NCBI GenBank assembly: GCA_965207065.1
Contig: OZ242260.1
Location: 1,856,001-1,920,000, forward strand
From: a bacterium
Lineage (GTDB): Bacteria > UBA8248
Length of the DNA: 64,000 bases
Reading direction: 5' to 3'
The notes under the pieces are model-generated. The model saw only the letters and a list, made by a program, of their open reading frames with translations. It searched no databases and had not been told where the DNA came from. Made by a program: the position numbers and the translations under genes. Shown one piece after another: positions 1 to 64,000 of the stretch; positions within the stretch are counted from its first letter, which is position 1, and each line of letters starts with the position of its first letter.

Positions 1-199
1 GGTAGGATTCGAGATCATGACCGTCGCGCTCATGATGTGCCTGCTGGTGCCGCGCATGCGGGCGGAATCGGCGCCGCGCGGCGCGCTTTTGCTGGGTTTT
101 TTGTTGTCTCTGGCGGCGATGATCGTCCTGTATCTGGGACTGGTGCCGATGCTGAACATCCCGTTGCCGCTCAAATTCTTGCCGATCTACATCTTCTAG
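1..199 (+). CDS. Tripartite tricarboxylate transporter TctB-like small membrane subunit (5' truncated)
   Basis: Hydrophobic C-terminus ending ...LNIPLPLKFLPIYIF, directly upstream of a TctA gene. Confidence 0.6.
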   Translation, partial: VGFEIMTVALMMCLLVPRMRAESAPRGALLLGFLLSLAAMIVLYLGLVPMLNIPLPLKFLPIYIF

Positions 200-228
200 G
201 GCCGTAATTGATGGAAGGGCAGTGATAG

Positions 229-1758
229 ATGGAAGGAACTCTCGGTCACATATTCGCAGCGACCAGCCAACTCGCCTCGCCCGCCATCCTTGCGATCATG
301 CTGGGGGGAGTCGCCATCGGCGTCCTCATGGGCGCCATGCCAGGATTCGGCAGTTCACAGGCATTGGCCCTTCTTTTTCCCCTGACCTTCACGATGCCCG
401 TGGAGCACGCGACCATGTTCTTCCTCGCCGTCTACTCGGGGGTCGAATACGGAAGCTCCATTCCGGCCATCCTGATCCGCACGCCGGGGACGGGTGCGTC
501 CGCGGTTACCGTGCTCGACGGCTACGCCATGACCCGCAACGGTCTCGCGCGCAAGGCGCTGCGCATCTCCCTCTACTCAGGGGTGATCGGCGGCGTCACG
601 AGCACGCTGATTTTCATTATCGCAGGCACCTCGCTCGGCAACGTCGCCCTGATGTTCGGGCCGGGCGAATTGTTCGCGGTCGGCGTGTTCGGTCTGTCGA
701 TCGTGGCGAGCTTCTTCGGAAAGGACGCCGCGCGCGGTTTCCTCGCCACGGGCATCGGATTGTTGCTGGCCACGGTCGGGAGTTCGGGCTTCGGCGGACT
801 GCGCTTCACCTTCGACCAGGGTTACCTGATGGACGGCATTCCGCTGGTCGTGGTCATCATCGCCTTTCTGGCGGGGCCCGAGGCGTTCCACCTCCTGGTG
901 GAGCACCGGCGCACCATCGAGAACAAAGAAACCGCCGCTGAAGGAGCCTCCGCCGAGCGCAACCGGATTCAGCGGTGGGAAGTGCGCAGCCTCATTCCCA
1001 CATGGATTCGCGCGAGCTTGATCGGAACAGGGGTCGGCGCGGTTCCGGGAGCGGGCGGATCCATCGCCGGCATGCTGGCCTACAGCGAGGAGAGGCGGTG
1101 GTCGAAGCGCTCGGATAAATTCGGCACCGGCATCATCGAGGGCGTCGCCGCGCCCGAGTGTTCGAACAACGCCTTGGTCGCGGGCACGCTCGTGCCCTCG
1201 CTCTCGCTCGGCATTCCGGGTTCGGGCGGCGCGGCCATTCTACTGGGCGTCCTGATCAGCAAGGGTCTGGTTCCCGGCCCGCTGCTCTTCCGGGACAACG
1301 GTACGTTCGTGATGACGGTGTTCATCGGCCTTTTCGTGATCAACCTCATGCTCCTGTGCACGGGCCTCGTCGGCACCCGCGCCTTCAGCCTCGTCGCCAA
1401 GGTGCCCCGCCGCATCCTGGGGCCGTTCGTCCTGATTCTCATCGTCGTCGGCAGCTTCGTGTACGCGAACTACACGTCCCACGTCGTCATGGTGCTCATC
1501 CTGGGCGCGCTCGCCTATTTCTTCGAGAAGATCAACATTCCCGTCGTGCCCATCGTGCTCGCCTTCATCATGGGGCCGATTATCGAGATCAACCTGAGCC
1601 GCGCGCTCACGATCTCGGGTGGGGACATGTGGGCTCTCCTGTCCAGCCCCATCACGGCGACCATTCTCGTGCTCTCCCTCATCACGGCGGTCTACAGCAT
1701 GGCCGCCATGTTCCGAGCGGCGAAACTCGGGCTTACCGGGGGAACTTCCGCCGAATAG
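229..1758 (+). CDS. tctA: Tripartite tricarboxylate transporter permease TctA family
   Basis: 509-aa polytopic protein with GAMPG, YGSSIPAILIRTPGT, GVAAPECSNNA and LGIPGS motifs. Confidence 0.92.
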   Translation: MEGTLGHIFAATSQLASPAILAIMLGGVAIGVLMGAMPGFGSSQALALLFPLTFTMPVEHATMFFLAVYSGVEYGSSIPAILIRTPGTGASAVTVLDGYAMTRNGLARKALRISLYSGVIGGVTSTLIFIIAGTSLGNVALMFGPGELFAVGVFGLSIVASFFGKDAARGFLATGIGLLLATVGSSGFGGLRFTFDQGYLMDGIPLVVVIIAFLAGPEAFHLLVEHRRTIENKETAAEGASAERNRIQRWEVRSLIPTWIRASLIGTGVGAVPGAGGSIAGMLAYSEERRWSKRSDKFGTGIIEGVAAPECSNNALVAGTLVPSLSLGIPGSGGAAILLGVLISKGLVPGPLLFRDNGTFVMTVFIGLFVINLMLLCTGLVGTRAFSLVAKVPRRILGPFVLILIVVGSFVYANYTSHVVMVLILGALAYFFEKINIPVVPIVLAFIMGPIIEINLSRALTISGGDMWALLSSPITATILVLSLITAVYSMAAMFRAAKLGLTGGTSAE

Positions 1759-1983
1759 GCGGGATAGATGGGGGCGCTCGCCCGGTTGTGGAAGCCTCGT
1801 CGACGATATGCCCGATGTGTCGGAACCGTTGTAGCCGGGTGATTCTCCACTCGCGGGCGTGGAACAGTCCTTCTCGATGGTCGATCTTTTCTCCTCCTCC
1901 AATTCATTGCCGACACGCCCTCGACCGCCGCGTAAATTTCCGATAATCGAAAGACTCTAATTAATTAGCACAGGAGAAAAATC

Positions 1984-2859
1984 GTGAGTGAAAAGCTTGG
2001 AATGATCGGACTGGGAAAGATGGGGCTCCCGCTCTCGCGGCAGATGATGGCGGACGGCCACGGGATCGTCGGCTACGATATCGACCCCGCGCGGATGAAG
2101 ATGCTGGAGGAGGAAGGCGGGCGCCCCGCCGCTTCGGCGAAGGAAGTGGCCGAGCAAAGCGAAATCACTTTCAGCATACTCCTGAAACCAGAGCACATCG
2201 AAGAAAACACGTTCGGCCCGAAAGGAATCGTCGCCGCCGGAAAGAAGGGTCACATTCACGTCGAAATGAGCACCATGGAGCCCTCCTTTCAGGCCGGTCT
2301 GGCCGAGCGGCTCGCCGCCGAGGGCATCGAGATGCTGGATGCGCCGATATCGGGTTCCCACAACAGGGTCGATACGAGAACCATTTCCTTCATGGTGGGC
2401 GGCAATAAAGAAGTCTTCGAGCGGGTAAAGCCGATTCTCGATCCGCTGGCGGCGGATGCGGCCCACACGGGTCCGAGCGGAACCGGGGCCACCATGAAAG
2501 TCGTGACCAACCTATTCGTCAACTCGTGCACGGCGCTGTTCGCCGAGTTGATCGTGGTGGGCGAGCGCGCGGGCCTCTCGCACGAGATTATGCAGCACTG
2601 CCTCTCGAAGGGTTCCGTGCAAGGCTCCATGCTTTCACAGACTGCCCCCAGAATGTTCGAGCGGGATTTCGCCCCGCGCGGCGCGGTGGAAATATTCGTG
2701 AAGGACATGGGCCTCGCGATCAAGCTTGCCGAGGAGCACGGGATCGAACTCGCCATTGTTCCCGCGGCGCGCAAGATGTTCGAGCGGGCCGAGGCCGCTG
2801 GCTGGGGCAAGGACGACGCGAGCCGCGTCATCGAGGTGTACGAAGGGAAGGATAAGTAA
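1984..2859 (+). CDS. NAD(P)-dependent oxidoreductase, 3-hydroxyisobutyrate dehydrogenase family
   Basis: GLGKMG Rossmann motif, DAPISG, KVVTN, KDMGLA; AGGAG RBS. Confidence 0.9.
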   Translation: MSEKLGMIGLGKMGLPLSRQMMADGHGIVGYDIDPARMKMLEEEGGRPAASAKEVAEQSEITFSILLKPEHIEENTFGPKGIVAAGKKGHIHVEMSTMEPSFQAGLAERLAAEGIEMLDAPISGSHNRVDTRTISFMVGGNKEVFERVKPILDPLAADAAHTGPSGTGATMKVVTNLFVNSCTALFAELIVVGERAGLSHEIMQHCLSKGSVQGSMLSQTAPRMFERDFAPRGAVEIFVKDMGLAIKLAEEHGIELAIVPAARKMFERAEAAGWGKDDASRVIEVYEGKDK

Positions 2860-3046
2860 TTAACCTTCGGGGGTGGAGGCCGGCGCCTGTGGGCGGTCTC
2901 GCTGATTATTCACGTTCTTGGGAAATCGGCTATTCCCATATCAATTTACCTGCTTTCTCCATTTGTTATTCTGGATGAATTCATAATAGTCTTGAGCGGC
3001 GTATTCAGACGATGAACATGGATTTTCATATCGTGGAAGGGAAAAT

Positions 3047-4225
3047 ATGAGCGTTGCCGATATCCGGGTGGAAGGACATTGCCATAGCGATTTTTCAGTA
3101 GTGGAAGAAGAATTTCGTGAAAATTTCGTGAGCCGGGGCGAGATCGGCGCCGCCGTATGCGTGTACAAGGACGGCGAGAAAGTCGTTGACCTCTGGGGAG
3201 GCCACCGGGACGAGGCCCGCACGCAGCCCTGGACGGAAGACACCATCGTGCTCATGAGTTCCATCGCCAAGAGCATCACCGCGCTCTCCGTCCACATGCT
3301 CGTGGACCGGGGCCTGGTTTCGCTGGAGGAACCGGTGGCGCGGTATTGGCCGGAATTCGCCCAGAGCGGCAAGGAAAACATACTGCTGCGGCACACCATC
3401 TCCCATCAATGCGGCGTCATCTTCTGCGACGCCGCCAAGCCCGGCGACTTTTTCGATTACCCGGCCCAGGTGGCCGCTATCGCAGCCCAGGAACCCGCTT
3501 GGCCCGCGGGAACGAGGGGCGCATACAACTCCATCAACTTCGGGTTCATCCACGGCGAAATCGTCCGCCGGGTGAGTGGCAAGCGAATCCGCGACTTCAT
3601 CCGGGAGGAGATTACGGGTCCGCTGGGTGCTGATTACAACGTCGGGCTGAACGAAGAAGAACTCGCGCGGGTCGCGCCCATGCACCGCAATCCCGAGAAC
3701 AAATTCTGGGAGCTGGGCGAAAAGTCCGGCACGATGCTGAACAGGGCGTGGGGGAGCCGGCCGCTGGGCGTCGATCTGGTGAATTGCCGTGAGAACCGCG
3801 TGGGCGAGAACCCATCCTCGGGCGGCCACGGAAACGCGCGCGGCATCGCACGCGTGTACGCGATGCTGGCCAATAATGGAGAAATCGACGGCGTCCGCCT
3901 GCTCAAGCCCGAAACGGTGGAGCAACTCTCAATAATTCAGTGGGAGGGCATCTGCCCGATGACCGGTTCGGCCCGGCGAATGGGCCTCGGCTTCATGCAC
4001 AACTGCCCCCCGAACACACTGATGGGAAGCAACATGAAGGCCTTCGGCCATGGCGGCTCAGGCGGGGCATTCACGTTCTGCGACAGGGCGCGGAACATGG
4101 CGTTCGGCTTCTGCACCAACTTCCAGCCCGAGGGCATGCCCCCCGGAATCCGCCCACGTTCGCTGGTCACAGCCGCCTGTGGAACGGCGCCGGACTGGCA
4201 TCCCGAGGCGGTACAACCATCCTAG
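3047..4225 (+). CDS. Serine hydrolase, beta-lactamase/family VIII esterase fold
   Basis: VVDLWGG, SxxK (SIAK), YWPEF, FGHGGSGG. Confidence 0.88.
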   Translation: MSVADIRVEGHCHSDFSVVEEEFRENFVSRGEIGAAVCVYKDGEKVVDLWGGHRDEARTQPWTEDTIVLMSSIAKSITALSVHMLVDRGLVSLEEPVARYWPEFAQSGKENILLRHTISHQCGVIFCDAAKPGDFFDYPAQVAAIAAQEPAWPAGTRGAYNSINFGFIHGEIVRRVSGKRIRDFIREEITGPLGADYNVGLNEEELARVAPMHRNPENKFWELGEKSGTMLNRAWGSRPLGVDLVNCRENRVGENPSSGGHGNARGIARVYAMLANNGEIDGVRLLKPETVEQLSIIQWEGICPMTGSARRMGLGFMHNCPPNTLMGSNMKAFGHGGSGGAFTFCDRARNMAFGFCTNFQPEGMPPGIRPRSLVTAACGTAPDWHPEAVQPS

Positions 4226-4324
4226 GCGGGTGATTCTTCACTCGTGAGCGAGAACCACTCTCCCCAGGGACTGTTGAAAAAGTCCCCAAAGAGGTTGTTA
4301 CCCCCTCAATCGAAAGTGTTCACC

Positions 4325-4350
4325 GTCATTCCGGCGAAAGCCGGAATGAC
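4325..4350. repeat. Intergenic palindrome GTCATTCCGGC-GAAA-GCCGGAATGAC (REP-like)
   Basis: Perfect 11-bp inverted repeat with GAAA loop between convergent genes. Confidence 0.7.
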
Positions 4351-4482
4351 GAAGCCTTTGATCAGTCGATGAGCAGGAGTTTAGGGACAGGACGCGACCT
4401 CGGACAGGCACGGGGGCCTGTCCCTACGGGTAGAATCTTCATCGTGGCGTGGAAAATATCGCAGGGGTTTCGTTCTCGTGCC

Positions 4483-5715
4483 TCAGATAACACCGTCTTG
4501 TTTGAGTCTTTCGATCTCTTCTTTCGCGAGGCCGAGGAGGTCGCCGAGAATCTCCTCGTTGTGCTCGCCGTTCAGGGGCGCGGGGGCGTCGTAGCCGCCG
4601 GGGGTTTTGTTGAATTTAAGCGGAAAGGCCGCCGTTTTGACTTCGCTCAGAGGACCCAGGGTGGGGTGGGGGAGGTCTTCGATCATGTCCCGCGCTTTCA
4701 GGTGCGGCCAGGCGAGGATGTCCCTGATGGTGTGGACCGGTCCGCAGATGACGTCGAAACGGCGCAGTTCCGCGAGCGCCTCATCCACGGTGTGCTTTTC
4801 CGTCCACTGCGTGATGACGGCGTCCACCTCGTCGTTGTTCGTGATGCGGCCGCTCAGGTCCGCATAGCGCGCGTCGCCCACCAGTTCCTCGCGCCCCACG
4901 GCGCGCAGGATATTGTTCCAGTGGGCGTCGGTGCCCGAACCGACCACCAGCCAGCCGTCCTTCGCCTGATACGCGTTGAAGGGGGAGAGGCGCATGATGC
5001 GGTTCCCCAGCCTATCGGGCAGCCCCAGCGAGTCGTAGCAGTCCATCGGCTCATCGAATACCAGGGACAAGAGGCAGTCCACCATCGAGACGTCTATCCA
5101 CTGGCCCTGGCCCGTGCGCTCGCGGTGCAGCAGCGCGGTGGTGATGGCGCCGTAGGCGAACGTGCCCCCGATGCTGTCCGCGATGGCGGAGCCCGTCTTG
5201 GTGGGGGGGCCGTCCGGGAAGCCCGTGAGATTCATGAGGCCCGAGACCGCCTGGGTGACGGCGTCATACCCCTTGAGCCGGGCGTCGGGGCCGCTCTGCC
5301 CGTAGCCGGTGATGGAGCAGTAGACGAGCCCGGGGTTGCGCTTGCTAAGCGTCTCGTAATCTATTTTGAGCCGTCCGGTGACGCCCACCGAGAAATTCTC
5401 GACGAGCACGTCGGCCTCATCCACCAGGCGGTAGAACAGGTCCAGCCCGCGCGGTTCCTTGAGGTTCAGGGTCAGGGATTTTTTGTTGCGGGTTCGCTTC
5501 AGGTAAGCGACGCCCAGATCGTCGTCGGATTGTTTGTGGAAGGACACGCCCTCAGGACCCGCGAAAGGAGGCCCCATGGCCACGACATCGCCCGTGGCCG
5601 GGTGGTTCACCTTGATGACCTCCGCCCCCAGACCGGCGAGCAGGAGCGTCGTCCAGGGACCCGAGTAGAACTGGGTCAGGTCCAGCACCCGGAATCCTTC
5701 CAGTGGTTTCGGCAT
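4483..5715 (-). CDS. Class III CoA-transferase (CaiB/BaiF family)
   Basis: PLEGFRVLDLT, GAEVIKV, RNKKSLTLNLK, DVLVENF, SITGYGQSGP, catalytic Asp in AIADSIGG; start set at MPKPL. Confidence 0.93.
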   Translation of the reverse strand: MPKPLEGFRVLDLTQFYSGPWTTLLLAGLGAEVIKVNHPATGDVVAMGPPFAGPEGVSFHKQSDDDLGVAYLKRTRNKKSLTLNLKEPRGLDLFYRLVDEADVLVENFSVGVTGRLKIDYETLSKRNPGLVYCSITGYGQSGPDARLKGYDAVTQAVSGLMNLTGFPDGPPTKTGSAIADSIGGTFAYGAITTALLHRERTGQGQWIDVSMVDCLLSLVFDEPMDCYDSLGLPDRLGNRIMRLSPFNAYQAKDGWLVVGSGTDAHWNNILRAVGREELVGDARYADLSGRITNNDEVDAVITQWTEKHTVDEALAELRRFDVICGPVHTIRDILAWPHLKARDMIEDLPHPTLGPLSEVKTAAFPLKFNKTPGGYDAPAPLNGEHNEEILGDLLGLAKEEIERLKQDGVI

Positions 5716-5800
5716 GACATGCTCCTGAGAAAAGAAAACGAGACGCATTTTTCTGCATCTCGATGATTCGTATGCGGTTTTCCGTTTCGTTATCGAGCGG

Positions 5801-6646
5801 TCAGTCCCCGCCGCCGTTCGTCTTCTCCTTGACGCGGCGAGCCTCGTCCATGGGGCACAGGGTGATGCAGGTCGCGCAGATGTGCGGCGCGTTCTCGGTG
5901 AAGGCCATCATGCGCCCGGCGAGCTGGAGTTCGGGATAGCCGTAGCGTTTCTTGAAGACGTCGACGGCTTTTTCCGGCGAGACTTTTTGGGGATACATGA
6001 CCATGCACTTGTAGTGGTCCACCGCGCCGTCTCCGGGGAGGGCGCCCGCAGGACAGGGCTTGATGCACTTGTACCCGCACTCCACGCAGAAATCGGGCAC
6101 CACGCCGTATTGCCTGGGCGGGTCGGGTTCGAGCGCCGCCGTCGTGATGACGGCACCCAGACGCAGGCGCGAACCGTATTCGGCGGTGATGAGGTTGTTG
6201 TTCACGCCGATTTCGCCCATGCCTGCGTTCACCGCCGCGAGCCTCAAGTCGAAGGAGCCCTGCATGAAGACTTCCGGTTCCGGGCCTTCGCGCAGGATGC
6301 GGAGCGAGGGTATGTCCCGCCCGGCGGGCGTGGGCAGCGCCATGTGTCCTTCATCCTCGAGCCAGAGCGCCAGCCGGTATGAGAGCTTGTTGATCCAGGC
6401 CTCGTGCCCGTAATAGCCGAATTCCAGATAGCCCACCGTAGGGCGTGAAGTGGCGTTGCCGAAGGGCATGCGGCGCGCGAAGACGACGACGCTTCTGGCT
6501 TCCTTTACGAGGTCTTCGGGCTTGCAGCCGGGGAGCGCTTTCTCGTAACCCTCGCAAGAGGAAATGTTTACGAGGTCAGCGCCGAATTCCCGGGCCTGCG
6601 CCTTGACTTCGGCGGAGGAAATCCCGGTGCCTGAGCCGTTATCCAT
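5801..6646 (-). CDS. QueG/reductive-dehalogenase-like 2x[4Fe-4S] protein (probably corrinoid-binding), paralog 2
   Basis: AVNAGMGEIGVNNNLITAEYGSRLRLGAVIT; CVECGYKCIKPCP and C...CATCITLCP cluster motifs. Confidence 0.8.
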   Translation of the reverse strand: MDNGSGTGISSAEVKAQAREFGADLVNISSCEGYEKALPGCKPEDLVKEARSVVVFARRMPFGNATSRPTVGYLEFGYYGHEAWINKLSYRLALWLEDEGHMALPTPAGRDIPSLRILREGPEPEVFMQGSFDLRLAAVNAGMGEIGVNNNLITAEYGSRLRLGAVITTAALEPDPPRQYGVVPDFCVECGYKCIKPCPAGALPGDGAVDHYKCMVMYPQKVSPEKAVDVFKKRYGYPELQLAGRMMAFTENAPHICATCITLCPMDEARRVKEKTNGGGD

Positions 6647-7549
6647 CTAGGGATTCTCCAGTAATGCCGGGTCGATGACCTTGCGCGCGTCTTCTTCGGA
6701 CCAGGATTCGCGGTGAAAAGGCGTATCTGCGAAATCGCGGCCCTGATCCATCGGGCAGAGCGCGATGCATGTGCTGCAGGCATGCGGCGGGCTGTCGGTG
6801 TAGGAGAGGCCTTTGGCCGCCATGATGAGGGGCTTGCCCCGGAACAGTTTCCTGAAGTGGGTGAGGGCTTTTTCCGGCGCGACCAGGTCCGGCCGTATGA
6901 CCATACAGCGGTAGTGATCGACGGTACCGTCGCCCGGGAGCGCGTTCGCGGGGCAGGCTTCGACGCAGCGAAAGCCGCATTCACGGCAGAACTCAGGCAC
7001 AACGCCGTACTGGTTGGGCGGGTCGGGCTGGAGGCGCGCCTCGGTGAGTACCGCGCCCAGGCGGACGCGCGAGCCGTACTTGGGCGTGATGAGGCAATTG
7101 TTGGCTCCGATATGCCCGAGGCCGGCCTTGACCGCCGCGAGCCGCAAGTCGAAGGAGCCTTGCAGGAAGACTTTGGGATCCGGCTCTTCTTCTTCCACGC
7201 GGAAGCTCGTGATATCGCGCCCGCATGGCGTGGCGCCCGAGAGCCAGCCCGCGTCTTCGAGATGAAGCGAGAGGCGGTAGCAGGCTTCGTTCAGGAAATT
7301 CTCGGGGATGTATTCGCCGAATTCCATCGCACCGATGCTGGGATAGGGCGTGGCGGCGGCGAAGGGGATGCGCTTGGCGATCACGACGACGCTGTTCGCC
7401 ATGTTGAACAAGTCTCTGGGTCGGCAGCCGGGAGCGGCTTCCGCGAAATCCTCCGCCGATGCGACCCCCGCGAGGTCAGCCCCCAGTTCACGGGCGAGGC
7501 GCTTAACCTCTTGATTATCAATGGGTTTTCGGGCCTCGGTTCGGCTCAT
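6647..7549 (-). CDS. QueG/reductive-dehalogenase-like 2x[4Fe-4S] protein (probably corrinoid-binding), paralog 1
   Basis: GADLAGVA, AVKAGLGHIGANNCLITPKYGSRVRLGAVLT; CRECGFRCVEACP and CSTCIALCP; start uncertain. Confidence 0.8.
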   Translation of the reverse strand: MSRTEARKPIDNQEVKRLARELGADLAGVASAEDFAEAAPGCRPRDLFNMANSVVVIAKRIPFAAATPYPSIGAMEFGEYIPENFLNEACYRLSLHLEDAGWLSGATPCGRDITSFRVEEEEPDPKVFLQGSFDLRLAAVKAGLGHIGANNCLITPKYGSRVRLGAVLTEARLQPDPPNQYGVVPEFCRECGFRCVEACPANALPGDGTVDHYRCMVIRPDLVAPEKALTHFRKLFRGKPLIMAAKGLSYTDSPPHACSTCIALCPMDQGRDFADTPFHRESWSEEDARKVIDPALLENP

Positions 7550-8173
7550 GAGAAACCTCGGGTTTTCGCCGTCGGCATCTGTTCGGTGACGTGGAGTTCT
7601 CGTCCTCTCGCGGAATCCATTTTGCCCTGAAGGGTTCATTCGAGAGGATGTGATGAATCTATCACAGCGCCGCGATGAGGCAAAATCGTTTCAAACGGGT
7701 CGTTCGGCGGCCGTCAGGTGCGTGATGCGCATTTCCCCGCAATTGCGGTCATCGCGCGGGACGCGGGCCATGGCAGAATTCCCCTGCGCTCGAATGCACC
7801 GGGCGTCATTTCCCCCCAAATAAATATTCAGAAATTTATCGAAAAACCCCGTGAATTTATCTGAATTTATCGAATTTTACGGAAATTATTATTTGCATTA
7901 TGCGCCTTCTGCGTTTCGCCCGGGCGGCGGCCCGGTTCCTGCGGGCAGCGCCCCTTCCGCCGCCTGAAAAAACGAAGGCCGACGGACGGCCTCTCCAGCA
8001 TACCCCGTCGACGCGAAAGTCCCCCGGCGGCAAATGCGGGGAATTGCGGGGTCAAACGCGATTGATGAATGAGTGTTTGACGCGACGGAGGAAGGAGGGT
8101 TTGTGGCCCGAGAGAAGAGGGTCTGTGATTCTGGATGCCTCTCTCTTCCGTAGGGGAGAGTGCGTAGTCAACC

Positions 8174-8234
8174 CCGACCGATAAGGGAGGGGTTGCCGAC
8201 CGATAAGGGAGGGGTTGCCGACCGATGAGGGAGG
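8174..8234 (+). repeat. 22-bp tandem repeat CCGACCGATAAGGGAGGGGTTG (about 2.8 copies)
   Basis: Copies at 8174-8195, 8196-8217 and a partial copy at 8218-8234; inverted partial copies at 8391-8403 and 8410-8422. Confidence 0.85.
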
Positions 8235-8420
8235 AGCCGCCCCCGCGCGCCGTCTTCCCGCCCGTCATGCCGGAGCCCTTTCATCCGGCATCCGGCGTCT
8301 TTGCGAATGAGAAGAGACGCGACCCGGCGATTGGGAACCGCGCGGCGGACGAGGAATGGCGTACGGATGTCTTTCCCGCCCCTGGCGAACCCTCATCGGT
8401 CGGGTTCTGCCTCCCTCATC

Positions 8421-8643
8421 GGGTCTGTTGAAAAACCCCTCATCCCGAGTAGGCGCGCTTGCGCGCCGTATCGAGGGACGGACGCAATCCCTCACTGTTC
8501 AATCGGGATTGACCCTTCGATACAAACACTCCTTTCTCAGTCGCGTTTGACCTTCGGCGGCTACTCAGGGTGAGGGCGATACGGCGGCCTGGCGGGGCGA
8601 GGGGAACACGCCCGCTACTGAAACGGAGTTTTTCAACAACCCC
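8421..8643. mobile_element. Putative MITE (about 220 bp, non-coding)
   Basis: Terminal inverted repeats GGGTCTGTTGAAAAAC / GTTTTTCAACAACCCC (14/16 match); internal segment repeated at about 12144-12180. Confidence 0.55.
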
Positions 8644-8763
8644 TCCCCGGCCGGGTTCGACCCCCGCCATTGACACCGCATCCCCTGCGTGAAAGCATCG
8701 CGGGAAACATCATCAACCAAGCGGGCGTTGTTCGCCTCCCGCCTCTCGATAAGGAGAGCAAGA

Positions 8764-9360
8764 ATGATACGGTGTATCAGTCGGTGTGCGGCGGTGATCT
8801 GTCTGGCGGTTTTTCTTGCGTGCGCGTTCGCTCTGAACACGGCGCAAGCCGCCGGGAAAGACGTCGTATTTGTGAAAGCGTTTTATCCCCTCGATGAGCC
8901 GAGGTTTCACTGCATCGACATCCCCGGTCACCGGGACCGCGTGAGAACCACCGCCGCCCTCGTCGTGCACACCTGCAAGGAGGGCATCTGGAACCTGGAC
9001 GGGCAGTTCGACCCCGCTTCTGTCAGGAAGGGCATGCTCCGGATGCCCGAATACGGCCTGTGCGTCGCCGCGGCCGCAGCCAAAGACGGCGCGAAGCTCG
9101 CCCTCAAAAAATGCGACGGCTCGACCCTCCAGACCTGGCGCTTTGATAACTACCGCTTAAGCTTGAAGGCGCATCCCGACAAGTGCATCACCATCGGCCC
9201 GGAACCCTCCCGGCTCACGCGGGGCGGACGCAGGCTCCCGAGCCGCCACATGGCGCGCTCCCTCGCCCTCGGGACGTGTTCGGAAGAATTTTTGGAAAGA
9301 CAACTCTGGCGGATGGAAAAGCCCATGAAGCGCACCGGCTCCATCATGCCGTTCAAGTAA
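8764..9360 (+). CDS. Secreted ricin-type beta-trefoil (lectin-like) protein
   Basis: Signal peptide; CIDIPG...HTC, LCV...LKKCDGSTLQTW, KCIT...QLW (QxW) repeats. Confidence 0.7.
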   Translation: MIRCISRCAAVICLAVFLACAFALNTAQAAGKDVVFVKAFYPLDEPRFHCIDIPGHRDRVRTTAALVVHTCKEGIWNLDGQFDPASVRKGMLRMPEYGLCVAAAAAKDGAKLALKKCDGSTLQTWRFDNYRLSLKAHPDKCITIGPEPSRLTRGGRRLPSRHMARSLALGTCSEEFLERQLWRMEKPMKRTGSIMPFK

Positions 9361-9485
9361 GGGCGAGGCGCTTCCACTTCATCTCGGGCCGGCGTGGGTG
9401 ACAGGTCGCGACCTGTCCCTGCCATATGATGCGAAGCTCTTCATTCAGTTGATTTCCCGATGTCACGAAGAGGAGGACTCACGCC

Positions 9486-11861
9486 ATGTTTTTCCGCAAA
9501 AACACGTCCATGAACAAACTATCCGCTTTGGCCTTAACGGCGCTCCTGGCGCTCGGGCCGGCGGGCTGCGGCGGAGGCGGCGGAGGCGGCGCCCCGCCCG
9601 CCGTGATGCCGCAACCCACGCACTTCGAGCGGAATGCGGTCGATCTCCAATCCCACCCCAACGGCGCCGGGAACGTCGCGTCGCTCGCCTGGGAAAACGT
9701 GTACCTCCCCACGCGGCCGGGCGTGCGCCAGCGTCTTCTGCTTGCCAGGGCGTCGAACGCGGGAACCAAGGCGGTGATTCTTTTTCCGGGCGGCAACGGA
9801 ACGCCGATTTCGTATGATGAAGGTGCAAGCCTCAGGTTTGTCGATAATTTTCTGGTGAGGAGTTCACCGCTCTTCGCCAATGAGGGCTTCATTACGGCGG
9901 TCGTCGAGTCACCCTCGGACAGGCCTGAAGGACCGCAGGGCGGCAGAGACGGCGGCATGACCGACGCTTTCAGGCAATCGTCGATGCACCTCACGGACAT
10001 ACGTGCTGCCGTGGATTTTCTGGTGAGCGAGGGTGCGCGCGAAATTTACTTGATCGGTACGAGCAGGGGCACGCTCTCCGTCGCGTATCTGGCGACCGTG
10101 ATGACGCACGCGAACGTCGCGGGCTACGTCCTCACGGCGAGTCTGGCCGAGAGCCCGCCGGCCGTCAGGTCTTATGCGCGTCGAATTACAGCCCCCGTCT
10201 TGATGGCGCATCACACGAGCGATGTGTGCCGGGTAACAAGGTACGCCGACGCGCTGGCTATATTCGATACCATCCCGGCAAGCACGCGCAAGGATTTCAT
10301 CTCGGTAAGCGGAGGGAGTCCACCGATAGACACGAACCCCTGCCGGGCATTGGCCGCGCACGGGTTCCTGGGCAAGGAGCGCGAGACGGTGGTGGGCATC
10401 GTCGAGTGGATGAACACGGGAACGGTCACGGAGACGAACCTGCTCACGGACGAGGATGCGCCCGCGCCGCACGAGGCGTGGCTCGCGCGCTTTGGGCGGG
10501 CGGCGGCGGAGCACGTCACCGAGGCGATTGGCGACAGGATGCGCGGCGCGCCGAGCACGCGCGTAACCCTGGGCGGTCAGGATATCGAATTGGCAGGTTC
10601 CCCCCTCCCTTTGGCGGAGGCGGATTCCGGCATGCGCCTCGCGGAGGGTCTGCTCCATGAGCGGAACGGGGAGAACGCGCTATCGCGCGAGATATCGATG
10701 AGCGAGTTGCTGCTCGCGAGTTCCTTTCACCTGGCTTCTGCGGAAGGGGCGGATGCCGGCGGGGGCTGGTCGTTCTGGGGCGGCGCCGCGCGTTCGAGCT
10801 TCGACGCGAAGGAGGGCGCGCTTGCGCTGGACGGCGACGTCACGACCGGGACGCTGGGCTTCGACTTCGAACGGGAGCGGTGGCTGGCAGGCGTCGCGCT
10901 GTCGCGCAGCGCGGGCGATGGCGGGTTCAATATGGGCGGAGCTTGCGCTTCGGACTGCAGCGGCGATCTGGAGAGCACCCTCACGGGCGTGTATCCCTAT
11001 GCGCGTTATCGCTTCGGCGAGCGCCTGTCGGCCTGGGGAATACTAGGCCACGGGCGCGGCGATCTGGCCCTCGGGGCGGCGGGAAGAAGTTCCGTCGAGA
11101 CTGACATCGAGATGAACATGGCGGCTGTCGGGGGGCGCGGGGTTCTGCTGCCCGCCTCGAAGGAGGGCGGTATCGAACTCGCGCTTCGCTCGGACGCGCT
11201 GATGACGTGGACGAGTTCCGATGAGACGGAAAGTCTCGCCGAGGCCGAGGTGGAGACGAGCCGCCTGCGGCTCGCGCTCGAAGCCTCGCGTGAAATCGGG
11301 CTCGCCTCGGGTGCGCGCCTCACGCCCTCGCTCGAGGTAGGTCTGCGCTACGACGGCGGCGACGCCGAGACGGGAGGCGGCGTCGAGGTCGGCGGGGGGC
11401 TGCGCTACGCGGTTTCGGGCTTCGCAGTACAGGTGAACGCCCGGGGCCTGCTGGCGCATGCAGACGGCGATTATGAGGAATGGGGTGTGAGCGGCTCGGT
11501 GCTTCTCGCACCGGGCGAAGGGGGACGCGGGTTGTCCATGCGTATGGGTTCGTCCTGGGGCGCCCCGGCGGGCGGAGCGGACGGGCTCTGGGCCGGGCGC
11601 AGCGCGGCGGGCCTCATCGGAAACGGGGAATTCGACCCGGGCGCGCGCCTCGACGCGGAGGTGGGCTACGGTCTGGACGGCATGGGCGGCCTCCTCACCC
11701 CCTACGGCGGTGCGTCGGTTTCCGAGACGGCGCAGTCCTACCGCGTGGGCGGGCGCTTCAGGCTCCATGAGCGTTTGAGCATGAGCCTGGAGGGTGAGCG
11801 CCGCGAGGGTGTGGATGACGTTGACCACGGCCTGGCGCTTCGCGGCTCCCTGCGCTGGTAG
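9486..11861 (+). CDS. Lipoprotein alpha/beta-hydrolase fused to an autotransporter-like beta-barrel
   Basis: Lipobox PAGC plus Gly run; GTSRG nucleophile elbow; WLARFGR linker; amphipathic strands; C-terminal LRGSLRW. Confidence 0.8.
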   Translation: MFFRKNTSMNKLSALALTALLALGPAGCGGGGGGGAPPAVMPQPTHFERNAVDLQSHPNGAGNVASLAWENVYLPTRPGVRQRLLLARASNAGTKAVILFPGGNGTPISYDEGASLRFVDNFLVRSSPLFANEGFITAVVESPSDRPEGPQGGRDGGMTDAFRQSSMHLTDIRAAVDFLVSEGAREIYLIGTSRGTLSVAYLATVMTHANVAGYVLTASLAESPPAVRSYARRITAPVLMAHHTSDVCRVTRYADALAIFDTIPASTRKDFISVSGGSPPIDTNPCRALAAHGFLGKERETVVGIVEWMNTGTVTETNLLTDEDAPAPHEAWLARFGRAAAEHVTEAIGDRMRGAPSTRVTLGGQDIELAGSPLPLAEADSGMRLAEGLLHERNGENALSREISMSELLLASSFHLASAEGADAGGGWSFWGGAARSSFDAKEGALALDGDVTTGTLGFDFERERWLAGVALSRSAGDGGFNMGGACASDCSGDLESTLTGVYPYARYRFGERLSAWGILGHGRGDLALGAAGRSSVETDIEMNMAAVGGRGVLLPASKEGGIELALRSDALMTWTSSDETESLAEAEVETSRLRLALEASREIGLASGARLTPSLEVGLRYDGGDAETGGGVEVGGGLRYAVSGFAVQVNARGLLAHADGDYEEWGVSGSVLLAPGEGGRGLSMRMGSSWGAPAGGADGLWAGRSAAGLIGNGEFDPGARLDAEVGYGLDGMGGLLTPYGGASVSETAQSYRVGGRFRLHERLSMSLEGERREGVDDVDHGLALRGSLRW

Positions 11862-11926
11862 ATTAAACGCAAGCGGGGAGCGAGTGTTTGACGCGATTGA
11901 TGAATAAGTGTTTGACGCGTCCGTGG

Positions 11927-12283
11927 AGGGTTGTTGAAAAAGGCCCCTTTTTTGGGGATAGAGGGGGCACCCCTCTCGGCTTGAAAACCAACCCCCCCAT
12001 GTCAGGGGGGCAAGAAACAGCAAAGCACCCTCTGCCCGGCGGGGGCGTATCGCCTTTTTATTCCCCCCTGACAAGGGGGGGTAGGGGGGGTTGGTTTTAT
12101 GGGGCTTCCCTTTCAAGGGGGTTGCCTTTACCCTCTCCGCCTTATCCCGAGTAGGCCTGCGAGGGCCGTATCGAGGGACGCCCCGTAGGGACAGGCCTCC
12201 GTGCCTGTCCTGAATCGAACTATCCAGTAAAAGGAAAACCACGGGGGGGGGCAGGACAACCCCAAGGAGGGGTTGTCCCTACG
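11927..12283. repeat. Intergenic cluster of hairpin/REP-like elements
   Basis: TGTTGAAAAA end motif, CCCCCCATGTCAGGGGGG...CCCCCCTGACAAGGGGGG, GTAGGGACAGGC..GCCTGTCC, GGACAACCC..GGGTTGTCCCTAC. Confidence 0.65.
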
Positions 12284-12356
12284 GGAGCCCGGCAAATATT
12301 CCCTCTTCGTCGGGATTGACGCCGGAGGGACGAACTTGAATCTAAATGGAGCGGTC

Positions 12357-13247
12357 ATGTCGAAAAGCGTCATGCGTGAAAAGAGTATGCCGGTGATGAA
12401 GTGGTTTTCGGCGGCAATGCTCGCCTGCACCCTCTTGGTCGGCGGCGGGCTTCATGCTGCGCAGATTGAACGGGAAAAAGTTGAAGTCCTGCCCTACAGT
12501 GATTTTGCGGAGGGCGCATCGCTCGCGTGGGAGGACGTATCGATTCCCACGCGGCCGGGCGTGCGCCAGCGCCTTCTGATCGCCAGGGCGGCGAACGCGG
12601 GACGCAGGGCCGTCATCCTCTTCAAGGGCGGCTCGGGTATACCGATTACTTATGACGAGGGGGAGAAACTCAAATTCGTAGACAATTTTCTGGTGAGAAG
12701 CTCTCCTCTTTTCGCCCAGGCGGGATTCGTCACGGCGGTCGTCGATGCGCCTTCAGACAGAAGCGGCGGCATGGACGATCACTTCCGCTCCTCAAAGGCG
12801 CATCATGCGGACATACGGGCCGCTGTGGATTTTCTGGTCAGCGAGGGGGCGCGCGAGGTGTTCCTGGTCGGCACAAGCAGGGGCACGGTGTCCGCCGCCT
12901 ACCTGGCGTCCGTGATGACGCACCCCAGCGTGAAAGGCTACGTTCTCACGGCGAGCGTGGATTCGATTGTCTTCGATACGGAAAAAATCGAACGTCCCGT
13001 CCTGATGGTGCATCACTCGGACGATGAATGCCGCGTCACGACCTACACCGCCGCGGTGGCCTCATACCGTGCCATCACGAAAAGCCCCCGCAAGGGTTTC
13101 ATCACAATAACCGGAGGGGATATGTCGCTCTCACACCCCTGCCGGGCGATGAGCGCGCACGGGTTCATCGGGGCCGAGCGCGAGACGGTGGCCGCCATCG
13201 TCGACTGGATGAACGGCAAGACGCCGCCCGCGAACGTGAGTCCGTAG
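12357..13247 (+). CDS. Secreted alpha/beta hydrolase, paralog of the 9486 passenger domain
   Basis: Signal peptide, GTSRG, HSDDEC, AHGF; long stretches identical to the 9486 ORF. Confidence 0.85.
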   Translation: MSKSVMREKSMPVMKWFSAAMLACTLLVGGGLHAAQIEREKVEVLPYSDFAEGASLAWEDVSIPTRPGVRQRLLIARAANAGRRAVILFKGGSGIPITYDEGEKLKFVDNFLVRSSPLFAQAGFVTAVVDAPSDRSGGMDDHFRSSKAHHADIRAAVDFLVSEGAREVFLVGTSRGTVSAAYLASVMTHPSVKGYVLTASVDSIVFDTEKIERPVLMVHHSDDECRVTTYTAAVASYRAITKSPRKGFITITGGDMSLSHPCRAMSAHGFIGAERETVAAIVDWMNGKTPPANVSP

Positions 13248-13278
13248 GAGGACTTTTCTCATTATATTGCTGGGGTCC

Positions 13279-13387
13279 GTAGGGACAGGCCCCTGTGCCT
13301 GTCCGGTCAAAGGGTTTTCCGTAGGGGCGGACCTGCGTGTCCGCCCGGTTGCGTCTGTGTAGGGGTGGTTCCCGAACCGCCCCTACA
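13279..13387. repeat. GTAG-type REP cluster
   Basis: GTAGGGACAGGC..GCCTGTCC, GTAGGGGCGGAC..GTCCGCCC, GTAGGGGTGGTTCCCGAACCGCCCCTAC. Confidence 0.7.
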
Positions 13388-13414
13388 GCCGGCATGCGTC
13401 CGTATCCGACAACC

Positions 13415-14239
13415 CTACCTCTTCTCCGCCGAGATGAGCCTTGCCTGCATAGGCACCTGGATGGTTCCCTCACTCTCGTATTCGCGCAGCATCCCGACCA
13501 GCGCCTCTCGAATCTTCTCTCTGGCTTCCGCCGTCTGGGAGGCGAGGCGCGAGGCCGTGCGCACGGTGGATTTCTCGAACACGTCAATGAGATGTGCGGG
13601 TTCATCCGCTCTCATGTAGAGGGTGAATCCCGTAATGTCGGGCGTGCTGAATCCCGCCGCCTCCATCACGCGCGCGCATTTCTCATCATCTTCCAGGAAG
13701 GGTTCCGGCGGGCCGGCCACGAGGGGGACGTCCGGGTCGCCGTGCTCCTTGATGGCCCGCGCCATGAGCGACCGGTGGCCCGCGTCGTGCGTCCAGGCGG
13801 TGAAGGCGAGTTTTCCGCCGGACCTGAGCACGCGCGTCGTCTCGGCCAGCGCGACTTCCGGATGAGGGAAATGGAGAAAGCCGAAGTTGCTCGCCACGGC
13901 GTCGAACCGCGCGTCCTCGAAGGGCATGTCCTCCGCGTCGCAGAGCCGGAACTCGGCCCCCGGCCAGCGGCGCGAGGCTTGGGCCAGCATGTCCGGGGCG
14001 AAATCAGCCCCCACCACGGTGCAGCCGCGCATGAGCGCTCCCGCCGAGACGACGCCCGTCCCGCAGGCCAGGTCGAGCAGGCGCGTTCCGAAATGCGCAT
14101 CCACCGCGTCGAGCAGCGAAGGAACCGCCTGTGCGGTGATGACGCCGAAGAGATCGTTGTATTCGCCCGCCGCGCCGTTCCAGCCCGTGCGCTCGAACTC
14201 GCGGAAGGCTTCGGGGTCGTACCCGGATGTTTCATTCAT
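13415..14239 (-). CDS. Class I SAM-dependent methyltransferase
   Basis: LLDLACGTG, DAEDMPFEDARFDAV, RVLRSGG. Confidence 0.9.
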   Translation of the reverse strand: MNETSGYDPEAFREFERTGWNGAAGEYNDLFGVITAQAVPSLLDAVDAHFGTRLLDLACGTGVVSAGALMRGCTVVGADFAPDMLAQASRRWPGAEFRLCDAEDMPFEDARFDAVASNFGFLHFPHPEVALAETTRVLRSGGKLAFTAWTHDAGHRSLMARAIKEHGDPDVPLVAGPPEPFLEDDEKCARVMEAAGFSTPDITGFTLYMRADEPAHLIDVFEKSTVRTASRLASQTAEAREKIREALVGMLREYESEGTIQVPMQARLISAEKR

Positions 14240-14242
14240 GTC

Positions 14243-15673
14243 TCATCTCCCGGGCGCTGCGCTTTCGTCCGACGCGACGCCGCGCGCCACCAGGTCCACG
14301 CCGTCCGTGCCGATGATCTCGCACGTGATGATCTCCCCGGGCTCCGCCTCGGTCTCGTGCAGGAACACCTCGCCGTCCACTTCCGGGGCCTGGAGCCGCG
14401 TTCGCCCGCGCAGGAGCCCCTCTCCCGTCAGCACCTCGACGAGCACCTGCGTCTCCTGGCCTGTGAGCGCCGCGTTGTCCTCGGCCATGATGCATTCCTG
14501 GAGCGCCAGCAGCCGCGCCATGCGCTCGCGCGCGAGTTCCACTGGCACCTGATCGGGCAGGCGCGCCGCGATGGAGCGGTCCTCGGGCGAGAAGACGAAT
14601 CCTCCCAGCCGGGCGAATCGCGTCTCCTCTACGAAGTCGAGCAGGCGTTCGAAATCTGCATCCGTCTCCCCCGGAAAGCCGACGAGCATGGTGGTCCTGA
14701 GCACGCAGCCGGGCACTTTTTCCTTGATGCGCGTTACGAGTTCCCGCGTCCCCGCCTCGTCTATGCCGCGCCGCATGGCGTCGAGCACGGGCGTGGCGAC
14801 GTGCTGGAGCGGCATGTCGATGTACTCGCACACCCTGGGCAATTCGCGGTAGGCGTCGAGCAGCTCGTCCGTCACCCCGCGCGGGTAGTTGTAGAGCACG
14901 CGAATCCAGTCGAGGCCGTCCACGCCGTTCAACTCCTCGAGCAGCCGTGCGAGGGAAAAGCCCAACCCCAAATCCACCCCGTAGCTTGTTATCTCCTGGG
15001 CGAGCAGGTTCACTTCGCGAACGCCCGCCTCGGCTAGCGCGCTCGCTTCTTCCACCACCAGGTCGAGCGGACGCGAGCGGAACCTGCCGCGGAACCTCGG
15101 GATCACGCAGAAGGTGCAGGGCCGCGAGCAGCCCTCGGCCACTTTCAGATACGCGCTCGGGCCCGGCTCGGCGAGGATGCGCGGCAGCCTCCTGCCGTAA
15201 TCCATCAGGGTGTCCGAGAACGCCTCGCGCGCGCCGCCGCGCTCTCCCATCAATAGAGCGGGGAGCTGGTCGTACTCGCGCGTTCCGATGAACAGGTCCA
15301 CCTCGGGCAGGCCCTGTGCAAGTTCCCCCCGGTAGCGCTCGGCCAGACAGCCCGCCACCACCAGGGTTTCGAGACCACCCGCTTCCTTTAACTGGGCGAT
15401 TTCGAGGATGGTGTCAATGGATTCGCGCTTCGCATCCTCGATGAAGCCGCACGTGTTGACGATGGCGACCTGCGCGTCTTCCGCGTCGCTCACGAGCCGG
15501 TATCCCGCGCCCGCGAGGGCGGCGAGCATGATCTCCGAATCCACCGTGTTCTTGGCGCAGCCGAGCGATATGAGCGCAGCACCCGGCGCTTCGGGTCCCA
15601 TCGGGACGGGCGCGTCGCGGCGCACGAGCGGCATCTCGGAGATGGGCTTGATTTGCAGGAGGTTCTCGCTCAT
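14243..15673 (-). CDS. rimO: Ribosomal protein S12 methylthiotransferase RimO
   Basis: SLGCAKNTVDSE, NTCGFI, AYLKVAEGCSRPCTFC, QAPEVDG TRAM domain; ATG overlaps the upstream stop (ATGA). Confidence 0.95.
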   Translation of the reverse strand: MSENLLQIKPISEMPLVRRDAPVPMGPEAPGAALISLGCAKNTVDSEIMLAALAGAGYRLVSDAEDAQVAIVNTCGFIEDAKRESIDTILEIAQLKEAGGLETLVVAGCLAERYRGELAQGLPEVDLFIGTREYDQLPALLMGERGGAREAFSDTLMDYGRRLPRILAEPGPSAYLKVAEGCSRPCTFCVIPRFRGRFRSRPLDLVVEEASALAEAGVREVNLLAQEITSYGVDLGLGFSLARLLEELNGVDGLDWIRVLYNYPRGVTDELLDAYRELPRVCEYIDMPLQHVATPVLDAMRRGIDEAGTRELVTRIKEKVPGCVLRTTMLVGFPGETDADFERLLDFVEETRFARLGGFVFSPEDRSIAARLPDQVPVELARERMARLLALQECIMAEDNAALTGQETQVLVEVLTGEGLLRGRTRLQAPEVDGEVFLHETEAEPGEIITCEIIGTDGVDLVARGVASDESAAPGR

Positions 15674-16995
15674 CGCACGGCCCCCGCCTTCGAGCCCTTG
15701 GGGTCGATGTGCCACTCCTCCCGGGGCCGGTTGAAATAGCGGATCGCCACGTCGGGCAGTTCTTCGCGGAATATATCCAGGGCCCGCACCATGCCCATCG
15801 CCTCGCCCATCTCCCCGATATCGGGCAGGGTGTCGAGGTAGAGCGCGGGATCGATGCAGAGGTTTTTCATCTGGATCACGTGCAGGCCCGTTCGCACCGC
15901 GAAATCGAGGGTCGCCTCGACCTCGGCTTCCAGATCGGTCACGCCGGGGAAGACAAGATAGTTGATCTGCGTGTAAAGCCCCGCGTCCACGGAAGCCTTC
16001 ACGCAATCCTCCACGTGAGAGAAATCATACGTCTCGGGACGGTAATATGCGCCGTGCCACTCGGGCGTGGCGCTGTTCGTGCTGATCCGGATGCTCTCTA
16101 ATCCCGCCGCAGCGAGACGCGCCATCCACTCGGGCCGGCTGCCGTTCGTGTTCAGGTGCAGGGTGCCTTGCAGAGTCCGTTCGCGGATGAGGCGGCAGGC
16201 GCGCTCGATGACGCCCGCCTGTAACAGCGGCTCCCCCTCGCAACCCTGGCCGAAGCTCGCGACGGCCATCTCGGCGCCTTCCAAGTGGGGGAGGGCGATT
16301 TCCGCGAGTTCCTCCGGTGTGGGGACGATCTCGATGCGCTGGTGGCTCGCCGGGAACAGGTCGTCCGTCTGGAGCGATATGCACCCCCGGCAATCCGCGT
16401 TGCAGAGCGGGGCGATCGGCAGACCCATCTCCCAGCGGCGCGCGAAGAAGTTTTTCGCCGCGAAACAGTGGAACTCACGCGCGCAGCGCGCGAGGTGGGG
16501 AACCATCCGGTTTTTCGGATGTGCTTCGAGCATGTGCTCGATTCGCCCGGACAGCCCTGTGTCGTCGTATTCTTCGGGCTCCCAGCGCGGGCAGTCATCC
16601 ACGCGCACGGCGGCGCAGACGAATTCGCCGCTCTCCTCATCGAAGCCGAGCGCGGTGTAGGCCCAAAGCGGGAGGACCGCCGCGCCCGGGTCTCTTTCAG
16701 CGAAGGGAAGGAGGGTGCGCATCCAGCCGGGGGAGGGAAACGTGCAGGCGGCTTGCAGGGCGGCCGGTCCGTCGCCCCAGTCCGCTTCTGCCACGCTCAC
16801 GAGCGCGTCTTCCTCCGCGTCGCCGCCCACGGGCGTGCTGTCCGGAATGGTGAAGAACTTGCTCCCGTCCGGCAGGGGGGAGAGTTCCTCGGGCTCGGGC
16901 GCCACGGGTTCTGCCCCCTGCGCGCCCACCATCTCGAACTCCGGGTGTTCGAACAGGTTGCCATCGGCGTCTGCGACCACCATCAACGGGGACAT
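15670..16995 (-). CDS. Radical SAM protein of unknown function
   Basis: CNADCRGCIS (CxxxCxxC), SFGQGCEGEPLL, NTNGS. Confidence 0.88.
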   Translation of the reverse strand: MSPLMVVADADGNLFEHPEFEMVGAQGAEPVAPEPEELSPLPDGSKFFTIPDSTPVGGDAEEDALVSVAEADWGDGPAALQAACTFPSPGWMRTLLPFAERDPGAAVLPLWAYTALGFDEESGEFVCAAVRVDDCPRWEPEEYDDTGLSGRIEHMLEAHPKNRMVPHLARCAREFHCFAAKNFFARRWEMGLPIAPLCNADCRGCISLQTDDLFPASHQRIEIVPTPEELAEIALPHLEGAEMAVASFGQGCEGEPLLQAGVIERACRLIRERTLQGTLHLNTNGSRPEWMARLAAAGLESIRISTNSATPEWHGAYYRPETYDFSHVEDCVKASVDAGLYTQINYLVFPGVTDLEAEVEATLDFAVRTGLHVIQMKNLCIDPALYLDTLPDIGEMGEAMGMVRALDIFREELPDVAIRYFNRPREEWHIDPKGSKAGAVR

Positions 16996-17228
16996 GGATT
17001 TTCGTCTCCTGAAAAGAGAGCGGCTGCCGGGAGATTCCGCCTCGCCGCGCTCCTTGACCCAAGGCCCTAACCTAGCAGAACTCCCCCCTCACCCGCCAGC
17101 TTGCGGCCCTTGCCAGCGGTCACTGGTTTCGCAATACTAATCCTTCTCTCCATTCACTTCTTTTGATTGTAAGTGGGGATTTCATTTCGAAGACGAATCG
17201 CGAAACCGCGAGACGGAGGTGCGCCCAC

Positions 17229-18059
17229 GTGAGTCCCGAAGAACAACTTTCCCGAGTCGCCCTGGTGAAATCGGAAACCGAACGCCTCTCGGCGTACTGG
17301 CGCGCCTTTTCGGACGCGCGCTGGGAGCTGGACACGTTCTGCCCCGGCTGGCAGGCGCAGCACGCCGTCTCCCATCTGGCGACGGGGGGCGATTTTTACA
17401 CGAACTCGATTTGCCGGGCGCTCGATGGCCTTCCGCCAGAACCCCCTTATGGAAAAAACGTGAAGGAGTTTTTCGCCATCCGCGCCGCGAAGGGCGATGA
17501 ACTCATGGCCATGCCCCGTGACGGGATGATGGATGCATTCGACGCCTCAGCCAAAGCAGTGAACGACGCGCTTGCGGACATCACCGCGGACGACCTGGGA
17601 AAACTCGGCTTTCACCCCCGGGGCCTGACGCGGCTCGACGCCTGGATCGGACTCAGGCTCGTCGAACTCGTGGCGCACGACTGGGATATCCGCTACGGCG
17701 AGGACGCCGAAGCCTGCGTTTCCGCGGACGGCGTGAAGGGGGCCATGACCTTCCTGCCCGAGAGCCAGAGCCGCCTGTTCGGAGTGCGGGAGAACCCGCC
17801 GTTCGATGGCCGCTTTCTGTTCCGTTCGAAGACGCCCGATCGCGAATGGACGATCACCGTCACCGGCGAGAAGGCGGAGAATACCGCCGACACGTCCGGC
17901 GCGCACGACGCCGTCATCACCGCGGACGGCGAGGCGCACCTGCTCTTGTTGTACGGGCGCGCGAAACGCAGCGCCATGGAGGCCGCAGGCCGCCTTGAGG
18001 TTGAAGGAGACGCGGAGCTGGCGAATGAACTCCTGTGCGTTCTTTATACGAATTATTGA
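17229..18059 (+). CDS. Maleylpyruvate isomerase N-terminal (MDMPI/DinB superfamily) protein with SCP2-like C-terminus
   Basis: TFCPGWQAQHAVSHL and ELVAHDWDIR motifs; GTG start after GGAGG. Confidence 0.8.
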   Translation: MSPEEQLSRVALVKSETERLSAYWRAFSDARWELDTFCPGWQAQHAVSHLATGGDFYTNSICRALDGLPPEPPYGKNVKEFFAIRAAKGDELMAMPRDGMMDAFDASAKAVNDALADITADDLGKLGFHPRGLTRLDAWIGLRLVELVAHDWDIRYGEDAEACVSADGVKGAMTFLPESQSRLFGVRENPPFDGRFLFRSKTPDREWTITVTGEKAENTADTSGAHDAVITADGEAHLLLLYGRAKRSAMEAAGRLEVEGDAELANELLCVLYTNY

Positions 18060-18079
18060 TTCGAAAGGAGCAAGACCCC

Positions 18080-18973
18080 ATGTCACCGATCACGGAAGTC
18101 GATGGATACGTCTATTACCCCGGCAGCAAGAAGCGCATCGGCGCCATGCGGCCTGCCGATCCGGCGAAAACGCCGTGGACGCCGCTGGGAAAACCGCTGT
18201 CAGAATGCAAGGTCACCCTCGTCTCCACGGCGGGCATATTCATGAAGGGAGACGTCTCATTCGACTATGAGCGCGAGTGGCGCGAGCCGCACTGGGGGGA
18301 CCCCACCCACCGGGAGATCCCCAAAACGGCCGCCCAGGATGACTGCGAATACTCGCACCTGCACATCAACACCGAGTATCTGCAAAAAGACAGGAACACC
18401 GCGTTTCCGGTGGATATCTTCCTGGACTACGAGCGCGAGGGAAAAATCGGCGCGCTGGCCGACACCCTCTACTCCACGATGGGCTATACCCCCAACTTCC
18501 ACCCCCTGATGAAGAAGACGGCCCCCCTCATGGCGGAAAAGATGCACTCCGAGGGCGTGGACGCGGCCTTCCTCATCCCCGTCTGACCGCTCTGCATGCG
18601 GTCCGTGAGCCTGCTGCAGAGAAGATTGGAAGAGTTGGGAATCGCCACCGTCTCGATATGCAACCAGCCGGAAGTGTCGGAGAAGGTCTGCGTGCCGAGG
18701 GCGGTCTTCATCCAGTATCCCTTCGGCCGCATGCTGGGAGACGTGGGCGACAGGGCGGGCCAGCGCGCGGTGTGCGACGACATGTGCGCGCATCTGGAAG
18801 CCGCGGATGGCCCGAACGCCTACCGCCACCTCACGCACGAGTGGCCAGAACCCCCCGAGGAAACGCAGTGGCATCCCCTCACGCCCGCGCCCATGCACGT
18901 GCTTCGCAACAACGGCACCGCGCCCAAGGGCTTGGGGCATTACCAGGACGAGGAGCGGCCGGATTTGAGCTAG
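18080..18973 (+). CDS. Selenoprotein, glycine/sarcosine/betaine/proline reductase B (GrdB/PrdB)-like, 297 aa, Sec at codon 169 (TGA 18584-18586)
   Basis: WTPLGKPLSECKVTLVSTAG N-terminus; in-frame reading AFLIPV-U-PLCMRSVSLLQRRLEELGIATV; hairpin downstream of the TGA. Confidence 0.88.
18590..18621 (+). promoter_or_regulatory. Putative bacterial SECIS element
   Basis: CTCTGCA/TGCAGAG stem plus inner GCGG/CTGC stem, starting 3 nt after the UGA. Confidence 0.65.
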
Positions 18974-19084
18974 AACAGCCGTCCGCAGTTCTTTTTATTT
19001 TCACGAGGTGAATTGAACTGCTAATAAAGGAGCGTATCCGCGTTTCGACAGAGGGCTTTCGAGCCCTCCGCAGAGGACCCAACG

Positions 19085-19636
19085 ATGAAAATTTGGAGCA
19101 TCTGCGCCGGCGCCGCGCTGACGTGCGTGCTGACGGCTGGCGTTTCCATGGCGGAGACATGGCGCGGCCTTGTGGTGACTCCTGAGTTTCGTTGTTCTCC
19201 ATACAACAGGAAGAAGGATTATCGTTATTCGCAGGCTCTGGAGCGGAAGATCGTGAGGCGTCTGGGAGCGGTGTACGGTCCGTACACGAAAAAGTGCTTT
19301 ACTTCCAGACGTGAAACGGACATCGAGCACATTGTTGCTACGAGCGAGGCGCACGACTCGGGTTTGTGCTCGCGCAGCCGGGCGGAGCGCCTCCGATTTG
19401 CTAGCGACCTGCGCAACTTGACGCTTGCCTCGCCGAGTATCAACCGATATCAAAAGAGCGGCAAGGACGCCGCCGAGTGGCTTCCTCCTCAAAACCAATG
19501 TTGGTTCGCGAACCGGGTGGTAGAGGTGCGGCGGTCTTACGGGTTGATGATCGACCGGCGCGAGAAGGAGGTTCCGGAGCGCGTGCTTTCCAGGTGTGAG
19601 AGCACGCGCATGGAACCTATCAAATGCAACCCCTGA
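19085..19636 (+). CDS. Secreted HNH-type nuclease (DUF1524-like)
   Basis: Signal peptide; DIEHIVATSEAHDSG, FASDLRNL, KSGKDAAEWLP. Confidence 0.8.
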   Translation: MKIWSICAGAALTCVLTAGVSMAETWRGLVVTPEFRCSPYNRKKDYRYSQALERKIVRRLGAVYGPYTKKCFTSRRETDIEHIVATSEAHDSGLCSRSRAERLRFASDLRNLTLASPSINRYQKSGKDAAEWLPPQNQCWFANRVVEVRRSYGLMIDRREKEVPERVLSRCESTRMEPIKCNP

Positions 19637-19696
19637 AGCCGCTCCGGGGCGTTGGGTCGGATTTAACCTGGAACAACTTTCAAGAATCTATTGTTT

Positions 19697-20015
19697 CACT
19701 CCCCCCTTGAGGGTCATTGGCAACTGATGAAAGAGGAAAAAACCACTCCCCCCTTGAGGGGGAGTCGAAGAGCTGAGGGTGCAAGCCCGAAAGCGATTCG
19801 GTGGGGGGTATGATTCGGAGTGGCGATAAAACGCAATTCACCCCCCACCGCATCAACCTTCGCAAAAACGCTCGGCTTCTGCGACTCCCCCTCAAGGGGG
19901 GAGTGATTGTTGAGTACTCTACATGGGGAAAGTGTTGTCTCCTTCCTCTCCGGTAAGTTGCATACGCGGAAACGCGAAATCAGGCTTTTTCAACAACCCC
20001 CTCAAGTGGGGAGTG
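19697..20015. repeat. Palindromic repeat element (ACTCCCCCCTTGAGGGGGAGT family)
   Basis: Copies at about 19698, 19745 (forward) and 19883, 19996 (inverted). Confidence 0.7.
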
Positions 20016-20091
20016 TACTTCAAAGGCGTTCGCGCAACCCAAATTTGCTTACCGAGATTTTTTCAACAGACCCTCCCCGGAAGGATTCGAT

Positions 20092-20433
20092 CTAGAACAA
20101 CCGCCCGCCTAGAACCGCACTCTTGTCATCCGGCGCGATGAGCACCACCTCGCCCTCTGCGTCCGGCACGCCGAGCGTGAGCACTTCCGACATGAAGGGG
20201 CCAATCTGCCTCGGCGGAAAATTCACCACGGCGAGCACGAGCTTTCCCTGGAGTTCTTCTTTCGTATAAAGCGCGACGAGCTGGGCGGATGATTTCTTGA
20301 TCCCCAGTTCGTCGCCGAAATCGATCCGGAGCCTGTAAGCCGGTTTTCTCGCCTCGGGAAAATCCGCCGCCTCGACCACGCGCCCCAGGCGGATGTCCAG
20401 CTTCTCGAATTCCTCCATCGTCGCCATTTTCAT
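20092..20433 (-). CDS. csaA: CsaA/Trbp111-like tRNA-binding/export chaperone
   Basis: FEKLDIRLG, FPEARKPAY, SSAQL, VVNFPPRQIGPFMSEVLTLG. Confidence 0.9.
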   Translation of the reverse strand: MKMATMEEFEKLDIRLGRVVEAADFPEARKPAYRLRIDFGDELGIKKSSAQLVALYTKEELQGKLVLAVVNFPPRQIGPFMSEVLTLGVPDAEGEVVLIAPDDKSAVLGGRLF

Positions 20434-20506
20434 GCTTCTCCTGTTTCATGGGTCATGCGCGTTCAGCGCGCCGGGGTTTCCCGCCTGGGCGGAATGGGCG
20501 CGCGCT

Positions 20507-21388
20507 TCAGTCTATCGGCTCGCCTTCCGTCTTTTCCATCTCCAGCACCTCGGCGCGCAGCCTGTTCGTGATCGGGCCGGGTGCCGGGATGGGCCGCCCG
20601 TCCACCTCGGCCACCGCGTGCACCCGGCTGAAGGATGAGGTGAGAAAACACTCATCCGCCGTGTAGAGGTCATAGAGCGTGAGGTCGGCCTCTTCCGCCG
20701 GAATCCCCGACTCGGCGGCGATTTCGAACACCACCTTCCGGGTGATGCCGTCGAGCACGTTATGAGCCCTGGGCGTCTTGAGCGCGCCGTCCTTCACGAC
20801 GAAGACGTTTTCGCCCGGCGCCTCCGCCACGAAGCCGCGGGTGTCCAGCAGGATCGCCTCATCGAACCCCGCTTCCACGGCCTCGATTCTCGCCATCACG
20901 TTGTTGAGATAGTTGAGCGATTTCACGCGCGCCTCGAAGGACTCGGAAGGAACCTTGCGTACGCCCGCCGTCTTGAGTCTCAAGCCGGCGCCCTTCGCCT
21001 TGTAGCTCGAACCCGTCTCGGGCGGAGGCGCGGGGTCGTGCAGGAGCACGGCGAGCGTCGCTTTTTCCACTACCCTGGGGTCCAGCAGGGGATAGCCCGC
21101 TCCTCGCGAGATGACGACGCGCAGGTACACGTCGTCCACCTGGGAGCGTCGGACGCATTCCTTGACGATCTCGGCGATCCGCTCGCGCGTCTCGGGGAGT
21201 TCGAGCTTTAAGGCGCGCGCCGAGCGCTCCATGCGGTCGAGATGGTCCTCAAACCGGAATATGCGCCGGCTCACTACCGTCATCGACTCGAAAAGACCGT
21301 CCCCGTAGAGGAACCCGTGGTCGAAGGCGGAGACCCTGGCCTCTTCCGCCGGCGTGTATTCGCCGTTCACATAGCAGATATAGGACAC
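20507..21388 (-). CDS. Class IV aminotransferase (branched-chain/D-amino acid)
   Basis: DHGFLYGDGLFE, VKSLNYLNNV, EAPGENVF, LDGITR. Confidence 0.9.
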   Translation of the reverse strand: MSYICYVNGEYTPAEEARVSAFDHGFLYGDGLFESMTVVSRRIFRFEDHLDRMERSARALKLELPETRERIAEIVKECVRRSQVDDVYLRVVISRGAGYPLLDPRVVEKATLAVLLHDPAPPPETGSSYKAKGAGLRLKTAGVRKVPSESFEARVKSLNYLNNVMARIEAVEAGFDEAILLDTRGFVAEAPGENVFVVKDGALKTPRAHNVLDGITRKVVFEIAAESGIPAEEADLTLYDLYTADECFLTSSFSRVHAVAEVDGRPIPAPGPITNRLRAEVLEMEKTEGEPID

Positions 21389-21391
21389 GAG

Positions 21392-22285
21392 CTACCCATC
21401 CCTCAAAATTTCCAGAATCGCGCCGGCGAAGGTTTCCGGTTTCTCGCGCTGTGCGAAGTGTCCCGCGCCTTCCACGAGAATCCGCCGGTAGCCGGCCGTG
21501 AAATGCCCCTCCTTGCCCTCCGAACTCTCGGGCCGCGACGCCCCGTCTTCCGCGCCTTGCACCAGAACCGTCGGCACGGATATGTCCGGCAGGCCCGCCA
21601 TGAAGCTCTCCGCATCCTCAAACCTGGGGTCAGGCGTTTCATACCCCCAACGGTAGCGGTAGGAGTGCATGACGATATCCACGAAGTCGGGGTTCCCGAA
21701 AGAACGCGCAGTGGCCTCGAATTCCTCGTCGGAGATATCCCACCCCGGCGACCACGTCCGCCAGAGTTCACGGCAGAAACCGGCGGCGTCTTCCCCCAGC
21801 GCATCGCGGCCGCGGCTGGTGCAGAAGAACCACTGGTACCAGTACGCGCGCACCTGATCGACCGACATCCGCTGGGCGGGGCGGCCCGTGCCGTAGCCCG
21901 CGGGGCTGACGATGAGCGCGCGCAAACGCCTGGGCCGCATGGCCGCTACGCAATAAGATGCGCGCGCGCCCCAGTCGTGCCCCACCAGTGCGAAGCGCTC
22001 CAGTTCCAGCGCATCGGCGAAAGCCGTGATGTCGGAAGCCAGCGCGGTGTACTGCGCGCTTCTGGGGGTCTCGGGATTCAGAAAGCGTGTCGGGCCGTAG
22101 CCACGCACGTAGGGGCAGAGCGTCCGGAAGCCCGCGTCGTTCAGGATGGGAGTGACGCGGTCCCAGGTTCTCGCGTCGTCCGGGAAGCCGTGCACGAGGA
22201 TGACGGGCGGGGCCGTCTCGTCGCCCGCCTCCAGATAGCCGATTTCGAGCGCGGGCGTCGTGACGGGTTTGGGCGCGCCTGTCAT
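21392..22285 (-). CDS. Alpha/beta hydrolase (epoxide hydrolase-like)
   Basis: HGFPD, GHDWGA, YWYQWFF, GAGHF. Confidence 0.88.
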   Translation of the reverse strand: MTGAPKPVTTPALEIGYLEAGDETAPPVILVHGFPDDARTWDRVTPILNDAGFRTLCPYVRGYGPTRFLNPETPRSAQYTALASDITAFADALELERFALVGHDWGARASYCVAAMRPRRLRALIVSPAGYGTGRPAQRMSVDQVRAYWYQWFFCTSRGRDALGEDAAGFCRELWRTWSPGWDISDEEFEATARSFGNPDFVDIVMHSYRYRWGYETPDPRFEDAESFMAGLPDISVPTVLVQGAEDGASRPESSEGKEGHFTAGYRRILVEGAGHFAQREKPETFAGAILEILRDG

Positions 22286-22305
22286 ATCGGGTTGTCAGTC
22301 CCGCT

Positions 22306-23049
22306 CTAAATCGCGCACCAGCCGTCGTCCACGATGAGGTCCAGGCCGTGCACCGCGCTCGCGTCGTCCGAGGCCAGGAACACCGCCGCGCCCGCCATCT
22401 CCGCCGTGGTGATGTAGGCCCGGCCCGTGGGGGTGTAGCTCGCCATGAGCTTCACGAACTCGGGGTCGTCCTGTAAGTGCTGGTTCAGCGGCGTGGCCGT
22501 GTTGCCCGGCGAGATGCAGTTCACGTTGATGCCGCACTTCGATATCTCCGCGGCCAGCGCGCGCGTGATCATGTAGACCCCGCCCTTGCTCGCGCAGTAG
22601 GGCACCGCGTTGGGAAAGGCGTGCGTGGCGGCGATGGAGGCCATGAAGACGATCTTCCCGTACTTCTTCTCCTTCATGATGGGCACGACGGCCTGGGAGA
22701 GCAGGAAGTTGCCCTTCAGGTTGATGTCGATGGTGTCGTCCCACTCCTGTTCGCTGTAGGCTTCGAGTTCCTTGTTGATCATGATGCCGTGATTGCCGAC
22801 GAGAATGTCCACCGTGCCGAACGCCTCCACTACGTCGGCCACCATGGCGTCCACCGCCGATTTTATCGACACGTCGCACGGAAACGCCTTTGCCGCGTCG
22901 CCTATCTCCGCCGCCAAAGCCTCTCCTTTTTCCGCTGTGCGGTTCACGACCGCGACCTTCGCGCCCTCTTCCGCGAAGCGGCGGCAGATGGCCTCGCCGA
23001 TCCCCTGCGAGCCACCCGTGACGATGGCGACCTTGTCCTTGAGCTTCAT
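22306..23049 (-). CDS. SDR family oxidoreductase
   Basis: TGGSQGIG, YCASKGG, VNCISPG; start at MKLKDK. Confidence 0.92.
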   Translation of the reverse strand: MKLKDKVAIVTGGSQGIGEAICRRFAEEGAKVAVVNRTAEKGEALAAEIGDAAKAFPCDVSIKSAVDAMVADVVEAFGTVDILVGNHGIMINKELEAYSEQEWDDTIDINLKGNFLLSQAVVPIMKEKKYGKIVFMASIAATHAFPNAVPYCASKGGVYMITRALAAEISKCGINVNCISPGNTATPLNQHLQDDPEFVKLMASYTPTGRAYITTAEMAGAAVFLASDDASAVHGLDLIVDDGWCAI

Positions 23050-23178
23050 GGGTATTTCCTCCCTGCGGCGCTTCCGGGCCGCCCCGAAAGCGAAAAGTCC
23101 CTGATAAAGATTGCGTCTCGATTTTTGCGGGCATGATACCGCCCTTTGGTGTGATGGGGAAGTGTGGGAAGGGTTGCC

Positions 23179-23505
23179 TGTAGGGGTCGCATACATGCGA
23201 CCCATGGTTTGGGTGGCCAAAGACGGAGGGACGCATGTATGCGTCCCCTACATCTTTGGTCGTGAACGACCTACGGCTGCATTGCAGGATTTCGTAGCCG
23301 GACAGGCGCAGGAGCCTGTCCGGGGACCCGTGTGTCCGCCCGAATTATGCGAGAATTCCTTATAGAGTGGCTGTAGCGGACAGGTCTCTAAACCTGTCCG
23401 AGGTCGAGACCTGTCCCAAAGAGGTGGAACGGTATTGTTCGTCTATCCGGTGAAAGAGAGTGGATACAAATAAAGTAGGGGTGGTTCGCGAATCGTCCTT
23501 ACCCC
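23179..23505. repeat. GTAG-type REP cluster
   Basis: GTAGGGGTCGCATACATGCGACCC, GGGACGCATGTATGCGTCCCTAC, GGACAGG..CCTGTCC twice, GTAGGGGTGGTTCGCGAATCG. Confidence 0.7.
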
Positions 23506-23520
23506 GTCAATCGAAATTCC

Positions 23521-25323
23521 CTATTTCTTACTCAACCGCTTCCTTCTCCGCCTGGTCCGGGCCATATCCACTTCGCCCGTCTCGTCGATAGCGACGCCGT
23601 AGACCTTCCAGGCGCGCTCTTTGGTGATCCACTTCTCCTCCACGTCCTCGCGCACCTTCTCGACGGGCCGCTCGTGCGGCGGGCCGTAGCCGCCCCCGCC
23701 CGTGCAGTAGGACGCCACGTTCTCGCCGGGTTTGAGAATAATGTCCGCACAGCCGGGCAGGTCTTCCAGAGAGCCGTCTTCGCGCATGAGGAAGTTCCGG
23801 CAGACCGCACCGTTCAGCCCGCCGAGCGTTCCCTTCGAAGCGTTTACCGCGCCGTCGGACACATAGACGACTTCCAGGTCCCCCCCGCCCACCGGGCCGT
23901 ATTCGCAATAGCCCGAAGGCGCGCCTATCGTCCGGCCCGCGCCCTCGGTGTCGGGCATGAGCCTGCGCGTCTTGATGTAGATGGGGAAATGAAGCTCGTC
24001 CAGCTCGATGCTGTCCACGAAGCACATGCCCGCGTTGCCCGCGTGTAAGATGGTGAGCCAGGCGTCGGTTTTCCCTGCGCCCGCTCCGCCCGTGACCATC
24101 AGGAAGAGGTGGTTCACGAAAGGTTCGTTGTCGTTTCTGGGGTCGAAGCCCGAGATGACGCCCATCGACGCCGGGAAAATCGGCCCGCACTCGGCCAGCC
24201 CGATGCCGTCCTGAATCTTCGAGAACGCGCGCTGCACCGGGTTCGTCACCCGGTCGGCGAGGTTGGTGGTGGCGACGGACATCGAAGTGGGGTGCTTGCC
24301 CCCGCCCGCGACGGAGCCGTCTCGAATCAGCACGTTCACGCGGCGGAAGCTGCCCGCGTTCGTGGGCACGATGTCGTCGATGCTGTTGAACACGCCTATC
24401 ATCGCGCCCGTGCGCGCGCAGGCCTCGCTCAGGTTCAGGCCGCACGGCATGGCGTCGGGGTTGTCCGTTAAATCCACCTCGATGGTGGCCTTCTTGTTGT
24501 CGATCCGCACGTGCGCGGTGATGGGGATGCCCTCATCCGGCGTGCCGGGCACGGGGTCGTGCGTGCTGTGGGTCGTGGCCTCGCCCGTGGGGAGTTTCCT
24601 GATGGCGGATACCATGAGCTTCTCGCTGTAGTCGAACCACTCTTTCGAGAAGTCGTGCAGCGTCTCCCAGCCGTATTCATCGCCCATGGCGAGCACCTCG
24701 CGCTCGCCGATACGCGCCGCGCCTATCATGGCGAGGTAATCGCCGTACCACTGCTCGGGCACGCGGATGCGCATCCGGCAGAAGTTGATGAAGTCCTCGT
24801 TGTCCTCGTAGTTCGTCTGCACCTTGGTGGGCGGGAAGATGAGCGCGCCCTCCTCATACACGTCGCGCGCGTGGCCCATGTAGGTGGTGGGCTGGCTGCA
24901 TCCGCAATCCGCCTGGTGGGCCTTCACCCACACGGTGAACTGGTGCTCGCCCCGCTTGTCGATGACGGGCACCAGGATGGTGTGGTCCGCCGGGTGCGAG
25001 CAGCCGTGGTAGGGCGAGTTGTGGAGATAGGCGTCACCGCGCTTCAAGTTCGGGTGTAGGTCCATCATCGAGCGGGCCATCAGGTCCGCCCCGCTCAGGT
25101 GGTGGATGGGGAGCGATTCCGCGCCCGTCAGCAGTTCGCACTCGCGCGTCACCACGGAGGTCGAGAAATCGCGCGCGAGGTTCAGCACGCCCGAGCGGCC
25201 CGTGCGCAGGAGCGTGTTCGCCATCTTGGTGGTCACGGCGTCGAAGCGCTTGTGCAGCACCGCCAGGGTGATGGGGTCCAGTTTCGTTTTTTGCTTCGCG
25301 CGTCTCGTTGTTGCTCTCGCCAT
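23521..25323 (-). CDS. Hydantoinase B/oxoprolinase family protein
   Basis: DPITLAV, RDFS, NSPYHGCSHPAD, HQADCG, GGGGYGPP. Confidence 0.92.
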   Translation of the reverse strand: MARATTRRAKQKTKLDPITLAVLHKRFDAVTTKMANTLLRTGRSGVLNLARDFSTSVVTRECELLTGAESLPIHHLSGADLMARSMMDLHPNLKRGDAYLHNSPYHGCSHPADHTILVPVIDKRGEHQFTVWVKAHQADCGCSQPTTYMGHARDVYEEGALIFPPTKVQTNYEDNEDFINFCRMRIRVPEQWYGDYLAMIGAARIGEREVLAMGDEYGWETLHDFSKEWFDYSEKLMVSAIRKLPTGEATTHSTHDPVPGTPDEGIPITAHVRIDNKKATIEVDLTDNPDAMPCGLNLSEACARTGAMIGVFNSIDDIVPTNAGSFRRVNVLIRDGSVAGGGKHPTSMSVATTNLADRVTNPVQRAFSKIQDGIGLAECGPIFPASMGVISGFDPRNDNEPFVNHLFLMVTGGAGAGKTDAWLTILHAGNAGMCFVDSIELDELHFPIYIKTRRLMPDTEGAGRTIGAPSGYCEYGPVGGGDLEVVYVSDGAVNASKGTLGGLNGAVCRNFLMREDGSLEDLPGCADIILKPGENVASYCTGGGGYGPPHERPVEKVREDVEEKWITKERAWKVYGVAIDETGEVDMARTRRRRKRLSKK

Positions 25324-25332
25324 ATCCTGCTC

Positions 25333-27399
25333 CTAGAGCGTGATGAACAGACTGCCGCTTCTCGTGCGCTCGGCCTTGGCGCCGGGGTCGATGACCACCG
25401 TCGTGAACGGTGATTCGATGATGGCCGGCCCGCGCATCGCCGCACCCGCCTTCATGGCATCGAACGCCGCCACGCGCGCGTTCACGAGTCCCTTGCCCGC
25501 GAAGTAGGCCTCCCGCCTTTTGGGCAGCGTCGTCTCGTGGATCGCCTCGCGCACGAGCCTGCCGAGGCGGCCCTTTCTCAGTTTACACCGCGCCACGGCG
25601 CGCCAGCCGACGAACTCCACTTCCGAAGACGGATCGCGGAAGGCGAACACCTCCTCGTGTACTTCGTCGAAAGCGGCGCGCGCTCTCTCCACGTCTTTTT
25701 TCGAGCGGAAGCGGTTGATGGGCAGCCCCAGATCGATCTCCCATATCTGGTGCTTGTAGCGCGCCTCGACGTAGAACTCCGTCGCGCTCTCCACAGCCCC
25801 CTTGCCGGGGCCTTTGATGAACGCGCGGCACCTGTCGCCGAGCGTTCTCAATACCGCGTTGGCGCCCTTGAAGTCGAACCTGTCCGTGATGGTGAAGAAC
25901 ATTGAACGGTAATCGGCGTGTAAATCGCTCATCATCGCGCCCGCGGCGGAGAGCGCGGCGCCCACCTCGGGGATGACGAGTCCTTGACAGCCCAGCCGCT
26001 TGGCGATGGCGACCGAGTTCAGGCCCGCCGCCCCGCCGCCGCCGATAAGAACCGCGCCCCTCGGGTCGATGCCCTGGTGGATGGTGATCTCTTCGATCGC
26101 GCCCACCATGTTTTCTGTCGCCAGCCGCAGGATGGCCGAGGCCGCCTCCTGGAGGGATAGCCCCAGCGGTTCGGCCACGTCTCTCGATATGGCTTTTTCG
26201 GCTTCTGCAGGATTGAGCGTCATTGCGCCGCCCAGGAAATAATCCGGGTCGATGTGGCCGAGCACCAAAGATGCGTCCGTGAGCGTGGGCCGCGTGCCGC
26301 CCCGGCCGTAGCAGGCGGGTCCCGGTTCCGCGCCCGCGCTCTGCGGTCCCACGTGTAAGAGTCCGCCCTCATCCACCCATGCGATGCTCCCGCCCCCTGC
26401 GCCGATGCTCTTCACGTCCACCGAGGGGAATCCCAGAATGTGGCCCCGGTAGCGCTGGCCGAGCCAGGTTTCGGGCGACATGGGTATTTCGCCCCGTCGC
26501 ACCAGGCTCACGTCGTAGGTGGTGCCGCCGGTGTCGGCCACAATCGCCGTCGCGGCCTTGGCGTCTGCGCGGGAGAAGTGCCTGCCCGCGATGGGCGCCA
26601 TCGAGGGTCCCGAACCCACCGAGTGGATGGGCGCATCTGCCAGTTCGTCCGCGTCCATCACGCCGCCCTTCGACGTCAGCATCAGGAGCCGCCCGCCGAA
26701 GCCCGCCGCCTTGAGTCTTTCCTGCAGACCGCCGATGTAGCGCGACATCAGGGGCTTCAAGGATGCGTCGATGCAGGTGGAAGACGCCCGGCGGTATTCG
26801 CGCAGAATCGGGTTGAGAACATGCGATAGAGTAAAAGGAACCCCCTTCAAGTGTTTTTTCAGCAGCTTGCCCACGCCGATTTCGTGCGCGGGATTCACGG
26901 TGGACCACAAGAGAGAAACGGCCACCGCCTCCACCTCTTTTTCTTTCAACTCCTCGATGATCGCGATGACGCCCGCCTCATCGAGCGGCTCGTATACGCC
27001 CCCGTCGGCGCCCATGCGCTCGGGTACCTCGAAGGTGAGCGCGCGCGGGACGTATGGCTTCGGGAACGGCACTAAGAAGTTGAACGGCTCCATGCGCCCG
27101 CCCTCGCGCAGCACGAGAATGTCGGGGTGTCCCTTCGTGGTGAGGAAGGCGGTCCTGGCGGTATTTCCCGTCACGATGGCGTTGGTGGCGTGGGTGGTGC
27201 CGTGGATGAAAAGCTCGCCCTGGGCGAGGAGTTCGCCGATGCTCGTTGAGAGCGCTTCGGCCGCCGCCTCAATGGCCGCGAGAATGCCCTCCACCGGGTC
27301 CTGGGGCGTCGTGGGGGCCTTGAACATGTGGAGCCGGCCCCGGTTGTCCTCGAGCACCAAATCGGTGAAGGTCCCGCCCGTATCGACCGCGAATCGCAT
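25333..27399 (-). CDS. Hydantoinase A/oxoprolinase family protein
   Basis: DTGGTFTD, HGTTHATNA, SGP, DTGGTTYDV, IGAGGGSIA, GPQSAGAEPGPACY. Confidence 0.93.
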   Translation of the reverse strand: MRFAVDTGGTFTDLVLEDNRGRLHMFKAPTTPQDPVEGILAAIEAAAEALSTSIGELLAQGELFIHGTTHATNAIVTGNTARTAFLTTKGHPDILVLREGGRMEPFNFLVPFPKPYVPRALTFEVPERMGADGGVYEPLDEAGVIAIIEELKEKEVEAVAVSLLWSTVNPAHEIGVGKLLKKHLKGVPFTLSHVLNPILREYRRASSTCIDASLKPLMSRYIGGLQERLKAAGFGGRLLMLTSKGGVMDADELADAPIHSVGSGPSMAPIAGRHFSRADAKAATAIVADTGGTTYDVSLVRRGEIPMSPETWLGQRYRGHILGFPSVDVKSIGAGGGSIAWVDEGGLLHVGPQSAGAEPGPACYGRGGTRPTLTDASLVLGHIDPDYFLGGAMTLNPAEAEKAISRDVAEPLGLSLQEAASAILRLATENMVGAIEEITIHQGIDPRGAVLIGGGGAAGLNSVAIAKRLGCQGLVIPEVGAALSAAGAMMSDLHADYRSMFFTITDRFDFKGANAVLRTLGDRCRAFIKGPGKGAVESATEFYVEARYKHQIWEIDLGLPINRFRSKKDVERARAAFDEVHEEVFAFRDPSSEVEFVGWRAVARCKLRKGRLGRLVREAIHETTLPKRREAYFAGKGLVNARVAAFDAMKAGAAMRGPAIIESPFTTVVIDPGAKAERTRSGSLFITL

Positions 27400-27546
27400 T
27401 CCTCGCCTCCCGCCGTCACCCGCGCTGGATCCATGACCCGCGCGAATGAGGTTTTGAATCGTTATCTGCGAATAGGTGATGAATTCAGGCGCAATATATC
27501 ATCCCATGGGCAGTGGGATGCAAGGTTATCAGTGAAAACGCGCGCA

Positions 27547-28227
27547 TCACGCGTCGCGCACGTGCGCGTAGTAGCGGGCGAGGCGCTCGGCGGAGACGCC
27601 CAGCGCGAAGAGGATGCTCAAGCCCCACCAGATGACGAGGCACTTGGGCTTACCCCATACGTCGATGCGCCGCCCGCTGGTGACGACGGGCGTCTCGATG
27701 ACGGCCACCCGCCCGAATGCGCGCATCCGCCGGCTCAGGTCCCAGTCCTCGAACAGGGGCATGTCGGCGTAGCCGCCCATGCGCTCGAAGGCCTCGCGAC
27801 GGATGAAGATGCACTGATCACCGAAGAAGAGTTTCGCCATCTTCGCGCGCGTGTTCGCGCTGAAGCTGATGAAGCGGCTGAAGCTGTCGTCTCTGTCGAA
27901 GCTGTGGAGAAAGCCCCCGCCCGCCGCGTCGCCCGCGCGCATGACGTCCTCGATATCCCGTAACGCCCCCGGCGGAAGCTTGGTGTCGCAGTGAAGAAAG
28001 AGGATCGTCTCGCTTGTCGCATGGGCTGCGCCCGCGTTCATCTGGCGCGCGCGACCAGGTTCTGACTCGACGATCAGGGCGCGCCCCTCCGCCACGCCGT
28101 GGGTGTCGTCCGTGCTTCCCCCGTCGGCGAGGATGATCTGCTTCTCTCCCGGCTGGGCGTCGAGCATCTCGAACATGGCGGGCAGCCTGGGCGCTTCGTT
28201 CAACACGGGCACGACGATGGAGATCAT
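27547..28227 (-). CDS. Family 2 glycosyltransferase, TIGR04283-like
   Basis: SIVVPVLNE, DGGSTD, GRARQMNAGA, LFLHCDT, FGDQCIF, PLFED, TSGRR. Confidence 0.82.
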   Translation of the reverse strand: MISIVVPVLNEAPRLPAMFEMLDAQPGEKQIILADGGSTDDTHGVAEGRALIVESEPGRARQMNAGAAHATSETILFLHCDTKLPPGALRDIEDVMRAGDAAGGGFLHSFDRDDSFSRFISFSANTRAKMAKLFFGDQCIFIRREAFERMGGYADMPLFEDWDLSRRMRAFGRVAVIETPVVTSGRRIDVWGKPKCLVIWWGLSILFALGVSAERLARYYAHVRDA

Positions 28228-28336
28228 CGCTCGATCCTTCTTCGGAACCGGTTTTTCTCTAAAAAGCGCCGGGGCGATTCATTCCCCGGGCTGTGGTATG
28301 ATGCCCGATGCGAAGCCATCCGGTGAACCCTAACCA

Positions 28337-29926
28337 TTGGAACGGCCCATGTCGATAAGGCGCATTCGCATTTTCCGTCTTCTTCTCTCCTGCGCAGGCG
28401 GCGCCCGGCGCGTGAAGCATCTTACGATATGCCTCGTTCTCTTGGTGGCGGTGCTCTCCGCGAGCCTCGTCTTTTCGCTCTCCAGTGATCAGGAAGAAGC
28501 CATCGCCCTGCTGTATGAAGTCATGCAGAAAGTGGACGATAGTTATGCGCGTATCCCCGATTTCAGGGAAATGTACGTCGCGGGCCTGGAAGGCCTCAAG
28601 AAAAGCGCGGGCGAGGGGCGCTTCGATTTCGAGGAGAAGGCGGGAGACGAGGTTCTCCTCAAGGCGGGGGAGAAGGAGTTGCTCGTTCGCCTCCGGGGAG
28701 ACACCGACGGCGGGCTGGGCGGGTTCGAACGCGCCTACCGGTTCGCGATGGCGAACGCCGGGGATTCGGAGAAGAAAAAAAAGGGCGGATTGAAAGTCAT
28801 GTACGCCGCGCTCACTTCCATGCTGCGCTCACTGGACCCATTCAGCACGTTCGTCTCGCCCGAGTCCTACAGGCAGATGCGGGTGGAGCATACGGGCCGC
28901 TACGGCGGGGTGGGCGTCATCATCACGGTGCGGGAGAAGAAACTCACCGTCATATCGCCCATCGACGACACGCCCGCACATCGGGCGGGCTTGAAGTCAG
29001 AGGACGTGATTCTGGAAATCGACGGCGCGTCCACGACGGACATGCCGCTGTCCGAGGTCGTACGACGTATGCGCGGACCCGCCGGCAAGACGGTGGATTT
29101 GCTGATTTCGCGCGCCAGCTGGCCCGAGCCCCGGAACGTGTTGCTGCGCCGCGCGATCATCAGCATTAAGAGCGTGAAGTCGGAAGTGAAAGAGGGCGGG
29201 ATCGGCTATCTGCGGGTCACGGCATTTCATGGCCGCACGACGCGGGAACTGGACGTGTCTCTCAACGAGTTGATTCGCAAGAAGGTCAGGGGAATCGTGC
29301 TGGACCTGCGCGACAATCCCGGTGGTTTTCTCCGCCAGTCCGTCCAGGTCTCCGAACGATTCCTGCCCGATGGAAGCATGATCGTCTTCACCCGGGGGCG
29401 AAGGCGCAGCGAGACGGTGTATTTCCGCTCTCGCGGCACCGGCGTGTGGGTGGGCAAGCCCCTGGTCGTGCTGATCAACAAGGGCAGCGCGAGCGCGTCC
29501 GAAATCGTGGCCGGCGCCTTGCAGGACCTGGACCGCGCCCTGATCATCGGCCGGACCAGCTTCGGCAAAGGCTCGGTACAAGCCATCATCCCCACGAGGG
29601 GCGAGGCGGCGGTCCGGCTGACGACGGCGAAATACTACACCCCGCTTGGCCGCCTGATTCACGAGAAAGGCATTCAGCCCGATGTCGAGGCGGGGCCTCA
29701 GCCGCTCACCAAAAAAGAGATCAGGGAGCGAAGAAAAGAGATGAAGAGTTCGCTCTACAACCAGGAAAAGACGGACGAGAAGAAACAAGACTCCGTCCTC
29801 GAACTGGCGCTGGCCGTCTTGAAGGACGCCAGGAGCGCGAAGGTGGAAGAACTACGCCAGGCGGCCCTTGACGCGCAGCGCCTGATGCGAAGCGCCGAGG
29901 CGGTATCGTCCGCAGCCTCTCCCTGA
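28337..29926 (+). CDS. S41 C-terminal processing peptidase (CtpA/Prc-like)
   Basis: PDZ domain, LDLRDNPGG, SASASEIVAGALQD, FGKGSVQ; start uncertain. Confidence 0.93.
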   Translation: MERPMSIRRIRIFRLLLSCAGGARRVKHLTICLVLLVAVLSASLVFSLSSDQEEAIALLYEVMQKVDDSYARIPDFREMYVAGLEGLKKSAGEGRFDFEEKAGDEVLLKAGEKELLVRLRGDTDGGLGGFERAYRFAMANAGDSEKKKKGGLKVMYAALTSMLRSLDPFSTFVSPESYRQMRVEHTGRYGGVGVIITVREKKLTVISPIDDTPAHRAGLKSEDVILEIDGASTTDMPLSEVVRRMRGPAGKTVDLLISRASWPEPRNVLLRRAIISIKSVKSEVKEGGIGYLRVTAFHGRTTRELDVSLNELIRKKVRGIVLDLRDNPGGFLRQSVQVSERFLPDGSMIVFTRGRRRSETVYFRSRGTGVWVGKPLVVLINKGSASASEIVAGALQDLDRALIIGRTSFGKGSVQAIIPTRGEAAVRLTTAKYYTPLGRLIHEKGIQPDVEAGPQPLTKKEIRERRKEMKSSLYNQEKTDEKKQDSVLELALAVLKDARSAKVEELRQAALDAQRLMRSAEAVSSAASP

Positions 29927-29974
29927 ACCCCCACGTATCTCACACCGGAATCAACGAGTCGTCGGATTTTCGCG

Positions 29975-30832
29975 TTACTGCGTGAAGGCGACGATGGTTC
30001 CCACCGCGGCGGCCAGCCCCAGTAGTTTTCTCACCGTCATCTTCTCCGACAGCCGCCAGGTGGCCAGGATTGTGGTCACGATGAAGCTCAGCTGTAAGAT
30101 CGGTGAGACGATGGTGGCCTCACCCTCCCTGAATGCGGCCAACAGCGAGGTGATCCCGAAAATGAAGCAGGTGGCGGTCGCGAGTCCGTGCGCCCAGCCT
30201 TTTTTCGAAAACTGCGGTCCCCCCTGCACGACGAACGAGTAGATGTATGCGATTGTGATGAAGAATACCGCCTGGCTGTGCAAAAACATGATCGGCGCCA
30301 CTCCGCCCGAGACGCCGAGCTTGTAGATGAAGTTCACGAGGCCGACGGCCACCATCGCCACGACGGCCCAAAGGATGGAGGCGAGCCTATCGGGGGAGAA
30401 ACTCCCCCGGTGAAAGTCCGAGAACAGGAAAATGGCGCTGCCGGTGAGGACGAGTCCTAAGATTTTGGGAAGCGTAATCGATTCATCCAGGATCAAGACG
30501 GCGAGCATGGCGGTGACGACGAAACTCATCCGGTAGATGGGCGTGCTGGCGCTCGCCTCTCCGAGTTCCACGCTTCTCATGAAGCACCAAAAGCCGATGA
30601 ATGTGAAAAAAGCGGCGCCGATTCCCAGGAAGGCGGGGGGCGTCCAGGCGTAACTGCCTTCGTAATACGCCCAGAACCACGTGATGGGAACGACGATGGT
30701 CGACTGCGAAGCCGTAATCGTGCCCGGCAAAATCTTGTTTCTGACCGCGCGTCCATAAACGTAGTCCGCCACGCCGATGAGAAACGATGCGAAAAGCGCG
30801 AACACGATGAACCTGGGAAGCAAACCGGACAT
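29975..30832 (-). CDS. EamA/DMT family transporter
   Basis: About 10 TM helices in two repeats (GEASASTPI, GEATIVSPI). Confidence 0.85.
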   Translation of the reverse strand: MSGLLPRFIVFALFASFLIGVADYVYGRAVRNKILPGTITASQSTIVVPITWFWAYYEGSYAWTPPAFLGIGAAFFTFIGFWCFMRSVELGEASASTPIYRMSFVVTAMLAVLILDESITLPKILGLVLTGSAIFLFSDFHRGSFSPDRLASILWAVVAMVAVGLVNFIYKLGVSGGVAPIMFLHSQAVFFITIAYIYSFVVQGGPQFSKKGWAHGLATATCFIFGITSLLAAFREGEATIVSPILQLSFIVTTILATWRLSEKMTVRKLLGLAAAVGTIVAFTQ

Positions 30833-31218
30833 CTCCTGAAAAAATGCCTGAACCCGTTTCAGGCATCATACCCGTTTTCGGCGGGCGCGTTTCGTCGGCG
30901 TATGAAGAGTACGCCGAAACGGCGCTTGATTCATACCTTTTCCCGGCTCGTTTTGCCTGTTTGCGTATCCCGGGTCGGACTTGACGTGTGGATGGCGCGG
31001 CGCGACAAGCGGCCCCGGGCCGCGTTGTTGCTTGTTGTGCAGGCAGGAGCCTTCCTGTATATTGCGGGTATATATCTCGCCATATTGCTTACGTGAACCG
31101 CACCGGAATCACTCCGGGGGAAGGGTTCATTCTTTCTTCTCTTGTTTGTGCGGAAACGGGCATGTCCCTGCGTCCGCACTCTGAATCCACGGAATCGGAA
31201 GCCAGGGAGGATCATGCA

Positions 31219-32475
31219 ATGGCAACGAGATCGACGTATGCCCCAAAGCGATGGTTCAGCGTTTCTCGTCCGGCGGTGATGATCGCGGCGTTATCTTTCG
31301 CGCTCATCGCCGCCTTCGGCTCCCCCGCCTTCGCCGCGAAGAAAGACCCCATTAAAATCGGGGTGCTGTCGTTTCTGAGCGGAAAGCTCAAGCCCATCGG
31401 CGATGAGATCACCACGGGCATCCAGACGGCCGTGAAGATTCAAGGAAACGTCATGGGCCGGCCCGTCGAACTGATTCTCGAGGACAGCCTGGTGAACGCG
31501 CAGGTGGCGGTCACCAAGGCGACCAAGCTCGTCCAGAAGAACCAGGTCACGGCGATTCTGGGAACGAGCACGCTGGAGGCCCTGGCGCTGCTTCCCGTGG
31601 CGAACCGCCTGCGCGTGCCGATCATCACCTCGAACAGCGGCTCGGCCGTCATCACGGGCGCGAAGTGCAACTACTGGGTGTTCCAGACGAACCCGACGCC
31701 CCAGATGGCCATCGTGGCGATGGACTCGCTCATCAAGGACAACCCGAAGTTCAAGACCGCGAAGTGGTTCACGATGGGCCACGACTATCCCTGGAGCAGG
31801 CGGGTGGCGCGCTCGGTCAAGATCGTCAAGGGCGTGAATTATGTCGGCGAGGCCTATGCGCCGCTCGATACCACGGACTGGGCGCCGTTCATCGCCAAGG
31901 TCCGCGCGTCGGGTGCGACGGCGGTGGTCATTCCCGTCACCCTGGGCACGCCGCTCGTGCAGTTCATCCAGCAGGCCAACGAGTTCGGCCTGACCAAGCA
32001 GGCGACTCTGGTGGCGCCCATTGGACTGCCGGACTGGCTCATCGCCAAGCTGGGCGAACTGTCGACCCACATCGTCTCGGCGGGCGCGTGGAGCGCGTGG
32101 CGTCTGGAGGACACGATACCCACGACCAAAAAGTTCAACGAGCTCTATTACAAGATGCACGGCCGCGTAGCCGGGATGCAGGCCATCCAGGCGGGTACGG
32201 CGGCCCAGCTTCTGTTCAACGCCATCGAGAAGGCGGGCTCGACGGACGGGAAGGCCATCATCGCGGCGCTCGAGAAGATCGACGTAGAGGCTCCTGCGGG
32301 AAGGATGCGCTTCCAGAAGGACGGACGGATGGCGGAGGTGCCGCTCATACTCGGGAAAATCGAGAAGCTCAAGAAGCCCAAGTACGGCGCCATGTATGCG
32401 CAGTCGGTCACGGCGCTTCCGGCGTCCAGGACACTCGAGCCGGCGAAGAAGCTCGGCTGTAATTTGAAGAAATAG
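31219..32475 (+). CDS. Branched-chain amino acid-type ABC substrate-binding protein
   Basis: Signal peptide, PIKIG, GRPVELILED, DYPW, PLDTTDWAPFI. Confidence 0.9.
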   Translation: MATRSTYAPKRWFSVSRPAVMIAALSFALIAAFGSPAFAAKKDPIKIGVLSFLSGKLKPIGDEITTGIQTAVKIQGNVMGRPVELILEDSLVNAQVAVTKATKLVQKNQVTAILGTSTLEALALLPVANRLRVPIITSNSGSAVITGAKCNYWVFQTNPTPQMAIVAMDSLIKDNPKFKTAKWFTMGHDYPWSRRVARSVKIVKGVNYVGEAYAPLDTTDWAPFIAKVRASGATAVVIPVTLGTPLVQFIQQANEFGLTKQATLVAPIGLPDWLIAKLGELSTHIVSAGAWSAWRLEDTIPTTKKFNELYYKMHGRVAGMQAIQAGTAAQLLFNAIEKAGSTDGKAIIAALEKIDVEAPAGRMRFQKDGRMAEVPLILGKIEKLKKPKYGAMYAQSVTALPASRTLEPAKKLGCNLKK

Positions 32476-32483
32476 CCATTGGG

Positions 32484-33350
32484 ATGGATTGGAATTTCTT
32501 GTTCGTCAATTCGCTGAACGGGATCATCTACGGATCGTTCCTGACGTTGACGAGTCTCGGCCTGAGCCTGGTGTTCGGCTTGGGCCGGGTCGTCAACTTC
32601 GCCCACGGCGTGCTGTACGCCCTGGGGGGATATTTCTTCATCATCTTCCTGCCCTCGCTGGGCTGGGCGGCGATGGTGTTCGCTCCGCTGGTGGTCGTGC
32701 CCCTGGCCATCGCGATGGAATGGCTGACGATCGCCCCCATCCGGAACCGGGATGAAATCTACACCCTGCTCGTGACGTTTGGCCTTTCCTTCATGATCAC
32801 GGGCGCAATCGAGTATCTCTGGGGCACCGAGACCACCCTCATCAAGCCGCCCGTTATCTTCCAGGGCACGGTGGACATCCTCGGCAATCAGTTCCCCGTC
32901 TACAGGCTATTTGCTTCGGCGCTCTCGTTGATGGTGACGGGGCTGGTCTTCGTCTTCATCCAGTTTACGCCTGTGGGCCTCAAGATTCGCGCCATCACCG
33001 ATGACAGCGAGATGGCTGAGGCGCTCGGCATCAACACGCGGTGGCTGCTCACGAGCATATTCGGGGGCGCGGCAGGGTTCGCGGCGTTCGCAGGCGCGCT
33101 GGGCGCTCCCATTTTCTCCGTCGAACCGGAAATGGGGATGGGCATCATCATCGACTCGTTCCTGGCGGTGATTCTGGGCGGACTCGGCCATCTGCCGGGG
33201 ACGGCCGTGGGAGCGTTCATCGTGGCGCTGGCGAAATCCATCGGCGGGGGCTACATCTCGGAATGGGCCATCGCGGTATTATTCCTGGTCGTGGCCGCGA
33301 TCATGGTTCTGCGGCCCAGAGGAGTCTTCGGTCGTGGCCGTATCGCCTGA
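32484..33350 (+). CDS. ABC permease LivH-like
   Basis: GLSLVFG..VVNFAHG, MAEALGIN, VILGGLG, RPRG. Confidence 0.92.
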   Translation: MDWNFLFVNSLNGIIYGSFLTLTSLGLSLVFGLGRVVNFAHGVLYALGGYFFIIFLPSLGWAAMVFAPLVVVPLAIAMEWLTIAPIRNRDEIYTLLVTFGLSFMITGAIEYLWGTETTLIKPPVIFQGTVDILGNQFPVYRLFASALSLMVTGLVFVFIQFTPVGLKIRAITDDSEMAEALGINTRWLLTSIFGGAAGFAAFAGALGAPIFSVEPEMGMGIIIDSFLAVILGGLGHLPGTAVGAFIVALAKSIGGGYISEWAIAVLFLVVAAIMVLRPRGVFGRGRIA

Positions 33351-34338
33351 TGTGGAAAACCGGGTGGAAGACGCCTCGAGGGTCCGCTCGCGGGAAATCG
33401 CGACGCGGGTGCTGCTCGCCGTCTCCGCGCTCTTGGTCCTGGCCGTTCCGTTCCTGAACGCCAGTCCGTTTTTCATCACCCTGCTCACCGAGGCGTTGAT
33501 CTTCGGCATCTGGGCGATGAGCCTCGATTTGCTGGTGGGTTACACGGGGCTCGTCTCGTTCGGCCACGCCGCGAGTTTCGGCTTCGCGACCTACGCCGCG
33601 GGGATTTTCGCCATGAACGTATCCGCAGATTTTTTCCTCTCTACTATCGTTGCCATACTTGCCGCCGCTGCGGTCGCGTTTTTCACAGGCCTCGTTGTGA
33701 CGCGCCTCTCGGGGATCGCTTTCGCCATACTCACCCTTTGCATCTGCCAGGTCTTGTTCCAGATATCCGTCGTGTGGCGCTCGTTCACCGGCGGGCTGGA
33801 CGGCTTGATCGGCGTTCCGCTTCCCACACTATTCGGTAGGGAGGTGGAGCCCGGCGAGGAGTTCTATCTCCTGACCGCCGTCACGCTCATCGTTTGCTAT
33901 CTTCTCCTCAGGAGGGTGGTGGAGTCTCCGTTCGGAAAAACCCTGCTGGCGATTCGCGCGAACGAGGACAGGGCGGCCGCCATCGGCATTGACGTGAGAC
34001 GGCACAAGCTGGTGATTCTCATCCTTTCCTGGATGACGGGCGGCGTGGCGGGAACGCTCTTCGTCTTCCTGAAGGCCGGTGCGAACCCGATGACGCTTTA
34101 TTGGATCGAGTCGGGCAACATACTGGCCATCACGATTCTGGGCGGCATCGGTACGCTTTTCGGCCCGATCATCGGGGCGATCGGATTTATATTCATCCGT
34201 GATGAGGTGACGACGTTGTACCGGGCGTGGCAGTTTTCCTTCGGACTCGCTTTCGTGCTCGCTGTTTTGTTCATGCCTTCGGGAATCGCGGGGGTCGCCG
34301 AGAAAATCTGGAGACGACTATGGCCGGCGCGTTCGTAG
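33334..34338 (+). CDS. ABC permease LivM-like
   Basis: GYTGLVSFGHA, SPFG..IRANE.RA, LGGIGTLFGP; start may be GTG near 33352. Confidence 0.9.
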   Translation: MAVSPDVENRVEDASRVRSREIATRVLLAVSALLVLAVPFLNASPFFITLLTEALIFGIWAMSLDLLVGYTGLVSFGHAASFGFATYAAGIFAMNVSADFFLSTIVAILAAAAVAFFTGLVVTRLSGIAFAILTLCICQVLFQISVVWRSFTGGLDGLIGVPLPTLFGREVEPGEEFYLLTAVTLIVCYLLLRRVVESPFGKTLLAIRANEDRAAAIGIDVRRHKLVILILSWMTGGVAGTLFVFLKAGANPMTLYWIESGNILAITILGGIGTLFGPIIGAIGFIFIRDEVTTLYRAWQFSFGLAFVLAVLFMPSGIAGVAEKIWRRLWPARS

Positions 34339-35078
34339 TTGAAGGCCTTCACAAGTCCTTCGGCGCTCTGCATGCCGTGAACGACGTGTCCCTGGACATC
34401 GAGGCCGGGCAGGTGCATTCGCTCATCGGCCCGAACGGCGCGGGCAAGACGACGCTTTTCAACTGCATCACCGGATTCCTTCGTCCCGACGCGGGAAAGG
34501 TGCTGTTGAACGGGAGCGACGTTACGCATCTGCAGTCTCACAAACTGGTGAAGTCGGGAATCGTCCGGACGTTTCAAATCACCCAGGTTTTCGGCGAGTT
34601 GAGCGCGCGTGAGAACGTCGAACTCGCAGCGCGCTCCCGCGAAGGCCTGAATTTCGACCTATTCCGAAAGGCCAGCGCCTGCCGGGAGGCGAGGGAGGAC
34701 GCGGAGGAAGCACTGGAGGTGGTCGGATTGATCGAAAAAGCCCATCTGCGGCCCGAGGAGCTGGGGCACGGGGACAAGCGGGTACTCGAGGTTGCCATAG
34801 GACTCGCGCTCAACCCGGAAGTATTGCTGCTCGACGAACCTACGGCGGGCATGTCCAGAACGGAGACCGAGCGCATCGCCCGCCTGGTGCGGCAGATTGC
34901 GGACCGCACGAGCGTTCTCCTGGTCGAGCACGATACGGAGGTCGTTCTCTCGATTTCGGATAAAATCACCGTCATGACGCAGGGCCGGGTGATAGCCCAG
35001 GGTCCGCCCGAGCAGGTCAGCCAGGATCCCCAGGTGCAGGACGCCTACCTCGGCGCCGTCGAAGTGGAGGGGGACTGA
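34320..35078 (+). CDS. ABC ATP-binding protein LivG-like
   Basis: GPNGAGKT, LLLDEPTAG, VEHD, AYLG. Confidence 0.92.
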   Translation: MAGAFVVEGLHKSFGALHAVNDVSLDIEAGQVHSLIGPNGAGKTTLFNCITGFLRPDAGKVLLNGSDVTHLQSHKLVKSGIVRTFQITQVFGELSARENVELAARSREGLNFDLFRKASACREAREDAEEALEVVGLIEKAHLRPEELGHGDKRVLEVAIGLALNPEVLLLDEPTAGMSRTETERIARLVRQIADRTSVLLVEHDTEVVLSISDKITVMTQGRVIAQGPPEQVSQDPQVQDAYLGAVEVEGD

Positions 35079-35809
35079 TGCTCAGAGTCTCCTCGCTTCA
35101 CGTTCATTACGGGACCGCCCACGTTCTCCACGGCGTTGATCTGGAGGTGGGAACAGGCCGGATCGTCTGCCTCATCGGGCGCAACGGCGCGGGCAAAAGC
35201 ACAACGCTCAAGTCCATCATGGGTCTCGTCCCCGCCACTTCCGGGGAAATCCTCTTCGAGGAGCAGCGCATCGAAGCGATGGCGGCCCACCGGGTCGCCC
35301 GCATGGGGGTCGCCTACGTGCCTGAGGACAGGCGGCCCTTCGGTTCCTTGAGCGTGGAGGAGAACATCCGCGTCGCCGCGCAGGCAAGTCCGCACTCCGA
35401 TGCGAACGGCGTTCAGGAGGCGCTGGCGTTTTTCCCCGTCCTTGAGGAGCGCGCGAAGCAACTGGCGGGTAGCTTGAGCGGCGGCGAGCAACAGATGCTC
35501 GTGATCGCGCGCGCCCTGGTGGCGCGGCCGCGGCTGGTTCTGCTCGATGAGCCGACCGAGGGACTTGCCCCCAGCCTCGTCCGCTCCATCAGGGACGGAA
35601 TCATGAAGACCCGGACGCATGGCCTCTCGATTTTGCTTGTGGAGCAGAATCTCTCCCTGGCGCTGGAAGTTGGCGATTACTTCTATGTGTTGAGCCGTGG
35701 TTTCGTCGCTTTTGAAGGAACGAGCGAAGAACTCCTTGCGCGAGAGGACGTGATCGCAGAACATCTGGGAGTCGGCCGCGTGAAAGAAGCTCTCAGATCG
35801 CGCGAGTGA
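35078..35809 (+). CDS. ABC ATP-binding protein LivF-like
   Basis: GRNGAGKS, LSGGEQQM, LLDEPTEGLAP, VEQN. Confidence 0.92.
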   Translation: MLRVSSLHVHYGTAHVLHGVDLEVGTGRIVCLIGRNGAGKSTTLKSIMGLVPATSGEILFEEQRIEAMAAHRVARMGVAYVPEDRRPFGSLSVEENIRVAAQASPHSDANGVQEALAFFPVLEERAKQLAGSLSGGEQQMLVIARALVARPRLVLLDEPTEGLAPSLVRSIRDGIMKTRTHGLSILLVEQNLSLALEVGDYFYVLSRGFVAFEGTSEELLAREDVIAEHLGVGRVKEALRSRE

Positions 35810-35866
35810 GCCGCCGCGTAAAATCCGAACCGCCCCGATCTACCCTTAATAATAAGAGAGCATCCA

Positions 35867-36829
35867 TTGCTTGCCTGTGTGCTGGAGGAGAACGGCCCCT
35901 CTCTCAAGGAAATAGCGCGCCCTGAGCCGCTTGTGGATGAAGCCCTCATCCGGGTAAGGCTCGCAGGTATTTGCGCCACCGACTTGGAACTCATTCGCGG
36001 ATACATGAATTTCCGGGACGTATTGGGCCATGAGTTCGTGGGAGAGGTGGCGGGGCCGGAGGCGCACCCGCTCCTGGGCCATAGAGTGGTGGGCGAGATT
36101 AACTGCGGCTGCGGGGATTGCCCCTGGTGCGCGCGCGGCATGGAGCGGCATTGTCCCGGGAGGAGCGTTCTCGGCATTCTCGACCGCCCCGGGGTATTTG
36201 CGGAATACACGTGCCTGCCGAGCCGGAATCTGCACATCCTTCCTGACGCAGTGGAAGATGAGACGGCCGTTTTCTGCGAGCCTCTGGCTGCCTGCTTCGA
36301 GGTGATCGAGCAGTTCCCAGAAATCGTTGAGCGCGAGGTCTTGGTGATTGGAGACGGGCGGCTCGGCCTCCTCCAGACCCAGATGCTGTATGCCGCAGGG
36401 GCGAGAGTGGGCCTGCTGGGCCGCCACCCGGAAAAAATGGCGCTGCTCGCCACTTTGGAAATTCCCGCCTGGAGCGAACCCGAGCAGGCCGTCTGTTCCG
36501 AGGGGGAGAGATGGCCCGTCGTGGTCGAGGCCACGGGCTCTGCGGAGGGGTTTTCCCTCGCCGTCTCGAAAACGATGCCCCGGGGCGTTCTGGTGCTCAA
36601 GAGCACGGTGGCTTCCGAAGCTCGCCTGAATCTCTCTTCCGTCGTGGTGGATGAAATCACGGTCCTTGGTTCGCGCTGCGGCCCATTCGAACCCGCGATC
36701 CGGGCGCTCGAGACGGGCGAAATCCGCACGTCCTCGATGGTTCATGGCCGTTTCGCCCTGCGAAACGCGCCCGAGGCGTTTGAAAAGGCCCGCGAAAAGG
36801 GGGCAGTCAAGGTATTGCTCCGGCCCTAG
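35867..36829 (+). CDS. Zn-dependent alcohol dehydrogenase (MDR family)
   Basis: GICATD, GHEFVG, CGDCPWC..HC, GSRCGPF. Confidence 0.9.
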   Translation: MLACVLEENGPSLKEIARPEPLVDEALIRVRLAGICATDLELIRGYMNFRDVLGHEFVGEVAGPEAHPLLGHRVVGEINCGCGDCPWCARGMERHCPGRSVLGILDRPGVFAEYTCLPSRNLHILPDAVEDETAVFCEPLAACFEVIEQFPEIVEREVLVIGDGRLGLLQTQMLYAAGARVGLLGRHPEKMALLATLEIPAWSEPEQAVCSEGERWPVVVEATGSAEGFSLAVSKTMPRGVLVLKSTVASEARLNLSSVVVDEITVLGSRCGPFEPAIRALETGEIRTSSMVHGRFALRNAPEAFEKAREKGAVKVLLRP

Positions 36830-36906
36830 ATGTATTTTTTGCGTTTTTATTGTAAGATTGCTCGGTGTTTTGGCTTCACAGGGTGGTGCCCTTGAAGGAG
36901 CATGCG

Positions 36907-37809
36907 ATGAGAGGCCTCATGGGGATGGCCTTGATAGTGTGTTTTCTCGCTTCTGCAGGGAGCGGGGGGACGGTTGCGGCTGCGCCGGAGACACCCAAGG
37001 CGATAGAGCATAGGCGCATCTCCCGACTTGTTATCCATCTCAAGCGGCTGGAGAAGCCGGAGGATTGGCTGCTGGTTCGCAAGTTTTTCTCCTCAGACGC
37101 CAACGTGCAGCTGAACGCTCTGTCGAACTGCCCGCTGCCTGAAAACGAATGGCCCTGGTATCTCTCCTCCGATCATCTCAAGAATTACGCCTTTTCGGTG
37201 GATTTCATCCCGCTCAACATGGACGCGGACAAGCGCCTCGAAACCCTCATGGTCATCCAGTCGGATCACGCCAAGGATCACTACATTACCTTTTGCCTGA
37301 TGGATGACGACCAAAACGCCCGCAAACCGCTCGCTTCCTACAGCGATTTGAGCCGGGGACGGGAAATCAGCTACCAGATAGCCGATCTGACTGGGGATGG
37401 ATCGCATGAACTGATCGTCAACGTCCGCGAGGGTTCGGACGGCCGCAATTCGGATGCCGTGCGGGTTATCAGGCCGACCCGCAAGCGTCGCTTCGAACTG
37501 GTCTGGTTCGCGCGCTTGCAAGAGGAATTGAGATGGCCGCGGGCGTATCTCGACGATGCGGGAACCCGGGCCGTCCAGAGAAGCGAAGATTTGAGCGCCA
37601 AGGTTCGTTTCCGCTTCAACGGGCCGGGCAATCCGGCCACCCTCATCCTGAAGGGGGTGAGGAAATACGAGGAGCGGGTCTTCGATCTCAAAGGCGGGAA
37701 AGAGAAAAACGAGCTTCAAGTCGATCGGTTTCCGTTCGAGGAATTCTGGCGGTGGGATAAGAAGAAACTGCAATTCGTCCGCGTTTTCGACTCCAGTTAT
37801 CAGAAATAA
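36907..37809 (+). CDS. Hypothetical secreted protein
   Basis: Signal peptide; DLTGDGSHEL and NMDADKRLE FG-GAP-like Ca loops. Confidence 0.6.
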   Translation: MRGLMGMALIVCFLASAGSGGTVAAAPETPKAIEHRRISRLVIHLKRLEKPEDWLLVRKFFSSDANVQLNALSNCPLPENEWPWYLSSDHLKNYAFSVDFIPLNMDADKRLETLMVIQSDHAKDHYITFCLMDDDQNARKPLASYSDLSRGREISYQIADLTGDGSHELIVNVREGSDGRNSDAVRVIRPTRKRRFELVWFARLQEELRWPRAYLDDAGTRAVQRSEDLSAKVRFRFNGPGNPATLILKGVRKYEERVFDLKGGKEKNELQVDRFPFEEFWRWDKKKLQFVRVFDSSYQK

Positions 37810-37833
37810 TATCTTCGTTTTTCCGAAAAGGTC

Positions 37834-39381
37834 GTGAAGCCCTTGAACCTGCCTCGCCCCGTCATGCTCATCGTGCTGGATGGATGGGGATTATCAGACG
37901 AGCGCGCCCACAACGCCGTCGCCCTGGCCGATACCCCGACCATGGACGCCCTGCTCGCTCAACGCCCCCACACCCGCCTCCTCACTTCGGGGCGCGCCGT
38001 GGGCCTTCCCGACGGGCAGATGGGCAATTCCGAGGTGGGACATCTGAACCTGGGCGCCGGCCGCGTGGTGGATCAGGACATCGTCCGCATCGACCGCTCT
38101 ATCGAGAACGGCGATTTTTTTGCACTTCCCCCGCTCGTCGATTGCATTCAAAAAGCCAGGAAGCAAGGCGGCGCCCTGCACATTTTGGGCCTCGTTTCGG
38201 ACGGCGGCGTGCACAGCCTTCAGGACCACGGAGTGGCGCTGGCCCGGTTGGGCAAAAAAATCGGAATCGAGCGCATCTTCGCGCACGCATTCACCGACGG
38301 TAGGGATACGCCTCCCCGCTCGGGACTGGATTTCGTCGGGCGTTACGCGGAGAGCCTGCGGCGCGAGGCGGGGGCCGAGCTCGCCACCGTCATCGGGCGC
38401 TACTACGCGATGGATCGGGACAGACGTTGGGAGCGTAGCGAGCGCGCCTACCGGGCCATGGCGGCGGGAGAGGGCGTCCCCTCTCAAAGCGCCGCCGAGG
38501 CGATAGAGGCTTCCTATGTGCAAGGTGTGACGGATGAGTTCATCGAACCGGTGGTGCTCTATGAGGATGGGCGTCCTGTGGGATTGGTCCGCGACGGGGA
38601 CGCCGTGATCTGCATGAACTTCCGTGCGGACAGGGTGCGGCAAATCACCCGCGCCTTCACGGATGAGCAATTCGATGGCTTCGACGTCTCGAACAGACCT
38701 TCGGTTCATTACGCCTGCATGACGGAATACGACGAGCGCTTCGCACTGCCCGTCGCGTTTCCGCCCATGAGGATGGGGGGTCTGTTCTGTCATGCGCTGG
38801 CCGATGCGGGGAAGACTTGCCTGAGAGTCGCAGAGACGGAGAAATATCCGCACGTTACGTATTTCTTTAACGGCGGCGAGGAGGAGCCGCCCCTCGGCGA
38901 GCGGCGCCGCGTGGTTCCCTCGCCGAAGGTGGCCACCTATGATCTGAAGCCCGAGATGAGCGCAGACGAAGTGACGAAAGTGGTACTGGACGCCATCGCG
39001 CAAGGCGAAGATGACGCCATTGTCCTGAACTACGCGAATTCCGACATGGTGGGGCACACGGGTGTCGAGAGCGCAGCCGTCCGGGCCGCCGGTTTCGTGG
39101 ACGCCTGTCTCGGGCGTGTTCTCGAAACGCTGGAGCGCGCGGGCGGCGCGGCGGTGGTGACGGCGGACCACGGCAATTGCGAGACGATGTGGGATGCGGA
39201 AAACGACTGCCCGCACACCGCGCACACGCTGAACGAGACGCCCTGCATCGTCGTAGCGCCCGGGTTCGAAGGACCGCTCAGGCCGGGTGGCGCGCTTTGT
39301 GATGTCGCCCCCACACTGCTGGGACTGATGGGCATCACCCCGCCGCCCGAGATGACGGGTGTGGATTTGAGGATTCTCTAG
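37834..39381 (+). CDS. gpmI: 2,3-bisphosphoglycerate-independent phosphoglycerate mutase
   Basis: LDGWG, GQMGNSEVGH, GRYYAMDRD, AETEKYPHVT, DMVGHTG, TADHGN. Confidence 0.97.
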   Translation: MKPLNLPRPVMLIVLDGWGLSDERAHNAVALADTPTMDALLAQRPHTRLLTSGRAVGLPDGQMGNSEVGHLNLGAGRVVDQDIVRIDRSIENGDFFALPPLVDCIQKARKQGGALHILGLVSDGGVHSLQDHGVALARLGKKIGIERIFAHAFTDGRDTPPRSGLDFVGRYAESLRREAGAELATVIGRYYAMDRDRRWERSERAYRAMAAGEGVPSQSAAEAIEASYVQGVTDEFIEPVVLYEDGRPVGLVRDGDAVICMNFRADRVRQITRAFTDEQFDGFDVSNRPSVHYACMTEYDERFALPVAFPPMRMGGLFCHALADAGKTCLRVAETEKYPHVTYFFNGGEEEPPLGERRRVVPSPKVATYDLKPEMSADEVTKVVLDAIAQGEDDAIVLNYANSDMVGHTGVESAAVRAAGFVDACLGRVLETLERAGGAAVVTADHGNCETMWDAENDCPHTAHTLNETPCIVVAPGFEGPLRPGGALCDVAPTLLGLMGITPPPEMTGVDLRIL

Positions 39382-39478
39382 CGCCCGGGCGTTGCCCCTC
39401 TCGCCCGGTTCGGCGACTATCGGATGGTGGCGGGATATTCGGCGGTTTCATGATGAGGAAACTTTCTTTCGGGAGGAG

Positions 39479-40165
39479 ATGGGCGTGAGCGAGGGAGTCC
39501 CCGATTTTCAGGCGTTGCGCGAGATGTATCACACAGAAGTGGAGGGGCTGAGCGACGCCCAGCTCGACTGGGAAGACCCGTCCGAGGAGTGGTCGCGCTG
39601 GAGCATCCGGCGGCAGATAAGCCACGTGGCGCTCGCCTATTTCTTCTGGTGGGTGAAGATGTGGGGCAAGACGCTCTGGCCGGAGAACCCGCCCGCAGAC
39701 CCGGTGGATTTCACCAAGGCGGCTCCCAATCAATATGACCGCAGGCTGGATGAGGAGAAATTCTGGCGGCTCGAGGATTTGCTGCCCAAGTTCGATGAGG
39801 CGCTCGCCTTCGCCGAACGCGCCGCCGAGGGAAAGAGTGAGGATGAGTTGAAGTCGCTGGCCATCACCCGCTCTTTCAAGCCCGAGTTGCTGATGGGCGA
39901 TACGGACCTGCCGGTCTACCGGTTCTGGATGCACATCTCCACGTTTCACGACGAGGGTCTATCGCAAGACGCGGAAGATGAGACGAAATTCACCTACACT
40001 CTGGCTGGCATGCTCCGGCAGCTGTACTGGGAGGCGTTGGTGCATCTGAGGACCATTCAACGCCTGAAACTCAAACAGGGGCTCACGCCAGTCGCGCAGA
40101 TTCCGAGGGAGGGCTTGCTGCTCGACCCGTTCTTCTGGGGACCCGAAGATGAACCCAGGATGTGA
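39479..40165 (+). CDS. DinB superfamily protein
   Basis: LSDAQLDW, WSIRRQISHV, EALVHLRTIQR. Confidence 0.65.
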   Translation: MGVSEGVPDFQALREMYHTEVEGLSDAQLDWEDPSEEWSRWSIRRQISHVALAYFFWWVKMWGKTLWPENPPADPVDFTKAAPNQYDRRLDEEKFWRLEDLLPKFDEALAFAERAAEGKSEDELKSLAITRSFKPELLMGDTDLPVYRFWMHISTFHDEGLSQDAEDETKFTYTLAGMLRQLYWEALVHLRTIQRLKLKQGLTPVAQIPREGLLLDPFFWGPEDEPRM

Positions 40166-40200
40166 GGGCGCGCGCCGCCCGCTTTTTTGAGGATGTTCCG

Positions 40201-41004
40201 ATGCCGTTCGTGACGCTGCCTTCAGGCGTAGAGATTTTCTATGAGACTCAAGGCGAGGGGCCTCCCCTTCTGCTCGTGAGCGGAACGGGCCATGACCACA
40301 CCTTCTGGTCGGCGCAGCTTCCCCTGTTGAGCGCGGATTACCGCTGCATCGTCTTCGACAACCGGGGGGTGGGCAGGAGCACGGCGCCCGCTCTTGGGTA
40401 TTCCCTGGCGGACATGGCCGATGACGCCGCTGGCGTTCTGGACGCCGCAGGAGTGGAGCGCGCCCACGTGATGGGGTTTTCGATGGGCGGGCACATATCC
40501 ACCGAACTCACCCTTCGCCACCCCGGGCGCGTCGTCAGCCTGGGGCTCCACCACACCTGGGCGAGAAACTGCGCGCGGCTGGGTTCTTTTCAGCGCGCCC
40601 GCATGCGCCTCGCCGCGCGCGGCGAACGGGAGGCGCTCGTGGAACTGAGCCTCCTGGGCCTTTACTCCCACGAATACTACGACGCGAACGCCGAGGTAAT
40701 GGAACAGAAAAGGCAGTGGCTCACCGAGCAATCGGGCGTCGATCTCGGTTGGGAGGGGCAACTGCGCGCCTGCCTGGAGGGAGATACCCTCGAACGGCTT
40801 CACCAGATTCAGGTTCCCACGCTCGTCACCTGTTCGGATCGCGACCTGATCGTCGACCCCCACCACGCGAAGGAAATCCACGAGCGCATCGCGGGTTCGA
40901 AGCTCATCGTCATGGAGGGGACGGGCCACGTGGCGCTCATCGAGCGGCCAGATGCGTTCGCGCGCATCTGCCATGAGTTTCTGGCCTCCCTGCCGCGGGA
41001 ATGA
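40201..41004 (+). CDS. Alpha/beta hydrolase
   Basis: FDNRGVG, GFSMGG, TGHV. Confidence 0.88.
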   Translation: MPFVTLPSGVEIFYETQGEGPPLLLVSGTGHDHTFWSAQLPLLSADYRCIVFDNRGVGRSTAPALGYSLADMADDAAGVLDAAGVERAHVMGFSMGGHISTELTLRHPGRVVSLGLHHTWARNCARLGSFQRARMRLAARGEREALVELSLLGLYSHEYYDANAEVMEQKRQWLTEQSGVDLGWEGQLRACLEGDTLERLHQIQVPTLVTCSDRDLIVDPHHAKEIHERIAGSKLIVMEGTGHVALIERPDAFARICHEFLASLPRE

Positions 41005-41049
41005 GGAACAACCACTATTCCATGAAGATATTCTTTGGAGCAGTACGAC

Positions 41050-41637
41050 ATGAAAAAAATCATCTTCATCTTAGCGGTAGGCGCATTCCTCTTCTTTCTT
41101 TTTTTCCAGTTCAAAGATAGTTCGAGTAAGACTCGTGATATAGATACCAGCGAATTTATCATGAAGTTAATGGGGAAGAGCCATGAATTGCTTTTAAACC
41201 AATGCAAGCCTATGGGCGTAGTAATAAATGGAAACAAGCATTTATTAGAGACAGAACCACTTCCAACCAAAATCAAAGTAGGTATAAAAGAATCAGATAG
41301 GATTTCCATCAGTAATTTAGTGATAAATAAATTGCGTTCGCATGGCCTTTATAGAGAGAACTTGGTTATTACGCACAAAACAGATGAACCCGTATCAGTA
41401 TTATACATCGATGCCTTGGCCATTGGAGGTGACCATAATATTAGCTTGTATTTTAGGAAAGATATTCGAGACATTATTTGGAATGCCCCCATTTACTCGG
41501 GAGAAGATGAAATTTTGTGGTCAAACTATTTGCTTCCAGAGCTAACAAATGGAGACATATCATCAGAAGTATCAAAGCATGTTGATTATTTCTTGAGTGA
41601 GTTCCTTAAGGCCAATAAGGATGAATGCGGAAAGTAG
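41050..41637 (+). CDS. Hypothetical membrane-anchored protein, low GC
   Basis: MKKIIFIL... N-terminal TM helix; AT-rich open frame. Confidence 0.6.
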   Translation: MKKIIFILAVGAFLFFLFFQFKDSSSKTRDIDTSEFIMKLMGKSHELLLNQCKPMGVVINGNKHLLETEPLPTKIKVGIKESDRISISNLVINKLRSHGLYRENLVITHKTDEPVSVLYIDALAIGGDHNISLYFRKDIRDIIWNAPIYSGEDEILWSNYLLPELTNGDISSEVSKHVDYFLSEFLKANKDECGK

Positions 41638-41856
41638 GGCCTTGATATTGGGAATTCCGTAAAACAACACCGCGCCGCTGTTTCGGGCGAGTGAATCCCA
41701 ATTCCCGGAAAGCGCCTGAAGCCGCCGCCGGTTTGACAAAAGGCTTGATCTTGGGGCAAGAAAAAACCGGTTTCATTCTCATTGCTTATCGAACCGGACG
41801 GCCTTGATATTCGGAAAGCGAGGTGCGCCATCCTCAAGAAGATTTTCGGCAGGTTT

Positions 41857-42480
41857 ATGCAGAAGAATGACCCTCCATCAGTAGGCGGGCCGCCCGCGCC
41901 GAGTGGCGGCTTCGGCCTGCCCATGGCGCCGGATCAGGCGGGGCAGGAAGCCCTTTTCGCCGAAAAAATCGAGGCCCACGGTAAATGGCTGCAAAGTTCC
42001 GGCGCGCGCGGAGAACGCGCCGACTTCTCGGGCGCGCATCTCGAGGCGATCAGCCTTTTCATGGTGAATCTCACCAAGGCGGATCTGCGCGAAGTTCATC
42101 TCGCGGGTGCAAATGCGCAATGGGCGAACCTCGATGGGGCGGACCTCGCCGGCGCCCATCTCGAAGGGGCCGATCTGTTCCAGTCCAGCCTCGAGGGGGC
42201 GAATCTCACCGGCGCGCGGATGGCAGGAGCGAACATGATGTCGGCCGCTCTCAAGTTCGCGGATTTGACGGGCGCGGACCTCACGGGAGCCGACCTGCGC
42301 GGCGCCTCGCTCCAGCGGACGAAGCTCTCGGGCGCGAACCTCTCGGACGCGCTTGTCGACGAAGCCGACCTGGAGCTCACCGACATCCGGGGCGTCGATC
42401 TCTCGGGTGTAAAAGGGCTGACGCCCGAGCAGGTAGAAGGCGCGCTCAAGGACGGAGAGACGCTCTTCCCGGATGTATGA
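41857..42480 (+). CDS. Pentapeptide repeat protein
   Basis: HGKWL..G.RADF followed by tandem A(D/N)LxG repeats. Confidence 0.9.
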   Translation: MQKNDPPSVGGPPAPSGGFGLPMAPDQAGQEALFAEKIEAHGKWLQSSGARGERADFSGAHLEAISLFMVNLTKADLREVHLAGANAQWANLDGADLAGAHLEGADLFQSSLEGANLTGARMAGANMMSAALKFADLTGADLTGADLRGASLQRTKLSGANLSDALVDEADLELTDIRGVDLSGVKGLTPEQVEGALKDGETLFPDV

Positions 42481-42547
42481 GGCTTATCTTCGGGATATTT
42501 CCTTGTGATCGTATTGGAAGTGCAAAGCTGAAAAGACGTTGATTACG

Positions 42548-42979
42548 TCACTTGAGCAGAGGCTCGACTTCTGAAGAAGATACGAGTTCTTTTATCAATC
42601 CGTAATTCAGGCGCTGGTTCTCCCGTTTGAGGTTGGGAATTTCTTTATCAACTACTTCGTTGATTTCAATGGCGATTTTTTTGGGATTTTTATCCCCGTA
42701 ATTTATCAGGAATCCCATTAGTTTTCCGCTGTTCTCGCCAACGAATATACTTGTCGTTTCGTTTCGCTTTCGCTCTATGGCTTTTTCGTTGTCGATGTAA
42801 TGGAATGTGAGCTTCATTTTTTCTTGTTCTTCATCGGTATTCGATGTAAGTGATTTCGGTATATCGAACACGGACAGTGAAATAGATACTTTGACACCAT
42901 TAATGTTTTTAATTACTTCTTGCGCTTTAAGAAGATGATGGAAATTTTCTGAATCGAGGATAATGGTTTTTTCCGTCAT
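42548..42979 (-). CDS. Hypothetical protein, low GC
   Basis: 143-aa ORF with GGAG RBS, directly downstream of the 43004-43690 gene. Confidence 0.65.
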   Translation of the reverse strand: MTEKTIILDSENFHHLLKAQEVIKNINGVKVSISLSVFDIPKSLTSNTDEEQEKMKLTFHYIDNEKAIERKRNETTSIFVGENSGKLMGFLINYGDKNPKKIAIEINEVVDKEIPNLKRENQRLNYGLIKELVSSSEVEPLLK

Positions 42980-43003
42980 AGGGTTGTCTCCAGGCCGAAT
43001 CGA

Positions 43004-43690
43004 CTATAGCAATTTTTCAATGGTGGCGGCAATAGATTCAAACAGTTCCTTATTCTTGGAATTGTCCAAAAAGTCATCAGGATTTCTGCTGTCCAAGACG
43101 AGAACACCCCATCTTTTTCCGTCTAAATTCCGTATGGGCGTGGCGGCGATGCTTCTGGATTTGACGTTCAGTCGTTTGGCTTTCCCCAAAGGCAAATGAC
43201 CCGCCTTTGCATATTCTTTGCATGTATCGTCATCATCGCGCCATTGTGAGGAAATTTTAGGCAAGTCAGAGTAATTGAGCGTCGTATCCTTGAACCAGGC
43301 CTGTCCCGCAATACCTTCATTCTGCATTTCGTTGTCGTTGTTAATTTGAAAAGATTGCACATTCCTCTGATATTGCGTACCCGAACGGCAAAAGAATTTC
43401 AGTTTGGTTTCTCTGCGATTCGCTTTGAAAAGTGTCGCTCGGTGGTGAAACATTTCATCGGGAGGCATGTTCTTGAATAGTGCATCGCGTAGGATATTCA
43501 GAGCGCTTTTATATGACGCTTTGGATATCCAGTTGATATATTCTTCTCCAATAAACGCCGCACCGGCGATAACCCCCAGTAAAATGTATACTTTGCCGTT
43601 CTTGAAATTCAGTAACGGGAGAGTCGTAAGCAATAGCAGGCATATGAATTGGCCCGTTTTGGTAAAAAAGACGAACCTTCTATGTTGCAT
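43004..43690 (-). CDS. Hypothetical 2-TM protein with GAF-like domain, low GC
   Basis: Two hydrophobic segments; EGIAGQAW and SRSIAATPI...WGVLVLDS GAF-like motifs. Confidence 0.65.
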   Translation of the reverse strand: MQHRRFVFFTKTGQFICLLLLTTLPLLNFKNGKVYILLGVIAGAAFIGEEYINWISKASYKSALNILRDALFKNMPPDEMFHHRATLFKANRRETKLKFFCRSGTQYQRNVQSFQINNDNEMQNEGIAGQAWFKDTTLNYSDLPKISSQWRDDDDTCKEYAKAGHLPLGKAKRLNVKSRSIAATPIRNLDGKRWGVLVLDSRNPDDFLDNSKNKELFESIAATIEKLL

Positions 43691-43923
43691 GAATACGCTT
43701 TCTGGGTCCTCAATATGCCTTTAAGAGATATCCTTAATGTATATGCGGGAAATAAAGAAAACAACTGTATTTGCAAGCATTTTGAAGCGGATCACAATTT
43801 CGGGAGTACGTGCGCGCACATATTCGAGGGTTTGGTTTTCGGCGTCTCCTCCGTGTCTTTTTCTTTTGCGGAAATCGGTTTATGATGAATTTTTTGGGGA
43901 ACAATGAGCAGGAGTGATTCGGC

Positions 43924-45018
43924 ATGTCGCAGACGACGCAAATGGTGGACCAGGAAGTCGATCTGGTGGAGTACTACTACGAACAGGGTTTTTCGGACGG
44001 GCTTCCCGTCGTCCCGCCCACGCCCGAGAAGATAGACGCCGCCCTCGCGGCCCTGGGCGGCGATAAAGACCTCATCGAGTGCCGCGTGCCCCCGCGCTGG
44101 GGCAACCTCACGAGAGAGGTTCTGGCGATCAACATGGTGATGGCGGGCTGCAAGCCGGAATACGCGCCCGTCGTCCGCGCGGCGATGCTGGCGCTTTGCG
44201 ACCCGCATTTCAACCTGAACGGTGTACAGGCCACCACCCACATGGCGTGTCCCCTCATCGTGGTGAACGGGCCGGTTCGCGGCGAGATAGGCATGAACGC
44301 GGGCTGCAACGTGTTCGGCTCGGGCAACCGCGCAAACGCGACGATAGGCCGCGCGGTGCGGATGATGCTCTTGAACGCCGGCGGCGCCTGGCCGGGCGAC
44401 TTGGACAAGAGCACGCTGGGCTGCCCCACGAAATACACCTACTGCATCGCGGAGAACGAAGAGGCGAGCCCCTGGGCGCCCTACCATGTGGAGCAGGGCT
44501 ACGCGCCCGAGGATTCCACGGTCTTCGCCATCGCCGCCGAGGCCCCCCACAGCGTGACGAACCACATCTCGGATGATCCCGAGGGCATCCTCGACAGCAT
44601 CTGCTCGGCGATGAGCACGATCGCGCACAACAATTCGGTGAGCAGCGGTTCTTGCGCCGTCGTCATCAGCCCCGAGCACGGGGCGACCATCAGCGCAAAA
44701 AACTGGACGCGAAACGACGTGAAGAGCTACTTGTGGATGCACACCAAAAACACGTTCGCCGATATTTCGTTCAACCACCGCTACGGGAAGGTCTACAACC
44801 GAAACATCCCCAAGTGGTACAGGCGCGAGCCGGACGAGAGAATCCCCATCGTGCCCAGTCCCGAGAACATTCACCTGTTCGTGGCGGGCGGGGATGCGGG
44901 GCGTTTTTCGGCGTTCATTCCCGGCTGGGGCCACATGACGAATCCGGTGCTGCGGGCCATTGACGGAAGAGCGCTCGAAGGCGGCCCCGTCTGCGTGGAC
45001 GGCACCTGTCTGCTATAG
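43924..45018 (+). CDS. Conserved partner protein of UGSC-family selenoproteins
   Basis: GFSDGLPVVPPT, AINMVMAGCKPEY, GNRANATIGRA, AENEEASPW; C-terminal CVDGTC. Confidence 0.8.
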   Translation: MSQTTQMVDQEVDLVEYYYEQGFSDGLPVVPPTPEKIDAALAALGGDKDLIECRVPPRWGNLTREVLAINMVMAGCKPEYAPVVRAAMLALCDPHFNLNGVQATTHMACPLIVVNGPVRGEIGMNAGCNVFGSGNRANATIGRAVRMMLLNAGGAWPGDLDKSTLGCPTKYTYCIAENEEASPWAPYHVEQGYAPEDSTVFAIAAEAPHSVTNHISDDPEGILDSICSAMSTIAHNNSVSSGSCAVVISPEHGATISAKNWTRNDVKSYLWMHTKNTFADISFNHRYGKVYNRNIPKWYRREPDERIPIVPSPENIHLFVAGGDAGRFSAFIPGWGHMTNPVLRAIDGRALEGGPVCVDGTCLL

Positions 45019-45044
45019 CGTTTCAGAGAAAACAGGAGGAAACC

Positions 45045-45587
45045 ATGAGTGACGTCATCACTGGCCAGGTCGTCTACGACCCCCGGGGGGTGGTGGAGGC
45101 CGAGGCCCAGCCCACCGCAAAACGCGTCGGGGACCTGAAGGGTCTCAAGCTTGGAGTCCTGGACAACACCAAGTGGAACGGGCGCAGGCTGCTCGAGAAG
45201 ACCACCGCGCTGATGGAGGCGGAAGGCCCCTTCTCCGAGGTGCATTACTACAAGAAAGAGAGCTTTTCCAAGAACGCGGCGCCCGATTTGATCGCGCAGA
45301 TCGCGGAGGAGAACGACGTCGTCCTGACGGCGATTGGCGACTGAGGCTCCTGCACTTCGTGCTGTATGCACGATGCGATTTCCCTGGAAGAAAAAGGCGT
45401 GCCCACCGCAGTCGTCGTGACCGAGGTTTTCCTGCATGAGGCCCACGTGCAAAGGGCGGCCTTAGGCATGAACGGCCTGGACCCCGTTGTCATCCAACAC
45501 CCCCTGAGCACGCTGTCTGATGAGGAAATCTCCGCGCGCGCGGGCGATGCGGCCCGCCAGGCGGTGAAGATTCTGCTCGAAGGCTAG
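45045..45587 (+). CDS. UGSC-motif selenoprotein, 180 aa, Sec at codon 100 (TGA 45342-45344)
   Basis: In-frame reading VLTAIGD-U-GSCTSCCMHDAISLEEKGVPT; hairpin downstream of the TGA. Confidence 0.9.
45352..45376 (+). promoter_or_regulatory. Putative bacterial SECIS element
   Basis: TCGTGC-TGTAT-GCACGA stem-loop 12 nt after the UGA, GU in the loop, extended by GCA/TGC with a bulge. Confidence 0.7.
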
Positions 45588-45598
45588 CCCGGCATTTC

Positions 45599-46831
45599 AT
45601 GACGAAGCCACTCGAAGGCATCCGCGTCCTCGACCTGACGCAGTTTCTCTCAGGCCCGCAGGCCACGCTTTTTCTGGCGGGGCTGGGGGCCGAGGTCATC
45701 CGTATCGACAATCCGGCCACGGGCGACCCGGTGGCCTATTCCCCTCCCTACATCGGCGAGAAGGGCGTCTCCTACCATCCCCAGACGGATGAAGACCTGG
45801 GAATGGCCTACCTCAAGCGCACGCGCGCGAAAAAGGCGATTACCCTGAACATCAAGGACCCCCGGGGTCTCGATATGTTCTACGGACTCGTCGATCGCTC
45901 CGACATCCTGGTAGAGAATTTCTCCGTCGGCGTCACGAAAAGGCTCAAGATCGACTACGAGACGCTTCATGCGAGAAAACCCTCCCTGGTCTACTGCTCC
46001 ATCACGGGCTACGGCCAGACGGGGCCGGACTCCGGCCTCAAGGGCTACGACGCCGTCTCGCAGGCGGCCTCGGGCCTCATGAACCTCACCGGATTTCCCG
46101 ACGGTCCGCCCACCAAGGCGGGCTCCGCCCTGGGCGACAGCGTGGGCGGCACGTTCGCCTTCGGCGCCATCATGACGGCGCTCTTTCACCGCGAGCGCAC
46201 AGGCATGGGCCAGCAGGTCGACATTTCGATGATCGACTGCATCTTCTCGCTCATATTCGATGAGCCGATGGATTGCTACGAGCAGCTGGGGCTTCCGCCC
46301 CGCATCGGCAATCGCATCATGCGGCTTGCGCCGTTCAACGCGTATGAGACGAAAGACGGCTGGGTCATCATCGCCTCGGGCACCAACGCGCACTGGCACA
46401 ACATTCTGCGCGGCATCGAGCGGGCGGATTTGATCGGCGATGAACGATACGAGGACATGAGCCGGCGCGTGAGCAGGGTCGCGGAGGTCGACGCCACCAT
46501 CACCGAATGGACGAGGCGGCGCGAGACGAAAGAAGCGGTCTCCTGGTTGCGCGAGCACGATGTCATCTGCGGGCCGGTGAACAGCATCGACGACATTCTC
46601 GCGTGGCCCCACATGCAGGAGCGCGGGATGATTGTCGACCTCGAACACCCCACCCTCGGAACCCTTGAGAGCGCAAAAGCCCCGGGCTTCCCCTTCAAAT
46701 TCAGCGAAATGGAAGGCGGCTACGCCGCTCCCGCCCCGCTCGTCGGCCAGCACAACGCGGAATTACTGGGCGGCCTGCTCGGCGTGTCGGATGCGGAGTT
46801 GAAAGAACTCGAAGATGAGGGCGTGGTCTAG
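45599..46831 (+). CDS. Class III CoA-transferase (CaiB/BaiF), close paralog of 4483-5715
   Basis: PLEGIRVLDLT, LVENFSVGVT, SITGYGQTGP, ALGDSVGG. Confidence 0.93.
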   Translation: MTKPLEGIRVLDLTQFLSGPQATLFLAGLGAEVIRIDNPATGDPVAYSPPYIGEKGVSYHPQTDEDLGMAYLKRTRAKKAITLNIKDPRGLDMFYGLVDRSDILVENFSVGVTKRLKIDYETLHARKPSLVYCSITGYGQTGPDSGLKGYDAVSQAASGLMNLTGFPDGPPTKAGSALGDSVGGTFAFGAIMTALFHRERTGMGQQVDISMIDCIFSLIFDEPMDCYEQLGLPPRIGNRIMRLAPFNAYETKDGWVIIASGTNAHWHNILRGIERADLIGDERYEDMSRRVSRVAEVDATITEWTRRRETKEAVSWLREHDVICGPVNSIDDILAWPHMQERGMIVDLEHPTLGTLESAKAPGFPFKFSEMEGGYAAPAPLVGQHNAELLGGLLGVSDAELKELEDEGVV

Positions 46832-46838
46832 GGGGTTT

Positions 46839-47684
46839 ATGAAAAGCGGGACCTCTTGTTATTCATCCATGCGGCATCCTGGTTTCATCCTGGCGGTGGT
46901 TTGTTTTCTTCTTATTTGGGGGAATGGGCGCTCTGGCGCTCAAGCTTTCGAAAGACTGAACCCGAAAACCCTCGATTTGTTCGATGAAGCAAGGCGCACC
47001 TTCGATTCCGCCTATTTCATGAGCGAGATAAATGGCGAGTTCATCGAAGGCAGGATGAGCGACGAATTGATTCAGCGAAATCTCACAAGTCTTGAGAAGA
47101 AACGCCCCACCATCATTTTTTCACACGGCTGCACCGGGCTCGGCCGCGGGAACTTGCGATATATGCGCCTGCTGGCTCGAGCAGGGTACGCCGTCATCGC
47201 GCCCGACAGCTTCGCCCGCCGTTACCGGCCGGAAACCTGCGACCCTTCCCGACACCGGGGCATAAAGGGAGCGCCGCACAGGCGGGTGAACCGGATGCGG
47301 CAGGAGGAGATTCACCACGCGGCGTACAGGGTCCGGCGCATTCGGTGGGTGGACAAGAAAAACCTCTTTCTGATGGGACACAGCCAGGGCGGCACCGCAG
47401 TCGCTGCCTACGAGGGGGATGAGTTCAAGGCCCACGTCATCAGTGGTTCGGTATGCTGGCGTGGCCTTCGGTCGCCACGCGGGACGCCCATCCTCGCGCT
47501 GTACTCAGTGGACGATCCGTGGCGGCGGAACAGGCCCGCCGATAGTTGCCTGCGCAAGGCCAGAGCGCGAGGCGTGAACATGGAGTTCCATCTATTCGAG
47601 GGCCGGGCGCACAACCTCTCGCGCAACAAGATGGCAAGACGGCAGATTCTCGATTTTCTTGGCCGACACCGCAGAACGGAATAA
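46839..47684 (+). CDS. Secreted dienelactone hydrolase-family protein
   Basis: HGCTG, GHSQGG, AHN. Confidence 0.8.
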   Translation: MKSGTSCYSSMRHPGFILAVVCFLLIWGNGRSGAQAFERLNPKTLDLFDEARRTFDSAYFMSEINGEFIEGRMSDELIQRNLTSLEKKRPTIIFSHGCTGLGRGNLRYMRLLARAGYAVIAPDSFARRYRPETCDPSRHRGIKGAPHRRVNRMRQEEIHHAAYRVRRIRWVDKKNLFLMGHSQGGTAVAAYEGDEFKAHVISGSVCWRGLRSPRGTPILALYSVDDPWRRNRPADSCLRKARARGVNMEFHLFEGRAHNLSRNKMARRQILDFLGRHRRTE

Positions 47685-47826
47685 AAGAGGCTTCAGGGCG
47701 CGCGCCTTGGGCTTCGGGTTCAGCCGGTTATCCTGGGGGCGCAATTTCATGAGCGATGCGGCAACACCTGCGCCCCTGTGGTAGGATTCCCCTTGTCGCA
47801 GACTTGAAACCTGGAGGCCTATCTTC

Positions 47827-48813
47827 ATGCGAATCTGCACTTTCAGCCTGGCGGGCGAGGCGCGCATCGGCGTCTTGATTGGTGAGAAAATCGCCGATCT
47901 CAAGATGGCCTACGCCTTATCGCTGAATGAGGAGACGGCGGCGGAGACGATGGACCGCGTCGAGGCCGAGATTCCCGATGACTGCGAGGAGTTCATCGAG
48001 GACCTGGAACTGAACCGTCCTCTGGCCGAGGAGGCTCTCGAGGCGCTTGAAGCGCATGAGAGCAGAAAAGACCCGGTTCGCTTCGACGGAATGCAGGTGG
48101 TCTATGAACCCGATGAAGTCGAGATTCTCCCTCCCGTTATCCCGGACACGCTGTTTTGCATGGCGCGAAACTACGTGGCCCATGCCGCCGAGATGGCGCG
48201 CACCGAAGTGGATGATTTCAAGGAGGAACTCCCGCTCTACTGTTTCCTGAAGCCCTCCACCTGCGTGAGCGGCCCGTATGACGACGTGCCTGTCTATCCC
48301 TCGATGGAAAAGCTCGACTACGAACTCGAACTCGGCGTGCTCATCGGACAGGGCGGCAAGAACATTCCCGTGGAAAGAGCCATGGACCACGTGGGCGGCT
48401 ACACCCTGTTCAACGACATGAGCGATCGCACGACGCTCAACATGGGCAAGTTCATCGACTGGTACGCCATGAAGGCCCCGGATGGATTCGCACCCATCGG
48501 TCCCTACATCCTGCTCCCGGAAGAAGGACTCGACCCCCACGATTTGAGGCTCAAGCTCTGGGTGAACGGCGAATTGAGACAAGACGCCACCACGGGCGAT
48601 ATGGTCTGGCGGGTCGCTGAGCAGATATCGTATCTGTCCGGGATCGCCACGCTGCGGACGGGCGACATCATTGGAACCGGCTCGCCGGCCGGCAACGCCG
48701 CCTCGTGGGGGGAATACCTCCATCCGGACGATCTGATAGAGGGCGAAATCGAGGGGATTGGCCGCCAGGCGTTTCGCATCAAGAGTGAAAGCCCCGAGTA
48801 TACGCCGGGCTAG
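47827..48813 (+). CDS. Fumarylacetoacetate hydrolase family protein
   Basis: RNYVAHAAE, DYELELG, NDMSDR, PIGP, GDIIGTGSP. Confidence 0.92.
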   Translation: MRICTFSLAGEARIGVLIGEKIADLKMAYALSLNEETAAETMDRVEAEIPDDCEEFIEDLELNRPLAEEALEALEAHESRKDPVRFDGMQVVYEPDEVEILPPVIPDTLFCMARNYVAHAAEMARTEVDDFKEELPLYCFLKPSTCVSGPYDDVPVYPSMEKLDYELELGVLIGQGGKNIPVERAMDHVGGYTLFNDMSDRTTLNMGKFIDWYAMKAPDGFAPIGPYILLPEEGLDPHDLRLKLWVNGELRQDATTGDMVWRVAEQISYLSGIATLRTGDIIGTGSPAGNAASWGEYLHPDDLIEGEIEGIGRQAFRIKSESPEYTPG

Positions 48814-48907
48814 TTCTCCCGGCGGTTGATCCGCACCCGTTTGCGCATTAAGATTTTCGCATCGATGAAGTGAATACCGAACCGTTGAAACCCGAGAGGG
48901 GACCACC

Positions 48908-64000: not shown

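What the first reader, a model, noticed from the sequence alone, without database searches (positions are those of the whole stretch)
4483..46831. One CoA-transferase subtype linked to two different reductive modules (Fe-S/B12-like pair vs selenoprotein pair)
Seen: the CoA-transferases at 4483-5715 and 45599-46831 are colinear and share long identical blocks (LVENFSVGVT.RLKIDYETL, LKGYDAV, SGLMNLTGFPDGPPTK, FDEPMDCY..LGLP.R.GNRIMRL.PFNAY, DILAWPH), including the unusual AYLKRTR. Each is the last gene after a two-gene redox module: two QueG/RdhA-like proteins in one locus, and partner plus UGSC selenoprotein in the other. Inference: parallel or cooperating cobalamin- and selenium-dependent chemistries on related CoA-activated substrates. 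This is a candidate undescribed pathway.
Basis: partly seen in the sequence, partly recalled or inferred. Interest (0 to 1): 0.8.

Follow-up and report, generated by a model that had tools for sequence, protein, structure and literature searches.

The report
Paralogous CoA-transferases serving two unknown redox enzymes
One bacterial genome carries two sister copies of a CoA-transferase, one beside a selenium protein of unknown function and one beside a pair of vitamin-B12-enzyme look-alikes, and comparison with other genomes suggests both unknown enzymes work on CoA-activated organic acids.

Summary
The two family III CoA-transferases (4483-5715 minus strand, 45599-46831 plus strand) are 67% identical over 410 residues without gaps. 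They are each other's closest relatives among 19 paralogs in the genome.

- **Locus A:** the transferase follows a UGSC selenoprotein and its unnamed 364-residue partner. This triad recurs in other Nitrospinota genera and in a proteobacterial MAG.
- **Locus B:** the transferase follows two tandem paralogs of the QueG/RdhA catalytic core.
- **Co-occurrence:** the pair and the B copy occur together in 19 of 23 genomes of the genus and are jointly absent from the other 4.
- **More distant contigs:** the QueG-like pair sits beside other, unrelated CoA-transferases.
- **Elsewhere in this genome:** a UGSC/partner pair also sits beside a different CoA-transferase and beside acyl-CoA dehydrogenases.

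I conclude that both modules probably act on CoA thioesters. Cofactors, substrates and the reductive chemistry are inferred, not shown. The UGSC/partner half was found before by this scan on other DNA. The link between the QueG-like pair and CoA-transferases appears new. One correction: in locus A the transferase is not the last gene.

The parts
4483..5715 (-). CoA-transferase B (family III; the ORF can be extended to 5748, and the alignment with the paralog begins at Met12 = 5715)
   Evidence: PF02515 390.7 bits. 67% identical to copy A. Below every NCBIfam equivalog cut-off; the best is succinate-glutarate CoA-transferase at 303.6 bits against 750. Orthologs at 83-97% identity lie downstream of the QueG-like pair in 16 of 16 informative loci.
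5801..6646 (-). QueG/RdhA-core-like Fe-S protein 1 (281 aa, P0003)
   Evidence: TIGR02486 57 bits (cut-off 160) and TIGR00276 51 bits (cut-off 200). hhalign of the family against the genome's own QueG gives probability 97%, E 8e-11, residues 6-270 against 58-308. Eight conserved Cys (7 invariant, 1 nearly invariant).
6647..7639 (-). QueG/RdhA-core-like Fe-S protein 2 (330 aa ORF, P0004; the true start is probably near Met31). Its stop abuts the start of protein 1.
   Evidence: Paralog of P0003 (E 1e-101). Matches PceA 8q4h at E 2e-15 and QueG 5d6s at E 2e-13. The pair is tandem in every locus that has room for both genes.
43924..45018 (+). Unnamed partner of UGSC (364 aa, P0005)
   Evidence: No Pfam or NCBIfam family. 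15 paralogs in the genome. Invariant DGLP..PT, AGC (Cys76) and GRA in 24 sequences. AF2 model pLDDT 82.9 with no clear fold match. Fused to UGSC in one paralog of this genome.
45045..45587 (+). UGSC selenoprotein (180 aa; Sec100 encoded by TGA at 45342-45344; motif GD-U-G-S-C)
   Evidence: PF24696 197 bits, NF041046 159 bits. TGA is kept at the same codon in all 29 window-type (A-locus-type and single-copy) orthologs and paralogs carrying it, with one Cys form in Bradyrhizobium. tRNA-Sec and SelB are present in the genome.
45599..46831 (+). CoA-transferase A (family III, 410 aa, P0002), starting 11 nt after the UGSC stop
   Evidence: PF02515 377.5 bits. Orthologs at 84-97% identity sit in the same position in 17 loci. 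More distant Nitrospinota (63-74%) and a proteobacterial MAG (53%) keep partner-UGSC upstream.
46815..47684 (+). Dienelactone-hydrolase-like alpha/beta hydrolase, overlapping the end of CoA-transferase A by 17 nt
   Evidence: PF01738 36 bits. Present after the transferase in 14 of 18 close A-type loci (L001-L018).
47827..48813 (+). Fumarylacetoacetate-hydrolase-family protein
   Evidence: PF01557 210 bits. Best NCBIfam is the HpaG C-terminal type at 149 bits, below cut-off. Kept downstream in most A-type loci and in L040, L042 and L047.
48908..50275 (+). Class III (omega-type) aminotransferase
   Evidence: PF00202 325 bits. NF005812 497 bits against a cut-off of 488. Kept downstream in A-type loci and in L040, L042 and L047.
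41782..42480 (+). Pentapeptide-repeat protein, a conserved upstream neighbour of locus A (functional link unknown)
   Evidence: PF00805. Present upstream in nearly all A-type loci.

Best explanation
The two genes are paralogs of one clade-specific subtype of family III CoA-transferase, related to the succinyl-CoA:dicarboxylate transferases. Each serves a separate small gene cluster. In each cluster the transferase makes, and probably recycles, the CoA thioester of an organic acid. An uncharacterised cytoplasmic redox enzyme then acts on that thioester.

In locus A that enzyme is a two-part selenoenzyme. One part is the UGSC protein, which has a flavodoxin-like fold with Sec100 and Cys103 at the start of a helix. 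The other is its 364-residue partner, which has an invariant Cys76.

In locus B it is a heterodimer of two minimal QueG/RdhA-type cores. Each core has the eight cysteines of two [4Fe-4S] clusters and the Tyr that sits above the corrin in class III cobalamin enzymes. It therefore probably removes a heteroatom substituent reductively from the acyl-CoA.

The UGSC context is the older one. The B copy diverged from it and was recruited to the QueG-like pair, and the three genes are since kept or lost as a unit.

Shown: paralogy, synteny, co-occurrence, fusions, and independent recruitment of other CoA-transferases.

Inferred: the CoA-ester substrate, the cofactors, the reductive chemistry, and that the two substrates are related.
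For: **Paralogy and clade.**
- The two copies are 67% identical over 410 residues with no gap.
- The careful tree puts the subtype in one clade of 26 rows (support 100/100). Inside it, a proteobacterial pair is sister to the Nitrospinota (97/96).
- The Nitrospinota split into a B clade of 9 rows (100/96) and an A-plus-single-copy clade of 15 rows (94/95).

**Locus A linkage.**
- Partner and UGSC lie directly upstream of the transferase in 25 of 26 informative loci. These include Nitrospinota at 63-74% identity and the proteobacterial MAG L043 at 53%.
- Spacers in the window are 26 nt and 11 nt.

**UGSC/partner and CoA chemistry elsewhere in this genome.**
- L082: TRAP transporter, a different family III transferase, an enoyl-CoA hydratase, UGSC, partner. 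That transferase lies in another clade.
- L081: two acyl-CoA dehydrogenases, then UGSC, then partner.
- L084: a CitE-like acyl-CoA lyase, then partner.

**UGSC and partner as one enzyme.** One paralog in this genome is a single ORF of 536 codons with one TGA, joining both proteins. A UGSC/Unknown_1 fusion is reported in PMC2398784 (passages read).

**Locus B linkage.**
- The pair lies upstream in 16 of 16 informative B-type loci.
- The pair and the B copy are present together in 19 of 23 genomes of the genus. The 4 genomes without the pair (94-100% complete) have only one clade transferase or none.

**The pair outside the genus.** All 4 distinct contexts have an adjacent CoA-transferase (L099 is identical to L096).
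- L093: the same subtype, 76% identical.
- L094: a family III transferase of another clade, with an enoyl-CoA hydratase and two carboxyltransferases.
- L096 and L097: an unrelated acetyl-CoA hydrolase/transferase-family enzyme. L096 also has an enoyl-CoA hydratase and a ferredoxin.

**Class III cobalamin homology.**
- hhalign against the genome's own QueG gives 97% probability over 219 columns.
- The family profile matches PceA 8q4h in three colinear segments, E 4e-21.
- The Cys spacing copies the QueG cluster ligands listed in PMC4646009.

**Heterodimer.** The genes abut. Single chains of 725-836 residues with two such cores exist.
Against: - No biochemical or expression evidence exists. No RNA run holds the locus.
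- Most linkage evidence comes from close kin, which are not independent.
- The spacer between the QueG-like pair and transferase B varies from about 52-85 bp in the window to 2.8 kb. In L023 it holds a 361-codon ORF on the opposite strand, so the three genes are not always one transcript.
- Only 2 of the genome's 8 UGSC loci have a family III transferase nearby. The others sit by peptide ABC transporters, RiPP-like genes or nothing informative.
- In one related genome (L045) partner and UGSC persist while transferase A is cut to about 190 residues.
- Cobalamin binding is not tested. The QueG D-Y-H motif keeps only its Tyr, and the catalytic Asp falls in an alignment gap.
- CobQ was not found in this 96%-complete genome.
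- A more distant, single-copy QueG-like subfamily (40-42% identical) has mixed contexts. One of 3 informative loci is next to a CoA-transferase fragment.
Confidence: 0.55

Rival explanations
1. The adjacency is inherited gene order without functional coupling. The two transferases are ordinary dicarboxylate CoA-transferases that happen to lie next to unrelated redox genes in one lineage.
For: Most loci with the arrangement come from one genus or family. The spacer between the QueG-like pair and transferase B is variable and can hold an opposite-strand gene. L045 keeps UGSC and partner with a truncated transferase. Promoter and terminator scans are at chance level.
Against: The QueG-like pair and copy B are lost or kept together: 19 of 19 present together, 0 of 4 otherwise. 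The partner-UGSC-transferase triad is kept between phyla at 29-53% identity. Both modules are found beside non-orthologous CoA-transferases and crotonases.
Confidence: 0.2
2. The two loci cooperate as successive steps of a single pathway. The selenium enzyme and the B12-type enzyme would act one after the other on the same carbon skeleton.
For: The transferases are 67% identical, so they may take similar acids. Both loci lie within 40 kb of each other.
Against: Locus A occurs without locus B in 4 of 23 genomes of the genus and in other genera with a single transferase. Each locus carries its own transferase, which a single pathway would not need. No shared regulator was seen.
Confidence: 0.1
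3. UGSC plus partner is a general thiol/selenol redox system, for example a thioredoxin-linked reductase of varied small molecules or peptides. It would have no special tie to CoA esters, and the transferase would be just one of many neighbours.
For: There are 8 UGSC and 15 partner genes in this genome, in diverse contexts. The UxxC motif is typical of redox proteins (PMC2398784). Earlier scan notes propose a thioredoxin-driven reductase (unchecked here).
Against: Paralog expansion with different neighbours fits substrate-specific enzymes. Three of about 10 loci in this genome carry CoA-ester enzymes, and the triad with this transferase clade is conserved across phyla.
Confidence: 0.12
4. The QueG-like pair is a second epoxyqueuosine reductase or another tRNA-modifying enzyme.
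For: Some public sources name relatives 'epoxyqueuosine reductase'. The core is homologous to QueG.
Against: They score 46-53 bits against the QueG model cut-off of 200, while a canonical QueG (350 bits) exists elsewhere in the genome. The alignment ends at QueG residue 308 of 445, so the C-terminal HEAT-repeat part is missing. The D-Y-H/Asp motif is not kept. The neighbours are CoA-ester enzymes.
Confidence: 0.03

Closest known systems
Succinyl-CoA:dicarboxylate family III CoA-transferases (NCBIfam succinate-glutarate CoA-transferase NF052585; succinyl-CoA:mesaconate CoA-transferase NF041294)
   Same: Full-length PF02515 fold family. These are the best-scoring named models, at 281-304 and 274-286 bits. 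Tricarboxylate and TRAP-type acid transporters lie nearby.
   Different: Scores are far below the equivalog cut-offs of 750 and 700. The clade has its own signature, AYLKR[TAG]R, and its own neighbours. Substrate unknown.
Class III cobalamin-dependent [4Fe-4S] enzymes: epoxyqueuosine reductase QueG and reductive dehalogenases RdhA (PceA, NpRdhA)
   Same: Colinear homology over the whole cobalamin-binding core plus ferredoxin part. Eight Cys with QueG's ligand spacing. A Tyr aligned with the one conserved above the corrin.
   Different: Only 281-330 residues. No HEAT domain (QueG). No TAT-type leader or RdhB-type partner was noticed. Encoded as a tandem paralog pair, or as a fused double core. 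The QueG D-Y-H/Asp130 motif is not kept. The neighbours are CoA-transferases and crotonases rather than tRNA or organohalide genes.
UGSC-containing selenoprotein with 'Unknown_1' fusion partner (Zhang and Gladyshev 2008, PMC2398784; Pfam PF24696, NCBIfam NF041046)
   Same: A member above both curated cut-offs, with Sec in the U-G-S-C motif. The partner is most probably that paper's 'Unknown_1', since a fusion exists in this genome too.
   Different: The paper suggested a thioredoxin-like fold. The model here is flavodoxin-like. The repeated tie to CoA-transferases is not mentioned in the passages read.
Protein B of glycine/sarcosine/betaine and D-proline reductases (GrdB/PrdB selenoprotein with GrdE/PrdA)
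   Same: A two-part enzyme with a UxxC selenoprotein. There is a local resemblance around Sec (strand, U-x-x-C helix, 'LEE.G..T' strand) to the window's own PrdB-like gene, with Sec aligned on Sec.
   Different: The resemblance is not significant (hhalign probability 4%, E 0.0098 for one comparison). No GRDB or Gly_reductase Pfam match was found for UGSC or partner. A pyruvoyl group in the partner is pure speculation.
Family III CoA-transferase plus CoA-ester-specific redox or radical enzyme systems (FldA with phenyllactate dehydratase, HadA with 2-hydroxyisocaproyl-CoA dehydratase, CaiB with CaiA/CaiD). Recalled from general knowledge, not retrieved here.
   Same: The same logic: a transferase activates the acid and recycles CoA, while an oxygen-sensitive Fe-S or flavin enzyme transforms the thioester.
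   Different: The transforming enzymes here belong to other families (the UGSC selenoenzyme and the QueG/RdhA core). No ATP-dependent activator gene was seen.

Membership tests
CoA-transferase family III (PF02515) | Full-length match to the family model above the gathering score | tested here: met
   390.7 and 377.5 bits against a cut-off of 23.3, covering profile positions 1-366 of 366.
CoA-transferase family III (PF02515) | Catalytic Asp that forms the aspartyl-CoA thioester intermediate | tested here: inconclusive
   An Asp in the GSA..DS.GG block is identical in both copies. That it is the catalytic Asp is recalled, not mapped on a structure here.
Named family III specificities (succinate-glutarate, mesaconate, formyl-CoA, oxalate, carnitine transferases) | Score above the NCBIfam equivalog cut-off | tested here: not met
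   The best score is 303.6 against 750. All seven models fall below their cut-offs for both copies.
Epoxyqueuosine reductase QueG (TIGR00276) | Score above the curated cut-off (200 bits) | tested here: not met
   46-57 bits for the pair. The genome's real QueG scores 350 bits.
Epoxyqueuosine reductase QueG (TIGR00276) | C-terminal HEAT-repeat domain | tested here: not met
   The alignment to the genome's own QueG ends at residue 308 of 445, and the pair proteins end there. The domain is described in PMC4646009.
Epoxyqueuosine reductase QueG (TIGR00276) | Strictly conserved D-Y-H motif and the Asp130 proton donor | tested here: not met
   In the hhalign alignment D-Y-H faces Y-Y-G, so only the Tyr is kept. 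The Asp falls in a gap. The motif is taken from PMC4646009 passages. Placement depends on one alignment.
Class III cobalamin/[4Fe-4S] enzymes (QueG plus RdhA superfamily) | Two [4Fe-4S] clusters bound by eight Cys in the pattern CxxCxxCxxxC ... C ... CxxCxxxC | tested here: met
   Eight Cys in the pattern C187/190/194/198, C214 and C257/260/264 are conserved in 18 sequences (7 invariant, C187 nearly invariant). The spacing parallels QueG Cys184/187/190/194, 210 and 236/239/243, with one extra residue in the first motif.
Class III cobalamin/[4Fe-4S] enzymes (QueG plus RdhA superfamily) | Homology over the nitroreductase-like cobalamin-binding core | tested here: met
   hhalign probability 97%, E 8e-11, 219 columns from residue 6. 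Three colinear segments against PceA 8q4h, E 4e-21.
Class III cobalamin/[4Fe-4S] enzymes (QueG plus RdhA superfamily) | Bound base-off cobalamin | not testable with these tools
   Needs purified protein.
Reductive dehalogenase RdhA (TIGR02486) | Score above the curated cut-off (160 bits) | tested here: not met
   57.2 and 61.1 bits, covering profile positions 156-279 only.
UGSC family (seleno)protein (PF24696, NF041046) | Scores above both curated cut-offs, with Sec or Cys in the U-G-S-C motif | tested here: met
   197.2 bits against 25 and 159.2 bits against 125. TGA at codon 100 gives GD-U-G-S-C.
UGSC family (seleno)protein (PF24696, NF041046) | Genuine Sec decoding: conserved in-frame TGA, Sec machinery and a SECIS hairpin | tested here: met
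   Every listed UGSC match in 43 of 51 phylum genomes has exactly one TGA. tRNA-Sec is found. SelB scores 386 bits against 242. The hairpin after the TGA is only modest, at -14.7 kcal/mol with z -1.56.
Thioredoxin-fold oxidoreductases (suggested for UGSC in 2008) | Thioredoxin-like fold | tested here: inconclusive
   The AF2 model (pLDDT 89.2) is a parallel-sheet alpha/beta/alpha sandwich. The best Foldseek hits are flavodoxins, azoreductases and TIR domains at TM 0.4-0.5. This is a predicted model only.
Selenoprotein B of glycine/proline reductases (PF07355, TIGR01918) | Detectable homology of UGSC to GrdB/PrdB | tested here: inconclusive
   UGSC has no Pfam GRDB match. hhalign against the window's PrdB-like protein gives probability 4%, E 0.0098, with Sec on Sec. 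The reversed control gives E 0.84.

The most novel reading that the evidence does not exclude
The QueG-like heterodimer would be a third catalytic branch of the class III cobalamin/[4Fe-4S] enzymes. It would reductively remove an oxygen or halogen substituent (epoxide, hydroxyl or halide) from a dicarboxylyl-CoA. The UGSC/partner selenoenzyme would perform an analogous reductive cleavage next to the thioester. This lineage would then keep two cofactor-alternative routes, selenium or B12, to related CoA-activated acids, each fed by its own copy of one transferase.
Probability: 0.15. Interest if true: 0.9.

Novelty: new variant of a known kind. Interest (0 to 1): 0.62.

Why it matters
UGSC is among the most abundant selenoprotein families in aquatic metagenomes. 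It has had no known function since it was first listed (PMC2398784, and the 2026 review PMC13188914; passages read). The class III cobalamin enzymes have only two known chemistries, dehalogenation and epoxyqueuosine reduction.

This window gives both orphan enzymes a concrete, testable substrate class: CoA thioesters made by a defined transferase subtype. It also gives a natural comparison, because the same transferase scaffold is paired with each. Screening the two transferases for their acids would narrow the substrate search for both unknown enzymes at once.

Tried and rejected
- **Sequence searches of the PDB.** The UGSC and partner profiles found nothing meaningful (best E 1.3 and 0.11).
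- **Fold searches for the partner.** These gave only weak matches. Foldseek's best was a class I fumarate hydratase at E 9e-4 with TM 0.26. The wide VIA search gave at best Z 6.5, with chorismate-mutase/RidA-like subdomains at Z 4-6. I name no fold.
- **ESM Atlas.** For the partner, only 'hypothetical protein' clusters. For P0003, short 'epoxyqueuosine reductase family' and ferredoxin clusters.
- **UGSC against the window's PrdB-like protein.** Not significant.
- **SECIS hairpin.** Not better than 13 of 200 shuffles.
- **Promoter and terminator scans.** At chance level.
- **Complex prediction.** None was obtained for UGSC with its partner. Physical binding rests on adjacency and the fusion only.
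- **Rarity of the QueG-like family.** The word-index search found only 64 proteins, which first suggested a rare family. The exhaustive profile search corrected this. It found 116 representative clusters at E<=1e-30, 1600 at E<=1e-10 and 7586 at E<=0.001. Only about five clusters scored above 240 bits. So the close subfamily is small but the wider group of short and double-core relatives is not.
- **The 28-42% relatives.** These are not counted as the same system: L107 and L108 lie beside B12-radical SAM genes, and L141-L144 are single genes.
- **Cobalamin synthesis.** CobQ was not found. This only suggests corrinoid salvage.
- **Literature.** A search for QueG, reductive dehalogenase and CoA-transferase together found 0 papers. 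A search for epoxyqueuosine reductase, CoA transferase and gene cluster found 2 papers that look unrelated by title (listing only).

Full report
**Observation.** Both CoA-transferase ORFs are real and of one kind.
- P0001 (4483-5748, minus strand; homology starts at Met12 = 5715) and P0002 (45599-46831, plus strand) give full-length PF02515 matches of 390.7 and 377.5 bits.
- A six-frame phmmer scan of the whole genome finds 19 family III paralogs. It is a single contig of 4.48 Mb at 59.5% GC, and the window is 1856001-1920000. The two window copies score 660 bits against each other, and the next paralog scores 290.
- Neither reaches any NCBIfam equivalog cut-off. The best models are succinate-glutarate and succinyl-CoA:mesaconate CoA-transferase, at about 300 bits against cut-offs of 750 and 700.
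- AYLKRTR is a clade signature. It is exact in 36 of 47 clade rows, a one-residue variant in the other 11, and absent from 52 of 52 other rows.

**Neighbours in the window.**
- Upstream of copy B lie two paralogous Fe-S proteins, P0004 (6647-7639) and P0003 (5801-6646). The stop of the first abuts the start of the second. The transferase follows after 52-85 nt.
- Upstream of copy A lie a 364-residue protein with no family (P0005, 43924-45018) and, 26 nt later, a UGSC selenoprotein (45045-45587, TGA at 45342-45344). The transferase starts 11 nt after its stop.
- Contrary to the finding, copy A is not the last gene. A dienelactone-hydrolase-like gene overlaps its end by 17 nt, and a FAH-family gene and a class III aminotransferase follow.

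**Who carries it.** A scan of one genome per species returned 80 loci. The close relatives are MAGs labelled Nitrospinota. I classified neighbours by tblastn (E<=1e-8, at least half the query covered). Of 47 loci with a transferase of this clade:
- 28 are A-type or single-copy. Of these, 26 have enough upstream DNA. 25 of the 26 have partner plus UGSC upstream, and L044 showed the partner only.
- 18 are B-type. Of these, 16 have enough upstream DNA, and 16 of 16 have the QueG-like pair upstream.
- 1 (Bradyrhizobium, L046) has neither.

More distant Nitrospinota have a single transferase with partner-UGSC upstream and FAH-aminotransferase downstream (L034, L037, L040, L042, L047; 63-70% identity). 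In three of them a spacer of about 1.9 kb holds a TPR gene. A proteobacterial MAG (L043) keeps partner-UGSC-transferase at 40%, 29% and 53% identity, followed by a LysR regulator.

**Tree.** A careful IQ-TREE run used 38 rows and LG+G4, rooted on other paralogs of this genome.
- It unites the subtype with support 100/100 (26 rows).
- The proteobacterial rows L043 and L046 are sister to the Nitrospinota (97/96).
- The Nitrospinota split into a B clade (9 rows, 100/96, with the metagenome contig L093 basal) and an A-plus-single-copy clade (15 rows, 94/95).
- UGSC context occurs on both sides of the deepest split, so it is the likelier ancestral state. The B lineage switched partners once.
- B is not a recent tandem copy of A. 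An older duplication or a transfer cannot be told apart.

**The selenium module.**
- *Sec decoding is secure.* PF24696 matches occur in 43 of 51 genomes of the phylum, and every listed match has exactly one in-frame TGA. The genome has tRNA-Sec and SelB (386 bits against a cut-off of 242). The hairpin after the TGA is unremarkable (z -1.56).
- *Paralogs.* The genome holds 8 UGSC genes (7 were seen by tblastn, plus one in L082) and 15 partner paralogs.
- *Contexts in this genome, by Pfam:*
  - a second full operon: TRAP transporter, a family III transferase of another clade, enoyl-CoA hydratase, UGSC, partner (L082);
  - two acyl-CoA dehydrogenases, then UGSC, then partner (L081);
  - a CitE-like lyase, then partner, behind a 2-oxoacid dehydrogenase operon (L084);
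  - loci beside peptide ABC transporters, a halogenase/C39-transporter cluster with four tandem partners (L088), and a YcaO cluster (L090).
- *Fusion.* One paralog is a single ORF of 536 codons with one TGA, joining UGSC to the partner. This matches the 'UGSC/Unknown_1' fusion of PMC2398784 (passages).
- *Conserved residues.* Across 24 partner sequences the invariant residues include DGLP, P32-T33, A74-G75-C76 and G142-R143-A144. In UGSC, Sec100, G101 and S102 are invariant and C103 is nearly so. The L082 copy has U-G-S-S.
- *Models.* The partner reaches pLDDT 82.9 with no convincing fold match. UGSC reaches pLDDT 89.2 and is a flavodoxin-like sandwich with Sec at the start of a helix. It is not an evident thioredoxin fold.

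**The QueG-like module.**
- *Weak direct scores.* P0003 and P0004 match only the C-terminal half of the RdhA and QueG models, far below cut-off. A canonical QueG lies elsewhere in the genome (350 bits).
- *Full-core homology.* Profile methods show homology over the whole core. hhalign of an 18-sequence family alignment against the genome's QueG gives 97% probability, E 8e-11, residues 6-270 against 58-308 of 445. The profile matches PceA 8q4h in three colinear segments (E 4e-21).
- *Cluster ligands.* Eight Cys are conserved (7 invariant, C187 nearly invariant). Their spacing mirrors the two-cluster ligands of QueG given in PMC4646009 (passages).
- *Active-site residues.* In the alignment the Tyr of QueG's D-Y-H motif is kept (nearly invariant Y79). 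That paper says this residue is shared by QueG and RdhAs. The Asp and His of the motif, and Asp130, are not kept.
- *Missing domain.* The HEAT domain is absent.
- *Single-chain forms.* Proteins of 725-836 residues with two such cores exist. This supports a heterodimer.
- *Family size.* The close subfamily is small, with about five representative clusters above 240 bits. The wider family has 116 clusters at E<=1e-30.

**Is the B linkage more than inheritance?** Three lines say yes.
- *Co-occurrence.* Across the 23 genomes of the genus, including this one, the tandem pair is present in 19. Exactly those 19 have two clade transferases: a B ortholog at 83-100% identity and an A ortholog at 66-69%. 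The other 4 (G022, G024, G028, G034; 94-100% complete) have one or none. One small-genome relative (G033) keeps all three genes while its neighbours lack them. That implies at least one joint loss or gain beyond the origin.
- *A lower-GC contig.* L093, at 50% GC, has the same three genes at 76-82% identity.
- *Other transferases.* Pairs at 54-62% identity lie beside other CoA-transferases. L094 has a family III enzyme of a different clade, with an enoyl-CoA hydratase and two carboxyltransferases. L096 and L097 have an acetyl-CoA hydrolase/transferase-family enzyme immediately upstream, and L096 also has an enoyl-CoA hydratase and a ferredoxin. L099 duplicates L096 and is not counted. That gives 4 of 4 distinct contexts, in three architectures.

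Against: the spacer to transferase B varies up to 2.8 kb and can hold an opposite-strand ORF. The 40-42% single-copy relatives also have mixed neighbours.

**How it most likely works.** The common denominator of both modules is a CoA-transferase, often with a crotonase or acyl-CoA dehydrogenase, and acid transporters nearby (TctA in the window; TRAP systems in L082, L093 and L046). I therefore read each locus as follows:
- uptake of an organic, probably dicarboxylic, acid;
- activation by the transferase;
- transformation of the thioester by the orphan enzyme.

For locus B, superfamily chemistry suggests reductive removal of a heteroatom substituent. Class III enzymes use Co(I) attack on a carbon that bears a leaving group (PMC4646009). 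For locus A, a Sec/Cys redox or covalent mechanism shared between UGSC and partner Cys76 is likely. All of this paragraph is inference.

**Known or new.**
- UGSC is a catalogued family of unknown function (PMC2398784, and PMC13188914 passages).
- Earlier notes of this scan describe UGSC with its partner, often with a family III transferase, in at least eight other genomes. Those notes are unchecked leads, but they agree with what I found independently.
- Two literature searches found no paper linking QueG-like proteins to CoA-transferases (listings only).
- The new elements are the link between the QueG-core pair and CoA-transferases, and the fact that one transferase subtype serves both orphan enzymes.

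**Open.** Binding of UGSC to its partner was not tested by modelling. No structure model of the QueG-like pair was made. No expression data were found. Supplementary figure S1 of PMC2398784, which shows the fusion alignment, was not opened.

Noticed in passing
window 18035-18973 (+): A further selenoprotein gene. It is one reading frame through a TGA at 18584-18586 and gives a PrdB/GrdB-like protein with a V-U-P-L-C motif. Scores are PF07355; TIGR04483 at 118 bits (below the 300 cut-off); TIGR01918 at 52.8 against 65.45. No PrdA/GrdE-like gene was noticed beside it. A mycothiol-maleylpyruvate-isomerase-like/SCP2 gene overlaps its start.
   Followed up: partly
window 50324-50986 (+) and 50996-51601 (+): A YciW/AhpD-like selenoprotein with TGA at 50567-50569 (motif C-N-Y-U), just downstream of locus A. 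It is followed by a paralog that lacks both Cys and Sec at that motif (NF053654 hits of 44-46 bits, far below cut-off). The window therefore holds three Sec genes.
   Followed up: partly
L090:6880-8487 (-) = G000 C1 about 1410879-1412486: A natural UGSC::partner fusion ORF (536 codons, one TGA) in the same genome. It lies next to a second partner paralog and an FAD oxidoreductase, and a few kb from a YcaO gene and a nitrile-hydratase-alpha-like small ORF (a RiPP-like setting).
   Followed up: partly
L088 = G000 C1 1423000-1441000: Four partner paralogs in tandem, plus a UGSC gene 2.6 kb further on. They lie beside a tryptophan-halogenase-like gene, a cupin and a C39-peptidase ABC exporter.
   Followed up: no
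L045 (genome contigs), match 6001-6570: In one related genome, transferase A is reduced to about residues 3-195 and the FAH gene is missing. Partner, UGSC, hydrolase and aminotransferase remain. This looks like a natural loss of the transferase.
   Followed up: no
L052:12618-13172 (-) (Bradyrhizobium sp.): A Cys-form UGSC (C-G-S-C, 52% identical) lies upstream of a TPP-enzyme gene and about 5 kb from a fragment of a transferase of this clade.
   Followed up: no
window 40001-44000: GC falls to 0.51 against about 0.62 around it. The stretch holds the pentapeptide-repeat gene, a GAF-domain gene and a 143-codon ORF that are present in only some related genomes.
   Followed up: no
window 23521-27399 (-): A hydantoinase/oxoprolinase A and B pair is followed by a short-chain dehydrogenase, an alpha/beta hydrolase and a class IV aminotransferase on the same strand. 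It is another small catabolic cluster, unrelated to the finding.
   Followed up: no
L107 and L108 (metagenome contigs): Distant single QueG-core genes (28-37% identical) sit beside B12-binding radical SAM genes. This is a different subfamily with a different context.
   Followed up: no
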